A stretch of DNA of 64,000 bases from a virus (IMGVR_UViG_3300033067_001743:1-64000), one strand, 5' to 3'. Shown: positions 1 to 64,000, numbered from the stretch's first letter. The notes: generated from the letters alone by a model not told the origin. Numbers and translations: made by a program.

Positions 1-1
1 T

Positions 2-256
2 TTATCTTAACGGATTGTACCTATATTCCTTTATACTTTCGAAATTTTCTGCTGTGACTTTAACAGTTGCCCTTGCAGTATTCAAAATATAAGGAAATTG
101 ATTCAATTCCTTTTTTAATGTTTCAATTAGAAGTGGATCATCTTCACTAAGATATATTGAAGTGGAGAATTTTTCCAAGGTGATTACAATTGCTGTAACC
201 ATATGTTTTCCAGAATCTATTCGAGTCTGATATTTGGTTATGTCAATTGTCTTCAT
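2..256 (-). CDS. hypothetical protein
   Basis: 84-aa ORF directly downstream of a host-type promoter (281-333). Confidence 0.6.
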   Translation of the reverse strand: MKTIDITKYQTRIDSGKHMVTAIVITLEKFSTSIYLSEDDPLLIETLKKELNQFPYILNTARATVKVTAENFESIKEYRYNPLR

Positions 257-280
257 CTATCCCTCTTTTAAATTATGCTG

Positions 281-333
281 CAAAGATAAGGGTAAACCTT
301 TGAACTATGCAAGTGGATTAACAAGTTGTTAAC
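281..333 (-). promoter_or_regulatory. Bacteroidota-type promoter with upstream GTTAA-N6-GTTAA repeat
   Basis: Minus strand TATCTTTG (281-288, TAnnTTTG -7 box), TTG 21 bp upstream (310-312); plus-strand TTAAC at 318 and 329. Confidence 0.7.
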
Positions 334-336
334 AAT

Positions 337-2211
337 CTATTCATTGGTTGGTGTTAAAACATACACTTCTTTTCCAATGACTTTATTTGCTATTAGTGTT
401 GGTGTGTATACTTGAGGTACTTCTGTTGCTATTAATGATTGCTTTCCAATCCTAAACTTTACCAATGTATCATTTGATGTTGGGGACCAGTAGAAGTATC
501 TATTCATCAACCCCTTCCTAAACTCTAAAATGGTCACTCCTGCAATACTTCTATCTGCCTTGAAGGTATAACCATCTAAATTCTTTACAAGCGATTGTAA
601 GGCATTGTAAGAAGGTTTTTTACCGTATGATGTTCCTACACTTGGAACTTCTCCATAAAGTATTCCAGAAGATAAAAATAAACTACCAGTTTTAGCAGAA
701 TTATCATCAATTCCATTATACAAAAATAACTTATCTACTCCACAACTCAATCCTATTAAGAATATTCTCTGTAACCACCAAGATTGTAATTCTTCACTAT
801 TATGATTTCCATACAATTTTGGATACATACTTAACCATTTTACTGTTGGTGCTTGTGTATCATATCCAAATTCACTATACCAAACCTCAGTTCCTTTTGC
901 AAAGTTTTGAGATACGAACTGAACTAAATCTTTTAACCTTAGATCAAGGTTATCTTGCTCTGGACTAACCCCTTCACCTGTTAAGTCAATGCTTGATGCA
1001 GGCCATTTTGGGTCTTTTGAGTTTGAATAGTGGTGTACATTAATTACATCAGCACAGAACCTTTTATCTTTCCGGTTAATTTCAAACCACTTCTTCATTC
1101 TCCAAAGATATTGGATGTTTATTTCAGCCAATCCGGGAAGTACTAACTTCACACTTGGATCAGCATTTTTAACCCCAACATACTGTCCCATTGAACCTTC
1201 ATGTCCATCCCATAAAGCAGACATAAGTGCTGCCATTTGTTCAGGAGTGTATTTGTGAAGATCATCATTCCAAGGTCTATCAGGTTCATTTTCAAACTCA
1301 AAATAAGTAAGTAAATTAAGACCTGACTTTTTCTCATTTATGATGTCACCATTCCATCTTGGTTTTTGGTTTACTTCCAATAAATTACTTGGATAAACTT
1401 TTGATCCATATCTGGCTGTATATTGCCAAGCATATTTTGCAAATTCCAAGTATTCTAAAGGAGTGTTACCTGAATTTGTAGTCCAACACATTCTTCTACT
1501 TCCATCAGCACTCATCCAATCTGGAATTGTATTGATACAGGGAATGGCAGTTACTCCTAATTCTTTCAACTTTGCAAAATATTTATCATAATTTGCATTT
1601 GCTTGAAAAGTTGGCTCAACCATTAATCCATCCCTTGTCCAAGTCCATTGGGACATTTGATAAATCCTTAAATTTGGAAAGATTAGTAGGTCATTTGGAA
1701 TCCAGTGATAACCATTCATTCCAAACTTTTTAGCATCACCAGTTAACTTCTTTAAAACTACTGGTGTGGGAGTTGGCGGAACTACAACATCCTTACCTCC
1801 AAAGAATTCTATTTCTTTAAGTGGCACATCTCCTTGAATGTCAGATATTGACAATGTTAAGTATCGAACCTTTGTTGATACTTCCCTTTCCTGCCATGCC
1901 ATATACAACCCAAGATCAACAGTTAGAATTGTAGTATTATCACTTGTTAAAGTAACAGTAGGTTTCCCAACACCATCAAACAATCTAACCTTTGTAATTG
2001 TAGTAGGTTCTCCAAAATCAAATTGAACCTTTACTGGATACTTTGATGCATCCCAGCCGGGAAACCAACCTGTTTCAGTGTTTCCATCAAATAATAATTC
2101 AACACCCTCTGCTTTACCAGATAATACTGTGCATTTTGGTGTTGGCAGTTTGTTTTGTGCATTCAATTGAATTGAGAATGCAAGTAATATTAAAAGCAAT
2201 ATATGTTTCAT
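337..2211 (-). CDS. secreted clan GH-A glycoside hydrolase with N-terminal discoidin/CBM32-like domain
   Basis: Signal peptide (MKHILLLILLAFSIQLNAQ); LFDGNTETGW...VQFDFG beta-sandwich; PPTPTP linker; ENEPD acid/base and SEFGY nucleophile motifs. Confidence 0.75.
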   Translation of the reverse strand: MKHILLLILLAFSIQLNAQNKLPTPKCTVLSGKAEGVELLFDGNTETGWFPGWDASKYPVKVQFDFGEPTTITKVRLFDGVGKPTVTLTSDNTTILTVDLGLYMAWQEREVSTKVRYLTLSISDIQGDVPLKEIEFFGGKDVVVPPTPTPVVLKKLTGDAKKFGMNGYHWIPNDLLIFPNLRIYQMSQWTWTRDGLMVEPTFQANANYDKYFAKLKELGVTAIPCINTIPDWMSADGSRRMCWTTNSGNTPLEYLEFAKYAWQYTARYGSKVYPSNLLEVNQKPRWNGDIINEKKSGLNLLTYFEFENEPDRPWNDDLHKYTPEQMAALMSALWDGHEGSMGQYVGVKNADPSVKLVLPGLAEINIQYLWRMKKWFEINRKDKRFCADVINVHHYSNSKDPKWPASSIDLTGEGVSPEQDNLDLRLKDLVQFVSQNFAKGTEVWYSEFGYDTQAPTVKWLSMYPKLYGNHNSEELQSWWLQRIFLIGLSCGVDKLFLYNGIDDNSAKTGSLFLSSGILYGEVPSVGTSYGKKPSYNALQSLVKNLDGYTFKADRSIAGVTILEFRKGLMNRYFYWSPTSNDTLVKFRIGKQSLIATEVPQVYTPTLIANKVIGKEVYVLTPTNE

Positions 2212-2228
2212 AGAAGTTTCCTTTCCAC

Positions 2229-2236
2229 ATAAATAT
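2229..2236 (-). promoter_or_regulatory. putative phage late promoter motif ATATTTAT
   Basis: Lies 18 nt upstream of the GH gene; same motif at 3221-3228 and 48617-48624; short and AT-rich, so chance matches are possible. Confidence 0.4.
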
Positions 2237-2277
2237 CACTTTTATTAAAATTAAATTACTGTACATTAAGTATTTTG

Positions 2278-2349
2278 TAGCCGTGACAGGAATCGAACCT
2301 GTATCTAAGGTTTAGGAAACCTCCATTCTATCCGTTGAAATACACAGCC
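2278..2349 (-). tRNA. tRNA-Arg(CCT)
   Basis: GGCTGTG/CACGGCT acceptor stem, GAGGT-TTCCTAA-ACCTT anticodon arm, GGTTCGATTCC T-arm; no encoded CCA. Confidence 0.92.
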
Positions 2350-2353
2350 AGTT

Positions 2354-2371
2354 GCCCCGAAGGGCTTTTTT
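2354..2371. terminator. GCCC-TTCG-GGGC hairpin (UUCG loop on minus strand; T-tract on plus strand)
   Basis: Short GC hairpin immediately 5' of the tRNA. Confidence 0.45.
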
Positions 2372-2561
2372 ATTTGTCAAACTCCATCTCCAATCCATCT
2401 ACTCCAAGTACAGTATCCGAAAATACATAGGCAAATTTTGCCATTGGGTAGTTTAATTTCTTGATTGTGTCAAGAGTATTTTTCTCATATTCCTCAAAAG
2501 ACTCGAAACTAACTACTCCAAGTTGTTTTTTATTCTGGTTGAAAAATTTTACAGTTATCAT
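2370..2561 (-). CDS. hypothetical protein
   Basis: 63-aa ORF in the gene string. Confidence 0.55.
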   Translation of the reverse strand: MITVKFFNQNKKQLGVVSFESFEEYEKNTLDTIKKLNYPMAKFAYVFSDTVLGVDGLEMEFDK

Positions 2562-2584
2562 TTCTATAATGTTTAGTTACTCAT

Positions 2585-3163
2585 TTAAAATGGATCGCCA
2601 ATTGGTTCAAGAGTTCCAAGAAATCCAACTAAGTCCCCTTTTTCGTTCTTCAACCTTTGTGCAACACCATGAACCTTTTGCTTTCTTCTATCAGAAAGAA
2701 CATAGTGATACTCATGGTCGAAATTTGAATCATTTATTATACATCTCTGCCATTCTTCTATCACATCCTCTTTTTCAAAAATCCAGTTGGTCCAGTTATC
2801 TCCTTTCAACTCTGTTTCTGTCCTTCCAGTGATCTTGCATAAATTTTTGTTTACATCAACACATCTACCCTTTTCATCACTAATCCATGTTCCAATCGGA
2901 AATGACTTTATGATTGCAGTAGTTGTTTGTTGTTGGAGGGATACCTTTGTTTCAATTCGATTGATTGCATCTCTTAATGTACTCCCACCATTAGGTCTAA
3001 ACTCCCCAGCAATGACCTGTATTTTTTGGTATAGGTCAGAAATGTCTTTAAACTTCTGCTTTAACCAAACCTTCCAAACTAATCCACCAACTATACCAAA
3101 AGGTGCCAACAACTCAAGCCAATCTTTAAGCAACCCCAATAAATCTTTTACTGTAATATCCAT
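2585..3163 (-). CDS. membrane-anchored PAS-domain protein (holin-like N-terminus)
   Basis: One TM helix, then NGGSTLRDAINRIE, then PAS signature FPIGTWISDEKGRCVDVNKNLCKITGRTETELKG...GDLVGFLG. Confidence 0.75.
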   Translation of the reverse strand: MDITVKDLLGLLKDWLELLAPFGIVGGLVWKVWLKQKFKDISDLYQKIQVIAGEFRPNGGSTLRDAINRIETKVSLQQQTTTAIIKSFPIGTWISDEKGRCVDVNKNLCKITGRTETELKGDNWTNWIFEKEDVIEEWQRCIINDSNFDHEYHYVLSDRRKQKVHGVAQRLKNEKGDLVGFLGTLEPIGDPF

Positions 3164-3187
3164 TCTTTTCCGATCCTATTATTTTGG

Positions 3188-3225
3188 TTTATGAAAATAC
3201 TTGTTTATACAAGTATTTTCATAAA
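3188..3225. repeat. perfect 17-bp inverted repeat with 4-nt loop
   Basis: TTTATGAAAATACTTGT-ttat-ACAAGTATTTTCATAAA. Confidence 0.9.
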
Positions 3226-3240
3226 TATAGGATTTTAACT

Positions 3241-3723
3241 TCAAAGACAAGATATTTTTTGTATTATTTTTTTCTTATCAGAAAAACTTAATGCGTTTTC
3301 AACATATGATTGATCTTCATCATACTCAATTCTTTGATATTGCATTTTCCATAATTCTTCAAATGTGGACATTGTTGCAATATTTTCAAATGGTATACTG
3401 GAATCGTATGACTTGTTCCCTTCTTCATCATATTCAATTGCCCATTGAGTCCTATACTCAGGGGAACCTTCAACAGTTCCTTCTAAAGTAAGGGTTCCTA
3501 AATCCTGTTGGAATGTTCCTGCCAACTCATCAAAGGAGAAATCTGCCGATGTATTATGTGTTTCAACGAAAGCAAATTCCATATTGCCATCATCTAACTT
3601 TCTCATATACCAATCAAGATACCCACTATAAGCGTAATCCCCTCCATTACTGGAAGTTTCCCACTTATACTTAGAATAATCGTCGTAGGCTTTAAAAGTG
3701 CCAATATGATTCCATTTATTCAT
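3241..3723 (-). CDS. hypothetical acidic protein
   Basis: 160-aa ORF right after the duplicated promoter. Confidence 0.65.
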   Translation of the reverse strand: MNKWNHIGTFKAYDDYSKYKWETSSNGGDYAYSGYLDWYMRKLDDGNMEFAFVETHNTSADFSFDELAGTFQQDLGTLTLEGTVEGSPEYRTQWAIEYDEEGNKSYDSSIPFENIATMSTFEELWKMQYQRIEYDEDQSYVENALSFSDKKKIIQKISCL

Positions 3724-3726
3724 TCA

Positions 3727-3799
3727 CTTAATGTTTATTGTTGTGCAAAGATATGGGCTTAATGTTTATTGTTGTGCAAAGATATGGGCTTAATGTTTA
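3727..3799. repeat. 31-bp tandem repeat (about 2.35 copies) duplicating the -7 promoter box
   Basis: CTTAATGTTTATTGTTGTGCAAAGATATGGG x2 plus CTTAATGTTTA. Confidence 0.9.
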
Positions 3800-3828
3800 A
3801 CCACCAAGCCCATTTGAATATCATTAAC
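3777..3828 (-). promoter_or_regulatory. Bacteroidota-type promoter
   Basis: TATCTTTG at 3777-3784, TTG 20 bp upstream, plus-strand TTAAC at 3824. Confidence 0.65.
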
Positions 3829-3834
3829 AATTAA

Positions 3835-4533
3835 TTATCTTACCATGTATTTTTGGCTATCTGCTTCAACCTTTCGTCTTTTCTTTTCTTCAAGGTGTAT
3901 CATTTGGTATTTGATAACCTTTTGCTTGAATAGGTAGAAGGCTCTGTCTTCTTTGGCTTGATCCCAATTCTTATCAGCATAGTAAAATCTGGGACAGTGT
4001 TTTCCACTCACATCATAATGTCTAACAACTCGACTAATGTCTAAACCTTTGTTAACAAGTTGCCAGCCGATTTGCTGGGCAGTAGTTTCAATTATGAGTG
4101 AGTCGTTTCGTCCACCACCCAAACACATCTCAAATGAGAGAGAATTGTTGTTTCTTATTTTATTGGTTAACCAAGGTTTTGGTATAAATCCAAACCACTT
4201 TTTATCTCCAACTGCATACGCAACATTTCTTTCATCAGTACATTGAACAATTTCTTTGTCATCAATGCAATAGTGCGTTCCAGCACCTTCCTTATTTCTA
4301 AGGTATGTTGCATTCATTCGAGCATCTGCACCCGGATTTGGATTTGCAGTGTAGTGTATAACAAGAAATTCAATGTTATCCCTTCTCTTCTTTACAGTTC
4401 TATCCATTATCTTATAAAAAGATACTGACATAGCAAATGGGATTATAATAGCAATGAACAATGTTAAAATTTTATGATTGATTATCCAATCCGATACTTT
4501 TTTACTTATCTTTTTTAGGGTATTATTTTTCAT
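3835..4533 (-). CDS. N-acetylmuramoyl-L-alanine amidase (Amidase_2 endolysin) with N-terminal TM anchor
   Basis: LVIHYTA, THYCID, NSLSFEMC, VVRHYDVSGKHCP Zn-amidase motifs. Confidence 0.9.
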   Translation of the reverse strand: MKNNTLKKISKKVSDWIINHKILTLFIAIIIPFAMSVSFYKIMDRTVKKRRDNIEFLVIHYTANPNPGADARMNATYLRNKEGAGTHYCIDDKEIVQCTDERNVAYAVGDKKWFGFIPKPWLTNKIRNNNSLSFEMCLGGGRNDSLIIETTAQQIGWQLVNKGLDISRVVRHYDVSGKHCPRFYYADKNWDQAKEDRAFYLFKQKVIKYQMIHLEEKKRRKVEADSQKYMVR

Positions 4534-5174
4534 AGGTCTCCTCTACTTTTTAGAATTTGAATGTATGTATTCATTTTCTCTCTATTCCTCTCAGTCCTAG
4601 ACAATATATTTACAAAATCATGTCTCCACAAGGCTAACTCAAATTTTCTACGTTCATTATGCATTTTTACTACATTACAAGCATGACAACCGTTTTTCTT
4701 ACCTTTACATGGAATTCCAATGTGTGCTCCACATCCTCTACTACCACCACAACATTTCCCTAAACTTGCGCCCGTTTTTGTTAAACCACAATTATATGAA
4801 TATAACTGCAATGCTAAATTTTTTAGTGGGTCTTTGTTTAGTGTTCCATACTTGTTAATTTCCTTGATACTTATTTCAGTAGCCTCATCAAAAGTAACTT
4901 TACCATCATGTGTGTATTTGGCAATTTCTTTTCTTCTCCTTTGACCAAGGTCATTCCAGCCAAAACCAATTGAGTATGCTTTTTTACCTCTATTGTATCC
5001 ATCTGGATACCACCAAGATTTGTAACCTTCATTGGCTTTTATTTCCCAAACTAATATTTGATATGGTGAATATTGTAATTTTGGTGAGATATTTGCGTTT
5101 GCAAATAGTAATATTGTACATATAACAAGGCATATGTGTCCAGCCTTGTTAAGGACAGCGTGTTGTTTATTCAT
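4530..5174 (-). CDS. lysozyme-like (GH24-type) endolysin with signal/SAR segment, Cys-rich
   Basis: IKANEG...YPDG...YSIGFG motif, YSYNCG, RRKFE; hydrophobic N-terminus. Confidence 0.7.
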   Translation of the reverse strand: MNKQHAVLNKAGHICLVICTILLFANANISPKLQYSPYQILVWEIKANEGYKSWWYPDGYNRGKKAYSIGFGWNDLGQRRRKEIAKYTHDGKVTFDEATEISIKEINKYGTLNKDPLKNLALQLYSYNCGLTKTGASLGKCCGGSRGCGAHIGIPCKGKKNGCHACNVVKMHNERRKFELALWRHDFVNILSRTERNREKMNTYIQILKSRGDL

Positions 5175-5367
5175 AGGTGTGTCTGATTTAATTTATATTA
5201 AAGGATTATTGATTAATAATTTTAATCGAGTTTCTTATTCTAACTAAAGTTACCAGTAATATTATAAATAATAAACACATAGCGATTCCTTTAATTAGTT
5301 AAGATTCTGTTAAAACTACGCAATAAGTAGTAAACCTTTTTATATAAACAACAGCCTTTATTTGCCA

Positions 5368-5383
5368 TTAACATTTCGTTAAC
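5368..5383 (-). promoter_or_regulatory. GTTAA-N6-GTTAA element
   Basis: TTAACATTTCGTTAAC in the intergenic region upstream of the lysins; no clean -7 box at the expected distance. Confidence 0.45.
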
Positions 5384-5410
5384 AAACTGATTGTATTAAC
5401 TGTCTGTATA

Positions 5411-5620
5411 TCAACCCAATAATATATTTTTATTTGGCTTTGACCCTGATCTATGTTTAGAAACCCACTCTGTTAGGGTTTGCATGTTAACAACCAACTC
5501 TACATACTCATTAAGATTGCTTGGTTGGGTAGTTTTAAATTCTTTTGGATAAGACCCTTCTTGAATTAAATCAAAGTTCGTTGGTGTTACCCATATTTTT
5601 ACTGTCGTCTTGTCGTCCAT
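5411..5620 (-). CDS. hypothetical protein
   Basis: 69-aa ORF. Confidence 0.55.
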   Translation of the reverse strand: MDDKTTVKIWVTPTNFDLIQEGSYPKEFKTTQPSNLNEYVELVVNMQTLTEWVSKHRSGSKPNKNILLG

Positions 5621-5780
5621 TGTATATTTCTTCTATTGCTTTTATTATTAATGACCTCTCTTCTCTTAAAGAATCAAGGTAGGTTTGTGTTTTCATGTGT
5701 AAGTAGTCACACTCTCCAAGCATTCGGAATAAATCATCTAAACTCAGAGTAGTCTGACCGATCTTCAATTCTGTTTCCAT
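5571..5780 (-). CDS. hypothetical protein
   Basis: 69-aa helical ORF. Confidence 0.5.
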   Translation of the reverse strand: METELKIGQTTLSLDDLFRMLGECDYLHMKTQTYLDSLREERSLIIKAIEEIYNGRQDDSKNMGNTNEL

Positions 5781-6315
5781 AATCTGGTTTTAATTCTGCT
5801 ATAACTTTAGGTGCTTTTCTTAGAAATGATTTAGTGGTTAAGTCCCCATAATATAAAAAGAAACAGTTATAACAAACTATTTCTAAGTTCTCTTTAAGAT
5901 GGTTTCTTGGATTTGAATCTTTAAATACAAGATTTGTTGGTGACTTATAATCTGTTATTCTTTGTTCACAGAATCCACAAATCATACACTTGTCTTCAAA
6001 TATGGCCTCATCAATTAACCTTTCTTTTAGTTTCTTAATGCTATATCCCGGATGTTTTCCTAATAGGATATTATCCATTGTTGCTGTATTATGTAGATGT
6101 TTAACCTTACTAACCTTTTTACCTTGTTTATTTTTATGAAGTTCGTAAAGGTTCTTTCCAGTATCGTGATCATAAAACATCTCTGCATATTTTTTATATG
6201 CTCCAACAGTCATCTGTAAAAATGCTGCTGCCTGATTATTTGAAGATGAATTAGCCATTGCATACCTTACTTCTCTCTCTGTCAGATTGTATGCTGCTTT
6301 TTTCCAACGTGGCAT
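5734..6315 (-). CDS. HNH-like Zn-binding nuclease/DNA-binding protein
   Basis: CMICG...DSNPRNHLKENLEIVCYNC; the catalytic His positions look degenerate. Confidence 0.6.
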   Translation of the reverse strand: MPRWKKAAYNLTEREVRYAMANSSSNNQAAAFLQMTVGAYKKYAEMFYDHDTGKNLYELHKNKQGKKVSKVKHLHNTATMDNILLGKHPGYSIKKLKERLIDEAIFEDKCMICGFCEQRITDYKSPTNLVFKDSNPRNHLKENLEIVCYNCFFLYYGDLTTKSFLRKAPKVIAELKPDYGNRIEDRSDYSEFR

Positions 6316-6316
6316 A

Positions 6317-6637
6317 TTATTCTTTTAATTTATTTTGTTCCCAAACATTCATAAACCAAGTAATGGATGAAAAGAATAGTCCATTCCAAAACCAAGACAA
6401 TGTTGTATAACCAACATACTTAGCAAAGTCAAATAGTATTGGTGTTAATATAAATCCTACCCAAACAGATACACATAAAAAACATGAAATCAATTCATAT
6501 AAAACATTAGCAACTATTGAGGTTTGTCCTTTTACTTTCAACCAGTTTCTAATTGGTCTACTAACCTTTGACTCACTTACTATTTGACTAATCTGGTATA
6601 GTACGAATATTTGAAATATACATTTTAATAATATCAT
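6317..6637 (-). CDS. DUF1360-like membrane protein
   Basis: ELISCFLCVSVWVG motif, 2-3 TM segments. Confidence 0.6.
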   Translation of the reverse strand: MILLKCIFQIFVLYQISQIVSESKVSRPIRNWLKVKGQTSIVANVLYELISCFLCVSVWVGFILTPILFDFAKYVGYTTLSWFWNGLFFSSITWFMNVWEQNKLKE

Positions 6638-6906
6638 TACTTCAATGATTTAGTTCTTATATCAGCACCTATCTTTAGTTTTGCTAAAGATAAAGTAATT
6701 GCTGATACCTCTTCCTTATTACCTTCAAAAATTAAACACTTTCCATTTTTCTTAGCATATTCTACTACTTGAGTAATTTGCTCATCTGGAAACTCTAAAG
6801 TTTCTTTTAAGCATTGTTTAACCTTTGAAATAAATTCCTGATCGGTTTTATGAATTTCTTCTAACACTATATATACAAGCAAATTATCTTTGCAACAACT
6901 CATCAA
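6637..6906 (-). CDS. ClpS-like protease adaptor (divergent)
   Basis: EQITQVVEYAKKNGKCLIFEG...L...IGADI resembles the C-terminal half of Bacteroidota ClpS; LxNDD motif absent. Confidence 0.55.
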   Translation of the reverse strand: MMSCCKDNLLVYIVLEEIHKTDQEFISKVKQCLKETLEFPDEQITQVVEYAKKNGKCLIFEGNKEEVSAITLSLAKLKIGADIRTKSLK

Positions 6907-7022
6907 GTTTAACCTTTATACTTTGATAGATGATATTAATGTCTCCTACTTCACAATAAATTGGCATAAATGTTCTTCCCATTAATCCAATGTATGCTAT
7001 CCACTCTTTTGTCTTCAATTGC

Positions 7023-7478
7023 TTAAATTTTACTTGCACTTTTCTTTTTCCTTTCTTCTTTTTCTTTCATTAAAATCCTACCAATATCATAAGCAGGGCT
7101 GAACCATGATAAATCTGGTCCTTTTTCAGGTTTCTTTCCCGGCTCTTCTAAATCATCTGGTAAATCTGCTGATCCAGTATCATCATCTTCACTTGGCTTT
7201 TTTTCCGGCTTGTCTGTGTCTCCACCATCAGCAGGTTTATCTCCCATTTTCGCAGACAACATATCTAAAGTTATTATCTTTCCATTAACTTGTATTTGTT
7301 CTATTGATTGATAACTAAATCTATGTGTACCACCATATTCATCTTCTCCCATTGCATCTATACTGTCAGATACTTCACTTCTATCAGATATTGTATACCA
7401 TTCATGGTTTGCATAAACTTTAACCTTTGCACCTACATCAAGATATTGTGCCAATAAAACATTATCAAATATTCTCAT
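7023..7478 (-). CDS. hypothetical protein with acidic linker
   Basis: 151-aa ORF. Confidence 0.6.
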   Translation of the reverse strand: MRIFDNVLLAQYLDVGAKVKVYANHEWYTISDRSEVSDSIDAMGEDEYGGTHRFSYQSIEQIQVNGKIITLDMLSAKMGDKPADGGDTDKPEKKPSEDDDTGSADLPDDLEEPGKKPEKGPDLSWFSPAYDIGRILMKEKEERKKKSASKI

Positions 7479-7628
7479 CAGGGTTTTTTCCTTTCCTATA
7501 ATTATTATTTTTTTTAGACTTTAGTTCTTTCTCAGCCTCATAGTCTTTAGTCTTTTTCTTGACTATTTTCTGTTTTGGTGGAAGGTCATCTAAATCTTCT
7601 AAATCTTCCCAATCATTTACATTTAATT

Positions 7629-7964
7629 TCATTTTACAATACTTGCTTTATTAATGCGATCAAACATTTGTTCTATGGAGAATTGCTTCCCTTTTGAACT
7701 AAATATCTTTATATTTTCTAACACATCCACCCTTTCTGTTATTATTGCCTTTTCTAAAAATCTATAACCTTCTAATTTAGTAAATACAGATTCTAGATGA
7801 AAGGTTGTTTTAGTTTTATCTAAATACTTTTTTTGGTAGTGCTCTATGCCGATTTGATTCATCTCCCTGTCACAGTGTTCTTCTGTATTTCCCGGCCACA
7901 AGATGTAAAATTTTATAGTTTCTGGTTTCTTATCCATTGTTCTACTGTCATTGTTGGTTTCCAA
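7629..7964 (-). CDS. hypothetical protein
   Basis: 111-aa ORF. Confidence 0.55.
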   Translation of the reverse strand: METNNDSRTMDKKPETIKFYILWPGNTEEHCDREMNQIGIEHYQKKYLDKTKTTFHLESVFTKLEGYRFLEKAIITERVDVLENIKIFSSKGKQFSIEQMFDRINKASIVK

Positions 7965-8815
7965 TTCAAAATGGCTTCCGCCAAATGATTATGTGCAAGT
8001 GCTATTTTAGGCTCCAATCTTGCTTCAAGATACTGTCTTGGGTGATTTGCATCTATTAAATTGCAAACCTCATTTACAGAATAATTTATACCTGAACCTA
8101 TGTTGAATATCATCCCACCAATATCTTCTATTTTTGATGCTTTTATATTTGCTTCAACTACATCATCAACATAAGTAAAATCTCTTCTCTGGTTGCCATC
8201 TCCATAGATGATAAATGGCTGTTTATTTTTGTATAAATTCAAGAAGTTTGGTAGCATTTGTGGATATTGTCCTGAACTTGGTTGGTTGTCTCCATATACA
8301 TTAAAGTATCTCAAAGATATTGTATCAATGCCATAAATATCGCTATAGAATTGACATAGCATTTCCCCTTGAACCTTTGTAAAAGCATATGGAGATGTTG
8401 GTGATACACTATCGCATCCTTCATTAAATCCTTCAAATCCGGGGTTATTGTCTCCATACACTGAACTACTTGAAGAAAATATAAATCTATTTATCTTCCA
8501 ATATCTACATGCTTCAAGTAGATTTAATGTACCTGTTACATTTGTATCATGGTATTTAATTGGATCAAGGAATGAAGGTTGAACCCTTGCTTTGGCAGCC
8601 AAATGGAATATACACTCCACTCCATCAAATAAATGATGACCCGGATTTAACTTTGATATATCATGTTTATGAAATTCAAACTCTGATTCCCAATCAAAAT
8701 CAGGTGCTGAATTTGAATAGTCATCTATTCCAACTACTTCATAACCCTCTCTTAATAACCTTTTAATTAAATGTCGGGCTATAAATCCATTACAACCCGT
8801 AATTAATACTTTCAT
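7913..8815 (-). CDS. NAD-dependent NDP-sugar epimerase/dehydratase
   Basis: TGCNGFIA, HLAA, SSSSVYG, YAFTK (YxxxK), RYFNVYG, RDFTYVDD. Confidence 0.93.
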   Translation of the reverse strand: MKVLITGCNGFIARHLIKRLLREGYEVVGIDDYSNSAPDFDWESEFEFHKHDISKLNPGHHLFDGVECIFHLAAKARVQPSFLDPIKYHDTNVTGTLNLLEACRYWKINRFIFSSSSSVYGDNNPGFEGFNEGCDSVSPTSPYAFTKVQGEMLCQFYSDIYGIDTISLRYFNVYGDNQPSSGQYPQMLPNFLNLYKNKQPFIIYGDGNQRRDFTYVDDVVEANIKASKIEDIGGMIFNIGSGINYSVNEVCNLIDANHPRQYLEARLEPKIALAHNHLAEAILNWKPTMTVEQWIRNQKL

Positions 8816-9033
8816 ATTGATTCTTTGCTAACTTTTAATACTTCTCTTGAACTTGTTATCATTACTCTATTATCATTCATCACTGTTTTATATTTGTATT
8901 TTGGTATATCATAGTGTGGATGTCCTTTCCTTACTCCCTCAAACCAACATCTCTTTATACCAATCTCATTGCAGAAGTTGTGTAACTCTTCTATACTGTT
9001 TGCTACTAAATGTATCCTATCTGTGTAGATCAT
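8812..9033 (-). CDS. DUF4031-like protein
   Basis: HLVANSIEELHNF...IGIKRCWF...HPHYDI. Confidence 0.75.
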   Translation of the reverse strand: MIYTDRIHLVANSIEELHNFCNEIGIKRCWFEGVRKGHPHYDIPKYKYKTVMNDNRVMITSSREVLKVSKESI

Positions 9034-9314
9034 ACTAATTTATATCTTACAATATATCCACCCCTTGAAGAAAAGTCTCCTTCATTGTATGGTGGTATGT
9101 ATTCTATACTCATAAAATAAATTTCATTTTCTGGATGATTACTATTTAACTCTTTAAAAACCTTTTCAGCAAAATCATCATCCATAATTTCATCTTTTCC
9201 TGTAACTGATTGTAATTTTCTTGTCTTATATCCATCATCAGAAACAGGCTTTATTGTGTCAGGATAGTTTTTCACTAATTTATTAACTATTGACCTTTCT
9301 ACACTTACTATCAT
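9030..9314 (-). CDS. hypothetical protein
   Basis: 94-aa ORF with 4-nt overlaps to both neighbours. Confidence 0.55.
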   Translation of the reverse strand: MIVSVERSIVNKLVKNYPDTIKPVSDDGYKTRKLQSVTGKDEIMDDDFAEKVFKELNSNHPENEIYFMSIEYIPPYNEGDFSSRGGYIVRYKLV

Positions 9315-10582
9315 ATTTTTATTAAATTATTTTCATAATGGGTTAATGCTTTTATATTCAACTTTAGATTCCCTAATTCAAATTCTCCTATGTCTCCACT
9401 ATCTGTTAGTATATCACTGAGATTGCAAATAACAGAATAATCATTTTGATCGAACCTTTGTCCATCTATTTCAACAACTACATCAGGAATGGTTCCTATA
9501 CTCTCCACGATTCGTTCAGTTAAACGATATTTGGTATTAGGCTGTTCTATGCTTATATACTCTGAGACTTGATCGTAGGGCAAATCTGTGACTATTTTAT
9601 CACACCAAATCTCAAGTGCTGGTAACAGTTGTGGTACACAATTCTTAACTACGATGCCAATATTGTATTTATGTGGAATGATTGGATGTAAATATTCATC
9701 ATGTCTAACCATTGATCCCCACTTTCTTATAAAATTTCTGGTTGATTTTAAATTTTGTGCTTCCCATTCAGAACTGTTAGTTCCTACTTGAGTAATGTTA
9801 GGATTAAACCGGCTTCCTCTACATGTTAAGTGATAAACAAATCCGTTCCAAGTCTGTATAAATTCACATCCATTTAATTTGAAACGATTGAATATATCAG
9901 AATCTTCCTTGCTTTGTGGTGCATACAATGGATCATGTCCACCAATGGCTTTAAACTCATCAACCCAAAACGCCCACGGCGCAAAAACTCCATTAGTTTT
10001 TGAGTTAGCACCAATGCTACCACTATCACGAGAAAATTGTTGTAGCAATTCCATCTCTTTGAAATTTTCTGGTTCAGTACCAAAATCTACAACTACTTTT
10101 TCTGGTCCTGATGGATGAAGTGGAGGTTCAATTCGAGTGAGACTGACAATTCTATTTTTAATTGGATAAAAATTTAAAACTAAATTTCCGTCTAACCTTC
10201 TAACTCTTGGATGAGTTTTTATAGATTTATCTATTTCTTTTTTCTTGATGTACATATAAGCCTCAATAGCATCTAATGCTCCCGGAACTAAATACATGTC
10301 ACTATGAAAGATCATTGCAATATCAGTATCAACTATTTCATTGATAATCCGATCATATATAATTGTATGGCCTAACCTTTTACCAGTTGTATTTTCTATT
10401 GATTTTACTAATGGATCGACCTTCTTAATTTCTTCAATCCATTCTTGAGTTCCATCTGTGCAATGATCTATTCCATAACAAATGTGAACCTCATGGTTTT
10501 CTTGATTTTTGCGAATAGAATCATAAGACCACTTCAAATACTTGAGGTTATCCCTTGTACTTACTACTAAACTAATTTTCAT
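9311..10582 (-). CDS. GT2-family glycosyltransferase
   Basis: KISLVVSTRDN, GIDHCTDGT, FHSDM, GGHDPLY...EDSD. Confidence 0.85.
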   Translation of the reverse strand: MKISLVVSTRDNLKYLKWSYDSIRKNQENHEVHICYGIDHCTDGTQEWIEEIKKVDPLVKSIENTTGKRLGHTIIYDRIINEIVDTDIAMIFHSDMYLVPGALDAIEAYMYIKKKEIDKSIKTHPRVRRLDGNLVLNFYPIKNRIVSLTRIEPPLHPSGPEKVVVDFGTEPENFKEMELLQQFSRDSGSIGANSKTNGVFAPWAFWVDEFKAIGGHDPLYAPQSKEDSDIFNRFKLNGCEFIQTWNGFVYHLTCRGSRFNPNITQVGTNSSEWEAQNLKSTRNFIRKWGSMVRHDEYLHPIIPHKYNIGIVVKNCVPQLLPALEIWCDKIVTDLPYDQVSEYISIEQPNTKYRLTERIVESIGTIPDVVVEIDGQRFDQNDYSVICNLSDILTDSGDIGEFELGNLKLNIKALTHYENNLIKI

Positions 10583-10736
10583 TTTCTATTGATTTGATTT
10601 TATCTAATCGCTTCTTATTTTTTATTGTTCTATTTGATTCACAAACTGGACAAGTACCATTATTCTTACATGAACTGTCTATTGACTTGGCTCCTGTTAG
10701 TTCATGTCTCCTATCTTTTCTGGTTTTGTGTTTCAT
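10572..10736 (-). CDS. small basic Cys-containing protein (below ORF-track cutoff)
   Basis: Translated by hand: MKHKTRKDRRHELTGAKSIDSSCKNNGTCPVCESNR..., 54 aa, fills the gap. Confidence 0.6.
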   Translation of the reverse strand: MKHKTRKDRRHELTGAKSIDSSCKNNGTCPVCESNRTIKNKKRLDKIKSIENEN

Positions 10737-10746
10737 CTTAATTATC

Positions 10747-11703
10747 TCAAAAATATGAATTGAATTTATCTAAAAATACTTTTTCTGTAAAGTTGTCATC
10801 ATATGCCTTTTTTGCATAAGCGTAACAATAATTGTAAAAGATAGGATTTTCTTTTAGATGTTTTGCTGCTTTCCTTGCTGAGACCATATCTCCCTCCTTA
10901 AACGAAAGTTCGGGGAAACATAGTCTTTGTGTATCTAAATAATCCCACCCAATACAGGGAATGCCTAACCTTGCACAATTTAAGGAAAAGGTTCCGGCTG
11001 CATAAGTTCTCATTAAATGAACTGCATACTTTCTCTTTGATAGTTCTACTATCCACTGTTTCCATTCCATGTATGGTAGATATTCAATGCCTTCAATATT
11101 AGTTTCTTCTGCATGTTTCCTTCCCATAGATGGAGCATAAATTTGCTCATCAAACTCTTGAGCAATAAAGTAAGAATCTTGACCTGAATACCATTCTGTC
11201 CAATTTCCTCCAACCATACAACCCGACCTATTTTCTTTACTGGTTAATTGCATAATTGGAATAGCATCTTCTATCATAAGACTTGGCAAAATTGAAACCT
11301 GCTTATCTGGAAACAAACCTTTATAGTATAATTTATCTGCCTCATTATGACAAAAAATAATATCACAATCATTTAAAAAGTTTATGTATTGAAACTGATC
11401 AAATATTGTTCCATTTTGCCAGTAGGTTTGATTTGCCTCTTGCATCGTTGCCCATTTTCCACACCTATGTTTGTTCTTCTCATAGCAACTAAATGCTAAG
11501 TGTGGATTCTTTTTTGGAACTATTACAATTCCAAGATCAAAATTTCCCTGAAATTGGGAATTAATGTCTAAACAGCAATCCAATGATAATACTGTTGCAT
11601 TAAGTGCAACACTCCATGCAACATCAGTTCTCATATTGGGAAAATTCCTTGGATAATATGATCCAATAGTAGTTCCCATCTCACTAAAAAATGCTACTCT
11701 CAT
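10747..11703 (-). CDS. putative GT-B glycosyltransferase
   Basis: MRVAFFSE start, CDIIFCHN, AGTFSLNCARLGIPCIG C-terminal GT-B-like motif; cluster context. Confidence 0.6.
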   Translation of the reverse strand: MRVAFFSEMGTTIGSYYPRNFPNMRTDVAWSVALNATVLSLDCCLDINSQFQGNFDLGIVIVPKKNPHLAFSCYEKNKHRCGKWATMQEANQTYWQNGTIFDQFQYINFLNDCDIIFCHNEADKLYYKGLFPDKQVSILPSLMIEDAIPIMQLTSKENRSGCMVGGNWTEWYSGQDSYFIAQEFDEQIYAPSMGRKHAEETNIEGIEYLPYMEWKQWIVELSKRKYAVHLMRTYAAGTFSLNCARLGIPCIGWDYLDTQRLCFPELSFKEGDMVSARKAAKHLKENPIFYNYCYAYAKKAYDDNFTEKVFLDKFNSYF

Positions 11704-11903
11704 TTGCTGTATTTATCGTATGGTTTATATGTTAGTAGATTTTTCCAAACAATATATAATTCCTGAACCTCATGTTCACAACATGGACTTTCTTGTAAAT
11801 CGTTTGTAATAACCTTTATGTCGTTTTCTATGCAATATTCCATTACATCGTTTAAATCGTACATTCTCAGTTTGAACAAATTGCTCAACTTTTGTTTAAT
11901 CAT
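11700..11903 (-). CDS. small protein, paralog of 24930-25115
   Basis: YCIENDI...ND...P..E...ELYIVWKN. Confidence 0.6.
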   Translation of the reverse strand: MIKQKLSNLFKLRMYDLNDVMEYCIENDIKVITNDLQESPCCEHEVQELYIVWKNLLTYKPYDKYSK

Positions 11904-12106
11904 TAGGTAGTGTTCCCTTCCTTATCAAGTTCTTTTTTAATTACTGCGCAATATTCATATAATTCTCTTTCTTCGCAAACCTTTAAAAGGTTCTCCATTG
12001 CCTCTTTCCAACCATCTTCTTTTATTTTTATAAATTCAGCAAACTCTTCTACTGAATAAAAGTAATTTACTGGAAATATTAATGTCTGATACTCAAGTGA
12101 TGTCAA
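11903..12106 (-). CDS. small protein with UVR-like helical motif
   Basis: EERELYEYCAVIKKELD; TTG start with AGGAG. Confidence 0.5.
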   Translation of the reverse strand: MTSLEYQTLIFPVNYFYSVEEFAEFIKIKEDGWKEAMENLLKVCEERELYEYCAVIKKELDKEGNTT

Positions 12107-12117
12107 TTCACATTCTC

Positions 12118-12687
12118 CTATACAATTTCGTCAACAACTCCCCATGCTAATGCTTCTTGTGGGGTCATATACCAATCTAACTTTTTAGCATTAACTTCTT
12201 TTAGTTTTGTTCTTGTTAGTTTGGTGTTCTGTATAATTATGTTTTCTAATAATTTTTGTAGTCTTTTTGTTTCTGCAACCCGTTCCTTCATATCTTCTAA
12301 AGTTCCTCCCATCCAACTACTAACCTGATGATATAGTGGAGTTGAATACTTATGTGCAAACCTTTTATGACCACATATTAACAACATAAATCCACAACTC
12401 ATTGCAGCACCAGTTGCATATGTATATATCGGTGTTTTTGAATTCTCCATAACAGACAATAGCCCAAATATTTGATAAGCAGTTCCTCCATAAGAATCTA
12501 TGTGTATCTTTATTGGCTTTGCAATGTATTCTAAATCATAAACATCATATAATTTTGATAGAAATTCATCACTTTCATTTATACTTATGATGTCTTCTGT
12601 AATTTTTTTAATGGAATCTTGATCAACCTGTTCATAAAAATATAAATTTCTTAATTTTGGCAATGGTAAATTTATCAGTTCAGACAT
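12118..12687 (-). CDS. clpP: ClpP-like serine protease
   Basis: RNLYFYEQVD, IDSYGG, GAAMSCG (catalytic Ser), LYHQ, DWYMTPQEALAWGVVDEI. Confidence 0.9.
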   Translation of the reverse strand: MSELINLPLPKLRNLYFYEQVDQDSIKKITEDIISINESDEFLSKLYDVYDLEYIAKPIKIHIDSYGGTAYQIFGLLSVMENSKTPIYTYATGAAMSCGFMLLICGHKRFAHKYSTPLYHQVSSWMGGTLEDMKERVAETKRLQKLLENIIIQNTKLTRTKLKEVNAKKLDWYMTPQEALAWGVVDEIV

Positions 12688-13352
12688 TCTTTAAGTAGTT
12701 TTGGTGTTATTTCGTAGTTCTCAAATAGATGTGTTAGGCTCAATTGTAACTGTTCAAAATTATGTTGATTCCAGACATTATGATTATGTGTTCCGGCTAT
12801 GTGTGATTGAAACATGATCATATCTCCATTGTGTATACTTATGTTTTCTTGTTGTATTCCATCATGCCCAAAGAATGTTTTACAATCCCAGTTCATTCCT
12901 CTGTTATGTTCGTAGTGAATTGCAGCATACTCAAATGTTCGCTCAATTAATCTTTTATTTTCTTCATTTATTAACCAACCGGGTGATCTCCAACCATCAG
13001 GATAATTATCAATTGTATTAAGCCATTCCCCTAACATACTATTTATGCTTGAAATTGAATCAAAGTTTGGTTCAAACATTTCGCATTCTCCATATTGTTT
13101 TGGATTATCACACATATGAAAATGACCATGTGCTGCCAGTTCAAGCCATTCAATACTATTTAACTCCCTTATCCATTCCCTATGTTCAGTAAGTGGGTAT
13201 TCTTTATGATAATTGCTTGGTATAAAAAGTGTAAAACGACAACCAAACTGTTCATTTAATTGTCGCATCCAAACTTCTGTTTGCTCTCCAAGAATTCTAT
13301 AACCTTTCTTTGGACAAACGTCATCAATTGCTATATTAAGTTTTAGATTCAT
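12675..13352 (-). CDS. polysaccharide deacetylase-like (NodB/DUF2334)
   Basis: IDDV, AAHGHFH, GWRSPGW motifs. Confidence 0.75.
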   Translation of the reverse strand: MNLKLNIAIDDVCPKKGYRILGEQTEVWMRQLNEQFGCRFTLFIPSNYHKEYPLTEHREWIRELNSIEWLELAAHGHFHMCDNPKQYGECEMFEPNFDSISSINSMLGEWLNTIDNYPDGWRSPGWLINEENKRLIERTFEYAAIHYEHNRGMNWDCKTFFGHDGIQQENISIHNGDMIMFQSHIAGTHNHNVWNQHNFEQLQLSLTHLFENYEITPKLLKECLN

Positions 13353-13572
13353 CTGCTTTGTTTAACCTTTCATGGATACATTTATCACAAAAGTTCTTTT
13401 TAGGATTAGTAGATAGTTGAATCATTTCTCTTGAATGAGGGCAGTATTGTAACCATGTTGCTTCTTGAGCATCCTTAAAAATGTCACGGACTTTCTCTTT
13501 AAACATAGCAGTCCATTCTTCAAGATTTTGTTCTTTTTGATCTTTTAGCAATTCATTTAAACCTTTATTCAT
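13336..13572 (-). CDS. hypothetical protein
   Basis: 78 aa with CxH...CxxC. Confidence 0.55.
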   Translation of the reverse strand: MNKGLNELLKDQKEQNLEEWTAMFKEKVRDIFKDAQEATWLQYCPHSREMIQLSTNPKKNFCDKCIHERLNKADESKT

Positions 13573-13792
13573 AATCTTCCATTGGATTATTTAATATTAC
13601 TTCAAACTCTTCTAAAAATTGTTCTTTCTTCCATTGAAAAGTTATCCACTTTCCATTTCCAAAATCAACTGCGAACCTTTCATCATAAGGTAAAAAAGCA
13701 GTTATAACACCACTATCACCTTCTTTAATGTAAGGCTCAGTTGTTAAGTTTAATCTAATATCTTTCTTTGCTGTTGCGATTCCGTGGTTCAT
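13565..13792 (-). CDS. hypothetical SH3-like small protein
   Basis: 75 aa beta-rich ORF. Confidence 0.5.
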   Translation of the reverse strand: MNHGIATAKKDIRLNLTTEPYIKEGDSGVITAFLPYDERFAVDFGNGKWITFQWKKEQFLEEFEVILNNPMEDYE

Positions 13793-14481
13793 TTATTTTG
13801 CCATGCTTTTAATGTATGTTCAAATGGATTACCTTCTATCTCAGAAACTAACCTTAACATCTCTTGTGCAACTAACTCTATCTCATCTTGAGCATGTTCA
13901 GAATTTCTAAGTTGTTGAAAATTAGCAAAACTTCTCATATTAAACATCACATCACACTGAATTTGACTGTTATATGTTTTAAAATACCTTGCTGATTCTT
14001 TTGCTCTTTTTCTTCCAAGAATAGGGGTTAGATCAGCAAGACATTGATGATATAAATCATTTCCCTTTTTTGTATATTCTTCCAATGTATCTATCCAATA
14101 GGATGTTGGAAATTCAACTGGAACTTCCCCAAATGTAAATAATGGTAAACCTTGATATGATCTTTCTATCCCAATCCAATCTTCTGGTAAGTAATATTCA
14201 TCTTCTTTCAACTCTTTATACCTTGCTGATTCAGCATTAATACTTGAAATTCTATGCTTCAATAGATGAATATGACTGGCAATGTCTGATTTCACTAAAA
14301 AGTGAACTATTCCCTTTTCAAATGGAGTTTCATGTCCGGCTGACCACAACTGATTTATCAATGCTGGAATTCTTTCTCTCTTTTCATCTGGTAAATCTCT
14401 GGATGTTGAGGTCCAAGCCGATAAAGCAATAATTTCGTCACTTCCATAATGACCTAATAATTCTACTGTATTCTTACTCAT
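13789..14481 (-). CDS. thyX: FAD-dependent thymidylate synthase
   Basis: GHETPFE, KHRISSINAESARY, AKESARY, NMRSF...LR...HAQDEI. Confidence 0.92.
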   Translation of the reverse strand: MSKNTVELLGHYGSDEIIALSAWTSTSRDLPDEKRERIPALINQLWSAGHETPFEKGIVHFLVKSDIASHIHLLKHRISSINAESARYKELKEDEYYLPEDWIGIERSYQGLPLFTFGEVPVEFPTSYWIDTLEEYTKKGNDLYHQCLADLTPILGRKRAKESARYFKTYNSQIQCDVMFNMRSFANFQQLRNSEHAQDEIELVAQEMLRLVSEIEGNPFEHTLKAWQNK

Positions 14482-14483
14482 AC

Positions 14484-14822
14484 TTACCAGAAAATTGTTA
14501 TTTTATGTCCTGTATTACTAAGAGCATCAGTATCACCTCCATATGAAATACCTAAACCGTTTTGTTCAAAGTAGGCAAGGGTTGCAGGTTTAAATGGTAG
14601 TGATGCTTCAAAATCACAATAACCTTTGCCAATTGATGCTTCCTTTCTACAACATTCTTCCATATACTCTATGGTAAATGTATTATACAAACTATCGTCG
14701 TTTGCTGTTTTTACTAAATTGGTAAATTCATCAAATAGGTTTTCGTATTTCACTCCTACCATACCAACTGCCTTTTCAGGATCATATTTGTAATCTTTAA
14801 TGTTTGGTTCTTTGTATTTCAT
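14484..14822 (-). CDS. hypothetical protein
   Basis: 112-aa ORF. Confidence 0.55.
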   Translation of the reverse strand: MKYKEPNIKDYKYDPEKAVGMVGVKYENLFDEFTNLVKTANDDSLYNTFTIEYMEECCRKEASIGKGYCDFEASLPFKPATLAYFEQNGLGISYGGDTDALSNTGHKITIFW

Positions 14823-14824
14823 AT

Positions 14825-15181
14825 TTATTCGCTTGAATGGTTAACTTTTATTTCTTCAAATCCTTCATTGAACCTTTGATTCAATTCGTTTTTGACTTTA
14901 ATTCTTAATTTGTTGTGATCTCTTATCTGTAAGGCTCTTCGGCCTACTTCCTCTAACCCAAGTTCAGTTTCTTTACCTTTTCGAATATCACTCTCAAGAC
15001 TCCAAATATCTCCATTGTGTTGAAATAACTGTTTAAATGCTTCAACAATTACTTTCTGATCATAATTTGTACAATAGTCTTGATAAGCATATTGTTCATC
15101 TGTAGTATTTACACCACCTCTAATTTGTTTTAAATATGCAATAGTCCATCGGTCTATTACATCACCAATACTTAATTTCAA
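14825..15181 (-). CDS. DUF6165-like helical protein
   Basis: SIGDVIDRWTI...NGDIWSLESDIR...NKLRIKVKNELN. Confidence 0.55.
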   Translation of the reverse strand: MKLSIGDVIDRWTIAYLKQIRGGVNTTDEQYAYQDYCTNYDQKVIVEAFKQLFQHNGDIWSLESDIRKGKETELGLEEVGRRALQIRDHNKLRIKVKNELNQRFNEGFEEIKVNHSSE

Positions 15182-15387
15182 TATTCATTCTCCAAATTTT
15201 TACTTGGGCATATACATTCATAATGTCCCTTTGTTATATACTTATATTGTCTACATGGACATAGTTTATTTTGAATATTCTCATTTTTTTGATATTCTTT
15301 ATTTGTTTGTTTATAAACCTCTATAATCCACAAACCTAACATAAACAATACCGTTAATATGATTATAACCTTTTTAAACTTTATCAT
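15178..15387 (-). CDS. small membrane protein with Cys motif
   Basis: N-terminal TM, CPC...CIC. Confidence 0.5.
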   Translation of the reverse strand: MIKFKKVIIILTVLFMLGLWIIEVYKQTNKEYQKNENIQNKLCPCRQYKYITKGHYECICPSKNLENEY

Positions 15388-16439
15388 TATAAGGCTTTTA
15401 TTTGATTCATTACTTCTTGCAACTTTACAGATTCCTTTTGAAGTCTCAAGGTTCCAAGGTTATATTTACTTGAATCTTCCAATATCTTCCACCATTTTCC
15501 TTTCCGGTCATCACAGAATCCATTTGGATTATTCTCATTCAAGATATAGTTCCGTTTGTTTGGATGTCTTCTGTTGTGGACTCTAAGTATATTGTTAAAG
15601 TTGTACTGAACGAATTCATTGCCCATAATTATCTTTGCCATCTGTAAAAAAGATTCGTCTTCTCCACAGTGGATTAATGATCTTGGAATGTTAACACCAG
15701 AGCGTATTAATTCACTGGAAATGATGAGACATGAACCATCTGCTTTTGGTTCTCTCATTTCAAGTATATCAACCTTTTCAAGGGAAATGTTGTTTATTTC
15801 ATTCATCCTTTCAATTGTCATGTAAGCCTTTTCACTGGCTTCATTGTTCAATATCCAGTTATCATTATCTTGGTATTGGACCTTTCTATACATTGGGTGT
15901 GTTACTGCTTCCCATGTACTATCCCAGTTCTTCCTGCCTGCGAAACTTGCTACAAACTTTGGGGTATCTTCGGATACCATTTGATGTAGTGACTCTATTA
16001 AGGTTAAGGTTTGTTTAGGCCATAAACTATCAGTTTCTCCCCAACAAACATAATCAACCCTATCACACCATTGATCACAAAGTTCCCGGCGATATGCTGC
16101 AATATTATAAAAAGGTTCAATTACTTTTGAATCTAGTGATAATCCAGCACCAGCATCTTCTATAGGATAAAAGTACTTTAAATATTCTAATTTAATTAAT
16201 TGAATTTTCCTTGATTTATCATAATTTTTCTTCCATTTAAGGTTGAACCTTTCTGCTAATTTATCAAGGTTAATCTTTTCTAAATGTTCTTGAAAATTCA
16301 AGCAGAAGTGAAATGTCACATTCTCAGGATTTTCTACATCACCTAACATTTGAATACAGGATTCTACATACTCTCCTAACATCTCAAGTTCATAAAATTG
16401 AACTAAGGCTCCTATTACATATTTATTTTTTAATTTCAT
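15387..16439 (-). CDS. putative GT-A glycosyltransferase
   Basis: YVCWGETDSL (DxD-like), DGSCLIIS, GEDESF; cluster context. Confidence 0.55.
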   Translation of the reverse strand: MKLKNKYVIGALVQFYELEMLGEYVESCIQMLGDVENPENVTFHFCLNFQEHLEKINLDKLAERFNLKWKKNYDKSRKIQLIKLEYLKYFYPIEDAGAGLSLDSKVIEPFYNIAAYRRELCDQWCDRVDYVCWGETDSLWPKQTLTLIESLHQMVSEDTPKFVASFAGRKNWDSTWEAVTHPMYRKVQYQDNDNWILNNEASEKAYMTIERMNEINNISLEKVDILEMREPKADGSCLIISSELIRSGVNIPRSLIHCGEDESFLQMAKIIMGNEFVQYNFNNILRVHNRRHPNKRNYILNENNPNGFCDDRKGKWWKILEDSSKYNLGTLRLQKESVKLQEVMNQIKAL

Positions 16440-16891
16440 ATAGTATTTGTTAATTCGAATAGATTAAAATTATTAGAGGAAAAAGTCAAGTTTTGTGGAT
16501 AGTACCTAAAAATATAAGCGGCTCCATTATTAAATGAATTTTCTTTTGGAAATTCAACTCCAAGTTTAAGTATAACTCCTATTTCATTGAATAATATAAT
16601 GCCTGTAAAATAATCTACTGTTGAGTCAGTTACATTTGTGGTATCATTTTCAATAAAATCTATCTTTACGTCCTCAAAATATTCATTCTCTAAAGGAGTA
16701 TCTATATTTAAGTGGACAAACTCTTCAATAAATTCTTTAATTTCAGTTAATGGTACATTATAATCTAATTGAAAAGTTAATTTACCTAACTTAAACTTTT
16801 TATTAGTTACATCTACTGCACATAGTTTTCCTGTAAGTGGTAATTTACTAATTCCTATTGACTTTACTATTTTGGTATTTGAGGTATCCAT
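16436..16891 (-). CDS. hypothetical protein
   Basis: 151-aa ORF. Confidence 0.55.
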   Translation of the reverse strand: MDTSNTKIVKSIGISKLPLTGKLCAVDVTNKKFKLGKLTFQLDYNVPLTEIKEFIEEFVHLNIDTPLENEYFEDVKIDFIENDTTNVTDSTVDYFTGIILFNEIGVILKLGVEFPKENSFNNGAAYIFRYYPQNLTFSSNNFNLFELTNTI

Positions 16892-16894
16892 GTT

Positions 16895-17428
16895 TTATTC
16901 TCCGTTTGGATATATTACTGAAAAGGTTTTAAAATGCTGATGTCTTGGTGGAACATCACCAATAAATAAATGCTTTAATATTCTGTTGAAGGTATTCCGT
17001 TCGCCTTCCCGGTTTGTATCTGTAAAGACTAATAAGAGATCAAGGTCAAACAAGTCTCTATTTTCGTAGAAACCTATTCGACCATTGCTCTCATTTCCTA
17101 TTGGACCATCAATCAAAATCATCTGATACTTGCCTTTTAAAGGCACTACGTTGGCTTCTAAGACACTTTTATCATACCACTTGTCTATCATAGGTGCATG
17201 GATGTAGGTTGTCTTATACTTGCCTACAAATCGCTCATCATGCTCAATGGAGTACATGGTATAATCTTTACTTAATACCTCTGTTCCCCAACCAGAACCT
17301 AACTCTAAAATGGTTGAACCAGACTTTAAGTTATTTTTGATGAAGGCATAAACATCTGGGTTTATATGCCATCCACCTAATTTTGGTTTTGTCATTGGTC
17401 TAACCTTTTTATCTTTACAACAACTCAT
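16895..17428 (-). CDS. class I SAM-dependent methyltransferase
   Basis: ILELGSGWGT, SIEHD, ILIDGP. Confidence 0.75.
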   Translation of the reverse strand: MSCCKDKKVRPMTKPKLGGWHINPDVYAFIKNNLKSGSTILELGSGWGTEVLSKDYTMYSIEHDERFVGKYKTTYIHAPMIDKWYDKSVLEANVVPLKGKYQMILIDGPIGNESNGRIGFYENRDLFDLDLLLVFTDTNREGERNTFNRILKHLFIGDVPPRHQHFKTFSVIYPNGE

Positions 17429-17679
17429 ATTTCTTTACATCCTGAATATGCCACATAATCATAAAGATTTGGCGCATAATGAGAAAGACCTTCAGAAACT
17501 CCATAATCTTGAATCTTACCACTATTTACACCTTCTGATTTCCAAGTCCAATAACCATTTTCATCTCGAACAGGAAGACTAATTACTTTGCTTTTAAAGC
17601 AAAGACCACTATAAAATTCATAGTGAATATCACCTATTTTAATATTTTCAACAATGATATTACCTTTTGTATGGGTCAT
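17425..17679 (-). CDS. hypothetical protein
   Basis: 84-aa ORF. Confidence 0.55.
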   Translation of the reverse strand: MTHTKGNIIVENIKIGDIHYEFYSGLCFKSKVISLPVRDENGYWTWKSEGVNSGKIQDYGVSEGLSHYAPNLYDYVAYSGCKEI

Positions 17680-18117
17680 TTACAGATTATTTAAAAGGTT
17701 CTCAATTTCATTGATTTTCTTTTGCGCCTTAATTTCTGGACTTTCTAATTTCAATAATTCTGCTTCGACTTTCTCTAAAATTTCTCTATTTTTGCGAAGA
17801 TTTAATACTAACATTCGAGTCTTTATATCTTCTATCCATTCGTTAAGAGTGTAAAGTGTATTAACTCCTATTTTAAACTCACTACTACTGTTTAGAATAA
17901 CTGCTGCTTTTAGGTGAAAACTATTCTTCATCAATAAATCAGATAAAAGTTGAACAAGTACATCAACATCTGTTATTGATGCCAAGTTAATACTATCATT
18001 TCGAGTGATAGGGTATGTTAAATTAGTAACATAACTTGGTTTTGTTGCTCTTGCTATTTCTTCTTTCTTTTGTTCTACAATTTGTAGAAATTTTTCAATT
18101 TTTGCTTGATCTGCCAT
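17680..18117 (-). CDS. hypothetical coiled-coil protein
   Basis: 145-aa ORF. Confidence 0.6.
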   Translation of the reverse strand: MADQAKIEKFLQIVEQKKEEIARATKPSYVTNLTYPITRNDSINLASITDVDVLVQLLSDLLMKNSFHLKAAVILNSSSEFKIGVNTLYTLNEWIEDIKTRMLVLNLRKNREILEKVEAELLKLESPEIKAQKKINEIENLLNNL

Positions 18118-18121
18118 GATT

Positions 18122-19336
18122 TTACTTTATTATTGTTGTTTTAAGATTTTCTTTTACAAAGAAATAAGTGCGAATTTCTGTATCATCAGTTATTTTGATG
18201 TGTTTACCATCTGTTGTCTTTACTGATAATTCAAATGTTTTAAATGTTAACCCTCTGTTCATAACATTATACTCAGTGTATCCATTATTATGATCAGGGC
18301 TTTTTAACTTTTCTAATGAAGTTCCATAATATCTATTGTAGGAATAGGTTTTTTCATCAGGTAGTATATCAAAATACAAATATTGACCACTACTATAAAC
18401 TAAACTGTTTAAATTTTTATGGTATTGTACTGATCTTGCATAACCCCCACTATAATAATGACCTCTATTGTCTGTAAATAATATTGAAATATATCCACCA
18501 TTTTCTGCTAATTTAAAAGGGGTGTGGCATTTTTCTGCACAGAAATATTCTGTAATATCTTTTCCTACTGTTGTATCTACTATAACCTCTTCAACAAGTA
18601 TAAAATGTTTTGATTGGAAATAACTTTCCAATAACTCCTCATAATTGTGAACCTTGTTATTATCAACACAGTATGCTAATCTTGCAGGACCAGCCTCGAA
18701 TTCAAACTTTTCAGTTTTTAAGTTGTAGAACACATGTTTCTTTTCTCTTTTATGTTCATATTCATGGTTTAGGTAATTGTATTTTTGATAATTTTGATCT
18801 AATTTACCAATATACACCCAATCTTCTAAACTCTTTGTCTTAAATAAACATCCTACATTAGCCTGTAATTCCTTCATTGGTACTTTATTAGTTTTCAATG
18901 AAGTGAATGTAGTTGATACTTTATACTCTTCTGTATTTGTTGGAAGTAATACAAGTTCTGTGCCATCCCAAGCATAAACAAAATCCCCTGATAAAACTCT
19001 CTTATTACAATCATTCCCCATGAGTATATACATTAGATTGCTGATTGTAATTTCGAATTCAATTCCCCTGTCATCATAAATTCGAACCATGTTATGGCCA
19101 CCACCCCAATATCCATCTCTCAAAATACCTTTATTCAAAGTAAAACCGGAATAAGGTTTATTTTCAAATTCTTCTGGCTCAATTGTTTTATCTCTCCAAC
19201 CCTCCCAAGACTTCTCCTTTCTCAATACACCTTTTTCATCAAAATAGATTACATAAGCGAGTTTTTTTGTAAAAGTGTCTGATCTTTTTGTATAGCCAGC
19301 CTTTATTTTTTCTGGTATGAATAGTTTATTGTTCAT
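18122..19336 (-). CDS. hypothetical phage protein
   Basis: 404-aa ORF; no enzymatic motif recognised. Confidence 0.7.
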   Translation of the reverse strand: MNNKLFIPEKIKAGYTKRSDTFTKKLAYVIYFDEKGVLRKEKSWEGWRDKTIEPEEFENKPYSGFTLNKGILRDGYWGGGHNMVRIYDDRGIEFEITISNLMYILMGNDCNKRVLSGDFVYAWDGTELVLLPTNTEEYKVSTTFTSLKTNKVPMKELQANVGCLFKTKSLEDWVYIGKLDQNYQKYNYLNHEYEHKREKKHVFYNLKTEKFEFEAGPARLAYCVDNNKVHNYEELLESYFQSKHFILVEEVIVDTTVGKDITEYFCAEKCHTPFKLAENGGYISILFTDNRGHYYSGGYARSVQYHKNLNSLVYSSGQYLYFDILPDEKTYSYNRYYGTSLEKLKSPDHNNGYTEYNVMNRGLTFKTFELSVKTTDGKHIKITDDTEIRTYFFVKENLKTTIIK

Positions 19337-19347
19337 TAAATTGTTGT

Positions 19348-19695
19348 TTAGTATGGAAATTTATAATCTGGTGGAAATTGTAATACATGGTAAAATGGAG
19401 AATTTGCTATGATACCAACTTCATTATTACATCTTAAACACTTAAATACTTCATAATGTTCAGGATAAGTCTCCATATTTACGCTACCATAATAATGTTT
19501 ACACCCACATTGTGGACAGAATGAAAATGGAGTTATCCTTGGTCTTTCATACATAGTTTTAACACCAACTGTTGTAACAACCTTTAGTAATCTTGATATT
19601 TTAGATTTAGTTAACTTATTTCCAAGTAATCGTTTCTTGTCTTTTCTTGGAATTTTACCTTCTAAGTAAAGGGTAAATGCTTTATAAATGTTCAT
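19348..19695 (-). CDS. Zn-ribbon protein
   Basis: CPQCGC...CLRC. Confidence 0.55.
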   Translation of the reverse strand: MNIYKAFTLYLEGKIPRKDKKRLLGNKLTKSKISRLLKVVTTVGVKTMYERPRITPFSFCPQCGCKHYYGSVNMETYPEHYEVFKCLRCNNEVGIIANSPFYHVLQFPPDYKFPY

Positions 19696-19985
19696 CTTTC
19701 AAAGGTCTGATCTACCCAATTTAAAAATTCAAACTTTAATGACTCAAACTCTTCTTTAGTAGAAGAATATTCAGGTTTATGCATCCATGAAGTTTCCCAA
19801 AATTCTGATAAAGAAAGATTTTTATTTCTTTGATTTGAAATCCTATAAACTACATAGTGTTTGTCTTTTTTTGATGTGGTTTTGTGTATTTCAAGATACC
19901 CATCCTCAGTAACTTCCATAACATTTAGATTTGGATAATCTCCACCATTTGATTGTTTGGTGTAAAATGGTAATTCCTTGGTCAT
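19692..19985 (-). CDS. hypothetical protein
   Basis: 97-aa ORF. Confidence 0.55.
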   Translation of the reverse strand: MTKELPFYTKQSNGGDYPNLNVMEVTEDGYLEIHKTTSKKDKHYVVYRISNQRNKNLSLSEFWETSWMHKPEYSSTKEEFESLKFEFLNWVDQTFER

Positions 19986-20500
19986 ATAGTCCAGTTTTTA
20001 TTGGTGACAATTCTATGTATTTGAGGCTGTTTTAGTCCAAATAATTCTCCTAATTCACTTTGAGTATATTTAGAAGTTTTGTACAATTCTTTTATTTTTA
20101 ATGAATCTTCTTTAGTTATCTTTTTACTTGGATTGTATATTCTTCCTGTACTAATAGCATGAATAGTGTTTTCACTATGAGTAACCCATTCTAAATTATC
20201 AACCATATTATTAGTTCTGTTAGAATCTTTATGATTAACACAAGGTTTATTTTCAGTGTTCTCCAAAAATTCAATAGCAACTACTCTATGAACTCTTAGT
20301 TGTTCTTTAGTATCATCTTTATGTAATGTTACAAAACAATAACCTTTTCCATCTAATCTGGGCTTTAGTATTTTCTCTGGGTAAAATCTCACCCTACCAT
20401 CAATATAATTTATATGTTTTGGTAGTGCTTTTATATTTCCAAAATCACTAACTTGGTAAATACCATAATACCCAGTTATATCTTTCCATATTTCAATCAT
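19982..20500 (-). CDS. NUMOD4-HNH homing endonuclease
   Basis: EIWKDITGYYGIYQVSDFG, VHRVVA, VNHKDSNRTNN...NLEWVTHSEN, C-terminal HTH. Confidence 0.9.
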   Translation of the reverse strand: MIEIWKDITGYYGIYQVSDFGNIKALPKHINYIDGRVRFYPEKILKPRLDGKGYCFVTLHKDDTKEQLRVHRVVAIEFLENTENKPCVNHKDSNRTNNMVDNLEWVTHSENTIHAISTGRIYNPSKKITKEDSLKIKELYKTSKYTQSELGELFGLKQPQIHRIVTNKNWTI

Positions 20501-21306
20501 TGTAAATCTTTTAAACTTTTAAGGCGCTTATATCCAACGTCATAACGCTGATTGTGTGGAGCATCGAATAGATAACAGCAAATTCCTGCTTGATTTAATT
20601 GCACAAAGTTATCAAATCGGTCATCAACAAATATGTCCAAACCTAAATTCTTTATGGTTTCAACCTTGCTTTCTCCTAATCCTACAGTATGAACTGGTCG
20701 ATGAGGAAATCCATTAATATCAAGCCATTGTTCAGTTATTTGACCCGATACAGGGCGACTTGTAACATAACAATAAGGTTCAAATGGAATATCATTTGGT
20801 TTGGTTAATACATCTAATGATAGATAAAATGGATCAAGTGTTCCTGCCTCTCTCATACTGTCAAACCTTTTAATTATTTCCCTATCAAAGAACCATGAAG
20901 ATGGTTCCACCATTCCCCACTGTTTACACCATGCTGGTGTCCATTGTGCAAGAACCTCATCAACATCCAAACCAATTTTCTTCGGGTTTAGATACGAATG
21001 TGGCCTATCATCTCCTTCTGGGTAAATTTTATAGTACTCTGTTATAAACGCTGCATTACACATTACATGCGCTGAGTGAAGTAACCCTGTTTCTGGATCA
21101 TAATCTTCACCCCTTTTAATTGCCTGTAAATGTCTTTCTAATGATGCAAGAACCTTTGACCATGCCATTCCTCTTTCCCAATTTCTTTCTGCATATTTGG
21201 TTGCCCCATAAGTCATAACTTTCGCGTACTGTTCTTGTGCATATGCTGGTATTAAATCATGTCTTGATTTACCTGAATTAAAGCGAAGTCCCTCTTCCTT
21301 TTTCAT
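20497..21306 (-). CDS. dATP/dGTP diphosphohydrolase-like (DUF5664) fused to HAD 5'-nucleotidase-like domain
   Basis: GLRFNSGK...YGATKYAERNW...DPETGLLHSAH, then IGLDVDEVLA, VTSR, FVDD. Confidence 0.85.
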   Translation of the reverse strand: MKKEEGLRFNSGKSRHDLIPAYAQEQYAKVMTYGATKYAERNWERGMAWSKVLASLERHLQAIKRGEDYDPETGLLHSAHVMCNAAFITEYYKIYPEGDDRPHSYLNPKKIGLDVDEVLAQWTPAWCKQWGMVEPSSWFFDREIIKRFDSMREAGTLDPFYLSLDVLTKPNDIPFEPYCYVTSRPVSGQITEQWLDINGFPHRPVHTVGLGESKVETIKNLGLDIFVDDRFDNFVQLNQAGICCYLFDAPHNQRYDVGYKRLKSLKDLQ

Positions 21307-21914
21307 TTACTAATTTTTGGATTATCATTTTTTGATGGTTCCTTCCTACTAACAGAAAGTACAAAGTCTGAGTCATTTACCATTTTCATTGCCCAATTAA
21401 TATCTGACTGAGTTATTGGTGCTGATTTAAGTAGTTCATCCCAGAATTCTGCTGGAAGATGAATGTTTTTAATGTGTAAGGCTCTTCTAAACAATGGTGC
21501 TATTTCCTGAACAGTATAGCCTGCAAGAGAACAACCAAGTTTTGTAACTTTAAAAATTAACTCTGGGTGATTGTAAGCAAATTCTATGAAGGTGTTAACT
21601 TCTCCTTGAATTTCTTCGAGTGTAGATGACTTCTCTACCCTCCAATTCTTTTTAGTTACAATTCCATACGTTTGTCCCATTAAACCTCTGGCTTGACCTT
21701 GTATGGCTCCTGCATAAAGTTTTGCGAATAATGCTGCACCTTTACCATGTCTGCCTTCTTCGTTGGTTCCAACAACTACAACTTCTCCTTCTTTTAAGGA
21801 TGTTATATTGTCAGGTGTTTGTCTGTTAATCATGTTTAATGAATTGTAGTATTGTTCTTGATAATGCAATCCTGCATCTATTTTATCTGATATTAAATTT
21901 TCGTAATAAGACAT
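21303..21914 (-). CDS. macrodomain-like phage protein (A1S_2505-like)
   Basis: TPDNITSL..GEVVVVGTNEEGRHGKGAA...FKVTKLGCSLAG. Confidence 0.75.
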   Translation of the reverse strand: MSYYENLISDKIDAGLHYQEQYYNSLNMINRQTPDNITSLKEGEVVVVGTNEEGRHGKGAALFAKLYAGAIQGQARGLMGQTYGIVTKKNWRVEKSSTLEEIQGEVNTFIEFAYNHPELIFKVTKLGCSLAGYTVQEIAPLFRRALHIKNIHLPAEFWDELLKSAPITQSDINWAMKMVNDSDFVLSVSRKEPSKNDNPKISK

Positions 21915-21918
21915 ATTT

Positions 21919-22521
21919 TTATCTTACCAATTTACAAATGTAACCTTCATTATCTTGAAGTATTCTAACTGGTGTACCGCCAAATGAATATCCTTTTTCA
22001 TGTCCAATCATAGCAACTATTTCAAGTTTTTTAATTTTAATTAATTGCAATACTGCAAATCGGACATCTGGTATCAAACCTATATCATCAAATACAAAGT
22101 AAACATCACCATCAGCCAATTTAAAATTTAAGGCTCTCATTACATCTGACATCACTGCATCAAATGTGTGTACTGCATCAATGAAAAATACTGATACAGG
22201 TTTATGTTTACAAGTTGTTTCTATTGGACTTTGATATAAGTCAAGACCAATATACTGAATATTGTCAAGGTCAGCATTTAACCTTTTTGCTTCATCAAAG
22301 TGGTTGGGTAGATTAAATGTATAAACCTCATTGAATAAATGGGCTAAAATTCTCGTTGTTTGCCCTTTATGTGTCCCAAACTCGACACAATTCTTTTTTT
22401 CAAACCCTTGAAAGAAGTCCCAAAGGTTTCTTTTGAAGAGGAAGGAAGTAGTTGACATATTAACTGTCTTATCTTCCTTAACCTCTTTAAGTAGTTGGTC
22501 AATAGTTTTATCTAATTTCAC
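21919..22521 (-). CDS. Methyltransf_24-type SAM methyltransferase
   Basis: VEFGTHKGQT, FFIDAVH, FVFDD. Confidence 0.8.
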   Translation of the reverse strand: MKLDKTIDQLLKEVKEDKTVNMSTTSFLFKRNLWDFFQGFEKKNCVEFGTHKGQTTRILAHLFNEVYTFNLPNHFDEAKRLNADLDNIQYIGLDLYQSPIETTCKHKPVSVFFIDAVHTFDAVMSDVMRALNFKLADGDVYFVFDDIGLIPDVRFAVLQLIKIKKLEIVAMIGHEKGYSFGGTPVRILQDNEGYICKLVR

Positions 22522-23480
22522 AGACCTAATTTTGTTTTTACAATGTTATAGTTGAATGCAAAGTTCTTTTTTTCATCTACTGGTAAACCTAATGCTTGTC
22601 CAAGTCGAACAATAGTTGGTTTCTTCACTGCATATAATTCTTTAGCAGTTTTGAATAGGATGTTTGATACTGCAACCCAATCTATTTCAGATGGTTTTGG
22701 TGGTGTTGGTACATCTCCATTATCAACCTTAACTTCTTGTATGCACCAAAAATCATCACATTCAGTTGCATTTAATAGGAATGAATAAGGGAACCAGAAC
22801 TTTCCATTAATGCCCCAATCAGTTCCCCATGAATTTTGTATCAAGAAACACTTCTTACTGTCATCATATCCTACAATTGTTACAGCATGTCCACCTTGAA
22901 GACTTTCTGTCTTTTTTGGTATTGGCATGATTCCAGTTGTTTTATCCCATGATCCAAAAAATGAATCATATACATTGAACCCGAAACTAACTGCTGCTCC
23001 TGATACTAAGGTTTGCTTGATCTCAGTTTCATTCTGATTTACGGCTGCATACTTTACTGCAACATTCTTTAATCCTTCATTGTAGGCAATCGTAGAAGGT
23101 TTTACAGCATACTGAGAAGGATTATATGGCCAAGTTTTATCAAGGGCTAATCCATATTTGTTCATTGCCTTGAACGCATCCCGAATATATGCACCACTAT
23201 CTTCATTTTCCCAACCTTCTAATAACCTTGAGTTGTAGTACTGGAATAGTCTACTAGGGTCAAAGTCAAAATTTCCTTGTATTTGTGCTGCCTCAAATCG
23301 GAAACAAGCACATGCACTATTTGCAGTACATGATCCAATATTAAGTTGATCGTATACTGGTATCTGTTTATCTAATTCAAATTTTACTGGGAGATTTGCT
23401 GGTGCTGCTAAATGTCGAACACTCTTTAAATCCCTTTCGTCTTTAGGCTGACGTTGCCAGTTTAATACTCTTGTTGTCAA
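22518..23480 (-). CDS. papain-like C1 cysteine protease
   Basis: DQLNIGSCTANS, GGHAVTIVGY, QNSWGTDWG. Confidence 0.92.
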   Translation of the reverse strand: MTTRVLNWQRQPKDERDLKSVRHLAAPANLPVKFELDKQIPVYDQLNIGSCTANSACACFRFEAAQIQGNFDFDPSRLFQYYNSRLLEGWENEDSGAYIRDAFKAMNKYGLALDKTWPYNPSQYAVKPSTIAYNEGLKNVAVKYAAVNQNETEIKQTLVSGAAVSFGFNVYDSFFGSWDKTTGIMPIPKKTESLQGGHAVTIVGYDDSKKCFLIQNSWGTDWGINGKFWFPYSFLLNATECDDFWCIQEVKVDNGDVPTPPKPSEIDWVAVSNILFKTAKELYAVKKPTIVRLGQALGLPVDEKKNFAFNYNIVKTKLGL

Positions 23481-23692
23481 TTTTCATTTCCTCTTATTTT
23501 AAAGGTTCAAATACGTTTTTATTTGGTTATTAATTACTTCCATACTATGAAGTACAAATTTCAACTCTTCTTCTCTTACCAATCTCATTGCTTTAACTAA
23601 CTCATTTCTATGTGCTATTAATCGCAAAAGAACTTGTAATTGGTCCAACCCTATTTCTGTTGTTTGTGTGTTCTTTAAGAAGTCTTCTCTAA

Positions 23693-24190
23693 TCATACCA
23701 AATGTAATTTTTCTTTCTCTACTTCTAATTGATTGTATAAATATCCCCAACCCTCCCTTTTTACTATGTCTGCTATCAGTTCCATACAATCATCTTTCCT
23801 TAAATTTGAGTAACGATTTCCAACACAATCTAAGTCAGTCTCAAGATAACCACCATCTGTTAATATCTCTACTGCCTCATCTTCATCATCTGCAATGAAA
23901 TAATCATCTTTTAGGTAATCTACCATTGTAGACTTACCAATTTCTTTCATAATATCATCTTTATCAAATTGATTTAATATTTCTGATTCAGAATAAACTT
24001 CAATTACATAATTGACTAAATCCTTGATACTATATTCGTTTAATATTGTGTCTATGTTTATATCATCAATTCCTTCTTTTTCTTTGTAGGCACTTATAAT
24101 TTTTTCTAATTCTGCTATTTTTATTATAATAGAAGATTTATTTAAGTTTGCTACTTGAATTAAGTAGTCATTAAATTGATCTATTTCCAT
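23693..24190 (-). CDS. hypothetical acidic protein
   Basis: 165-aa ORF. Confidence 0.6.
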   Translation of the reverse strand: MEIDQFNDYLIQVANLNKSSIIIKIAELEKIISAYKEKEGIDDINIDTILNEYSIKDLVNYVIEVYSESEILNQFDKDDIMKEIGKSTMVDYLKDDYFIADDEDEAVEILTDGGYLETDLDCVGNRYSNLRKDDCMELIADIVKREGWGYLYNQLEVEKEKLHLV

Positions 24191-24933
24191 AACCAGTTAT
24201 ATGTTTTGTTTAACCATTGATTTACAACATCAGGACCACCTTCTACTGCATTGAAATGATATACTCCGGGTATTTGTGTGAATAACATCCTGTCATCTAA
24301 TACATTCTTTCGAGCAAGGTCTTGCATGTTAAACTTGTATGGCAGTATCTTTCTATCAACGTCATCAGAATTATTTATAATCATATTGATGAGAGGTTGA
24401 TCAGTTCCAACTCCGTAGTCTTTCTGTAGCCTTTGTATGGTCTCTCTGTTCTCCCAGTAGAACTCAATAACCCGCTCATGCAGGAACTTATAGTTCTTAT
24501 TTGTCACCATGAACCCAGTATTGAAGTATGACCAAACCATTTCTGGTGTAATCTTCCTATTCTTAAACTCGTGTTGATAGTTCTCAAGGGAGCGTATCAC
24601 CCAGTCATAATCACCATCATTGTGTACTGCACAGAATTTTCTGTCTGTTAATTCGAAAAAGTTTGGACAATCTGGATGTACAATTGTGTCAGCATCCACC
24701 ATGCAAATTTGGTCATAATCAATTTGAGATTCATCAAGTAGTTCAAAAATGTAATGTCTCATTATAATAGGAGACATCTCACTTAAATCAACTACAGGCT
24801 CTGTTAAAGTGAATACTTCACATCTGTTTTTATCTGCCCAATTTTTCCAAGACTTAATGCTCAAGTCATAACCACTTGTCCGGTTTGGTTTAAGTGGGTT
24901 ATGGATGTTTATTAAGAATATTATGTTTTTCAT
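24181..24933 (-). CDS. GT8/GT34-like glycosyltransferase
   Basis: MVDADT, YFNTGF, GTDQPLIN, YHF. Confidence 0.85.
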   Translation of the reverse strand: MKNIIFLINIHNPLKPNRTSGYDLSIKSWKNWADKNRCEVFTLTEPVVDLSEMSPIIMRHYIFELLDESQIDYDQICMVDADTIVHPDCPNFFELTDRKFCAVHNDGDYDWVIRSLENYQHEFKNRKITPEMVWSYFNTGFMVTNKNYKFLHERVIEFYWENRETIQRLQKDYGVGTDQPLINMIINNSDDVDRKILPYKFNMQDLARKNVLDDRMLFTQIPGVYHFNAVEGGPDVVNQWLNKTYNWLWK

Positions 24934-25115
24934 AGTTTATTTTTCAAATCAAAATTATCCCAAACTTCATATAAGTCCGATAATGAATATTCTACCCAAG
25001 GTTTAGGATAGTAATCATTTAATAGTGTTTCTATGTTGTTGTCTAAACAATAGTTTACTGCCTCTTCAACACTATTAAAATCTTTAAATTTTATTTCACT
25101 CATTTTTATTGTCAT
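24930..25115 (-). CDS. small protein, paralog of 11700-11903
   Basis: YCLDNNI...ND...P..E...DLYEVWDN. Confidence 0.6.
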   Translation of the reverse strand: MTIKMSEIKFKDFNSVEEAVNYCLDNNIETLLNDYYPKPWVEYSLSDLYEVWDNFDLKNKL

Positions 25116-25501
25116 GTAAATAATGGCTCTCCATCCATTGCAGGGTTTTCAAAAGATAATATCCCACCTTCTATCTTTTCTGCAAAATCGGGTACTTGGT
25201 GGTATTCTCCATCTTCAATTAACTCCAACCATTCATTCCAATCTTCCTCTTTATCTAATGGTACAATATAATATCTGCAATCACCATCTGAGGTTAAGAA
25301 ATATCTAATTGGTTTATATGATTGATCTGGTTCCATCCAATATACTACATCATGCCTTTTCATTATTTTATCCAACAGTTCTGTCATTTGGGTTTGTGCA
25401 TCTTCTACTGTATTCCCAGTATAAGTATAATCATAACCCCTTACAGTACCAAAACAAACCCACTTATTATTTTTTAATTCAGTATTTATATGTATTTTCA
25501 T
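25112..25501 (-). CDS. hypothetical protein
   Basis: 129-aa ORF. Confidence 0.55.
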   Translation of the reverse strand: MKIHINTELKNNKWVCFGTVRGYDYTYTGNTVEDAQTQMTELLDKIMKRHDVVYWMEPDQSYKPIRYFLTSDGDCRYYIVPLDKEEDWNEWLELIEDGEYHQVPDFAEKIEGGILSFENPAMDGEPLFT

Positions 25502-25502
25502 T

Positions 25503-26543
25503 TTATATTTGTTTTATGAGATTTTTTGCTATATCTACACAAGTTCCTATTTTACCACTAAATATTGAGTAAAGGTTATCACTGTGTTTTATTATATTAC
25601 TTGGGCGGGCATCATCGAATTCATGTTGAGGGAGAACTGTTCTAACTGTAAACATTGAACCTTTGTATACTATCTCATCAGCATTAAAGTATTCCTGAAA
25701 TCCTGTTTTTATATTTTCAAATTTATTGAGAGATGTGAAAACTCTACCCTTGTTTAGTATTGACAGATGTTCATTTGGAGCATTATAGAATTTCCCAACA
25801 TGTCTTTCATGTATTGCATGTTTAACATGTCCAAGTACCTGATAATCTACATTAAACCCAATTGGGTCTACACAACAAAACTCCCCGTCTAATATTACTA
25901 CACTTTTATTTTTAAAAGGCTCCGGTAATTGTACAATAGGTTTTTCGCATAATTCAAATTGATAATCAACCTGTTGGTCTTCACTCAATAAACTATTTAT
26001 ATTTGCATAAGTAGCATTAATTACAATGTCAAATTTTTTACTATCGTACTGAGTAAATATTGTATTTGTTCTAAGCCTAACCTTTGATCTTGATAATTTA
26101 CTAATTATAGAAAGATATAATTCACTTAAATCAAAGCCATTTTCTACTACCCTAACTAATAATTGAACCTTATCCATTTTAAGGATAGATAAATCTTCTA
26201 TTATTTCATATTCAAGTTCATTGTCTTCTAAAAAGGTTATATATTGACTTGAATTAATTAGTGATTTTTCACTTGATATTCCATAATACCGATCAAAACC
26301 CTTTGCACAAATTGCTGAGGGAAACTCTTCTTCAAATAGTATTGAACTTTCTTTAACATATTGAACTGTTTCTTTTGATCTTGGGTAATGATAACCTCTG
26401 TGAAGTCGGTATTGATTTATTCCAGAGGCGCAACTAAGTAGTGACTTTTCCCTTTCGAATAAAGTTACTTTATGACCTGCTTCTAATAACTTCAATGCCG
26501 AAACACATCCAAAAACTCCTCCACCAACAACTGCTATTTTCAA
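25503..26543 (-). CDS. FAD-dependent oxidoreductase (DAO-like)
   Basis: IAVVGGGVFG, ASGINQYRLHRGYHYPRS, SGKI. Confidence 0.85.
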   Translation of the reverse strand: MKIAVVGGGVFGCVSALKLLEAGHKVTLFEREKSLLSCASGINQYRLHRGYHYPRSKETVQYVKESSILFEEEFPSAICAKGFDRYYGISSEKSLINSSQYITFLEDNELEYEIIEDLSILKMDKVQLLVRVVENGFDLSELYLSIISKLSRSKVRLRTNTIFTQYDSKKFDIVINATYANINSLLSEDQQVDYQFELCEKPIVQLPEPFKNKSVVILDGEFCCVDPIGFNVDYQVLGHVKHAIHERHVGKFYNAPNEHLSILNKGRVFTSLNKFENIKTGFQEYFNADEIVYKGSMFTVRTVLPQHEFDDARPSNIIKHSDNLYSIFSGKIGTCVDIAKNLIKQI

Positions 26544-26560
26544 ATCACATTTCCCTGTTT

Positions 26561-26860
26561 TTAAACTAATTCATATTTGTATTTAACTACTTTTTTACGC
26601 TTAACTTCCTGCCAAATCTCCTTACAATTATACTCATCTTGCAAATACCAACTACTTTGACATAAGTTTGCCATGTAGTATTTACCAGTACTGCACTCTT
26701 TTATAACATATTCAATTGATGTTGAGTTTTTTTCCCGGTCAAACGATTTAATTTTTTCTTTCACTCCTTCAAAAAGGAGGTTATCTTCACCATCTCTAAC
26801 TTCTCCATTATACATTATATCGTTAATTTCTTCTTTTGTGAATACTCTATCTAATACCAT
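26561..26860 (-). CDS. hypothetical protein
   Basis: 99-aa ORF. Confidence 0.55.
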   Translation of the reverse strand: MVLDRVFTKEEINDIMYNGEVRDGEDNLLFEGVKEKIKSFDREKNSTSIEYVIKECSTGKYYMANLCQSSWYLQDEYNCKEIWQEVKRKKVVKYKYELV

Positions 26861-27638
26861 TATTAGTTTGATTTAATATATTTGATGTTATTTTCATTAA
26901 ATTGGTCCGATCTTCAATTGGGAAACCAGTGAAGTGGTATATATAGCCGTACTTTAAAAAATGTGGCCATGTGTTTTTGTCATTGGGGTCTATTCCTTGT
27001 ACATTAGGATATAATTGCCAATTGTGTTTGAACATATTCTTTCTATGAATAGAAAGTAAGTTCCAACTTGGATCAAGTAATCGAACCTTTACACCATTTT
27101 CCTGAACAATAAAGTTTAGTAATGTTTGTTCCTTGCCGCCACCTTTAATAGAATCAATTTCAGACTGGTTATCTAAATACAACTTTAAAAGTTTCTCAAA
27201 AAGGTTTAAGTGTTTATTCCCAAAGAAAAGAATACCTGCATTAAAATATTGAAATATATCTAAACTTGTACTTGGAAAGAAATGTTGTCTATCGTTTATA
27301 CTGGATAGTAACCAGTTTAAATCACATAAATCCCCAACACCACAAAACTCATCTTCTGTAAATAAATTAAAGATATTTGGAGCATCAGGATTTACAATTG
27401 TATCCAAGTCTACAATTCCTATTTTGTCATAACCTTTTCCAATTTCATAGATTAACTCTTTATTCCAAATGGGAAAAGTGAACCGGGTGTCATGTTCCCG
27501 GTTCACCATCAAAGTTATATTATGTTTATTGCAATAACGTTGCCAAGAATCAATGGAATATTTGCCATATTCTGAATGATTGAATTGACTCTTATCACTA
27601 TCTACTGCAACTATATAGATTAAATTTTTACTCACCAT
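26847..27638 (-). CDS. GT8/GT34-like glycosyltransferase
   Basis: VDLDT, YFNAG, EQTLLN, YHFTG; paralog of 24181-24933. Confidence 0.85.
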   Translation of the reverse strand: MVSKNLIYIVAVDSDKSQFNHSEYGKYSIDSWQRYCNKHNITLMVNREHDTRFTFPIWNKELIYEIGKGYDKIGIVDLDTIVNPDAPNIFNLFTEDEFCGVGDLCDLNWLLSSINDRQHFFPSTSLDIFQYFNAGILFFGNKHLNLFEKLLKLYLDNQSEIDSIKGGGKEQTLLNFIVQENGVKVRLLDPSWNLLSIHRKNMFKHNWQLYPNVQGIDPNDKNTWPHFLKYGYIYHFTGFPIEDRTNLMKITSNILNQTNNGIR

Positions 27639-27907
27639 TCCATTGTAATAGTTAGATAAACATTACTACCAGCCCTAACAACTGTTACAGATTTCCAACC
27701 TCCATGTAAGGCATAATATGTCTGAAAGTCAATAAAATTGTCTTTAGTATATTTTGAGAAATTCTCTAATGTTATTTTAATACCATTGTCAGTTCTCTCA
27801 TATGCTTGAGATTCTATTTTATCGGCTACTTTTTTGAGTAGTTCTTCCCTGTATTGATCTGGTGCTGGTTTTGGGAAATCTTTTGGGCTGTAAATTTTTG
27901 TAGGCAT
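27632..27907 (-). CDS. hypothetical protein
   Basis: 91-aa ORF preceded by AAGGAG. Confidence 0.6.
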   Translation of the reverse strand: MPTKIYSPKDFPKPAPDQYREELLKKVADKIESQAYERTDNGIKITLENFSKYTKDNFIDFQTYYALHGGWKSVTVVRAGSNVYLTITMEW

Positions 27908-27919
27908 TTATGTTTCTCC

Positions 27920-28606
27920 TTAGTTTCTTTTGCCGAATCCTTTCGACTGTGTTTGTTTAACAGGTGTTGGTTGTTTTGGTTGTGAACTACCAAATCCCTT
28001 TGACTGGGTTGTAGTAACTTTAGTGGGAGTTTGTACTGTTCCAAAACCTTGTGACTTTTGTGTAGTTACTTGAGTAGGTTGAGATTGTACTGTCCCAAAA
28101 CCTTTTGATTGGCTTGTAGTAACTTCCTGCGGTTTAGATTCAACCTTTGGTGTTGTAACAGTTCCAAAACCCCTTGACTGTGTAGTTTCAATCTGTTTTG
28201 GTTGAACTTGTTGTTGTTCTGGCTGTTTTACAGTTCCAAACCCTTTTGACTTTTGAGTTTCCACTTCATAAGTTTGCTTAAAGGTTTGCTGTTCCTGTTG
28301 AAAGTTAGGTTCATTCTTATGATTGTAATAATAATTATTTACTGCCCCTTGACCACCACTATTCATAAGAGATTGATACAACAAATAATTCATCATAAAA
28401 GATGATCCATCCGGCTGTTGAACATACATAACAGTTGGTTGCTGATATGGCTGTTGATATTGTTGTGGTTGCTGGTAATAACCTTGATTTTGGTTCTGAT
28501 TTCTACAACCACTTAAACAAGCGTTGCATGTCATAACTGCAATAATGGAAAAAACTAATAGTAATGCAATTATAAGTACTTTTGAAAAATTCGTTAGATT
28601 TGTCAT
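27920..28606 (-). CDS. membrane/lipoprotein with Q-rich region and six S(K/R/Q)GFG repeats
   Basis: TM followed by CNACLSGC; repeats such as QKSKGFGTV, TQSRGFGTV. Confidence 0.75.
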   Translation of the reverse strand: MTNLTNFSKVLIIALLLVFSIIAVMTCNACLSGCRNQNQNQGYYQQPQQYQQPYQQPTVMYVQQPDGSSFMMNYLLYQSLMNSGGQGAVNNYYYNHKNEPNFQQEQQTFKQTYEVETQKSKGFGTVKQPEQQQVQPKQIETTQSRGFGTVTTPKVESKPQEVTTSQSKGFGTVQSQPTQVTTQKSQGFGTVQTPTKVTTTQSKGFGSSQPKQPTPVKQTQSKGFGKRN

Positions 28607-28626
28607 TTATTTTTCCTTTCAATTTG

Positions 28627-28902
28627 TTAGAGAATTGGTTGCATGTCTTCTGGTACTATGCCAACAAAATTCAAGGCTATAGTAGGAAGAGAGTATTCAC
28701 TATACTCTGCATTCTCTCCAACTGTCTTTGGTTGATAAACTCGAATATTGATGGCTGCTGAATTGGTACTGTCAATTACATATCCAAGACATCCTACAAT
28801 TTCTGTAGGATTGTTAGGGTCTGCATTAATTTGTACTACATCCCCAAATTGTAGAATTCGAGGTGCTTTTGATTGTTCTGTTACTGGTGTTGAATCTGTC
28901 AT
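28627..28902 (-). CDS. hypothetical KOW/SH3-like protein
   Basis: FGDVVQIN...GCLGYV. Confidence 0.5.
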   Translation of the reverse strand: MTDSTPVTEQSKAPRILQFGDVVQINADPNNPTEIVGCLGYVIDSTNSAAINIRVYQPKTVGENAEYSEYSLPTIALNFVGIVPEDMQPIL

Positions 28903-28943
28903 TTTTTAATGTTTAATTATTTAATAAAATTTGGACCGGAACT

Positions 28944-29879
28944 TTACTTAATAAAGTTCTCATGTGATTTTATTGATTCTGGGTGTTCAATGTCAATGAA
29001 TTGCGCCCATCTTGCTTCATCAGAACGTGTTGGTCTAATAACAATTAAAGGAGGCATTTCTACTGACATTGTCGAACTATTGTGTGATTCTTTAAAATTC
29101 AGATAGTGCAAAGACCATCTTTTAATTTCTTGTAACCCAATTTCAAAATCTTTCCAATACTGTGGATCTTTCCTCCATATCAACTCATATCTAAGTTCTT
29201 TCCATTTACCATAAACGAACCAAGGATAGTGGTATGTTATAAAATCATTACATCGGTTTAACCTTGAGTAGTTTTGACTCATAAACCCATCCATTGCTGA
29301 TTTATAGTTTTCCATGTTGTCAAAACAGTAGCAGAATCGCCTATACTTGGGCTGTAAGACATTAATAGCCTCCGTGTAGTACTGAGTGCCTAAGAAGTCT
29401 ACCCATTTCGTCTGGATGCCTTCTCCGGGCTTTAACTGGCTAACAGCATTTGTTATCTTTTCTGCATCAGACTCCAAATGAAAGGCATCAGGTTCAAGTG
29501 GAAAAATCAAATCTCCTACTTCTGGTTTATACTTGTGAAAGATTGAAATAGCAGTTAAAAAACATTTGTTCGCATCCCAATCAGGTTTATAATTCAAGTC
29601 AACTAAATGCCCTGTACAATCGTTTGTAACACATTGGTCCATAAAGAACGCAATAGTATTTACCCAATCAAATCCAACTATACCACTTGTATCTGGTCCT
29701 GAATAACACCACTTATCTCTAAAGGCTTTATCAATGTGACCTTTGTTTTCTGGCCCTTGTGGGAAAATACCTTCATGGATGATGATTACATCAGGCTTAA
29801 TTGATTGAATCACATTTGGTATCCAACACTGTAGCAAGTGGCTTGATGCAAATGTTGGTGCAATAACTATTCTTCTCAT
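28944..29879 (-). CDS. putative GT-A glycosyltransferase
   Basis: IVIAPTF start, LEPDAF (ExD-type), YHYPW; cluster context. Confidence 0.55.
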   Translation of the reverse strand: MRRIVIAPTFASSHLLQCWIPNVIQSIKPDVIIIHEGIFPQGPENKGHIDKAFRDKWCYSGPDTSGIVGFDWVNTIAFFMDQCVTNDCTGHLVDLNYKPDWDANKCFLTAISIFHKYKPEVGDLIFPLEPDAFHLESDAEKITNAVSQLKPGEGIQTKWVDFLGTQYYTEAINVLQPKYRRFCYCFDNMENYKSAMDGFMSQNYSRLNRCNDFITYHYPWFVYGKWKELRYELIWRKDPQYWKDFEIGLQEIKRWSLHYLNFKESHNSSTMSVEMPPLIVIRPTRSDEARWAQFIDIEHPESIKSHENFIK

Positions 29880-30200
29880 TTATTTTGAAGTAAATTCGTA
29901 TCTATCGTAGCCACTTTCATAAGCATTACTTTCCTTAATCCACTTACAAGACCACCCTGCTTTAATATAGTGTGGTTCAAAATTTAGATAATTATTTAAA
30001 AGTTCTGGTGGGTTTTCCAATTTGTTCCAACCCACTTTAATATCTTCTACAGTTATATCTACTGATTTTCCTGTTGTGTATTTCTCTTTTAAGATTTCAT
30101 TCACAACAAATATCATTTCCTTTGGTATGTTGCTATTTTCTGGAAGTGATGTCGCAGCATCTTGTGGTGTTATTGGTTTTATATTATTATCCATATGCAT
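29880..30200 (-). CDS. hypothetical protein
   Basis: 106 aa; loosely similar to 27632-27907. Confidence 0.55.
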   Translation of the reverse strand: MHMDNNIKPITPQDAATSLPENSNIPKEMIFVVNEILKEKYTTGKSVDITVEDIKVGWNKLENPPELLNNYLNFEPHYIKAGWSCKWIKESNAYESGYDRYEFTSK

Positions 30201-31194
30201 AAAATGTTTTACTTTGCGTTTTACGAAATATTAAAAATCTTGGTCCTTCATCTGTTTCAAATTCCCACAATCCATCTTTAAACCCTTTGTATTTTCCGAT
30301 CAAGAATTCTTCATCCATAATATCTTCATACCAAATATTATGGTTTATATACTTGGTAGGACTTGCCATAACATTCTTTCCATATGGAATTCTAATGTTT
30401 ACGGCATATTCGGTTTTTCCATCCATTTCAAATATATCAAAATGTGGATTTTTAAAGTCTACATTAAATATAGGAGCAAATTCAGATGCTGGCTCTTTAT
30501 GGATGTTTATTTCTTTGATAATTGATATGACCAAATCAATAGTTATATGAGTCATATCTTTCAATATCATTATCAAGTCATCTTCAAATTCTGGATATAT
30601 TAAAATATCATCTATAATCTCTCTTACAATTGATATATCCAAATTCCCATAATTTTTAATATATCTCAACCGACTTGGCCGGTTCAACATATTGTTGTTG
30701 ATATATGACTCATTTGTAGTCAATATGAAAGTTCTCCTATATCGTGAGGCATCAATGCCATCCATTACTCCAAGTAACTTACCAGAATCTCCAAATATTT
30801 TCTCATACTCATCCAACATAACAACAACATCTTGTGGAATTGCTGTTAAAAATGAAACTAAGTTATCATAATCAGCATCAACCATAATTACAGGCATCTG
30901 TAGTTGATTACAGAGTAGTTTTGCAGATACTGATTTTCCAGTACCTTTAATTCCATTAAGTAATACCCCAAGGTTGCTTGTTGTATTATGGTATGTTTTT
31001 AACACTCTATTTATAAAAACAGAATCTTTCCCATAAACTTTATGGGCAAATGTAAACTCATTTGATCGTAATTCTAAACTCAGATTACCAAAAGCATCTG
31101 AATTTATGGAATAAACCCCAATTGGTAATTGGGGAACTTGTGCCGTTATATCGGCAAGGAAAAAATAATTACCTGCTTGTTGCCAGTTTTTCAT
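30187..31194 (-). CDS. AAA+ ATPase
   Basis: GIKGTGKS, VMLDEYEK, LTTN, NRPSRLRY. Confidence 0.9.
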   Translation of the reverse strand: MKNWQQAGNYFFLADITAQVPQLPIGVYSINSDAFGNLSLELRSNEFTFAHKVYGKDSVFINRVLKTYHNTTSNLGVLLNGIKGTGKSVSAKLLCNQLQMPVIMVDADYDNLVSFLTAIPQDVVVMLDEYEKIFGDSGKLLGVMDGIDASRYRRTFILTTNESYINNNMLNRPSRLRYIKNYGNLDISIVREIIDDILIYPEFEDDLIMILKDMTHITIDLVISIIKEINIHKEPASEFAPIFNVDFKNPHFDIFEMDGKTEYAVNIRIPYGKNVMASPTKYINHNIWYEDIMDEEFLIGKYKGFKDGLWEFETDEGPRFLIFRKTQSKTFYAYG

Positions 31195-31199
31195 TAAGT

Positions 31200-31946
31200 T
31201 TATTTTACGAGCAGTACTCCTATTCCTGCCCAGTTTAAGTGGGAATTAAATTCTATTGCTTCAAATCTTGGATCATCTTTCAATTCGTACCAAAGTTTAG
31301 CAACATATACATTTCTGCTTCGATGTAGTTCTGTATCGTTTATATCATGGAAGGCTATCAACCCTCCTTTCTTTACTAAAGGAGAATACATTTGAAAATC
31401 TTGCTTTACACCTTCATAGGTGTGATCTCCATCAATGAAGAGAAAGTCTATCCAAGGATTTACTGTATAATGGTAATTGATTAAAGCAGGTTGACTATAT
31501 TTAAAATCTACTAACTTACGATATGTCTCTCTATCGTGACTATTCCCTCTTATGAAATGACAATTACTGAACCTTTCTTTAAACCAAAGGTCTCGTTTGT
31601 CCATTTCTTCATCAGAAATTCCACCATGTATGCCACCATCTGACATATCAATTGAAATATTATTACCTTGAGTAGATTTAGAATTTACAGCATTTATACT
31701 GTTCCAAATGTAAAAGGTTCCACCAAACTTGGTGCCTACCTCAAGTACATTATAAGGTTCATGCAATGAAGTCTTATATTTACTTTGTACATATTTAGCC
31801 AATTCTGTTATCTCATACCGATCTTGAGGCATGTATAGTTCGTATGCTTCATCAATTACCTTTTCTAATACACTATAAGTCATTACTTTTTCCCGAACTT
31901 CTATTGGTGTTTCTGCTAATATTTGTCTTGCAGTTTCTGATCTCAT
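31200..31946 (-). CDS. Methyltransf_24-type SAM methyltransferase
   Basis: LEVGTKFGGT, FLFIDGDHTYEGVKQD, GGLIAFHD. Confidence 0.88.
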   Translation of the reverse strand: MRSETARQILAETPIEVREKVMTYSVLEKVIDEAYELYMPQDRYEITELAKYVQSKYKTSLHEPYNVLEVGTKFGGTFYIWNSINAVNSKSTQGNNISIDMSDGGIHGGISDEEMDKRDLWFKERFSNCHFIRGNSHDRETYRKLVDFKYSQPALINYHYTVNPWIDFLFIDGDHTYEGVKQDFQMYSPLVKKGGLIAFHDINDTELHRSRNVYVAKLWYELKDDPRFEAIEFNSHLNWAGIGVLLVK

Positions 31947-32353
31947 AATTGTTTATTTACCTCTATTAACCAACTCGTTGCAAGTGGTTCTGGGTTATCT
32001 CCGAATAAATATTTGAATATCATTTCACGAGACTCTTCATAACCTCCAAGACTTCTCTTAGGTTGTTCTAAGCAATCACAGAAATGTTCTAATTCTGTCC
32101 AATCAATGCCTGACATTACTTTATTAATGTCCAATCCACATTCTCCTCGAACCTTGTTTAAAATAGTTTTTGGACTTCACCCATTATTCCAACATTGATC
32201 AGCAATGTGAAGTAAACTGACTTCTATGCCTCTGTTGTTAAATTCTTCAATAGTAAGAGAAAGTGGGAACCCGTCTTGATAAAAGAGGGTTGCTGCACCT
32301 CTAACAAGTACATATCGTTCTCCTATTTTAGCAATGACAAAATTCCCACTCAT
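31943..32353 (-). pseudogene. 136-codon gene interrupted by a single in-frame TGA (32177-32179)
   Basis: ATG at 32353 reads MSGNF...YQDGFPLSLT...WNNG*SPKTIL...GLDINKV, in frame with ORF 31943-32134. Confidence 0.65.
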
Positions 32354-32359
32354 CCAACT

Positions 32360-33109
32360 TTAATTAAAATATGGTGCTGATAATTCCCATTTATATGTGT
32401 GGGAGTCTGTTTCTGTTACATTCGGAACTGCAAACAAATCTGCATTTTGGAATTCATCTGAGCCTATCATCCCCATTTGGATACCTTTGTATTTAAGGTT
32501 ATTCCAAGGGAAGTTTGGAGTGTTTACTTCAAAGTAATCAGCAACAAATTCCTCATCACCAAGTGTGACAATATGGTTTCTGTTTACATTTCGTGCTGGA
32601 TGTTCATTTCCGTGTACATCCATCAATGGAACATACAATTGGCCGGGCCGCAAGGTTTGCTCAAATTCAATCAAAAGAGGTTGACCATTAAGGTCTTTTC
32701 CTTCTGGAATGATAACGAACAACCAATTATAACCCACATAATTTTCAATCATTCTTGGCATCCATTTCTGGATAGGTTGTTCCAATTCTTGTAAAGTAGA
32801 AATAACTTTTGTTGGTTCTACCATTTTCATTTTGTAGACCCCAACTTGGGTAAAATCATCACCAGCACTCCTCATACCTTTTGTTTCATTGGAGAATACC
32901 ATTGCTGAGATATTGTCCAAGAAATCTTTGTATGGAGTTGTATCATGGAACACTACTGGCTCTGTAGTTGGAATTGGAAGCATCATTACTGATCCACCCG
33001 GACCTGTAGTAACTCCATTCGAATACGCCAAAAGTTGGCGAGTTTCTGTCAACTTTGCTGACAGGATTTTTGTTGCTCTAACAATGGTATCGGCTGAAAA
33101 GACGCACAT
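32360..33109 (-). CDS. hypothetical protein
   Basis: 249-aa ORF with RQLLAYSN...MMLPIP. Confidence 0.65.
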   Translation of the reverse strand: MCVFSADTIVRATKILSAKLTETRQLLAYSNGVTTGPGGSVMMLPIPTTEPVVFHDTTPYKDFLDNISAMVFSNETKGMRSAGDDFTQVGVYKMKMVEPTKVISTLQELEQPIQKWMPRMIENYVGYNWLFVIIPEGKDLNGQPLLIEFEQTLRPGQLYVPLMDVHGNEHPARNVNRNHIVTLGDEEFVADYFEVNTPNFPWNNLKYKGIQMGMIGSDEFQNADLFAVPNVTETDSHTYKWELSAPYFN

Positions 33110-33187
33110 AGTTTTTACAATATTTTGGTGAGTGTTTTTAATATCGGCACAAAGGTAAAGGTATGTTTTGAGACTACCAAATATTTT

Positions 33188-34189
33188 TTACTTTTTTTTC
33201 CACATTTCGTATAAACCTTCCTCAACTTCGAACCTTTCAACAGACTTAACTTTTCTATCTGGTTGATTCTCAGCCCATTTCCACATTCTCCATAACCCAT
33301 CTTGAAGTTTAGTTTTACATTCAAGACCTAAAATTTCCCTTGCCTTATCATGGTTTGAGTATGCATATCTTACTTCATGTATTCCCGGAAGGATTTCTAA
33401 ATCAAGTACATTTGTACAAACCGTCTTACAAATATTTGCGGCTTCAAGTATTGTCATTTCTTCATCATTCCCTATGTTGAATGTTTCCCATAGTGTATCA
33501 TCACTTGTTCCGCACAACCAAAGAGGCTCAAGAATATCATCTACATATGTAAAGGCTCTCTGTTGAAGTCCATCTCCGTATATTGACAAAGGTTCTCCAT
33601 TGAGTGTTTTTCTCATCCAAATCCCAAGTACGTTTCGATATTGGTCCCAAATGTTTTGGTATTTTCCATAAACGGAATGTGGTCTTACTATTGTCCATCT
33701 TAAACCATGTGTTTCCCTTGCTGCTGCTAAGTCCATCTCTACAGCATACTTTCCTATTCCATATGGGTCAACTGGTGCTGGGGTTTGATGTTCCTCAAAT
33801 GGAGGTTGGTTTCTTCCGTATACTGCCATTGAAGAGAAATATACTAATCGCTGAACCTTATATTTTATGCAAAGGTTCACTATATTAGCAGAATTTACAA
33901 TATTGTTAGTGTAATAAAACATCCTTCTATAGGTTGCACATGCTTCTGCTGCAATCGCTGCTGCATGATAAACTATTTCTACATCATATTTCTCAAATAG
34001 ATACTCAAGGTCTGTTCCACAATCCTGAAAATACATCTCTACACAATCGGGAACAAAATCATAATATCCACCGGATAAGTCATCTACACCAATTAAAACA
34101 TATTCTGGGTGATTTTTACATATCCATTCTGCTAAGTTTGCACCCAAACACCCAGCAACTCCTGTTATCATTATTGCTTTTTTCTTCAT
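33188..34189 (-). CDS. NAD-dependent NDP-sugar epimerase/dehydratase
   Basis: TGVAGCLG, DDLSGG, SSMAVYG, YGIGK, RAFTYVDD. Confidence 0.92.
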   Translation of the reverse strand: MKKKAIMITGVAGCLGANLAEWICKNHPEYVLIGVDDLSGGYYDFVPDCVEMYFQDCGTDLEYLFEKYDVEIVYHAAAIAAEACATYRRMFYYTNNIVNSANIVNLCIKYKVQRLVYFSSMAVYGRNQPPFEEHQTPAPVDPYGIGKYAVEMDLAAARETHGLRWTIVRPHSVYGKYQNIWDQYRNVLGIWMRKTLNGEPLSIYGDGLQQRAFTYVDDILEPLWLCGTSDDTLWETFNIGNDEEMTILEAANICKTVCTNVLDLEILPGIHEVRYAYSNHDKAREILGLECKTKLQDGLWRMWKWAENQPDRKVKSVERFEVEEGLYEMWKKK

Positions 34190-34190
34190 T

Positions 34191-34808
34191 TTACTTTCGC
34201 TTTATTACCATTAATCCGGGTGAACTTTTTACATGTTCTACAATTTCAAAATCACCTTCTCTCAGTAACTCTAATATTGGAGGCATTAATTGTTTTCTGA
34301 ATAAAGTCGTATCATGGAATATTATGTATTTAGATACTAAACTTTTATGTTTGTTTAATTGTAATTTTAAATGTCCCATTGTATGTTTGGAGTCAATAAA
34401 TAGTAGGTCTGTTGGTTCAATATCTATTTTAGAATCATCACCTTCTATTGCTACAAAATCAATTCCCTCATTCATAGCCAATTTCAATGCCCAAAGCAAC
34501 CATAAATTTTTCCTATTAAATTCTGGGATACTCTTACTTGCTCTCTTATGTAAATCAATGTCAATTGATACCAATTTCTTTGGTTTTGCTGCTAAAAATG
34601 CATATGTTGAATTTACTTGATTTATGCCAAACTCTGTAATGTGCTCACATTCCTCTGAATACTTTCTTAAAATCTCCATGTAAGGTGCAATCCACATTAT
34701 TGAATCTCTACCTTTCTGATCTTCTGGATTTGATGCTATAAAACTATAATTTTCCTCTATAGTAGGAAATAATCCATATTTTTCTCTAAACCTTTCATTG
34801 TCTATCAC
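34191..34808 (-). CDS. class I SAM methyltransferase-like
   Basis: ITEFG...STYAFL, DLLFIDSKH, IIFHDT. Confidence 0.75.
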   Translation of the reverse strand: MIDNERFREKYGLFPTIEENYSFIASNPEDQKGRDSIMWIAPYMEILRKYSEECEHITEFGINQVNSTYAFLAAKPKKLVSIDIDLHKRASKSIPEFNRKNLWLLWALKLAMNEGIDFVAIEGDDSKIDIEPTDLLFIDSKHTMGHLKLQLNKHKSLVSKYIIFHDTTLFRKQLMPPILELLREGDFEIVEHVKSSPGLMVIKRK

Positions 34809-35245
34809 TTAATTCCCTCCGTTCTTATTAACCTGTGAAATAACTCATCAATAGCATTTTTATTCCTTGCTCTTCCTTCGTTTGACTTTCTTGTAAGTTT
34901 TTCATTAACCAAGATAACATCAAAATTTGGGTTTTCACTTGTTATTTCTTTTAGACGTTTACGATCTCCTTCTCCTATTAGAATATTCGACTTTATCAAT
35001 TCCTCTATGTTTTCTACAATAGCCTCTTCATCAAAGGTTCTCCTTTCACTGAGATAATCGTAATTGCCTTCTGAAACACATTCAAGTATTAATTCTGATA
35101 ATCTACTCTTTATTTCTGTTATTATCTTAACTTGCTGTTGAGTTTCTTCTATCTTTCCATCTTTGTTGAAAAAGAAATGTTTTATGTTTTCAACAATTAA
35201 CCTATCTATTAATGCTGATAAAGCATCTATATTTGTAAGTCTCAA
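34805..35245 (-). CDS. DUF4254-like helical protein
   Basis: SALIDRLIVENIK...NEGRARNKNAID. Confidence 0.45.
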   Translation of the reverse strand: MRLTNIDALSALIDRLIVENIKHFFFNKDGKIEETQQQVKIITEIKSRLSELILECVSEGNYDYLSERRTFDEEAIVENIEELIKSNILIGEGDRKRLKEITSENPNFDVILVNEKLTRKSNEGRARNKNAIDELFHRLIRTEGIK

Positions 35246-35745
35246 TATTCATTCTCCATAGTTTTAAGTTCTATATGTTTACTAAATAGTAATAACCACT
35301 CTGAACTGAAATTAGAATCATTATTAAACCTTTCATTAAATTCAATTTCTGTAAGTAGTCTGTATATTGGTCCACATTGACCTCTTGGGTCCATTTCTGT
35401 AAGTTCTTCAAACCAATTTAATTTATCTCTATTTTCAAACCTCCAAACACTATCGTCCATTAAGTTTTTATATAGATCATAAAATATATTAGTTTCAGTC
35501 TTTATTTTAAGTTTTTCATACATTTCTGGATTAACTACTATATTATTAGTTACTCCTTCATCTTTATCCAAATACTCATGTGCCAACTGATTAACTGCAA
35601 TAAAGTCTGTATCAATGTCAGAATAATGTATGTGTTCAAATGCCTCCATTAACTCGTTTTTATCTTCTTCTGTTGGTACAATTATTACATACTTAGTAAA
35701 AGGTACTGTTTTCCAGTCTGTTATATTTTCTTCGTATTTTTTCAT
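35242..35745 (-). CDS. hypothetical protein
   Basis: 167-aa ORF. Confidence 0.6.
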   Translation of the reverse strand: MKKYEENITDWKTVPFTKYVIIVPTEEDKNELMEAFEHIHYSDIDTDFIAVNQLAHEYLDKDEGVTNNIVVNPEMYEKLKIKTETNIFYDLYKNLMDDSVWRFENRDKLNWFEELTEMDPRGQCGPIYRLLTEIEFNERFNNDSNFSSEWLLLFSKHIELKTMENEY

Positions 35746-36101
35746 GTTGTAATGTATTTTGCTTCACTTAATCCCATTTCAGCCATTTGAAGTTGTTCTT
35801 TCAATATCTTTATTCGAGACTCAGTTCTTTTTATGTAATTAGTCATTGCCTCTTCTTTGGTTAAATAAGCGAATTTCTTCTTAGAGTCTTTTAGGACAAA
35901 TTTGTATTTTTTTCCATATAGTCCTACCCAATAACCTTTTGGTGTCTCTTTTACAAGATCATACTCTTTTAATTTAAGTTTAATTGACGGAAATGCTGGT
36001 TTTACGTAATCTCCATCAAGGTCTTTTGCGTAAGCCACATTTTCGGCTTCATAACGATAAAATATCATCTGCTTAGTTTTGAAATTTTTAAATTGTAACA
36101 A
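35742..36101 (-). CDS. hypothetical phage protein (start probably ~36068)
   Basis: KETPKGYWV...KKFAY.TKEEA. Confidence 0.55.
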   Translation of the reverse strand: MLQFKNFKTKQMIFYRYEAENVAYAKDLDGDYVKPAFPSIKLKLKEYDLVKETPKGYWVGLYGKKYKFVLKDSKKKFAYLTKEEAMTNYIKRTESRIKILKEQLQMAEMGLSEAKYITT

Positions 36102-36544
36102 TCAACTGATACTTTCCAATTATTACTTGGATCAATATCTCCTTTTTTATATAAGGTTGCTATTTTAATGAAATCTTCTTTTTCTATTCCGCCTAAAAAC
36201 TCCATAACCTTTTGCTTTGAGTTATAGGAATAAAACATGTACCAATCAGCATTGTATTCTATTTGTCGGGCTTCTACTGAAACATCATAATAATCTTCAC
36301 AAAATACTGACCGCTCTTTGCATTTAACATCTACCCTCTTACCATTCATTATGAAATCAGCATTCCTGTCTGTATTTGATATTCTAATGGCATTTGGGTA
36401 TGTTCTACTAAATACTATTTCAGCAAGATTTGATACTATCATTTTAGTATCATCATTTCTTATGCTGAATTTATTTCCTTTAAAGTCTGACCAATTTTTA
36501 GCCAATTCTAAAGTTTCATCATCAATAATTTCCCGGCTTGTCAT
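36065..36544 (-). CDS. PD-(D/E)xK-type endonuclease-like
   Basis: LAEIVF...ADF...RVDVK. Confidence 0.55.
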   Translation of the reverse strand: MTSREIIDDETLELAKNWSDFKGNKFSIRNDDTKMIVSNLAEIVFSRTYPNAIRISNTDRNADFIMNGKRVDVKCKERSVFCEDYYDVSVEARQIEYNADWYMFYSYNSKQKVMEFLGGIEKEDFIKIATLYKKGDIDPSNNWKVSVDCYNLKISKLSR

Positions 36545-36821
36545 TATAATCTTGATATTGTTTTATGTGTAAATCTAATTTCTGAACCATTTCTTTTAGG
36601 TGAAGTCCTATTAAATATGGGTCTCCATGCCTAATTACTGAAATGGTTAGTTTTGATCTTAATTTAAACCATTGTGGTGGATGTGATCTTTTTGGGTAAT
36701 ATCCATATTCTCTTGGAACTGCTGACTCATATGCATCAATAATACAATCAAAGTTAATTTCCATAACTGATTGGTTTGATCCAACCTCGAATTCTGGTAC
36801 TTGTTCTATTAAATTTTCCAT
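36522..36821 (-). CDS. hypothetical protein
   Basis: 99-aa ORF. Confidence 0.5.
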   Translation of the reverse strand: MENLIEQVPEFEVGSNQSVMEINFDCIIDAYESAVPREYGYYPKRSHPPQWFKLRSKLTISVIRHGDPYLIGLHLKEMVQKLDLHIKQYQDYNDKPGNY

Positions 36822-36824
36822 TGT

Positions 36825-37913
36825 TTATTCTGTTTCAAAACCTTCTAATTTAGTTAACCATTCATATGTGTGCATTACCAGTTTTTCTGGGTTATACAAT
36901 CTACTATATGCTTCTTTCATATCTTCACCTTGCCAAGGTTTATATTTGCCCCAATTATCTAAAACATCTACTACTTTATCAACTAATGTTTTAAACTCCC
37001 AATCACATTTTAAATATGAACCTGTTCTACTTTTGTATGGATTTGGTGTGCTTTCAATGTGATACATACTTGGCTTAATCAATACTGCACCAAATTGTGC
37101 TGCTTCTATATCTCGTGGAGCCATTTCACCATAACCAAAGGGAGCAATGACAATTTTAGCCCTACTCATCAAATTATAGTAATATTCAATTGGAACCTTT
37201 TTTCCATCTTCCAATTTCGCTACTGTTATGTTTTTTGGGAGTTTATCTAATTCTTCGATACACTTCTTTCGATGAAGGTCATAATCAAGGTTTGTTAAAC
37301 AACCAAATTCCCAGTTTACTTTAGCCGGATATGAAAACATTGCAAATACATCAATATCCTTATGTAATTTTGATGTATCATACCATACCGGATTAATAGT
37401 TGATAACCAATTACAACCAGATAATTGAACCTTTTTTAGTGTGTCTATTTCATCTTCTCTAATTGCATAGCCAAAACTCTCTGTATTTTTTTGATTTAGG
37501 TTTAATAGTGGTTCTCCAAGTCCCCAATAACTCCTTCCCATCTTCCAAGGCTTTAGGTAATCGTTCCTGTCAGCATATAAACTGTTCTTGAAAAGTAATT
37601 TTGCTTTACTATTCTTGAATACATCAAAACTTCCTATAAGACTTGCACTATCCTGTCCGTCAAATAACACATAATCACCTTCTATTTCAGTTTCTAAATA
37701 ATGAAGACCTCTTGATATAACATTACCATATGTGTATGTTTCAAAGTTCTTTTTATCATTGAAACTTGCTTGGGCTACCCATGTTAAATCACACTTTCCC
37801 TCAGTTACAAATTGTACTCCAATATCTTCAAATAAATTCTTAGCCATTAAATATGGCCGAAATGTTGTTTCATTGCGATGTTTAAACAGTTCTGCTAACT
37901 TTACTTTTATCAT
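36825..37913 (-). CDS. GT-B glycosyltransferase (CgeB/exostosin-like C-terminus)
   Basis: YYNLMSRAKIVIAPFGYGEMAPRDIEAAQFGAVLIKP. Confidence 0.7.
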   Translation of the reverse strand: MIKVKLAELFKHRNETTFRPYLMAKNLFEDIGVQFVTEGKCDLTWVAQASFNDKKNFETYTYGNVISRGLHYLETEIEGDYVLFDGQDSASLIGSFDVFKNSKAKLLFKNSLYADRNDYLKPWKMGRSYWGLGEPLLNLNQKNTESFGYAIREDEIDTLKKVQLSGCNWLSTINPVWYDTSKLHKDIDVFAMFSYPAKVNWEFGCLTNLDYDLHRKKCIEELDKLPKNITVAKLEDGKKVPIEYYYNLMSRAKIVIAPFGYGEMAPRDIEAAQFGAVLIKPSMYHIESTPNPYKSRTGSYLKCDWEFKTLVDKVVDVLDNWGKYKPWQGEDMKEAYSRLYNPEKLVMHTYEWLTKLEGFETE

Positions 37914-38641
37914 GGTTTAATTTTATCGTACATCTCATTTTGTCTAACTTGTCGATCAATATTTTTAATGTGGAACAAAGCATATCCAAAGTGATCTACA
38001 CCATCTTCATCTTTTGAAAATAGAGGTGCTATTATTGGAGACTTGTGTTCTTTTGTTAGAACCTCATGTACTTTATTTTTCCAATATATTTCGCCATTAT
38101 TCTTAAATAATCTTACTTGATAATCTGGGTAATTAATAATCTCAAGATTTCTACTTTCAACCCCTGCTAATTCCAATACATTATTTGTAGATGAATCATT
38201 TTTATGAATTCTTTTCTTTTTTACATACCAACCCCATTTAGTTATCCACTCTTGAGTTAAACCTTTGACAATATTAACTCTAGGTATTGCCCATGCTTCT
38301 ATATCTGGATTTAAGTATGAATCTGTTAAAACATTTAATGTATCAAATAAAAACTCCGAAACTAACTCATCAGCATCAATTTGAAATACCCAAGGATTTT
38401 TTGCATATTTCAACATATTATTTTTGAAACTTGCAAAGTCTCCATTTAATGGATATTCAATGTAAGTAAAATAGTCTCTCTTCATTAAAGGACTTATTAC
38501 AGACACTACCTGTGTTGTAACATTGCCCTGATCTCCCTGAACTATAATTTCATCACCATCCTTCAAATACTTTGATATTTGTCCCAATAGTAATTTCAAT
38601 TCAATATGCTCATTACAAACTGGTATGCAATAACTAATCAT
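37910..38641 (-). CDS. GT2 glycosyltransferase
   Basis: ISYCIPVCNE, FASFKN, QIDADE, PDYQVRLF...VHE. Confidence 0.9.
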   Translation of the reverse strand: MISYCIPVCNEHIELKLLLGQISKYLKDGDEIIVQGDQGNVTTQVVSVISPLMKRDYFTYIEYPLNGDFASFKNNMLKYAKNPWVFQIDADELVSEFLFDTLNVLTDSYLNPDIEAWAIPRVNIVKGLTQEWITKWGWYVKKKRIHKNDSSTNNVLELAGVESRNLEIINYPDYQVRLFKNNGEIYWKNKVHEVLTKEHKSPIIAPLFSKDEDGVDHFGYALFHIKNIDRQVRQNEMYDKIKP

Positions 38642-38865
38642 GTTGTTTGTTTTGGTTCTATGTAATAAAATAAATTATCTAACGCATTCCCGGTTTCACC
38701 ATCAAATTCAAATTTCCCACACACTATAACTTTATATGGTTTGCCTGTATCAGGGTTGTATTTTGTTTTTATATCGGTTATTTTTATATCTGATAAAGTG
38801 CAAAATGATGAATCTCCATCATGGTAAACCATGTCCCCAATATTTAATTCATTTAAAGTTTTCAT
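38638..38865 (-). CDS. hypothetical protein
   Basis: 75-aa ORF. Confidence 0.5.
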   Translation of the reverse strand: MKTLNELNIGDMVYHDGDSSFCTLSDIKITDIKTKYNPDTGKPYKVIVCGKFEFDGETGNALDNLFYYIEPKQTT

Positions 38866-39350
38866 TACTCTTCATTTGATTGTGAAACTCTGCTGTAAAA
38901 ATCTAATGTCGCGTCTTCGAATTGAAATTCACCATAAATGTTTGTTGTACTTTCATCCAGAACCTTGAATTGTTTTCCAATTTGAACAGAAACTACATGA
39001 GGTTCAGGTAATACGCCTTCCTCAAGTAACTTAAATGATGATACTTTCCAAATTAATTCTGGTCCATCTACTGTTGAAGTTATATCCGGGTTAAGAACTA
39101 CATCAGGAGTCATCATTATTATTTTAACCCAAACATTCCCATTTTCATCTACAAATTTAGTCCTTTGAATTAGTTCAGGAGAAACAGATAAAAACTTTTC
39201 CACAATTTCTGATCCTTCTTTCCATGAATCGAAGGTTTGGTATCCAGACTCCATGCAAAGACGCATGTTCTGGTTTTTTGTACTATCCAATTCTACCATA
39301 ACACACATATTGCCTGTTATTGGTGATATTTCATCATAATTTAGTCTCAT
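38865..39350 (-). CDS. hypothetical protein
   Basis: 161 aa, SPITG..C...LCMESGY. Confidence 0.6.
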   Translation of the reverse strand: MRLNYDEISPITGNMCVMVELDSTKNQNMRLCMESGYQTFDSWKEGSEIVEKFLSVSPELIQRTKFVDENGNVWVKIIMMTPDVVLNPDITSTVDGPELIWKVSSFKLLEEGVLPEPHVVSVQIGKQFKVLDESTTNIYGEFQFEDATLDFYSRVSQSNEE

Positions 39351-40666
39351 TATTCTGCTTTCTTTAGTTGTGGTAATTTTAATACTCTTGGTGTTGTTGC
39401 TATTTCTTCAAAACAGCCATATCTATCCAAAATATCTTTTAGTTTTTCAGTCATTTTCTCAAAGGAAAAGTTATCTGATGTATATTTTGGATGTTTGCGG
39501 CTTCTAACTAAGAATTTTTCATAGTTCTCAAACATGTCATTCATAAGTTGAGCAGCATATGGGTAACTAACTTGGAACCATTCTGAATCCGTTATCCATT
39601 CATTTTGTGCCGAACGATCAATTTTAATCATTTTACCGGGAAGTAGTTCTGAAAAATCTGGGTTCAAGAAATCAACTGGTCCTGAGTAGTTTGGTGCTAT
39701 TACAGGTTTTCCAGTAGAAGTGAATTCAAGTAGTGGCAATCCAAATCCTTCTCCGTGTGTAAAAGATACCATTGCTGAAATTTTTGGATGATTATACAAT
39801 TCATTCATTTCTTGTTCAGTTAGGTCTCCATTCAAAACATAAACATTTGGGAATTTTCCATTAAACCCTTGCTCTCTAAACATGTCTTGAATCTGTCGAA
39901 CCTTATCAATGATTTGATCTCGCTCAGTTATAGAAAATCCTGCACCAGAAGATTTTAGAACCAAGGCTGGACGGTTCTTTTTATTTTTAAATGTATTGAA
40001 GAATGTGTGAACCAACATACCAACGTCTTTCCTATCATGTCCAAGTTGAGCATTTATCCAGTGACCAACAAATAAGTAAGAAAAGGGTTCTTCAATCATC
40101 TTATTCAACTGATCTGTCAAGTCTGACTTTACAATAGTTTTTTTATTGTATATTGTTGTATCTAATCCTTCAAATAAAACTTCAATTGGTTTATTTACTT
40201 GTAATGTTCCATTCGCATTTTTAGTTACTTTATCAATACTCAAGTGTTGCGTTTGCATTGCAACCTGTTTAGTAAACTCACTTGGTACTATACACATATC
40301 AACTCTATTCATTCCTTCAACCATATTAACAGGTAAAAGACTTGCTTCTGATAATGCACTGATTCCAAATGACTTTTTTCCTATTCTTTGAAATTCTGGT
40401 GGTATTGTTATGTGAATACTCACATCAGGTTCACTATCAATCCTGTTATTAGGTAGCAATAAGTTCATCAATTCAACATCTTCTGGATTGCTGGGGCTTA
40501 ATGCTGTTAATGGGGTTCCCCCCCACTTTATTGATATAAGTTTAATATCATACTTTTCAACCACTTCTGGTATTGCTAACAAAGACTTTATGATCAGTCT
40601 TGAGTGTTGGCCATAACCTGACCTCGATTGAAATGGGGAAATAACTACAAGGCTCTTTTTGCTCAT
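39350..40666 (-). CDS. GT4 glycosyltransferase
   Basis: SRSGYG, RKD, GEGFGLPLLE...GKPVIA. Confidence 0.9.
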   Translation of the reverse strand: MSKKSLVVISPFQSRSGYGQHSRLIIKSLLAIPEVVEKYDIKLISIKWGGTPLTALSPSNPEDVELMNLLLPNNRIDSEPDVSIHITIPPEFQRIGKKSFGISALSEASLLPVNMVEGMNRVDMCIVPSEFTKQVAMQTQHLSIDKVTKNANGTLQVNKPIEVLFEGLDTTIYNKKTIVKSDLTDQLNKMIEEPFSYLFVGHWINAQLGHDRKDVGMLVHTFFNTFKNKKNRPALVLKSSGAGFSITERDQIIDKVRQIQDMFREQGFNGKFPNVYVLNGDLTEQEMNELYNHPKISAMVSFTHGEGFGLPLLEFTSTGKPVIAPNYSGPVDFLNPDFSELLPGKMIKIDRSAQNEWITDSEWFQVSYPYAAQLMNDMFENYEKFLVRSRKHPKYTSDNFSFEKMTEKLKDILDRYGCFEEIATTPRVLKLPQLKKAE

Positions 40667-41070
40667 TAAAATATATATTTTTTATTTATAAAATCTTCTG
40701 CTAAGATGTATTTTTTTGGTTGTTGCAAGTTATTAAGTGTTTTTAAAAAAGACATCAATTTTTCTTGATTTAGTTTAAATGATCTGGCATGATATTCACT
40801 CTCAAGAAACTCTAATGATATGATATTTACCCTTGCTGTTATTCCACCAATTTTATCCATAAATTTCTGTAATGATTCCTGTAAAAAATCTTTATAATCA
40901 TCTCCAATATTAAAACTTGCCAAATGGGTACTACTTTCTCCACCTTCACCTCTAATCATAACAGCATATGTTCTATTGTTTCCATAATCATTATATAGAA
41001 CATAATCTGTTTCTATTAAAAATTCTATTTTAAGATGCTCATTAGGTGTTAACTCTATTATTTTTTTCAT
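40666..41070 (-). CDS. hypothetical protein
   Basis: 134-aa ORF. Confidence 0.55.
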   Translation of the reverse strand: MKKIIELTPNEHLKIEFLIETDYVLYNDYGNNRTYAVMIRGEGGESSTHLASFNIGDDYKDFLQESLQKFMDKIGGITARVNIISLEFLESEYHARSFKLNQEKLMSFLKTLNNLQQPKKYILAEDFINKKYIF

Positions 41071-41088
41071 ATTTTATAAATTTTCTAC

Positions 41089-41520
41089 TTATATATTTGT
41101 TAAGTCGTTTACAATTTTATTCACTCTATCCTCTACTGTTGGAATTGTCAACTTTTTTTCAAGTTCCTTAATCTCTCTTTTTAGTTTTGAGATTTTTTCT
41201 CTTGTTGCCTTTTCTTTTTGTCGTTTAAGTAGATCATCAATTAATTTTTCTGTTTCTATTAACATATAATTTTCAAACCCTAATCGTTCTTTCAACTCTT
41301 CATTAGTCAAATACTTTTGAAGTACTTTTAGATCAATTATATCATCAAATGCAGTTTCGTCTATTTTCTTATAAAGTGGATCACTATTTTTTAGTGATCC
41401 TGTATTTTTATATAGATAACTGTCTTCTACAAAAACATTAATTGGAGATACAAACTCTTTGTTAAACTCATCAGGATCATCTTCGTAGTATTTATAATAT
41501 TCTTCTGGATTTTTTACCAT
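41089..41520 (-). CDS. hypothetical protein
   Basis: 143-aa ORF with coiled coil. Confidence 0.55.
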   Translation of the reverse strand: MVKNPEEYYKYYEDDPDEFNKEFVSPINVFVEDSYLYKNTGSLKNSDPLYKKIDETAFDDIIDLKVLQKYLTNEELKERLGFENYMLIETEKLIDDLLKRQKEKATREKISKLKREIKELEKKLTIPTVEDRVNKIVNDLTNI

Positions 41521-43022
41521 AATGTAATTCCCATGTATCCCATATTAACTGTTGGAGATATTTTTATTATTTCATATCTTGGTCTTGGCTTGTATGCCTT
41601 AAATAAGGTTTCTAAGCCACTTTTAAAACCTTTGCACATATTTACACTGCCCATACCACTTTCTTCGCTTATAACCCATTCTCTGCCTTCCAGCCCACGT
41701 TTTTCCCTGTCTTCTTTGGTTAGTTTGTAAACTTCCATCAATCGTTCGGCTCCATCTTCTGCATCACAAACATCATCAAAAATATATGGAGTAGGAATTG
41801 AACCTTGTAACTGTCTTGCTCGTGGAAAAATTGGAAATGCCCAATTTCCATGATCTTTATATTTACCCCTTGAGTTAGTTGCGAATTCAGGACTAAATTC
41901 TATCCATTTACCATCTTCATCTGTGAACCTCATTTGGTCTTGAAGTCCACCTGTAACAGGTGCTATGATTGGAGTCCCGGTTAGTAAACTTTCATTTGCT
42001 GCTAATCCAAATCCTTCAGCAGATGACATAAACATTGTAACATCAGATAAATTATAAAACCAATTCAGTACACTTGTTGGTAATTGTTCCTGATTAAACA
42101 AAACTCTATAGTTTGGACATATTGCTTTCTTTACTGCTAAAAGGTCTGTACCATTTTCGTCTTGAATGTGGGTTTTCATTAGAAGGCAACATTTCTTTGC
42201 TTGTTCTTTTGGTAATGTATCACAGAATAATTTATAAGCCAGTATAACATCTCCCGGCTGTTTTCTACGAATATTCCTGCTGTTATAAAACACAACAAAA
42301 TCAATGTTATTTGGTTTTAGGAAATTATCTCTAAACTGAATATACTCTTTCCAATCAGGCGATTCTTCTGTTTCTTTGTAGAAATATTTTTCTGTTGAAC
42401 CATGAGGAAGGTACTTTAACAACACACCTTTAAGTTCTTGGCCATTTTCTAATTTATCTAAATCAGTATAATCTGTATTGTTGTACTTTAAACACTCAGA
42501 ATTTACAACCTTTGTACCTTTATTAATGGAAAATAACATATCACAAGATGAATATGCGCTTGAATTCCACAATGGAATAATGTGAGAATCCCATATGTTT
42601 ACATAAACTAATGGAATTTTATATTCCGATCTAAGTTCATGTTCCATGTAAAATAACCATCCCCAAAACCTTGGGTCTGTAATGAAAACAATTGCATCTG
42701 GTTTCTCATATGCAATAACCTCTCTCAAAACATCAGGAGTTCCGTAACCAGAGTGAGCATACAACATTACATTTGCATCTTCAACTCCTGTTTCGTTCCT
42801 AATATCTTGAGAAAGGTCTATTTTTTTTCCGTGTTCTGGGTGATTTAAGGCTGCGCCCAATTGTACCCAATCATATTTATCTACTGATCCTACTACTAAC
42901 TCTCTACTGATTGTACTAATTCCTGATTGAAATCTAATATCATCTCCAAGTAGTAATATTTTTTGTTTCTTCTGTGTATCCGAACTTAATTTTCGGAGTT
43001 TTGGAAGGTTAATTTGATTCAA
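41514..43022 (-). CDS. GT4 glycosyltransferase
   Basis: KILLLGDD...SG, RNIRRK, AEGFGLAANES..GTPIIA..TGG. Confidence 0.9.
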   Translation of the reverse strand: MNQINLPKLRKLSSDTQKKQKILLLGDDIRFQSGISTISRELVVGSVDKYDWVQLGAALNHPEHGKKIDLSQDIRNETGVEDANVMLYAHSGYGTPDVLREVIAYEKPDAIVFITDPRFWGWLFYMEHELRSEYKIPLVYVNIWDSHIIPLWNSSAYSSCDMLFSINKGTKVVNSECLKYNNTDYTDLDKLENGQELKGVLLKYLPHGSTEKYFYKETEESPDWKEYIQFRDNFLKPNNIDFVVFYNSRNIRRKQPGDVILAYKLFCDTLPKEQAKKCCLLMKTHIQDENGTDLLAVKKAICPNYRVLFNQEQLPTSVLNWFYNLSDVTMFMSSAEGFGLAANESLLTGTPIIAPVTGGLQDQMRFTDEDGKWIEFSPEFATNSRGKYKDHGNWAFPIFPRARQLQGSIPTPYIFDDVCDAEDGAERLMEVYKLTKEDREKRGLEGREWVISEESGMGSVNMCKGFKSGLETLFKAYKPRPRYEIIKISPTVNMGYMGITLW

Positions 43023-43098
43023 GTTTTCACCTCTTCTCTTTTTTTATTTATTATGCAGGTATATTTTCTTTTCTGCCATTGTTTTTTAATTTTTGTGT

Positions 43099-43353
43099 TT
43101 ACCAACTGATTCGTGTTACTATTACATCATTACTATTTTTAAATGTATCGAACCTAAAACCAGCAGTACCAAGTCTTGATTGACAAAGCGGCTCCATGTT
43201 CCCATTAAACTCTATTGATGAATTTGAACTATTTCTTGCAGCAAGAAGTTTATCCAGTACCTCATCATAGGTGTGTGTTTTTATTAAAAGTGAGTGTTCG
43301 CCTAATAAAGCCTTTAGGCTTCTATCTAGCCTCTGTTGTGTATCTGTTTGCAT
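43099..43353 (-). CDS. hypothetical protein
   Basis: 84-aa ORF. Confidence 0.55.
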   Translation of the reverse strand: MQTDTQQRLDRSLKALLGEHSLLIKTHTYDEVLDKLLAARNSSNSSIEFNGNMEPLCQSRLGTAGFRFDTFKNSNDVIVTRISW

Positions 43354-43379
43354 TTTTTCCTTTAACTATCTAAAATTTA

Positions 43380-43784
43380 TTAAATGAATACCACTGGGAT
43401 ATTCTTTTTTTCTGCTTTTTTCCTAATGTTGTCATAAAGATTCCAGTCTAAATCAGATTGTGCTGAACCTATTACAAGTCTATCAGTTCGAATCAACATT
43501 TCCTGATAACGATGTGGAATGTGACTTGGATGTTTTCCTTTGCCAAAATACTCTTTTGGTAAAAAAGAATACATATTGTGACCTGTATAACTTGGATTAA
43601 ATTCCTTGTATGGTAGATCAAACTCAAGTGAAAACTTTTTTACATCATACTCAATTCCAGTTAGATTCCCACCACTAAAAATAGTGGCAGTATCACTAAA
43701 TGTTTTCTTCACTTGAAAAAGAAATTCCTTAACCTTAGTTGTGTAGTTGGTGTCAACACCTCCTATTATTCCAATTCTGTACAT
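43380..43784 (-). CDS. SLOG/YspA-like protein
   Basis: RIGIIGG, IFSGG..GIE, AEKKNIPVV. Confidence 0.55.
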   Translation of the reverse strand: MYRIGIIGGVDTNYTTKVKEFLFQVKKTFSDTATIFSGGNLTGIEYDVKKFSLEFDLPYKEFNPSYTGHNMYSFLPKEYFGKGKHPSHIPHRYQEMLIRTDRLVIGSAQSDLDWNLYDNIRKKAEKKNIPVVFI

Positions 43785-44734
43785 TATAGTGTTATTCTAT
43801 TTTCTATTGGACAAACTTCAAAATTATCTTTGAATTCACAAAAACGGCAATTAAATCCATTTCTACCTGTTATGGCTCTAAATGGATATAATTCGTTGTA
43901 AGAGCCATCTGGTAGAAAACAAGCATCTAAAAACTTCTGGAATTCCTTTTGTACTTGATTCCTTGATATTGAGCCTTGACTTGGTGAAAAGGTTTGGACT
44001 CTTTTTTGAGGGTATAATGAATCTTCATCCAATTTCCTCTTCAATATAATATAACTTCCTTCAATGTCTTCCACTGGAATGTCATACTGTTTGGCAAAGT
44101 ATATTTTATACAAAATAACTTGTGAAGTTTTAACCTTATCTTCCTTATCCCACTTCTTCCAACCCGCCTTTGAAGTTTTTAAATCTGGCATTGTTATCTT
44201 ACCATTATTTTTATCCTGAAATACAATATCAAGATACCCCATCAAATAAACATTAGGTTTTGTTTGATCTGGTACAACTAATAATGGTAATTCCGTTCCA
44301 ATTAAATTGGTATTCTTCCTGTCAAAGTAGGATGCTCTATTCTTTCTCAAATACTCCAATGTCAATAGTCCATCAGCAGCAAATTCCCCCAATTCTGACT
44401 GAGTAGAAAAATGCTTTCCCATCTTTTCCACTTCTATCATGTACTGTTCTCTTAACTCCGTAAACAAAAGACTTTTAAAGTCTAATGCATCTGCCTCTTT
44501 AACTGTACTTGTAAAAAGTACTTGTAACCAATGTTGAACAACATTATGAATTGCTGTTCCAAATACAGTGTGAATTGTGCCTTGTTTGTCTTTTAATCTG
44601 TCAATATGGCACAATTTCCAATAATGTTCGCACTTTTTAAACGATGAAAACTGAGAGTATGATACAAATTTAGCGTTCTCAGGTTTCTCTATATTCAAAT
44701 TGAATTTGGGGTCAATCGTGAATGATGCCTTCAT
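43784..44734 (-). CDS. PD-(D/E)xK (Cas4/RecB-like) exonuclease
   Basis: SYSQ...C, FGTAIH, GYLD, DLKTS, CRFC...C. Confidence 0.85.
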   Translation of the reverse strand: MKASFTIDPKFNLNIEKPENAKFVSYSQFSSFKKCEHYWKLCHIDRLKDKQGTIHTVFGTAIHNVVQHWLQVLFTSTVKEADALDFKSLLFTELREQYMIEVEKMGKHFSTQSELGEFAADGLLTLEYLRKNRASYFDRKNTNLIGTELPLLVVPDQTKPNVYLMGYLDIVFQDKNNGKITMPDLKTSKAGWKKWDKEDKVKTSQVILYKIYFAKQYDIPVEDIEGSYIILKRKLDEDSLYPQKRVQTFSPSQGSISRNQVQKEFQKFLDACFLPDGSYNELYPFRAITGRNGFNCRFCEFKDNFEVCPIENRITL

Positions 44735-44750
44735 TATTTATTTTTAAATG

Positions 44751-45017
44751 TTAAAAATTTGCTTCTTCATTTGCTTTTAGAAGTTTCCTTATTTTCTTAT
44801 CAAACTTCTTTTTAACTTGTAAATACTGCAATGGATACTTGTTTTTGAAAATCTCTTCAATTTCTGCGGCTGTTTTTTCTTCTCCAATATACTCAAAAAC
44901 CATTTCTATAGTTGTAGAAAATGGAAGTTCCCCTGAGCCAGTAGTTTCTGTATTTTTTACAATGTTACTGGAATCTTTAGTTGGGATATATTGATGATAA
45001 ACCTTATAATCTTTCAA
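44751..45017 (-). CDS. hypothetical protein
   Basis: TTG start with AAGGAG. Confidence 0.55.
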   Translation of the reverse strand: MKDYKVYHQYIPTKDSSNIVKNTETTGSGELPFSTTIEMVFEYIGEEKTAAEIEEIFKNKYPLQYLQVKKKFDKKIRKLLKANEEANF

Positions 45018-45026
45018 TTTAACTCC

Positions 45027-45305
45027 TTATTTAAAATCATCGCCTTTAAAGCCTTTAAAAGGTTTCTTAGGGTTTAAATCTTCAATTGGTGGAGTTACTA
45101 CAGGAACTTCAATAGTTGGAAAATCTATTGCTTTTTCCAAAACTGGAACTGCTTTAATTACAGGCTTTTCTACAGGTTTTGGCTCTTCATATTCTTTAAA
45201 GTGCCTGTCTTTTATTTCCTGTGGAAGTTTGTTGTATTCCCACTCTTCTATAATATCATTAGTTGGGTTTCTCTTCCATCCACGAATGCAAATGTATTTT
45301 TTCAA
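45027..45305 (-). CDS. hypothetical protein
   Basis: TTG start with AAGGAG; Pro-rich. Confidence 0.55.
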   Translation of the reverse strand: MKKYICIRGWKRNPTNDIIEEWEYNKLPQEIKDRHFKEYEEPKPVEKPVIKAVPVLEKAIDFPTIEVPVVTPPIEDLNPKKPFKGFKGDDFK

Positions 45306-45320
45306 AATTAATCTCCTTAT

Positions 45321-45632
45321 TTACAATATTAAACTACTTTTTGTTGTTGGTATTTCCTTCACTTCTGTCATATCAAACATTTCTTCAATGTCTTTCATAC
45401 CTTTAGGGAAGAATTGTTTTAATGGTGTGCCACAATCTGCACACTTAAAACATGGAATTGGTTGTACATAATCTTCTGGTGTTCCAGTTAATAGTTTAGA
45501 CCATTTCCTTAATATTACTGCCTCTTCAAAGAATACACCTTCACAGTTCTCACATTGAAATCCTGTGCTGTCTTCTAATTTTAGTGCAATTTGTTGTTGT
45601 ACTGGTGGTTTCATTGGTGCTTTATAACTCAT
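45321..45632 (-). CDS. Zn-ribbon protein
   Basis: CENC...CADCG. Confidence 0.65.
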   Translation of the reverse strand: MSYKAPMKPPVQQQIALKLEDSTGFQCENCEGVFFEEAVILRKWSKLLTGTPEDYVQPIPCFKCADCGTPLKQFFPKGMKDIEEMFDMTEVKEIPTTKSSLIL

Positions 45633-45868
45633 TAAACGTACCTCGCTGTTGCGTAAACCTGCTCCAATGCACTTAAAAAAGTGCGTTCGTCTATGTCTAC
45701 TCTATAATTAAATAATATTGGTGATCCTGACTCTCTTCTTATAAAACAGTCATTTTTTGGATTTAAGGGATTAATATAAACACATGTCCAAAATCTATTC
45801 TCATCATCTGATTTAACAATGCAATCAAAATCTTTTCCATGCACATTGTATTGTACTTTAAAATACAT
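45632..45868 (-). CDS. hypothetical protein
   Basis: 78-aa ORF. Confidence 0.5.
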   Translation of the reverse strand: MYFKVQYNVHGKDFDCIVKSDDENRFWTCVYINPLNPKNDCFIRRESGSPILFNYRVDIDERTFLSALEQVYATARYV

Positions 45869-46923
45869 TATTTCATACTATTTAAAATATTAACAAACCT
45901 TTTATTCCCATAATATAATTCTGTCAAAATATTTGCGTCTTCATATAATGACTGTTTCTCATCTTCATAATTTGACATAATACTTTTTACAAAATCTGAC
46001 ATTTGGAATCTATTCCTCAATAAGTATAAAAATTTATTATTTTTTGCTGATGACAAATCTCTAGGATAGTGATATTTACTTGGAAACATGTAATAATACA
46101 TGAGTTTATCTGGAACCATTGGGTATACTCCATTAATCATTGCCTCCCATAATACTACAGGATTTGCTTCTGCCTCTCTTCCGCAAAACACTGCCTTACT
46201 CTTTCTTAAAAGGTCTAAATACAACATCCGGTTGTTGTGATGTTCCTGAGCATATATAAATTTATACTCTGGCAATTCAACACTCAAACCTTGAAATACT
46301 TTAACTTGTAATTCACTGTTTATTTCATAAGGGAATAAAACTATATCATCCTTTTCCTTTTGAATGACTTTTTTCGTTACATATTCAAAAGGAAACCCTG
46401 TAATTTCCCAATTACCTTTTCTTTTAAGTCTTGGGTATTTGTTAAAATACAGGGTTGCCTGTTCTTCACATAAAAAACAATTCATGTCATAACTCTGAAA
46501 CAAAGAATGTTCAAATTCTCTACCCCAAGTCTTATACTTTCTCTTGAACCTTTGCCACATTGGACTTTCTTGGTTGAATAGAGCATTGCCCCAAAAACCA
46601 ATTAATTTAATGTCCATACCATACTCATCTTTGAAATAAGATAGTGGAACGGCTACAAAATTCCAAGCGTTAACAAATACAAATACATCCCCGTTCTTTA
46701 TTTCTCCACGGAGTATCATATCCATTATGGTTCGCAACTGAGTATTTTTGTAGTAAGTATCAGCCCACAAGAAAGAGTCATGTGATATATGACTTCCATC
46801 TATGATATTAACATCATAGTCATTAAAGTCATCATCCCTAAAACAATCCTTCCAGTAAGTTTCTATATGAACCTTCCTATTGTATTCAGTTACAACATGA
46901 ATTGTATTTTTTTGTTTAAGCAC
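45868..46923 (-). CDS. divergent GT-B glycosyltransferase
   Basis: GDVFVFVNAWN, TGFP, YLDLLRKSKAVF...VLWEAMINGVYPMVPD..Y. Confidence 0.6.
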   Translation of the reverse strand: MLKQKNTIHVVTEYNRKVHIETYWKDCFRDDDFNDYDVNIIDGSHISHDSFLWADTYYKNTQLRTIMDMILRGEIKNGDVFVFVNAWNFVAVPLSYFKDEYGMDIKLIGFWGNALFNQESPMWQRFKRKYKTWGREFEHSLFQSYDMNCFLCEEQATLYFNKYPRLKRKGNWEITGFPFEYVTKKVIQKEKDDIVLFPYEINSELQVKVFQGLSVELPEYKFIYAQEHHNNRMLYLDLLRKSKAVFCGREAEANPVVLWEAMINGVYPMVPDKLMYYYMFPSKYHYPRDLSSAKNNKFLYLLRNRFQMSDFVKSIMSNYEDEKQSLYEDANILTELYYGNKRFVNILNSMK

Positions 46924-47155
46924 CCTTCTTCTCCAAAGGATGATCTGCCCTGTCCGGTAATTCCATTATCTTTTCGATCTTGATCTCTGCAACAGAGGTC
47001 AATTCCCAATCAAAGGTAACACTTCCATATTCTTCATAAATTCGTGCTTCAATACCAGAAACTGATGAATCCTCCACTAGGAATTGTAAAGTTTTCTTTT
47101 TGATTGTGCCTTTGTCCGTTTCATGGGACTCTTTTACTTTCGCAATGTAATACAT
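46916..47155 (-). CDS. DUF4494-like protein
   Basis: YIAKVK...GTIKK...FLVEDSSVSGIEARIYEE; a family typical of Bacteroidota. Confidence 0.65.
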   Translation of the reverse strand: MYYIAKVKESHETDKGTIKKKTLQFLVEDSSVSGIEARIYEEYGSVTFDWELTSVAEIKIEKIMELPDRADHPLEKKGA

Positions 47156-47633
47156 GTTGTGTTGTTTAAATTGATTTTAAATATTGTTCAAATTTTTCTG
47201 CCCACCTTATGACTATATCATGGTCATGGTTGCAGAACTTTATTTTCCCAGTTAATGCCCTTGCTGCTGCTTTTAAAGCAATAACCTTTATTAACTCGTC
47301 CTTTGTTAGTTGGTCCATTATTTTCCAGTTTCTAAAAATTTCAATAATCTTCCGGCTATGTTCAAGACATCAGCAAATGCCATATCTTTCCCAGCCACAT
47401 TGTTTGCGTGTACTATTTGAAATGCTAAATTGAGGCATTGCATTCTCATTGCTTGGATGTTCTCTGTTTCCATGTTCTTTTAAATTTTTGTTTTGTGTCT
47501 AAAAATTTTACCATCTCGATGAACTATCATATAGTTATCAGTTATTGCTGTTTTTCTCCAATACTTAATCCAACCTGTTAAAGTTGGAACTATTTCATTT
47601 TGATCACAGTCAATTTTGTAAAATGTTAATAGG

Positions 47634-47843
47634 TCATTTATTGGTATCCACTTTTTCATATGGTTTATTTTCTTTTATGTATTTCATTGCATATGGAAAA
47701 TGTACTCCAATTGAATGAAAATGTTGAAGTGCTTTGAATTTTTTTGTGTTGAATCGGTTCCACCAAGTTATTTTTAATACTTGGCTCCATGATGCATTCT
47801 CTGAAATCCATTCTAAAAATTCATTTGTTGTTTTAGTGTTCAT
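47634..47843 (-). CDS. hypothetical protein
   Basis: 69-aa ORF; further short ORFs (~50-59 aa) fill the gap down to 47156. Confidence 0.5.
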   Translation of the reverse strand: MNTKTTNEFLEWISENASWSQVLKITWWNRFNTKKFKALQHFHSIGVHFPYAMKYIKENKPYEKVDTNK

Positions 47844-48597
47844 AGTTTTTTAATTTACAATTATCAAAATGATGAACTTTCATCCCTTGAAAGCCCCCTA
47901 TTTTATTGCAATGAGGGCAGGTTAATGTTTTACCTTTAAGTGCTTTCCAAGGAGCATTATGCCGACCTATGCCTAAACTATACCCCATATTTAAGTAACG
48001 ATCTACCACATTCTCTTCTACAAATACTGTCTCTCCGTTTAAATTAAGTGCTTTCTTACCTTGAGTAGTAGAGCCAAGTCTTCCAATATGCCACCCAATA
48101 GGTATAGATTTTTCCACTGGAAAGTATTTTTCTTTATCTCCATTGTTTATCCAATGCCTTAAAGTTGTATCTTCTATCCTACCAAGTTTCCAGCCTTGCT
48201 CAAAATACCAATCAAGTTCAAAAGGTCTTACTCGCTTCACAGCCAATGTTTCTGGATGTATTATGAATTTGCTCCCTGTCCTAACCTCTGTAAAAGCCTT
48301 AGAACAAGCCATTTTTCCCTCTGCATAGGCTCTTGAAGAAACTTTGTAAATACCAAGTCTAGTAGTACACATCATCTGAAATGCAAATGCTCTTGATGAC
48401 GATTTAGGATTATCTCTATACAATAACCAATGAGCAATAAAATGCTCTCTTGGTAATAATCTAACTAAATTAGATTCATCATCAATCCCACCTTCTCCTC
48501 TTGGTATTACATGATGAAGTTCTGTATATTGTTTGTTGTCTAATTTTTGGCTTTTTCTCTTTTCAATTAAGGCATCATATATTTTTTTGTAGTTCAT
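47833..48597 (-). CDS. HNH homing endonuclease (Mob/SegD-like)
   Basis: MNYKKIYDALI...ELHHVIPRGEGG.DDESNLVRL..REHFIAHWLL; repeated W..GR DNA-binding modules; CPHC. Confidence 0.88.
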   Translation of the reverse strand: MNYKKIYDALIEKRKSQKLDNKQYTELHHVIPRGEGGIDDESNLVRLLPREHFIAHWLLYRDNPKSSSRAFAFQMMCTTRLGIYKVSSRAYAEGKMACSKAFTEVRTGSKFIIHPETLAVKRVRPFELDWYFEQGWKLGRIEDTTLRHWINNGDKEKYFPVEKSIPIGWHIGRLGSTTQGKKALNLNGETVFVEENVVDRYLNMGYSLGIGRHNAPWKALKGKTLTCPHCNKIGGFQGMKVHHFDNCKLKNYEH

Positions 48598-48642
48598 TAG
48601 TGTCCATCCTTTTTACATAAATATGATGGGCATTTAAAAAAC

Positions 48643-50928
48643 CTAAGTGTGACCATCACGCCAATTTTTTGCAACAGCAGGAGGTGCTGTTAGTGGTAAT
48701 TTTAATTTTGTTGTATTTTCCATTAAGTGTTGAACAATTTCAACTGCTTCATGTAACCTATCATCATCTTTTACATGCATAATGATTTGGTCATGTATTT
48801 GAGCAACAACCAATCCATCAATACCAAGTTCTTTAAACTTCCTGTTAATTGCTATTGCTGCCCTGTTTACAATTGAAGCGGCTAATGATTGAATTTGAAA
48901 GTTCCGGGAATTGTTTAGTCCATTAATGTAGTCAAGGAATAAACTTCTTACATCTTCCTTTCCTAATTTAGCCTCTAAACCTTTTCTAAAATTCCAATCA
49001 GTAATATCTTCTCCAAATAATTCATGTATTTCTTTAACTCGTGGAAGATGTCTTACACGACCTACTTGGGTCTTTATCCAACCATGTTCTTTAACATGAT
49101 CTTCCGAATCCTGCATCCACTTTCTAAGGTTTGGAAATCCACCTAAATAACCTTCAATAAGTTCATCAGCCTGTTTGGTAGAAACTCCAATACTTTGTCC
49201 TAATGCATATGCTTTCATCCCATAAGGAATTCCAAGTGAATATGCTTTTGCTTTTTGGCGGGCCGGTTTGTTTACTTTACCTAAGTAATTTTCAGCCTTC
49301 TTATCTGGACTAACATCTAACATTTTCTCTGTCTTAATGGCAATGGTAGAGTAAAAATCCCAACCTTTTAAGAAAATATCAATCAATCCCTGATCTCCGC
49401 TTACTGATGCAAACGTCTTTGGTTCAAGACTCTCATAGTCACAGTCAATGAAAGAGTATCCATCTTCTGGAATAAAAAATGCTCGAATGCTATTTCGATA
49501 TTTTAAAATAATAACCTCTTCTTCACCTTCTTCTAAAGGTCTTGGAAGTTGTTGTGCATCTGAACCGTATCTACCTGATATAGTTCCATGTTGCTTGTAA
49601 TAAAAGTAATATCTACCATCTTCGTTCTTTTCAAGATAGCGATCAATGTATGCAGACTTAATCTTCATTAATTTATTGAAAATGTACAAGTCCTTTGCCC
49701 ATTGATATTTTTCTGCTAATTTTTCAACTAAATCATCATCAAATTGATCTGAACCTTTTTCGGTTTTACTCAAAGGTTTGATATTCATGTGTCCAAATAC
49801 TATCTCACCTAACTGTTTCTTTGACTGAATATTTACCAATCCACCTTCCTGCTCTTTCCACAAATTAACAGCAATAATAACACCATCTTTTGCTGGTAAT
49901 AAATCAGGATCACCAGTCAACAAATAAGATTTAATATTAGAATCTGGTAATGTTTCTAAAGTTTTCTTTGTAATGCTAAACTTACCACTTTTTTCAGAAA
50001 CTGGAAGTGTTAGTCCATAATGTTTAATTATAGCCTGTGCAAAATTTCCCTTATTTGATGGAGGGTAATTAAATAATGCTGTTTCCATAACCCAGTTTCT
50101 AAATTCTGGCAATGGTCGAAAGGCTTCTATAACTTTATTCCTATACAATTCAATATCAAGTTCTATTTCATCACTTAAATTTTGAATGTATTCCATATCA
50201 AGTTTAACTCCGTGTTGTTCCATTGGAATTGTAACTTCCCTAAGTAATGGCATAACCTCATCTTCAAAAAAGAACTTTTCAAGACCTTCTTCCCTAAGTA
50301 TTTGCCAATAATAATGGCAAACTCTTAATGTTAGGTCAACGTCCTTTACAGCATAGGGCCAAATCACGTTTAAATCGCCCTTGTAGAGTTCAAAGTTACC
50401 TTTGGATACTTCACCCCCATTTTTCTTTACGTTCTCTTTAAGGGCTATTTGCTCCTCATTTGCGGCACTTTCCACATCAAACCCAAGTTCTTCTTGGATA
50501 GACACTGCTATGTCTTTAAGACCAAATTTACCCTCTTCTCTAACAGTGTGAACCATGAGCATTGTGTCAATGTACAAATATGGTAGTAAATCTATGCCAT
50601 AGTCATTTTTTGTGATTTGACAGTCGTATGATCCATTATGCATTACAAGGTTCTTTCCGATTAAAAATTTCAATATCTTTGGAGCCATTTCAGACCCTTT
50701 GATGCCATCAATCATAACATCTTTCAATGTTTCTGTTTCTGTGTCCCATTCGAATATTGGAAAATAATAACCTTCATCAATAACCCCACTAACAGCAAAT
50801 CCAATCAATTCACATTTTCTAACATTCAACCCAGTTGACTCCACGTCAAAGGCAAGCAAATCGTAATTTTCGATGTGATTAAGCATCTCTATTACAATCT
50901 CCTTTGTACTTGCTAATTTATAATTCAT
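48643..50928 (-). CDS. polA: family A DNA polymerase with 3'-5' exonuclease domain
   Basis: FDVESTGL, HNGSYD, YAVKD; GRYGS; motif A DYESLE, motif B RQKAKAYSLGIPYG, motif C QIHDQ. Confidence 0.95.
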   Translation of the reverse strand: MNYKLASTKEIVIEMLNHIENYDLLAFDVESTGLNVRKCELIGFAVSGVIDEGYYFPIFEWDTETETLKDVMIDGIKGSEMAPKILKFLIGKNLVMHNGSYDCQITKNDYGIDLLPYLYIDTMLMVHTVREEGKFGLKDIAVSIQEELGFDVESAANEEQIALKENVKKNGGEVSKGNFELYKGDLNVIWPYAVKDVDLTLRVCHYYWQILREEGLEKFFFEDEVMPLLREVTIPMEQHGVKLDMEYIQNLSDEIELDIELYRNKVIEAFRPLPEFRNWVMETALFNYPPSNKGNFAQAIIKHYGLTLPVSEKSGKFSITKKTLETLPDSNIKSYLLTGDPDLLPAKDGVIIAVNLWKEQEGGLVNIQSKKQLGEIVFGHMNIKPLSKTEKGSDQFDDDLVEKLAEKYQWAKDLYIFNKLMKIKSAYIDRYLEKNEDGRYYFYYKQHGTISGRYGSDAQQLPRPLEEGEEEVIILKYRNSIRAFFIPEDGYSFIDCDYESLEPKTFASVSGDQGLIDIFLKGWDFYSTIAIKTEKMLDVSPDKKAENYLGKVNKPARQKAKAYSLGIPYGMKAYALGQSIGVSTKQADELIEGYLGGFPNLRKWMQDSEDHVKEHGWIKTQVGRVRHLPRVKEIHELFGEDITDWNFRKGLEAKLGKEDVRSLFLDYINGLNNSRNFQIQSLAASIVNRAAIAINRKFKELGIDGLVVAQIHDQIIMHVKDDDRLHEAVEIVQHLMENTTKLKLPLTAPPAVAKNWRDGHT

Positions 50929-51616
50929 ACAAAAATGTGTGGTTTACTGTCGAAACAATTAAATCATGTAGATTTGTAAATGGATCATACTTATATAGTT
51001 TTTTATACCAGTAATCCAAGTACCTATTATTATCACTTTCTTCTGGTCGGCCATATATAATTTTTCCAGAATATAAATATTTACCAAATTCAACATTTGA
51101 TGTAAATCCGTAAATTCCTTTACTAATTGATCTTGGAAGCCAAAAAACTATTTTATCAGCAAGTTTTAGATAATGATCTTCCCATTCCACAACACTCATA
51201 TAATCCGGCCAAGGTCCACCAGTTTCTGGTTCTGGGAGTATTATAGTTCCGTTAAATCTGGCTTTTCTAAGAAGGGCTAATGCTTCAAATCTCCACAATA
51301 AGGTTTGGCCTTTTCTGGGAGAACATCCTGCTAAAAAAATAGATTCACCAATAATTTCTTTATCATATTGGCCTGTATAAATTATGTTCATTTCAGAGTT
51401 TTTATAAATGTTATATTCTGTATCAAAACTATCATCTGGACTAAATGGTTTATTACAGTATGAGCAAATAAATGAATTACCATCATTTACCCATGTACAA
51501 AACTTCATATCTCCTATGCCATTTTCATCATAAAACTTTTTACAAGTCTTACAATCACATAGATTTAATTTTAAACAATGTGGGCAATAAAATCCACCTA
51601 AAGTTTTATTTGCCAT
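50918..51616 (-). CDS. Cys-rich Zn domain fused to nucleoside 2-deoxyribosyltransferase-like domain
   Basis: Likely start at ATG 51616; CPHC...CDCKTC...CSYC, then SIFLAG...WR...EWE...IVFW...SNVEFG. Confidence 0.7.
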   Translation of the reverse strand: MANKTLGGFYCPHCLKLNLCDCKTCKKFYDENGIGDMKFCTWVNDGNSFICSYCNKPFSPDDSFDTEYNIYKNSEMNIIYTGQYDKEIIGESIFLAGCSPRKGQTLLWRFEALALLRKARFNGTIILPEPETGGPWPDYMSVVEWEDHYLKLADKIVFWLPRSISKGIYGFTSNVEFGKYLYSGKIIYGRPEESDNNRYLDYWYKKLYKYDPFTNLHDLIVSTVNHTFLYEL

Positions 51617-52193
51617 AAGGGAATACATTTTCGTCGTAAAATTTCTGCATAGCATTCCAACAGAATTTAATTTCATCTTCGGAGACTGGGGAAAAATGCC
51701 AAGCATCAACTCCCACATTAATCATTTTAGGTTGAACCTTCCACAATCCATGAATATGACCTGTAATGGAAAAATCTATATTTGTGTCTCTTGACATAGC
51801 AGAAACACACTCTTTTGGGTAATGATTTAAATAAACTGAATTTTCTCCAATTTCTACAAAACCCATATCATATATTTCATCAAAATATTTCTCAAGTTCA
51901 GCAGTTTTACCTTCATCATAATTACCAAGGATTAATTTAAACTTTGTATTCGGATACTTCTCTTTAATTTGAAGTAAAGTATTTTGGTTATACGGGGTAT
52001 AATTTACAAATACATCACCCAAATGCCATACAACGTCTCCATCTTGAAGAGACCTGTCTAAACTTTTTAAAATATTAGCATCACTGTAAATTGTATGTTT
52101 CCAAGGTCTATAAAATAAATTTGGTTTTCCATTATCTCCACCTAATCTGTCTTCTCCAAGATGCCAATCACTTGTAAAGTATGTCATTTTCAA
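51606..52193 (-). CDS. calcineurin-like metallophosphoesterase
   Basis: TSDWHLG, HLGD, GNYD, HYP, GHIH. Confidence 0.9.
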   Translation of the reverse strand: MKMTYFTSDWHLGEDRLGGDNGKPNLFYRPWKHTIYSDANILKSLDRSLQDGDVVWHLGDVFVNYTPYNQNTLLQIKEKYPNTKFKLILGNYDEGKTAELEKYFDEIYDMGFVEIGENSVYLNHYPKECVSAMSRDTNIDFSITGHIHGLWKVQPKMINVGVDAWHFSPVSEDEIKFCWNAMQKFYDENVFPYGK

Positions 52194-52386
52194 TTATTTT
52201 GTTTAAAACATTTTTATAATCAATCTCTTTTACTATAATCCATCGAACCTTTAGGAGGTTCATATACTCATCCTTAAAGATCAATTGATCCCTAAGTTTG
52301 GTAGCATCGTCAAAAGACAAAGGAAATGGAGTGTACAATCGTGTATCCCCCATTTCCTTTAATTCAATTACAATCCAATCCTTCAC
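52168..52386 (-). CDS. hypothetical protein
   Basis: 72-aa ORF. Confidence 0.5.
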   Translation of the reverse strand: MKDWIVIELKEMGDTRLYTPFPLSFDDATKLRDQLIFKDEYMNLLKVRWIIVKEIDYKNVLNKIIENDILYK

Positions 52387-52769
52387 TTCTTTCTTTTAGA
52401 AAGTTCTGTGAACATTTCCTCGATTTCAGGGCTGTCTGTAAGAGCCAGATAATCAGCAAGATACTGCTTCAAATCGAAATCTTTAGTTAAAGGACGGATT
52501 TTTGTGTAATAATCAACAGTACGTTTGTTGAGAGCATTTACCAAGTGAACTGTATCCATGTCGGCTATTTTTACAAGTCCATGAGCAGATGAGAAGTAAT
52601 ACCCTTTTGGTACTACTCCACCCAATCGAGTTGGGTTGATGCTTTCTCCTACTAAAGTAGCATATTGAATTAATTGTTCGGCAGTACCTCGAAAGGCTAC
52701 TCCATTGCTGAAATTGTATTCAACTGTTGTTGTTGGTGTGCTTGCTGGCATAATTGATCCTGTTATCAA
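52383..52769 (-). CDS. hypothetical protein
   Basis: IADMDTVHLVNAL motif. Confidence 0.6.
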   Translation of the reverse strand: MITGSIMPASTPTTTVEYNFSNGVAFRGTAEQLIQYATLVGESINPTRLGGVVPKGYYFSSAHGLVKIADMDTVHLVNALNKRTVDYYTKIRPLTKDFDLKQYLADYLALTDSPEIEEMFTELSKRKK

Positions 52770-52784
52770 GTTAATAATGTGTTT

Positions 52785-53867
52785 TTATCGTTTGTCAAGT
52801 TCGTACAAGAACTTTGTGCCGGGGTCTAAATCACGAGTATAACTGTTACTTTGAATGTAAATGTCATACTTGCTGGATACTGCTGGAATTTTTCTTGGTG
52901 AAAGAGTTCCGGCTGTTCCATATGGAAGTCCCATTTCTTTCCTGCACCAAACAGTATCAAAATTAGTTTCTCCTGTCAATTTGTCAACAAAAATAACTTC
53001 TTTGTTGGCCTGAATTTTCTCTGATCCAATCAACTCATAGAATCCACGGCCTGCCCTATAAGACAATCCCATATCTTCAACAAACTTCTTAATTTTGACT
53101 TTAAAAGGAACATCAACAACTTGATACTTTCCAAGCATTTCGCTCTTTGAATCAAATTCTGCTGATGTTGAATCTGTGACTCCCTTCAACTTAGCAAACA
53201 TGCTTCTAAAAGCAAGGTTAGTGCTAAATTCAGGTTTTGAACTTTGGAATGTATCCAAGGTTTCATTCTGCTTGTGAAGAATAGCAAGCAAATAATCTGT
53301 AATGTGGCCAAACTGACTTAGATCAAGTTTAATACCATTACTTAGTTTTGCCATTCCATCATAAAAGAATGATGCATCTCTGTTACCAAGGGCTTGAATT
53401 GAATAAATTGGAATGAAAGACTCTCCAAGTTTTGCAGAACGCTCTCTCCAATCAAATTGTTCGGTTTGACCACCTGAGCGATTTCCTTTTTCGTGTGGTG
53501 GTGCATCTCCAATCATAATGCAAAGTTTTTGCTCTGCACTCCAATCAAAAGAAAACATTTCGTTCAAAACATAGGCATATGCTTCTGGATAGTCTCCACC
53601 ACCGTTTGAAGAACCTCTGTTTACAAAGGAAATAATCTTGTTTTGGTCATCAGTAAGTTCTAACCTTTGAACCAAATCACGATCACAATAGTCATTGTGA
53701 ATAATGATACCAATTCGAAGGTTAGGAATGATGGAAAATAGTTGCTTTACCAGATTTTCTATCTGGCTGCGTACTTGTCGGCGTACTGACGACATTGATC
53801 CTGTATCATCAAATGATATGACAAGATCAAGACTTTTTGAAAGTCCTTCTTTAATTTCTACAGTCAT
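52785..53867 (-). CDS. vWA (MIDAS) domain protein
   Basis: FDDTGSM, GGDYPEAY, IGDAPPH; C-terminal GRGFYEL domain. Confidence 0.88.
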   Translation of the reverse strand: MTVEIKEGLSKSLDLVISFDDTGSMSSVRRQVRSQIENLVKQLFSIIPNLRIGIIIHNDYCDRDLVQRLELTDDQNKIISFVNRGSSNGGGDYPEAYAYVLNEMFSFDWSAEQKLCIMIGDAPPHEKGNRSGGQTEQFDWRERSAKLGESFIPIYSIQALGNRDASFFYDGMAKLSNGIKLDLSQFGHITDYLLAILHKQNETLDTFQSSKPEFSTNLAFRSMFAKLKGVTDSTSAEFDSKSEMLGKYQVVDVPFKVKIKKFVEDMGLSYRAGRGFYELIGSEKIQANKEVIFVDKLTGETNFDTVWCRKEMGLPYGTAGTLSPRKIPAVSSKYDIYIQSNSYTRDLDPGTKFLYELDKR

Positions 53868-53871
53868 AGTT

Positions 53872-54522
53872 TTATTGTTTTGGTTTTAATTTCCAACCTT
53901 TATGTTGAGATTTCTTTTCATTTACAACTTCACTCATTTTTGAAGGAGATAAGTTTTGATTCTTACAAAACTCCTTCATGTTTTTAACACCATATACTAC
54001 ATCATCCGGCGAAATTAAATATATTGTAGACTTGACATCTTCTATCCTTTGAAGTCTATATTTCACATGATCTGGATTTTGCTTCTTCCCCTTAAAAGCA
54101 GTTCTCCATTTTTGACGAGTTTCTTCACTTGGAACCCACCCTTTGTGGGACTCTGATAAATTTTTACGGGCTTCTTCCGTAACAACTCTTCCTAAATTTA
54201 TTTTGGAAATTTTATTTTTAGTTTCATCAGATAATAACCCTCTACCTTGTCCTGCCTTTAAATTGTATCCATTAGGTGAAAAAGTATTTAATTCCTTTAC
54301 CCAATAAATTTCCATTTCATCTAACTCTTCCTGAGTATTACATCTGCAAATCTCCTCAATTGTAAAGTACTCCCTACCATATTTTTTAATTGCTTTGGCA
54401 ATTGGCATACAATCGTGCGCAGACTTCCAACAATGTCTCTGAAATCTCTTCTCCAAAGTACCATGAGTTTGTCCTACATATTGTTTTTTATTTATTGAGT
54501 TTGAAATTATATATATTATCAA
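53872..54522 (-). CDS. GIY-YIG homing endonuclease with NUMOD3 repeats
   Basis: IIYIISN..NKKQYVGQT, NGYN, SDETKNKIS/SEETRQK. Confidence 0.9.
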   Translation of the reverse strand: MIIYIISNSINKKQYVGQTHGTLEKRFQRHCWKSAHDCMPIAKAIKKYGREYFTIEEICRCNTQEELDEMEIYWVKELNTFSPNGYNLKAGQGRGLLSDETKNKISKINLGRVVTEEARKNLSESHKGWVPSEETRQKWRTAFKGKKQNPDHVKYRLQRIEDVKSTIYLISPDDVVYGVKNMKEFCKNQNLSPSKMSEVVNEKKSQHKGWKLKPKQ

Positions 54523-54950
54523 AACAATTCACTCCTTACTTTCATAAGTAATTTACCTAATAAATTGGAACCTACTCCATTATGTTTTGAACAATAGCAA
54601 ATACCCCAACAGACATCACACCAGCGATTTCCTTCAATAAGGTAAGCATCGCCCGTTTCAAGGAGTTTTTCCCTTAAAATTGGATTTGAGTACTTTATTT
54701 TCAGAATGTCGTACATGACAGTTTCTTTAACCTGTTCCCAATCAGACCTAAGTGTAAGGTCTCTTCCGGCTCTTTTGGCTTTGCCGGGTGTATCTAAATT
54801 TGATACATGCTTACGCTGTTCTACATCAAGCGTTTTGGCTGCTTGATAAGCATGTTCAGAAGTTGGATAAGTTATACCTTCATACGGTATCCAACAACTA
54901 TAGAAGTTGGAGAGAAATCTATACTTCCCTTCAAAGAAATTTATAACCAT
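54519..54950 (-). CDS. NADAR (YbiA-like) family protein
   Basis: FLSNFY, YPTSEHAYQAAK, LRSDWE, LLETGDAYLIEGN.W.D..WG, NLLGKLLM..R. Confidence 0.92.
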   Translation of the reverse strand: MVINFFEGKYRFLSNFYSCWIPYEGITYPTSEHAYQAAKTLDVEQRKHVSNLDTPGKAKRAGRDLTLRSDWEQVKETVMYDILKIKYSNPILREKLLETGDAYLIEGNRWCDVCWGICYCSKHNGVGSNLLGKLLMKVRSELF

Positions 54951-55047
54951 ATTCTGGATGTATTACAATGTAATATAGCCCATAAGCAAGGACTAATTGA
55001 AATATAATAAGACCTATTGCTATCCAACCTTTTCTTCTCTTAACCAT
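54931..55047 (-). CDS. 38-aa single-pass membrane micropeptide
   Basis: Translated by hand: MVKRRKGWIAIGLIIFQLVLAYGLYYIVIHPEYGYKFL; first ORF after promoter 55061. Confidence 0.55.
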   Translation of the reverse strand: MVKRRKGWIAIGLIIFQLVLAYGLYYIVIHPEYGYKFL

Positions 55048-55060
55048 CTTAATTTTGCTA

Positions 55061-55112
55061 CAAAGATACAAATATTATATTTACAATCCTAATACTTTAA
55101 CATTTCATTAAC
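55061..55112 (-). promoter_or_regulatory. Bacteroidota-type promoter with GTTAA-N6-GTTAA repeat
   Basis: TATCTTTG at 55061-55068; plus-strand TTAAC at 55097 and 55108. Confidence 0.7.
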
Positions 55113-55591
55113 TATTTTCCGGTTGATCCATAACCCGATTCACCACGTTCTGATAAACTAAGTTCTTCTGCTTCTTCAATCTCAATTTTTGGATATGGCA
55201 TGATTACCATTTGACCAATCCTTTGCCCAACTTCCCAACAGTCACAATTTGCATATCTATTTCCAACTGTTTCAAATGTCTCATCATCATATTTGTAGTA
55301 TTCTGATATTGGAGTATAGTACATAAACTTAATTTCTCCTCTGTATCCAGAATCCACTACTCCAACAGAATTAGAAAGTATTTGGGATGTTTTGAAGTTT
55401 GAACTTCTTGGGAATATGAAGCCAACATAACCTTCTGGTATTTCTACTGCCAATCCGGTTCCATATTCAATGTAACCTTCTTTGATTACTGCTGATGTTG
55501 CTGTTAAATCAAGTCCTGCATCACCTGCTTTAGCATACGAGGGAATAACTGCATCTGGATGCAATTTTTTAAATTTTACTTTCATTTTCAA
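55112..55591 (-). CDS. dut: trimeric dUTPase
   Basis: AGLDL, FPRSS, GVVDSGYRGEI, RIGQ, RGESGYGSTG. Confidence 0.96.
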   Translation of the reverse strand: MKMKVKFKKLHPDAVIPSYAKAGDAGLDLTATSAVIKEGYIEYGTGLAVEIPEGYVGFIFPRSSNFKTSQILSNSVGVVDSGYRGEIKFMYYTPISEYYKYDDETFETVGNRYANCDCWEVGQRIGQMVIMPYPKIEIEEAEELSLSERGESGYGSTGK

Positions 55592-55862
55592 TTAAATTTT
55601 TAAGTATATCACCATGACAAGGTTTTGGATGACACCAACAGCCTAATGTTTTGTCTTTTAATTCATGTAAATCTTTTAAAAGGTAAGAACCTTCACCTGT
55701 TGTTATCCAATCTTGATAAGATTTTATTGCTTCTTCTCTACTTGAAACAACATACTTGGCTAAGGTTCTTCCATCCTGTATATGTGTAAAAGGATTCCCC
55801 CACTTAGTAGGTCTACCAATATACACATCATAAGGTTCTTTTTTACAATGTACTACTTTCAT
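55569..55862 (-). CDS. DUF4326 protein
   Basis: VYIGRPTKWGNPF...LGCWCHPKPCHGD. Confidence 0.88.
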   Translation of the reverse strand: MKVVHCKKEPYDVYIGRPTKWGNPFTHIQDGRTLAKYVVSSREEAIKSYQDWITTGEGSYLLKDLHELKDKTLGCWCHPKPCHGDILKNLIENESKI

Positions 55863-55880
55863 CCTTGGGTTTTTAGTGGT

Positions 55881-56399
55881 TTACCACAATTCTGGAAATA
55901 GTTTTGTTGTTGAAAATCTCTTGTGATCTTTACGCCATGTAGAAGGTCGAACCTTTCTGCCAGAAACAGACCAAAATCCGATCTTCTTTGCTTTAACAGT
56001 CTCATGTAAGGCTTGTAACTTGTTCTTCGTTTCTACAGCCATTTTAGGCTCTGAGAGCCACCATGCAAGACCATTTTCGATTAGATATTCAGTTACATCT
56101 ATTTTTGAGTCTTCTAAAGTAAGGCTAACCTTGCATATCATCCTTTGATACATGTCTCTGAATAGGGTTTCTACAGTAACTGTTTTTCCCTTTAAAAATT
56201 CTCTAAGTTTGTTTCCACTTTCAACACCATATGGTTGACTTTGGGTTACATAGTTTGAAATTACTTCTGGTGCATCACAGCCATACAATCTAACCCAAAC
56301 CACTTCTCCATCTTCGAACTGAACCTTGATTGAGTCTCCATCATGTACTGCTTTGACTATTCCTGTTTTTGTTTCTTTTGGTACTATTGCGTAACGCAT
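55881..56399 (-). CDS. thermonuclease (SNase-like)
   Basis: VHDGDS, VRLYGCDAPE, DMYQR, GLAW. Confidence 0.9.
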   Translation of the reverse strand: MRYAIVPKETKTGIVKAVHDGDSIKVQFEDGEVVWVRLYGCDAPEVISNYVTQSQPYGVESGNKLREFLKGKTVTVETLFRDMYQRMICKVSLTLEDSKIDVTEYLIENGLAWWLSEPKMAVETKNKLQALHETVKAKKIGFWSVSGRKVRPSTWRKDHKRFSTTKLFPELW

Positions 56400-56410
56400 T
56401 TTAATTCTCC

Positions 56411-56608
56411 TTATTTACCTTTATGCCATGATAACGACATGAAATGTACACTTAAACAAATTAGAACAAATCCAGAAAAAGTTTGTAAAAAGGTTATTCC
56501 CGGTTGACTAAAAATGTCTAAGATATTGTTTATGCAAAATTGCAAAAGTAGTAGTATGGTCCCATACACTACTATTATTTGAATTATGTTTATTATTATT
56601 CTACCCAT
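56411..56608 (-). CDS. small 2-TM membrane protein
   Basis: 65 aa, hydrophobic. Confidence 0.55.
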   Translation of the reverse strand: MGRIIINIIQIIVVYGTILLLLQFCINNILDIFSQPGITFLQTFSGFVLICLSVHFMSLSWHKGK

Positions 56609-56982
56609 TCAAGTGATTTTAATTTTGAACCTTCTTCTAAAAGATGATTTGCTATTGTGAATAATGTTTGAGTTATGTATTGTATATCAGTATTATCTAC
56701 AACCAATAATGGGTCTTTTAATATAGATACATCTTTAATAATTTGCAATACATGTTCTTCTAGCAGTTCATCAGATGCCACTATTATTTTATTATTAAGC
56801 ATCATTCCAACCCAATCTATAAACCTTAAATCTTGTATATATGGTTTGCCTAAAATTAAACCTTTGAATATTATAGATTTAGGATGTAAAACACCATCTT
56901 TATATTCTAAATAATGATACCTTGGTGTTTCGATGGTATATTCTACTCCATCATTTGTTATCTTCATTTTTTGTGTTGCCAT
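56596..56982 (-). CDS. hypothetical protein
   Basis: 128-aa ORF. Confidence 0.55.
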   Translation of the reverse strand: MATQKMKITNDGVEYTIETPRYHYLEYKDGVLHPKSIIFKGLILGKPYIQDLRFIDWVGMMLNNKIIVASDELLEEHVLQIIKDVSILKDPLLVVDNTDIQYITQTLFTIANHLLEEGSKLKSLEWVE

Positions 56983-57535
56983 GTTCTGCTATTTTTTTAC
57001 AAAGTTCTATGAAATATTTTTCATCAAATATATTTTTCATACGATTTACATTTTTATGTACCCATTGTATGTTCTCTCTATGGTATCCTACATTTGAATC
57101 AATTCTATCAATAGATGCTGTATTTATTTTATTATCATCTGATATGACTAATGATACACCAGATAAAGCACATTTTCTATCTTGTTTTTTAAATATATCC
57201 CATGCTTCGGATATAGTAATAGTCACACCCATTAATTTTCTTTTCTCCCCTCTATTTTTCAAATTTCTAAGAACACGCCTATTCCACCAATTTCCAGAAA
57301 TTTCTTCAAATCCTTGTGTCTTTTGAATACCGTTTGATGCCAAACATCCACAAGAAATGGGAATTTTTTGTTTATGAGTTAGCCTTCCTGATGTGGTATG
57401 GTATTCTTTATTACATGCAGTACAAAGACAAATCCACATCACAGATTTGTTTTTCTGTTTATTTACTGCCTCACTTCTTCTAAGAACTATTAGATAGTTT
57501 ATCTTTAATCCAGTTAAGTCTACAAATTTTCCCAT
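56951..57535 (-). CDS. HNH-type homing endonuclease
   Basis: DLTG....L.V...WIC.C, SCGC, CALSG...SIDRIDSNVGY...NIQWV...N. Confidence 0.8.
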   Translation of the reverse strand: MGKFVDLTGLKINYLIVLRRSEAVNKQKNKSVMWICLCTACNKEYHTTSGRLTHKQKIPISCGCLASNGIQKTQGFEEISGNWWNRRVLRNLKNRGEKRKLMGVTITISEAWDIFKKQDRKCALSGVSLVISDDNKINTASIDRIDSNVGYHRENIQWVHKNVNRMKNIFDEKYFIELCKKIAEHGNTKNEDNK

Positions 57536-57538
57536 ATT

Positions 57539-59395
57539 TCATTTTATTTCGCATTGTCCACCTACACAAGCCAATTCACCTTGTAAATTAGTTTCATCAT
57601 CAATTTCAACAACCTTAGATAGGTCAATTGCTGTTAAGGTTCCTATTAGTTCTTCGTACTTTTCTTCTGTAATTGTTTCGAATGGTGCTTGTATGTATGA
57701 TCCATTATCATATGGTAATACTGATAATCCATTGTATGAATTTCTATTTTCCCACATCCATTCTCCAACACTTTCCCACTCTTCGGGCTTTATTGATACT
57801 GTTGCTGATACATTGTGAGTATTTTGTCCATCAATGTGTCCTTTATAAATCCATCTATTGAAAAACTGTTTTACCCTTTCTAATAACTCTATTGGAGATT
57901 CATGTCTCAAGATCGAACCTTTTGGTGCCTTTTGAGGGATTGATATTACAGCAGTGTCATGTGGTCTAAAATATTCATCTTCAATTAGTTCTGGATGAAA
58001 CATAAATAGATAACTATAAATGGCTTCATTCTTATTAACTCTAATTCTACGAATATAGTATTCATCATGCCAAGCATGTATTCCAGATGAAGAGCCAAGT
58101 ACTAAACTACTTGTTCCGGCTGGTTTAACTGTTGTTGTTCTTGCAGAACGGTTAATTCCAATTTCTTTAGAAGTATTTTCATTTACAAGTTTTACAATAT
58201 TTGCTGCTGCTTCAAGGTTTAATGATAGAACCTTTCCTGATCCAATTCCTGTCATAGATACTCCAATCAAAGCATCTTTCTCTGTTGTTCTCTTCCACAC
58301 TGGTCTCAAGTAGTGAAAATCTGTGTATGCTGCTTGTAAAGTTCCAATAAATGCTGCTGCTGCAACTCTCTCCTCTAAATCTTGTTGATCTTCCACATCA
58401 GATACATTTACTTCACATAAGTTACAGAATTGAAATGGTCTCAATGCAATTTCACAACATGGATTAGTTCCCCATGACTTATCATTGCTTAAATAAATTC
58501 CGGGTTCACCAGCATTAGAATTTTCAATCCTTTTCCATAAATCTAAGAAATAATCTTTTGTTACTTTATGTCTCAGTAGAACAGCAGAATTATTTGCTCT
58601 GCCAAATTGAGGGTTTAATTCCCACCAATTACCACTTTTACAAGATAACATTTCCTCATCATCAGCATTGAACAATGATATTAATGCTGCCCTCCTTATT
58701 CCACCAGTTAAGACTGCATCTGCAATGTGACAAATTATGGAATGAACTTCTATTGCTTTTAATTTATCTCCATCTTCTTTACTTGATAATATCCCTTCTA
58801 TTTTAACAAGACATTCTTTAAGAGGTTGTGGGCCGGGTGCTTTACCACCTGATGTAATCAACCTTGCTCCTTTTGCTCTAATATCTCCAAAATCAAAATT
58901 AACAGTTGATCCACCTTGAAAATAAGACTTCATCAATACTTTTATTGCATCTGCCCAACCTTCAATATTATCCGCTACCAACCATCTTCTACTTCTATCT
59001 TTCCTTGGTTTTCTTATTTCTGGCAACTTTTCAACATGATGGTTTTGAACTGAAAATCCAACCCCTGTTCCACCAAGTAATAAAAACATTACCTCAGAAA
59101 ATGCCCGCCAATCATCAATAGGCAAAAATGCACAATTATAAATTCTAGTTGGATTTATTTCAATAGGTTTTCCGGCAAATTGTAAAGACCTCATTGAAGG
59201 AAGTACCTTTTTATCCCTTACTAACTTATATGCTTTATCTATTGACTCTTTAAGTTGAGGAAATTTTTTCGTGTGCATCTCAATATTCCTATCTACTAAC
59301 TCATCCCACGTTTCTCTTCTTTGTTTTGATGGTATGTATTTAGCATACTTCATAAAAACTGTCAATTCACTTAAAATTTTTTGGCTAACATCCAT
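57539..59395 (-). CDS. nrdJ: class II (B12-dependent) ribonucleotide reductase
   Basis: PSMRSL, NCAF, GTNPCCEI, CNL, TTVKPAGT, C-terminal CVGGQC; single subunit, no nrdB/nrdG nearby. Confidence 0.92.
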   Translation of the reverse strand: MDVSQKILSELTVFMKYAKYIPSKQRRETWDELVDRNIEMHTKKFPQLKESIDKAYKLVRDKKVLPSMRSLQFAGKPIEINPTRIYNCAFLPIDDWRAFSEVMFLLLGGTGVGFSVQNHHVEKLPEIRKPRKDRSRRWLVADNIEGWADAIKVLMKSYFQGGSTVNFDFGDIRAKGARLITSGGKAPGPQPLKECLVKIEGILSSKEDGDKLKAIEVHSIICHIADAVLTGGIRRAALISLFNADDEEMLSCKSGNWWELNPQFGRANNSAVLLRHKVTKDYFLDLWKRIENSNAGEPGIYLSNDKSWGTNPCCEIALRPFQFCNLCEVNVSDVEDQQDLEERVAAAAFIGTLQAAYTDFHYLRPVWKRTTEKDALIGVSMTGIGSGKVLSLNLEAAANIVKLVNENTSKEIGINRSARTTTVKPAGTSSLVLGSSSGIHAWHDEYYIRRIRVNKNEAIYSYLFMFHPELIEDEYFRPHDTAVISIPQKAPKGSILRHESPIELLERVKQFFNRWIYKGHIDGQNTHNVSATVSIKPEEWESVGEWMWENRNSYNGLSVLPYDNGSYIQAPFETITEEKYEELIGTLTAIDLSKVVEIDDETNLQGELACVGGQCEIK

Positions 59396-59419
59396 GTAAT
59401 TATTTTCTCCTTTTATTGA

Positions 59420-60820
59420 TTAAAATAAGCCATCAGGCGGCTCAACTCTATCTTGTTTTGCAAATTGCAAATATTTATCTTGTGCTACTTGCTTTAAATA
59501 CTTTTCATCAGAAACCATGTCATTTGATGTTTTCTTTCCTTTTGTTGATTGTGGTGGATATAATTCAATTAATCCAATTTCTGTATCAACCTTACTTGGA
59601 AATGTTAATCCATCTGGACCTAACCTTGATTTAGGTACGTGTACTCTGGCTGTCTTATTCTGCTTGTCTTTCTCTTTTCTTGATACAGTCATTAGAAAAT
59701 CAACTGCAAATAACTTTGAATATGCGTTTGATATTCTATTTGTTCCAATTACATCTTCCTCGCTTCCATCCCTATTACTCTGGTCTGCTGACCAAAGTGC
59801 TACATTTTTTGTTCCAGCCATTCCTCTCAAATCCTTATATAACTCTCCCAGAACCTTTACTTCCCCAAGATTAGTATTAAAATCAATCTTTAAAAGTTCT
59901 ACATAATCAAGTACTATTAAATCTGGAACAACTCCATTCATAATGAACCTTTCTATATGTGCCTCAAGACCTTGCAGTGAAAGTGTTCCGGGAGGAAATT
60001 CTTTTATAAAGAGTTTTCCTTGGTATTTTGACAAATCTTTCTTAACTTTTTCAATGTTATACTTTAAGTTATTGAATGGAATCCCTGTTATAATTGCATC
60101 GTATCTTTGGGCTACATAAGTATCATCTAATTCCAAAGTATAGTGTAGAACAGTCTTTCCCATTTTTAGTGCATGTGCGCCTATTGCTGCCAAAAACCAC
60201 GATTTACCGATTCCAGTTGGTGCCATTACAATACCTAACTTTTTCTTAGGTAATCCACCACTTGTCATATCATTTATTACTTGCCACGGAGTTTCAATTT
60301 TCTCATCATTTGCTTCTTCTGTGTACCTATAATCAATATCTTTTAAATAATCAAGTCCCATATCAACCTGCATATTAACTCGCTTATTCAACTCCTTTAA
60401 TGCAGACTCTATTTTTTCATAATTTTTAGATTCCCAGTGCTCTACTCCATCTACTAAAAATTTCTTATACTCTTGATTAACGCAAAATTGCTTAATGTCT
60501 TTTTTAATGTATTCAAGATCATTACTGCCAATTGCTGTCCAAACATCTCTTAATGCACTCACCACTTCTTTTTTAAAAATACCATCATTATCAAGTTTAG
60601 ATACTTCAATGTGAAATACTTCTAATGTTGGCATCAACCTAAACTCTTTAAAATACAACAAAGTTTTTTCGCATATCCACTTTAATGATTTACTGCTGAA
60701 ATAAGATGGTTCAAATGTATCCAGTATTTGACTGGTAAAATCTCTATCAGTTATAATAGAGGTCATTATTTTCACTTGAGTATGATAACCATATTCAAAT
60801 GTCTCTATGTTGTTGACCAT
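59420..60820 (-). CDS. DnaB/gp41-like replicative helicase
   Basis: APTGIGKS, YTLE, VLDY, ADQSNR, KSR.GPDG. Confidence 0.9.
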   Translation of the reverse strand: MVNNIETFEYGYHTQVKIMTSIITDRDFTSQILDTFEPSYFSSKSLKWICEKTLLYFKEFRLMPTLEVFHIEVSKLDNDGIFKKEVVSALRDVWTAIGSNDLEYIKKDIKQFCVNQEYKKFLVDGVEHWESKNYEKIESALKELNKRVNMQVDMGLDYLKDIDYRYTEEANDEKIETPWQVINDMTSGGLPKKKLGIVMAPTGIGKSWFLAAIGAHALKMGKTVLHYTLELDDTYVAQRYDAIITGIPFNNLKYNIEKVKKDLSKYQGKLFIKEFPPGTLSLQGLEAHIERFIMNGVVPDLIVLDYVELLKIDFNTNLGEVKVLGELYKDLRGMAGTKNVALWSADQSNRDGSEEDVIGTNRISNAYSKLFAVDFLMTVSRKEKDKQNKTARVHVPKSRLGPDGLTFPSKVDTEIGLIELYPPQSTKGKKTSNDMVSDEKYLKQVAQDKYLQFAKQDRVEPPDGLF

Positions 60821-61878
60821 ATGTTTAATATGTTAAACGTGTTGTTTATCCAGCCATCAAAATCTTTAAAAGAAGTGTGTAGATAATCTTCTACCAAATA
60901 TCTTTTTATTTGATGTCTATCTAATTTTTGAATTGGTTGTTCTAATATTTCCCTAATTCTCAATTTACTGCTCACAGATATGTCAGTATCCTGTAATTGC
61001 ATCAACTCCATGTTCCTAATTAAAATGGCTTTATTGTCCAAAACTACCTGATAAACTTTGGGAACACTTTTTTTCTTTTTACCTTCCTGTGTTGTCTGTT
61101 TGAGAGATTCGTTAAGTAAATACTCTAAGTCTAAAACTTTCTCTGACACTTCTGGAAAATATTTCTTTAAAGTTTTTAATCCTATACCGTCAACCCCTGA
61201 TATATTGTCACTTGTGTCACCATCTATCGTCCTATACAATAAATAATTTTTTGGATGAATTTCTAATTCCTCTTCCAGTGTTTGTAAATTGTATAATTTC
61301 TTTTTTACAGGAGAGTAAACCTCGACTTGATCTGAAACTAATTGTAGGAAATCTCTATCTGTTGACACTATCCTAATTTTAGTAGCCTTATCATTGAAAT
61401 ACTGCATTGTCATATTCGCTATGACATCATCTGCTTCAATGTGATCCATGCAAATAATTTGTACTGGCAACAATTCAAGATATTGTATAACTCTAACCAA
61501 TTGCCGTCTACGGGCTGCATCTTCTTCTTCTTTAGTAGAGAAAAATTCCCTTCTTAATTTGAATGTCCCAGTTCTATTTTCTTTGTATTCTGGCAGTAGT
61601 TTTTTTCTTCTCATACTGCCTCCCTTCCCATCAAATACTACAATACATCTTGTTGGATTAAAGTCTCTTATTTCCTTTCCTATTGATCGCAAGGTTCCAA
61701 GTATTCCACCAACATGCTCACCATTCTCTGATATAACAGGTACACTTGAAAATATTCTTATGTATGTGTTTAACCCATCAATTATTAACACTCTGTCATT
61801 TATTGATTCAGTTTTATCATCATGTAATTTATTAAATAATTCAAGTAGGTTCATTTGTTTAGTAGTATTTTTAAGCAT
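60805..61878 (-). CDS. 5'-3' exonuclease / flap endonuclease (RNase H-like)
   Basis: IIDGLN, VFDG, YKENR, EADD, STDRD, GDTSDNISGVDGIG. Confidence 0.92.
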   Translation of the reverse strand: MLKNTTKQMNLLELFNKLHDDKTESINDRVLIIDGLNTYIRIFSSVPVISENGEHVGGILGTLRSIGKEIRDFNPTRCIVVFDGKGGSMRRKKLLPEYKENRTGTFKLRREFFSTKEEEDAARRRQLVRVIQYLELLPVQIICMDHIEADDVIANMTMQYFNDKATKIRIVSTDRDFLQLVSDQVEVYSPVKKKLYNLQTLEEELEIHPKNYLLYRTIDGDTSDNISGVDGIGLKTLKKYFPEVSEKVLDLEYLLNESLKQTTQEGKKKKSVPKVYQVVLDNKAILIRNMELMQLQDTDISVSSKLRIREILEQPIQKLDRHQIKRYLVEDYLHTSFKDFDGWINNTFNILNIWSTT

Positions 61879-62357
61879 TCGTAGGCTTTAGTTGCACCTG
61901 TTAATGCATTATGTATTTCAGGCTCAGGTTCAATATTTAATTCTTTACATATGGCCTTCAATCCAAGAGTTTTGCCCAATTTACAATATGCCATAGTGTA
62001 TAAGTCAAGATTTCTCCTAAATGGAAATGAATTAAAATCCATTTTACTATCATGGTGAACCTTCCTTAAAAATACTTGGTCAAAGTATATGTTACAACTC
62101 AGTAATGTGTTTGATCTACCATTTGACCAATCTAAGAAGTTTTTATATAATTTTTTTGGTGTAATTAATTTACTATCTCTGATTTGAGATTCAAAAAACC
62201 CGTTAACTTTTAGGGCTTCCGGGTCAACCTTATCTTTTTTATAGATTCTACACTCTCCATAAAAGGTTTCCTCTGATTTAGTGTCTATTGCTCCAATAGA
62301 AATAATTTGATGGATTCGTGAATTTAATCCTGTTGTTTCTAAGTCTATTACAATCAT
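61851..62357 (-). CDS. DEDDh 3'-5' exonuclease
   Basis: IDLETTGL, NIYFD, HNAL (the final Asp appears replaced by Gly). Confidence 0.85.
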   Translation of the reverse strand: MIVIDLETTGLNSRIHQIISIGAIDTKSEETFYGECRIYKKDKVDPEALKVNGFFESQIRDSKLITPKKLYKNFLDWSNGRSNTLLSCNIYFDQVFLRKVHHDSKMDFNSFPFRRNLDLYTMAYCKLGKTLGLKAICKELNIEPEPEIHNALTGATKAYECLKILLNK

Positions 62358-62370
62358 ATAAATTGATGTT

Positions 62371-62414
62371 TAAAAAACGATACTGGTGCCAAGTCTTTAC
62401 TCAACACCAGTATC
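62371..62414 (-). terminator. intrinsic terminator after recA
   Basis: GATACTGGTG...CACCAGTATC stem followed by GTTTTTT on the minus strand. Confidence 0.75.
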
Positions 62415-62430
62415 TTGGCTTTTAGGATTA

Positions 62431-63588
62431 TTAATCTTCTGGCTGTATAACATCTTCTCTATCAATAGAATCCGTATCAAAATCGTCTCCTATATTATAT
62501 TTTCTGATGTATGCAGTACAGATTTGATCGTAAATTCTCTGTTTCATTCCGGGAACATCGTTAACGAGTTTTTTAAATTCTTTGGCCATGAATTTATGTA
62601 CAACAATCTCCCCAGTGTCTTCGTTGATGTTTTCATATGAATACCATGCACCTGCTTGCTTTAAAAAACCGAAATCTTTTAATGCTTCAAGCCATGATGA
62701 CATATCATCAATACCACTTTCATAAGCAATGTCAAATTTTGCACTTCTTCCGGGAGGTCCAAGACGGTTTTTTACCACTGTAACTTTAACAGTATTTCCA
62801 TATTCATCTTTTGTATTTGGATAGTATAGTTTCTGCTCAAGTTTAGTTTTTAATCTAACTGATGAGTGAAATCCTATTGCGAATCCACCAGATGTTGTCA
62901 TGTTTTCCCCAAATGTTACTCCCAGTTTACTTCTTACCTGATTGATAAATATAATGAGAATTTTCCTTCCCACCATCAAACTGGTAATTTTTCTCATAGC
63001 CAATGACAAAATAATTGATTTACCAGTAGCCCAACCCTCTTTAGCATAATCTGCCTCAAGTTCAGCCAATGTTGTGGCTCCCATAACAGAATCAACGACT
63101 ATGGTAACAGGTTTATCTTTCCCAGATGCAACCTGTCTTTCAATTATAAGTGCTATGGTAGTGAAAATTTCCTCCAACGCTCTAAGTTTATCAGAGTATA
63201 TTGCATTTTCTACATCTAATCCAAAGGATCGGTAGAAATCGAGCATACCTACAGCGTTTTCTGTATCAAATAATACAGCAAGTCCACCCTGCTTTTGGGT
63301 GTTGGCTAATACATGTGCTGCAATCAGTGATTTTGAAGAAGCAGATGGTCCAAAAATTTCACAAATAATTCCATAACCAAGTCCACCATTTGGTCTATTA
63401 GAGATCGCTAAATCTAAAATAGAAGAACCAGTGGATACCCAATCTGTCACTAAGTTTGCATTTGACATGTAAACAAGTGAGTTTGGAATATCTTTAAATT
63501 TTTTATTCACTACAGACATTACGTCTTCGGCGAGTGAATCCATCTGTTCATTCTTTGAGTCGGTTTCTTCGGGCTTCTTTTTTGCCAT
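62431..63588 (-). CDS. recA: RecA/UvsX recombinase
   Basis: STGS..LD, FDTE, VVDSV, INQVR, TSGG.AIGF.SSVR, KNR. Confidence 0.93.
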   Translation of the reverse strand: MAKKKPEETDSKNEQMDSLAEDVMSVVNKKFKDIPNSLVYMSNANLVTDWVSTGSSILDLAISNRPNGGLGYGIICEIFGPSASSKSLIAAHVLANTQKQGGLAVLFDTENAVGMLDFYRSFGLDVENAIYSDKLRALEEIFTTIALIIERQVASGKDKPVTIVVDSVMGATTLAELEADYAKEGWATGKSIILSLAMRKITSLMVGRKILIIFINQVRSKLGVTFGENMTTSGGFAIGFHSSVRLKTKLEQKLYYPNTKDEYGNTVKVTVVKNRLGPPGRSAKFDIAYESGIDDMSSWLEALKDFGFLKQAGAWYSYENINEDTGEIVVHKFMAKEFKKLVNDVPGMKQRIYDQICTAYIRKYNIGDDFDTDSIDREDVIQPED

Positions 63589-63591
63589 AAT

Positions 63592-64000
63592 TTAAAATGG
63601 TAAATCTGATTTTTCTGCTGGTTTAGCAAAAATGTCACTGAACTTTTGTGAAAATTCGTCTGCCACAGCGTTAACTGTTTCAATTGATGCTTCTGGCTTT
63701 TCTGCTGGTGTAGATACTGGTTCTGATTCTGTTCCGCCAATGTATGCTTTCAATGCTGCTTCCAATTCTTCTTCTGTTGGGCATTTATATACATCAGTGA
63801 TGTTTTTTATTGTTTTTATTTTATCAAACAAATCAGCATCTTCTGTTGTAATAGATGGATTGCCCCGTGGACGGATAAAAGTCTCCGGAAATGCACCTTC
63901 TTTTACTGGTGGAACAAATTCCACTGTCAAATCACGACCTCTTTCGAAATCAGTGATGTCTCCGTAATCTTCATCAGCAAACAGTTTTAGAATTTCATCA
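63592..64000 (-). CDS. gp32-like single-stranded DNA-binding protein, C-terminal part (runs off the window)
   Basis: Open frame continues to the edge (...DEDYGDITDFERGRDLTV); acidic tail ending DLPF; adjacent to recA. Confidence 0.75.
   Translation of the reverse strand, partial: DEILKLFADEDYGDITDFERGRDLTVEFVPPVKEGAFPETFIRPRGNPSITTEDADLFDKIKTIKNITDVYKCPTEEELEAALKAYIGGTESEPVSTPAEKPEASIETVNAVADEFSQKFSDIFAKPAEKSDLPF

Follow-up and report, generated by a model that had tools for sequence, protein, structure and literature searches.

Closest described systems

According to the summary of Freeman et al. 2023 given in PMC12619734, mycobacteriophages encode soluble glycosyltransferases (GTs) and methyltransferases (MTases) for which a cytoplasmic glycosylation of capsid and tail proteins is proposed. 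Judged from its genes alone, the system found in the 64-kb stretch of viral DNA analysed here (the window) is alike, but no sequence relation is detectable: a tblastn search of 50,697 phage records with one of its core enzymes, GT-B #1, finds no actinophage. The gene set of the window is moreover much larger, with a different core carrying terminal peptides and a Gram-negative host. Chloroviruses and giant viruses also encode cytosolic GTs, which are independent of the host secretory machinery, and B736L from chlorovirus NY-2A (PDB 3oy2) is the best profile match of both core GT4s of the window as well as the fold match of GT-B #1. The identity is just ~18%, though, and B736L comes from a eukaryotic virus.

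Multi-GT clusters amid DNA-metabolism genes, as in the window, can be found in phage DNA hypermodification, e.g., with the T4 alpha- and beta-GTs, the 5mYOX- and ThyS-linked GTs (Pyle 2023) and the arabinosylation of 5hoC (PMC13326640); GT-B and GT-A folds occur in both, and the contact of the T4 alpha-GT with the clamp provides a precedent for docking. The figure of just 1-3 GTs given for known phage DNA glycosylation in the initial annotation is outdated (Pyle 2023 preprint; PMC13326640; PMC9023294). Unlike these systems, the window harbors no base hydroxymethylase or hydroxylase, C5-MT, 5mYOX or Pfam match to T4 GTs, and its GT proteins are acidic. By their description, the "Moraphage" (PMC12619734) can also be likened to the source of the window, as they are large aquatic phages with predicted Bacteroidota hosts, whose core genome includes four putative GT orthogroups without an assigned function; their genomes exceed 200 kb and use PolB, whereas the record containing the window measures 122.5 kb.

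In the cultured relative Flavobacterium phage immuto (vB_FspM_immuto, NC_055915), the cluster gp181-gp169 has the same core order, and the orthologs gp183 (nuclease), gp181, gp180, gp179, gp178, gp173, gp170, and gp169 are 23-49% identical to the proteins of the window phage. The immuto cluster forms one uninterrupted block of 11 kb, in which two WecE aminotransferases and an acetyltransferase are encoded that the window lacks. The window in turn encodes additional GT-A, GT8-like and MTase proteins and contains 26 kb of inserted cargo. In immuto, G is converted to fdPreQ1 via DpdA, which is lacking in the window record. Since immuto is cultured, the question of the acceptor is testable.

The record and the organization of its glycan genes

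The record is 122.5 kb long and ~67% complete, so that the "jumbo" status is unproven and the absences given below are provisional. The source is a large, uncultured, aquatic, T4-related phage, probably infecting Flavobacteriia, and its DNA polymerase is 53% identical to that of immuto; the module has so far been found with Bacteroidota- and Rhodothermus-type hosts. The window may tentatively be regarded as the early and auxiliary half of the phage genome. A putative late motif is found upstream of structural genes and is absent from the glycan genes, except for the MTase gene at 31200, and the glycan genes appear early-type.

A single dedicated assembly line of ~39 kb had been proposed initially, which does not hold because at least seven unrelated genes lie inside the span; its interior encodes ClpP, ThyX, a MazZ-like hydrolase, HNH, a papain-like peptidase, an AAA ATPase, and a PD-(D/E)XK nuclease, and homing endonucleases are present in the region. 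The co-orientation of the genes is real but not specific to the island, as it extends over the whole 122-kb record. A better picture of the span is that of a conserved operon of ~10 kb and a second conserved sub-cluster at 7.9-16.4 kb with lineage-specific additions, amid unrelated cargo. Its actual unit is the operon, a tight array of translationally coupled genes (33188-43022, minus strand) combining two GT4s, a GT2, a GT-B-like transferase, an MTase-like gene and an epimerase. This operon and its conserved neighbors comprise:

45321..45632, minus strand: small Zn-ribbon-like protein, conserved core neighbor (homolog in 59-67 of 80 loci and immuto gp193)
43784..44734, minus strand: PD-(D/E)XK nuclease, invariant upstream neighbor of the GT core (Pfam PDDEXK_1, 3e-16; 41% identical to immuto gp183)
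41514..43022, minus strand: GT-B #1, GT4-type, retaining, with an N-terminal LPKLRK peptide (Pfam Glycos_transf_1; 80/80 loci)
39350..40666, minus strand: GT-B #2, GT4-type, with a C-terminal LPQLKK peptide (Pfam Glycos_transf_1; 75/80 loci)
38865..39350, minus strand: conserved 161-aa protein in the gap between GT-B #2 and GT2, without Pfam match (homolog of immuto gp179; 13 loci)
37910..38641, minus strand: core GT2, GT-A (weak Pfam GT2 match; 61/80 loci; 35% identical to immuto gp178)
36825..37913, minus strand: transferase resembling a GT-B C-terminal domain, Glyco_trans_1_2/GT90-like (family alignment A3)
34191..34808, minus strand: putative sugar O-MTase, weak (RMNT_CmcI, 1e-3, under cut-off)
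33188..34189, minus strand: SDR NDP-sugar epimerase/dehydratase, last gene of the operon (Epimerase, 3e-39)

Weak Pfam matches of the Zn_ribbon or LIM type can be found among the small ORFs.

Conservation of the core in related phages

Eighty loci were fetched for comparison out of 270 matching viral stretches. The core order PD-(D/E)XK, GT4, GT4, GT2 recurs among them, with the nuclease in 79, GT-B #1 in 80, GT-B #2 in 75 and the GT2 in 61. Most often the genes follow one another as PolB, AAA clamp loader, Zn-finger, Phage_clamp_A, PD-(D/E)XK, GT-B #1, and GT-B #2, the adjacent AAA clamp loader, Zn-finger and Phage_clamp_A being found in 62, 67, and 74 loci, respectively; in most relatives the core directly adjoins clamp loader and nuclease on one side and the remaining island genes on the other. 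The same core is present in immuto, Mel-JY01 and RM378, and in the last the GT pair sits in the replication module, among exonuclease, RNR, Erf and helicase genes. A tblastn search of the 50,697 phage records with GT-B #1 returned only these three phages and one uncultured 484-kb phage. Between marine and freshwater phages, whose hosts are presumably many, the core is 42-52% identical. Across the 80 loci the island consists of a constant core and a variable downstream part, and in many loci epimerases and sugar MTases can be found alongside the GTs. The sub-cluster at 7.9-16.4 kb is conserved as well, both sub-clusters being syntenic in distant relatives. A three-enzyme sugar-transferase core is common to hundreds of related phages.

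The core GT4 pair and its terminal peptides

Both 41514 and 39350 reach the threshold for Pfam Glycos_transf_1, and the EX7E motif of the C-terminal domain is invariant in their families (E336/E344 in alignment A2 for 41514, E306/E314 in A1 for 39350). The AF2 model of 41514 (pLDDT 86) has the two Rossmann domains of a GT-B fold, and its best Foldseek match is 3oy2 (1e-14), followed by MshA and PimB', with GlgM and OtsA, and also BshA and SPS, as further neighbors among the top matches; small-molecule and lipid GT4s are ranked equally, and DNA GTs appear at lower rank in the BFVD listing. For 39350, the fold assignment is based solely on profile-to-PDB matches to 3oy2 and WbaZ. B736L is the closest solved structure of GT-B #1 by profile and fold and of GT-B #2 by profile; compared with it, a beta-rich insertion and the N-terminal peptide are additional in GT-B #1. 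The Pfam families of T4 alpha-GT and beta-GT gave no match at E<=0.01, and the top 50 Foldseek matches of 41514 include no T4 GT. The pI of the GTs ranges from 5.4 to 7.1, i.e., acidic to near-neutral (5.7 for GT-B #1, 6.5 for GT-B #2).

In the family alignment, GT-B #1 shows high conservation of its N-terminal (acceptor) domain. No cellular counterpart of this domain was found when 200 genomes were sampled from the class to which a Flavobacteriales MAG belongs, the matches being generic ones to the C-domain, and the GTDB matches look like mis-binned viral contigs.

Both core GT4s carry an LPKL(K/R)K-type terminal peptide, which is found in none of the other 2753 ORFs. At the C-terminus of GT-B #2 the motif is present in 1-3 tandem copies; the strict pattern matches 59 of 68 orthologs, a number that rises to 66 when variants in the last two positions are included; gp180 of immuto likewise ends in LPxLKK-type repeats, so that the peptide is kept in both phages.

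Additional transferases and sugar-modifying enzymes

Outside the operon and its neighbors, the following features are found:

7913..8815, minus strand: SDR NDP-sugar epimerase/dehydratase, GalE-like (Epimerase, 2e-59; 32% identical to immuto gp170)
9311..10582, minus strand: GT2-like transferase (Pfam below threshold; 40% identical to immuto gp169)
10747..11703, minus strand: member of an abundant phage family (3732 matches), possibly GT-B-like (23% identical to immuto gp173)
12675..13352, minus strand: DUF2334, deacetylase-like (PF10096, 1e-6; syntenic in relatives)
15387..16439, minus strand: divergent GT-A of a family without Pfam model (AF2 pLDDT 96; all top Foldseek matches GT-A)
21919..22521, minus strand: Methyltransf_24-like, weak (25.5 bits vs. 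cut-off 26.3)
24181..24933, minus strand: GT8-like paralog of 26847 (phmmer 2e-24 to 26847)
25503..26543, minus strand: FAD/NAD(P)-binding oxidoreductase between the GT8-like genes (N-terminal Rossmann part)
26847..27638, minus strand: GT8-like transferase (PF01501, 4e-5; 23.9 bits vs. cut-off 24.3)
28944..29879, minus strand: GT-A-like candidate (Atlas features 0.95 to GT2-bearing clusters; structure TM 0.57-0.58)
31200..31946, minus strand: Methyltransf_24/rhamnosyl-O-MTase-like MTase, solid (PF13578, 2e-13; PF04989, 2e-4)
45868..46923, minus strand: GT4-like GT-B candidate (Atlas features 0.97-0.98 to GT4 clusters)

The initial annotation had counted ~11 GTs. Graded individually, five of the 11 GT-like ORFs are well supported (41514, 39350, 37910, 15387, and 9311) and five moderately (36825, 26847, 24181, 28944, and 45868), while 10747 is weak, so that about ten soluble GTs are counted for the phage. 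In 37910, D89-A-D91 is invariant in alignment A4, which corresponds to a DXD-type motif. Although 15387 has no Pfam, PHROG or PDB sequence match, its model has a GT-A fold with invariant E135-x-D137 and E260-D261, and one of its >278 homologs is fused to Methyltransf_24 (a GT-A-MTase fusion). The ortholog of 9311 in a relative carries PF00535. In the family of 36825, seven of ten members match Glyco_trans_1_2 and one matches GT90 (8e-6), with further matches to RXYLT1_C and, in the PDB, to POGLUT2 (E=0.008). No Pfam match of its own was obtained for 24181, and no Pfam, PHROG or PDB sequence match for 28944. For 45868, which has no Pfam match and whose hhalign comparison to A1 is not significant, E252/E260 are invariant in alignment A8, corresponding to an EX7E motif. 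The profile of 10747 reaches BshA at just E=0.02, its hhalign comparison is not significant, and it lacks both Glu residues of the GT4 motif.

Both SDR epimerases annotated initially are confirmed, 33188 being GalE/RmlB-like in NCBIfam under the equivalog cut-offs. Of four announced MTases, 31200 is solid, 21919 and 34191 stay below threshold, and a fourth was not found; 21919 adjoins Peptidase_C1 in relatives, an arrangement which is conserved. The presumed NodB-like deacetylase is seen as DUF2334, with a weak match to a GlcNAc-PG deacetylase model, and in the DAO-like oxidoreductase only residues 2-72 match DAO, NAD_binding_8 and similar families. DUF6165- and DUF4254-like proteins, also announced, have no match at E<=0.01 in any scanned ORF.

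Possible acceptors of the glycan

The leading reading, held tentatively, is a cytoplasmic glycosylation of the phage's own virion proteins. We infer that all these enzymes would contribute to one product, with the steps and acceptor as follows. The two retaining GT4s and the GT2 of the core would start a glycan on one conserved acceptor, to be followed by extension by lineage-specific enzymes (GT-A 15387, GT8-like 24181 and 26847, GT-A-like 28944, GT2 9311, and GT4-like 45868) and by O-methylation (MTases 31200, 34191, and 21919), with host NDP-sugars remodelled by the two phage epimerases as the supply. The most probable acceptor would be Ser/Thr-rich surface regions of virion proteins, which would receive their sugars in the cytoplasm, either ahead of assembly or while it proceeds, similar to mycobacteriophages and chloroviruses. 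Fibre-like proteins, the exposed N-terminal part of the sheath and the insertion region of the capsid are enriched in S/T-rich stretches and in tripeptides of the SGS/TGS type, an argument weakened because S/T-G-S enrichment is common in fibres anyway.

The cytoplasmic pathway proposed initially is partly borne out, by soluble enzymes, the lack of export genes, the unglycosylated DNA of immuto and a chlorovirus GT as nearest structure. By hydropathy scan, all GTs are free of TM segments, and the 122-kb record encodes no polytopic protein as large as Wzx, Wzy or WecA. No initiating phosphoglycosyl transferase, flippase, polymerase, exporter or GtrA/B was matched by Pfam in the scanned ORFs; the initial annotation had recognized no Wzx/Wzy, ABC exporter or initiating transferase either. 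It had also recognized no hydroxymethylase or TET/JBP in the window, and the search of the ~67% complete record was likewise negative (ThyA-type hydroxymethylase/hydroxylase, PF00303; TET/JBP, PF12851; TGT/DpdA), with no C5-MT or 5mYOX found. In favor of virion proteins one can count, besides these absences and the GT folds and motifs, the acidic GTs, unlike the basic groove described for DNA GT-Bs; the sugar O-MTase-type enzymes, the GT-A-MTase fusion and B736L as closest structure; and the highly conserved acceptor domain of GT-B #1, without cellular counterpart in the sampled genomes. A constant core with a variable downstream part is typical of surface glycans. Counted against this reading are the small-molecule and lipid GT4s among the Foldseek matches and the lower-ranked DNA GTs in BFVD, the position of the core beside clamp loader and nuclease and within the RM378 replication module, the putative late motif missing before all glycan genes but MTase 31200, and the lack of detected homology to mycobacteriophage GTs.

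The location of the core directly beside clamp loader and nuclease in most relatives, and among replication genes in RM378, keeps a DNA-linked role alive. The core GT4s could be tethered through their LPKL(K/R)K peptides to a component of the replication fork or to DNA and target phage DNA or a DNA-bound protein against restriction, the variable GTs elaborating the glycan; this is judged unlikely. A Lys-rich, tandem, terminal peptide private to these enzymes has the usual format of a docking peptide, T4 alpha-GT co-purifies with the gp45 clamp (PMC13216743), and complex DNA glycans are known, e.g., in YerA41 (PMC9023294). Against it, no enzyme for a hydroxyl-bearing base is found in the record, nor are ThyA-like (PF00303), TGT or PurZ genes in two 100%-complete core-bearing relatives; Pfam gave no match to the T4 GT families, T4 GTs are missing from the top Foldseek matches, and the enzymes are acidic; and the peptide is kept in the window phage and immuto although neither clamp nor clamp loader was detected in the window phage's record. 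The virion DNA of immuto contains, by published LC-UV-MS, canonical dA, dC, and dT with fdPreQ1 and no glycosylated nucleoside (bioRxiv 10.1101/2023.04.13.536721).

GT4, GT2, and GT8 families together with sugar O-MTases are the standard equipment of LPS/O-antigen loci, where the enzymes are peripheral and without TM segments. As GTs of these families at the cytoplasmic face lack TM anchors too, this absence is weak evidence, and a host lipid-linked glycan, i.e., an LPS/O-antigen precursor or the precursor of the general O-glycan of Bacteroidota, could be remodelled at the cytoplasmic face of the membrane, with initiating transferase, flippase and ligase provided by the host. Cell surface alteration, e.g., for superinfection exclusion or to prevent progeny from sticking to debris, would be the outcome. 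The basic terminal peptides could then act as membrane tethers, DUF2334 weakly resembles a deacetylase of lipid-linked GlcNAc, and both the Bacteroidota- and Rhodothermus-type hosts and the apparently early-type genes fit. This reading is likewise considered improbable: no polytopic membrane protein of suitable size was found by hydropathy scan in the whole record and no component of a Wzx/Wzy, ABC-dependent or Gtr locus by Pfam in the scanned ORFs, the lack of a cellular counterpart of the GT-B #1 acceptor domain in the sampled genomes speaks against recent capture from host glycan loci, the core is conserved over presumably many hosts whereas host surface glycans vary, and the strict L-P-x-L conservation is more suggestive of protein recognition than of unspecific attachment to membranes.

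Somewhat less probable still is an accessory region in which glyco-enzymes of separate function are collected, part of them with small molecules as substrates (solutes, nucleotides, or molecules for signalling or defence); "11 GTs, one glycan" would then be a mere product of summing. Unrelated genes are indeed interleaved, ~26 kb of mixed cargo separates GTs whose immuto homologs are contiguous in 11 kb, homing endonucleases mark a plastic region, and the structural neighbors MshA, BshA, OtsA, and SPS act on small molecules. Translational coupling over 33188-43022, the synteny of both sub-clusters in distant relatives and the co-occurrence of epimerases and sugar MTases with GTs in many loci argue against it. 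Finally, that the core is a replisome-tethered machine adding sugars to DNA or a DNA-bound target without a known hydroxymethyl or hydroxy base precursor is very improbable, but if true, phage genomes would be protected by a new kind of chemistry.

Conserved core and mixed cargo

The following genes form the conserved part of the glycosyltransferase (GT) region:

43784-44734: PD-(D/E)XK nuclease
41514-43022: GT-B 1
39350-40666: GT-B 2
37910-38641: core GT2

When all window proteins were compared by tblastn with 80 related viral loci drawn from 270 matching stretches, GT-B 1 was found in 80 of the 80 loci, the nuclease in 79, GT-B 2 in 75 and the GT2 in 61. The three-enzyme core recurs at 42-52% identity in marine and freshwater viral contigs, in at least 270 stretches altogether. 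Its order is identical in the cultured Flavobacterium phage vB_FspM_immuto (hereafter immuto; gp183-gp178) and in Microcystis phage Mel-JY01, and the same order of a nuclease-like gene and both GT-Bs is seen in Rhodothermus phage RM378. By neighbourhood clustering, the usual upstream neighbours are PolB, an AAA clamp loader, a small Zn-finger protein and a Phage_clamp_A subunit, while variable sugar genes (Glyco_trans_1_2, epimerases, a HAD-nucleotidyltransferase fusion) usually follow downstream.

The source record is linear (122,495 bp; CheckV completeness about 67%), and the window has a GC content of about 32%. Since the minus strand carries nearly all coding (35,521 aa versus 2,420 aa in plus-strand ORFs, which are probably spurious), the co-orientation of the glyco-genes is uninformative. 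Flanking genes encode a DNA polymerase A, RNR, a DnaB-type helicase, an exonuclease, a UvsX-like recombinase and lysins. Immuto (160 kb), cultured on Flavobacterium sp. LMO8, is the nearest cultured relative (DNA polymerase identity 53%); a 110-kb Logan contig and a 223,753-bp TARA scaffold are close uncultured relatives, syntenic across 7.9-23.5 kb.

The initial annotation had described 7913-46923 as a glycan assembly line of about 39 kb. The gene content largely holds, but a single dedicated line does not: the span also contains ClpP, ThyX, an HNH endonuclease, a MazZ-like dATP/dGTP diphosphohydrolase, a papain-type peptidase, an AAA ATPase and the PD-(D/E)XK nuclease. Window genes from 43022 to 33188 abut or overlap, forming a coupled operon of roughly 10 kb. 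Homologs of immuto gp173, gp170 and gp169 lie at 7.9-11.7 kb, 26 kb from this operon, and the island has thus been split and expanded by mixed cargo relative to immuto. Homing endonucleases of different classes occupy equivalent island positions in the window and in the close relative L086, which marks the island as recombination-prone:

window 19982-20500 and 47833-48597: HNH/NUMOD4 homing endonucleases
L086:809-1489 and L086:4847-5578: GIY-YIG and LAGLIDADG homing endonucleases

Within the island, the papain-family (Peptidase_C1) cysteine protease at 22518-23480 is paired with a Methyltransf_24-like gene at 21919-22521, and the pair is kept in L086 and in a second close relative, L087. The GT operon also holds a 159-aa ORF (36065-36544) whose D...D-V-K-C-K-E pattern recalls a PD-(D/E)XK nuclease core; it has no significant Pfam match.

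Catalytic assignments

For both core GT-Bs (41514 and 39350; ORFs are named by their start in the window) family alignments, which draw on 28 and 36 related viral loci, show an invariant EX7E motif, and the best PDB match of both profiles is chlorovirus NY-2A B736L (3oy2). An AF2 model of 41514 (pLDDT 86) has B736L, MshA, GlgM, PimB' and OtsA as top folds. A GtfA/GtfB-like pair of catalytic and chaperone subunits was dropped as a model for these GT4s because EX7E is kept in both. The DAD motif of the GT2 37910 is likewise invariant.

The peripheral GTs are less uniform. ORF 15387 has no match by Pfam, PHROG or PDB sequence search, yet the structural matches of its AF2 model (pLDDT 96) are exclusively GT-A enzymes: COLGALT1, Mnn9, PcManGT, the LH3 GT domain, mimivirus R699 and TarS/TarP. 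Its family is a novel GT-A family, one member of which is fused to Methyltransf_24. The families of 15387-16439 and 10747-11703 are without a Pfam model, highly conserved (47-86% identity) and large (more than 278 and 3732 homologs, respectively), and both are found together on individual large contigs of marine and freshwater origin. ORF 9311 is GT2-like by way of its orthologs, members of the 36825 family match Glyco_trans_1_2, GT90 and RXYLT1_C, and 26847 has a borderline GT8 match, 24181 being its paralog. ESM-Atlas features are GT2-like for 28944 and GT4-like for 45868, which keeps the EX7E motif. PHROG and single-sequence PDB searches were uninformative for the GT-like ORFs that lack a Pfam match, and neither the 10747 nor the 45868 family matched the GT4 and GT-B-like alignments significantly in hhalign. 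The GT status of these two therefore depends on motifs, on Atlas features or on a homolog that is annotated but distant, and is doubtful for 10747.

Among the other enzymes initially annotated, both SDR epimerase/dehydratases (7913, 33188) have firm Pfam support, as does the methyltransferase 31200 (Methyltransf_24/RMNT_CmcI-type); the fourth of the four proposed methyltransferases and the DUF6165- and DUF4254-like proteins were not found. The match of the proposed DAO-like oxidoreductase is confined to an N-terminal dinucleotide-binding fold:

25503-26543: FAD/NAD(P)-binding protein between both GT8-like paralogs; only its N-terminal Rossmann part matches a known family

A UDP-galactopyranose-mutase-like role is conceivable for it.

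Terminal peptide and expression signals

The C-terminus of GT-B 2 carries the peptide hydrophobic-x-L-P-K-L-K-K, singly or in up to three tandem copies, and the same peptide stands at the N-terminus of GT-B 1 in a marine clade that includes the window phage. Among 2,826 ORFs of at least 60 aa in all fetched loci, the pattern is present in 73, all belonging to these two families and always at the family's own terminus (N for GT-B 1, C for GT-B 2). Immuto gp180 has three degenerate copies. In these loci, LPKL(K/R)K is a private short linear motif common to two adjacent core GT4s. When its presence was correlated with that of gene families, only clade structure emerged and no partner.

The coding strand of the whole record has 22 copies of the motif ATATTTAT; 12 lie no more than 120 nt upstream of a start, and most of these 12 precede structural genes. 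The only window genes with the motif upstream are 337-2211, 2585-3163, 31200-31946 and 47833-48597, so that most glyco-genes are without it. A sigma-70 promoter scan gave background level.

Nature of the acceptor

The soluble cytoplasmic pathway with a probable virion target, as initially proposed, remains the best available reading and is put forward tentatively. It is favored by elimination, since the evidence counts against DNA and host lipid-linked glycan. It is also consistent with the chlorovirus structural neighbor, the architecture of a constant core with a variable periphery, and Ser/Thr-rich exposed regions in virion proteins, including a stretch in a capsid insertion. SGS/TGS-type tripeptides number 103 genome-wide against 47 expected, concentrated in two fiber-like paralogs and the N-terminal part of the sheath; as phage fibers are often Ser/Gly-rich, this is weak evidence. 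The repeated structural-type genes are (genome coordinates):

89942-91738 and 121013-122368: two Ser/Thr-rich fiber-like paralogs with TGS-containing repeats
80504-83374 and 118322-118723: four tail-tube-like paralogs of about 130-185 aa

Glycosylation linked to DNA or the replisome seems unlikely. It would explain the strict placement of the core beside clamp loader and nuclease and the docking-type terminal peptide of the core GT-Bs, and has a precedent in the T4 alpha-GT, which co-purifies with gp45 (PMC13216743). However, the peptide is kept although neither clamp nor clamp loader is detectable in the present record, which also weakens binding to a phage gp45-type clamp. The lack of base-modification genes noted initially extends to the whole record (about 67% complete), where a search found no ThyA-type hydroxymethylase/hydroxylase, TET/JBP or 7-deazaguanine-type (TGT/DpdA) gene, and two 100%-complete core-bearing relatives (238 and 209 kb) are devoid of ThyA-like, TGT and PurZ genes. 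No glycosylated nucleoside is reported from immuto DNA, in which LC-UV-MS detected dA, dC, dT and fdPreQ1 replacing dG (bioRxiv 10.1101/2023.04.13.536721). Moreover, the GTs are acidic to near-neutral and unlike T4 alpha-GT or beta-GT, which known DNA GT-Bs resemble.

Remodeling of a host lipid-linked glycan is similarly improbable. A TM segment is not required of peripheral LPS-type GTs, and export could come from the host, but, in line with the initial annotation, the record encodes no initiating transferase, flippase or polytopic protein. Furthermore, among 200 sampled genomes from the class of a Flavobacteriales MAG, no cellular protein corresponded to the acceptor-side N-domain of GT-B 1; only generic C-domain matches were obtained there (best E=7e-14). 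The 14 GTDB matches fall in MAGs with discordant labels, on contigs of viral appearance. By sequence, the acceptor domain appears phage-specific.

Distribution and significance

To our knowledge, good documentation of glycosylation by viral enzymes is limited to T-even-type DNA, a few mycobacteriophages and giant viruses. In the literature searched, no description of the conserved core or of the terminal peptide common to its GT-Bs was found; the core GT orthogroups of moraphages are annotated with no function given (PMC12619734), and the immuto record annotates homologous GTs and assigns them no function. The occurrence of the core in at least 270 stretches, the large Pfam-less families and the putatively phage-specific acceptor domain suggest that abundant aquatic phages widely share glycosylation by this core, as yet an unstudied trait. 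Should the virion be the target, glycosylation of phage particles would extend to Gram-negative, environmental hosts, which is relevant to adsorption, grazing, aggregation and carbon flux. With immuto as a cultured member, the acceptor question is directly testable.

Two further genes concern purine metabolism:

genome 93980-95104 (L001:1195-2319), outside the window: PurA/PurZ-like adenylosuccinate-synthetase homolog, 374 aa
window 20497-21306: MazZ-like dATP/dGTP diphosphohydrolase with an extra C-terminal domain

Their pairing suggests PurZ, whereas the retained PurA-type GDEGKGK loop and best PDB matches to bacterial PurA speak against it; the two genes may serve a 2-aminoadenine (Z) pathway or purine salvage.
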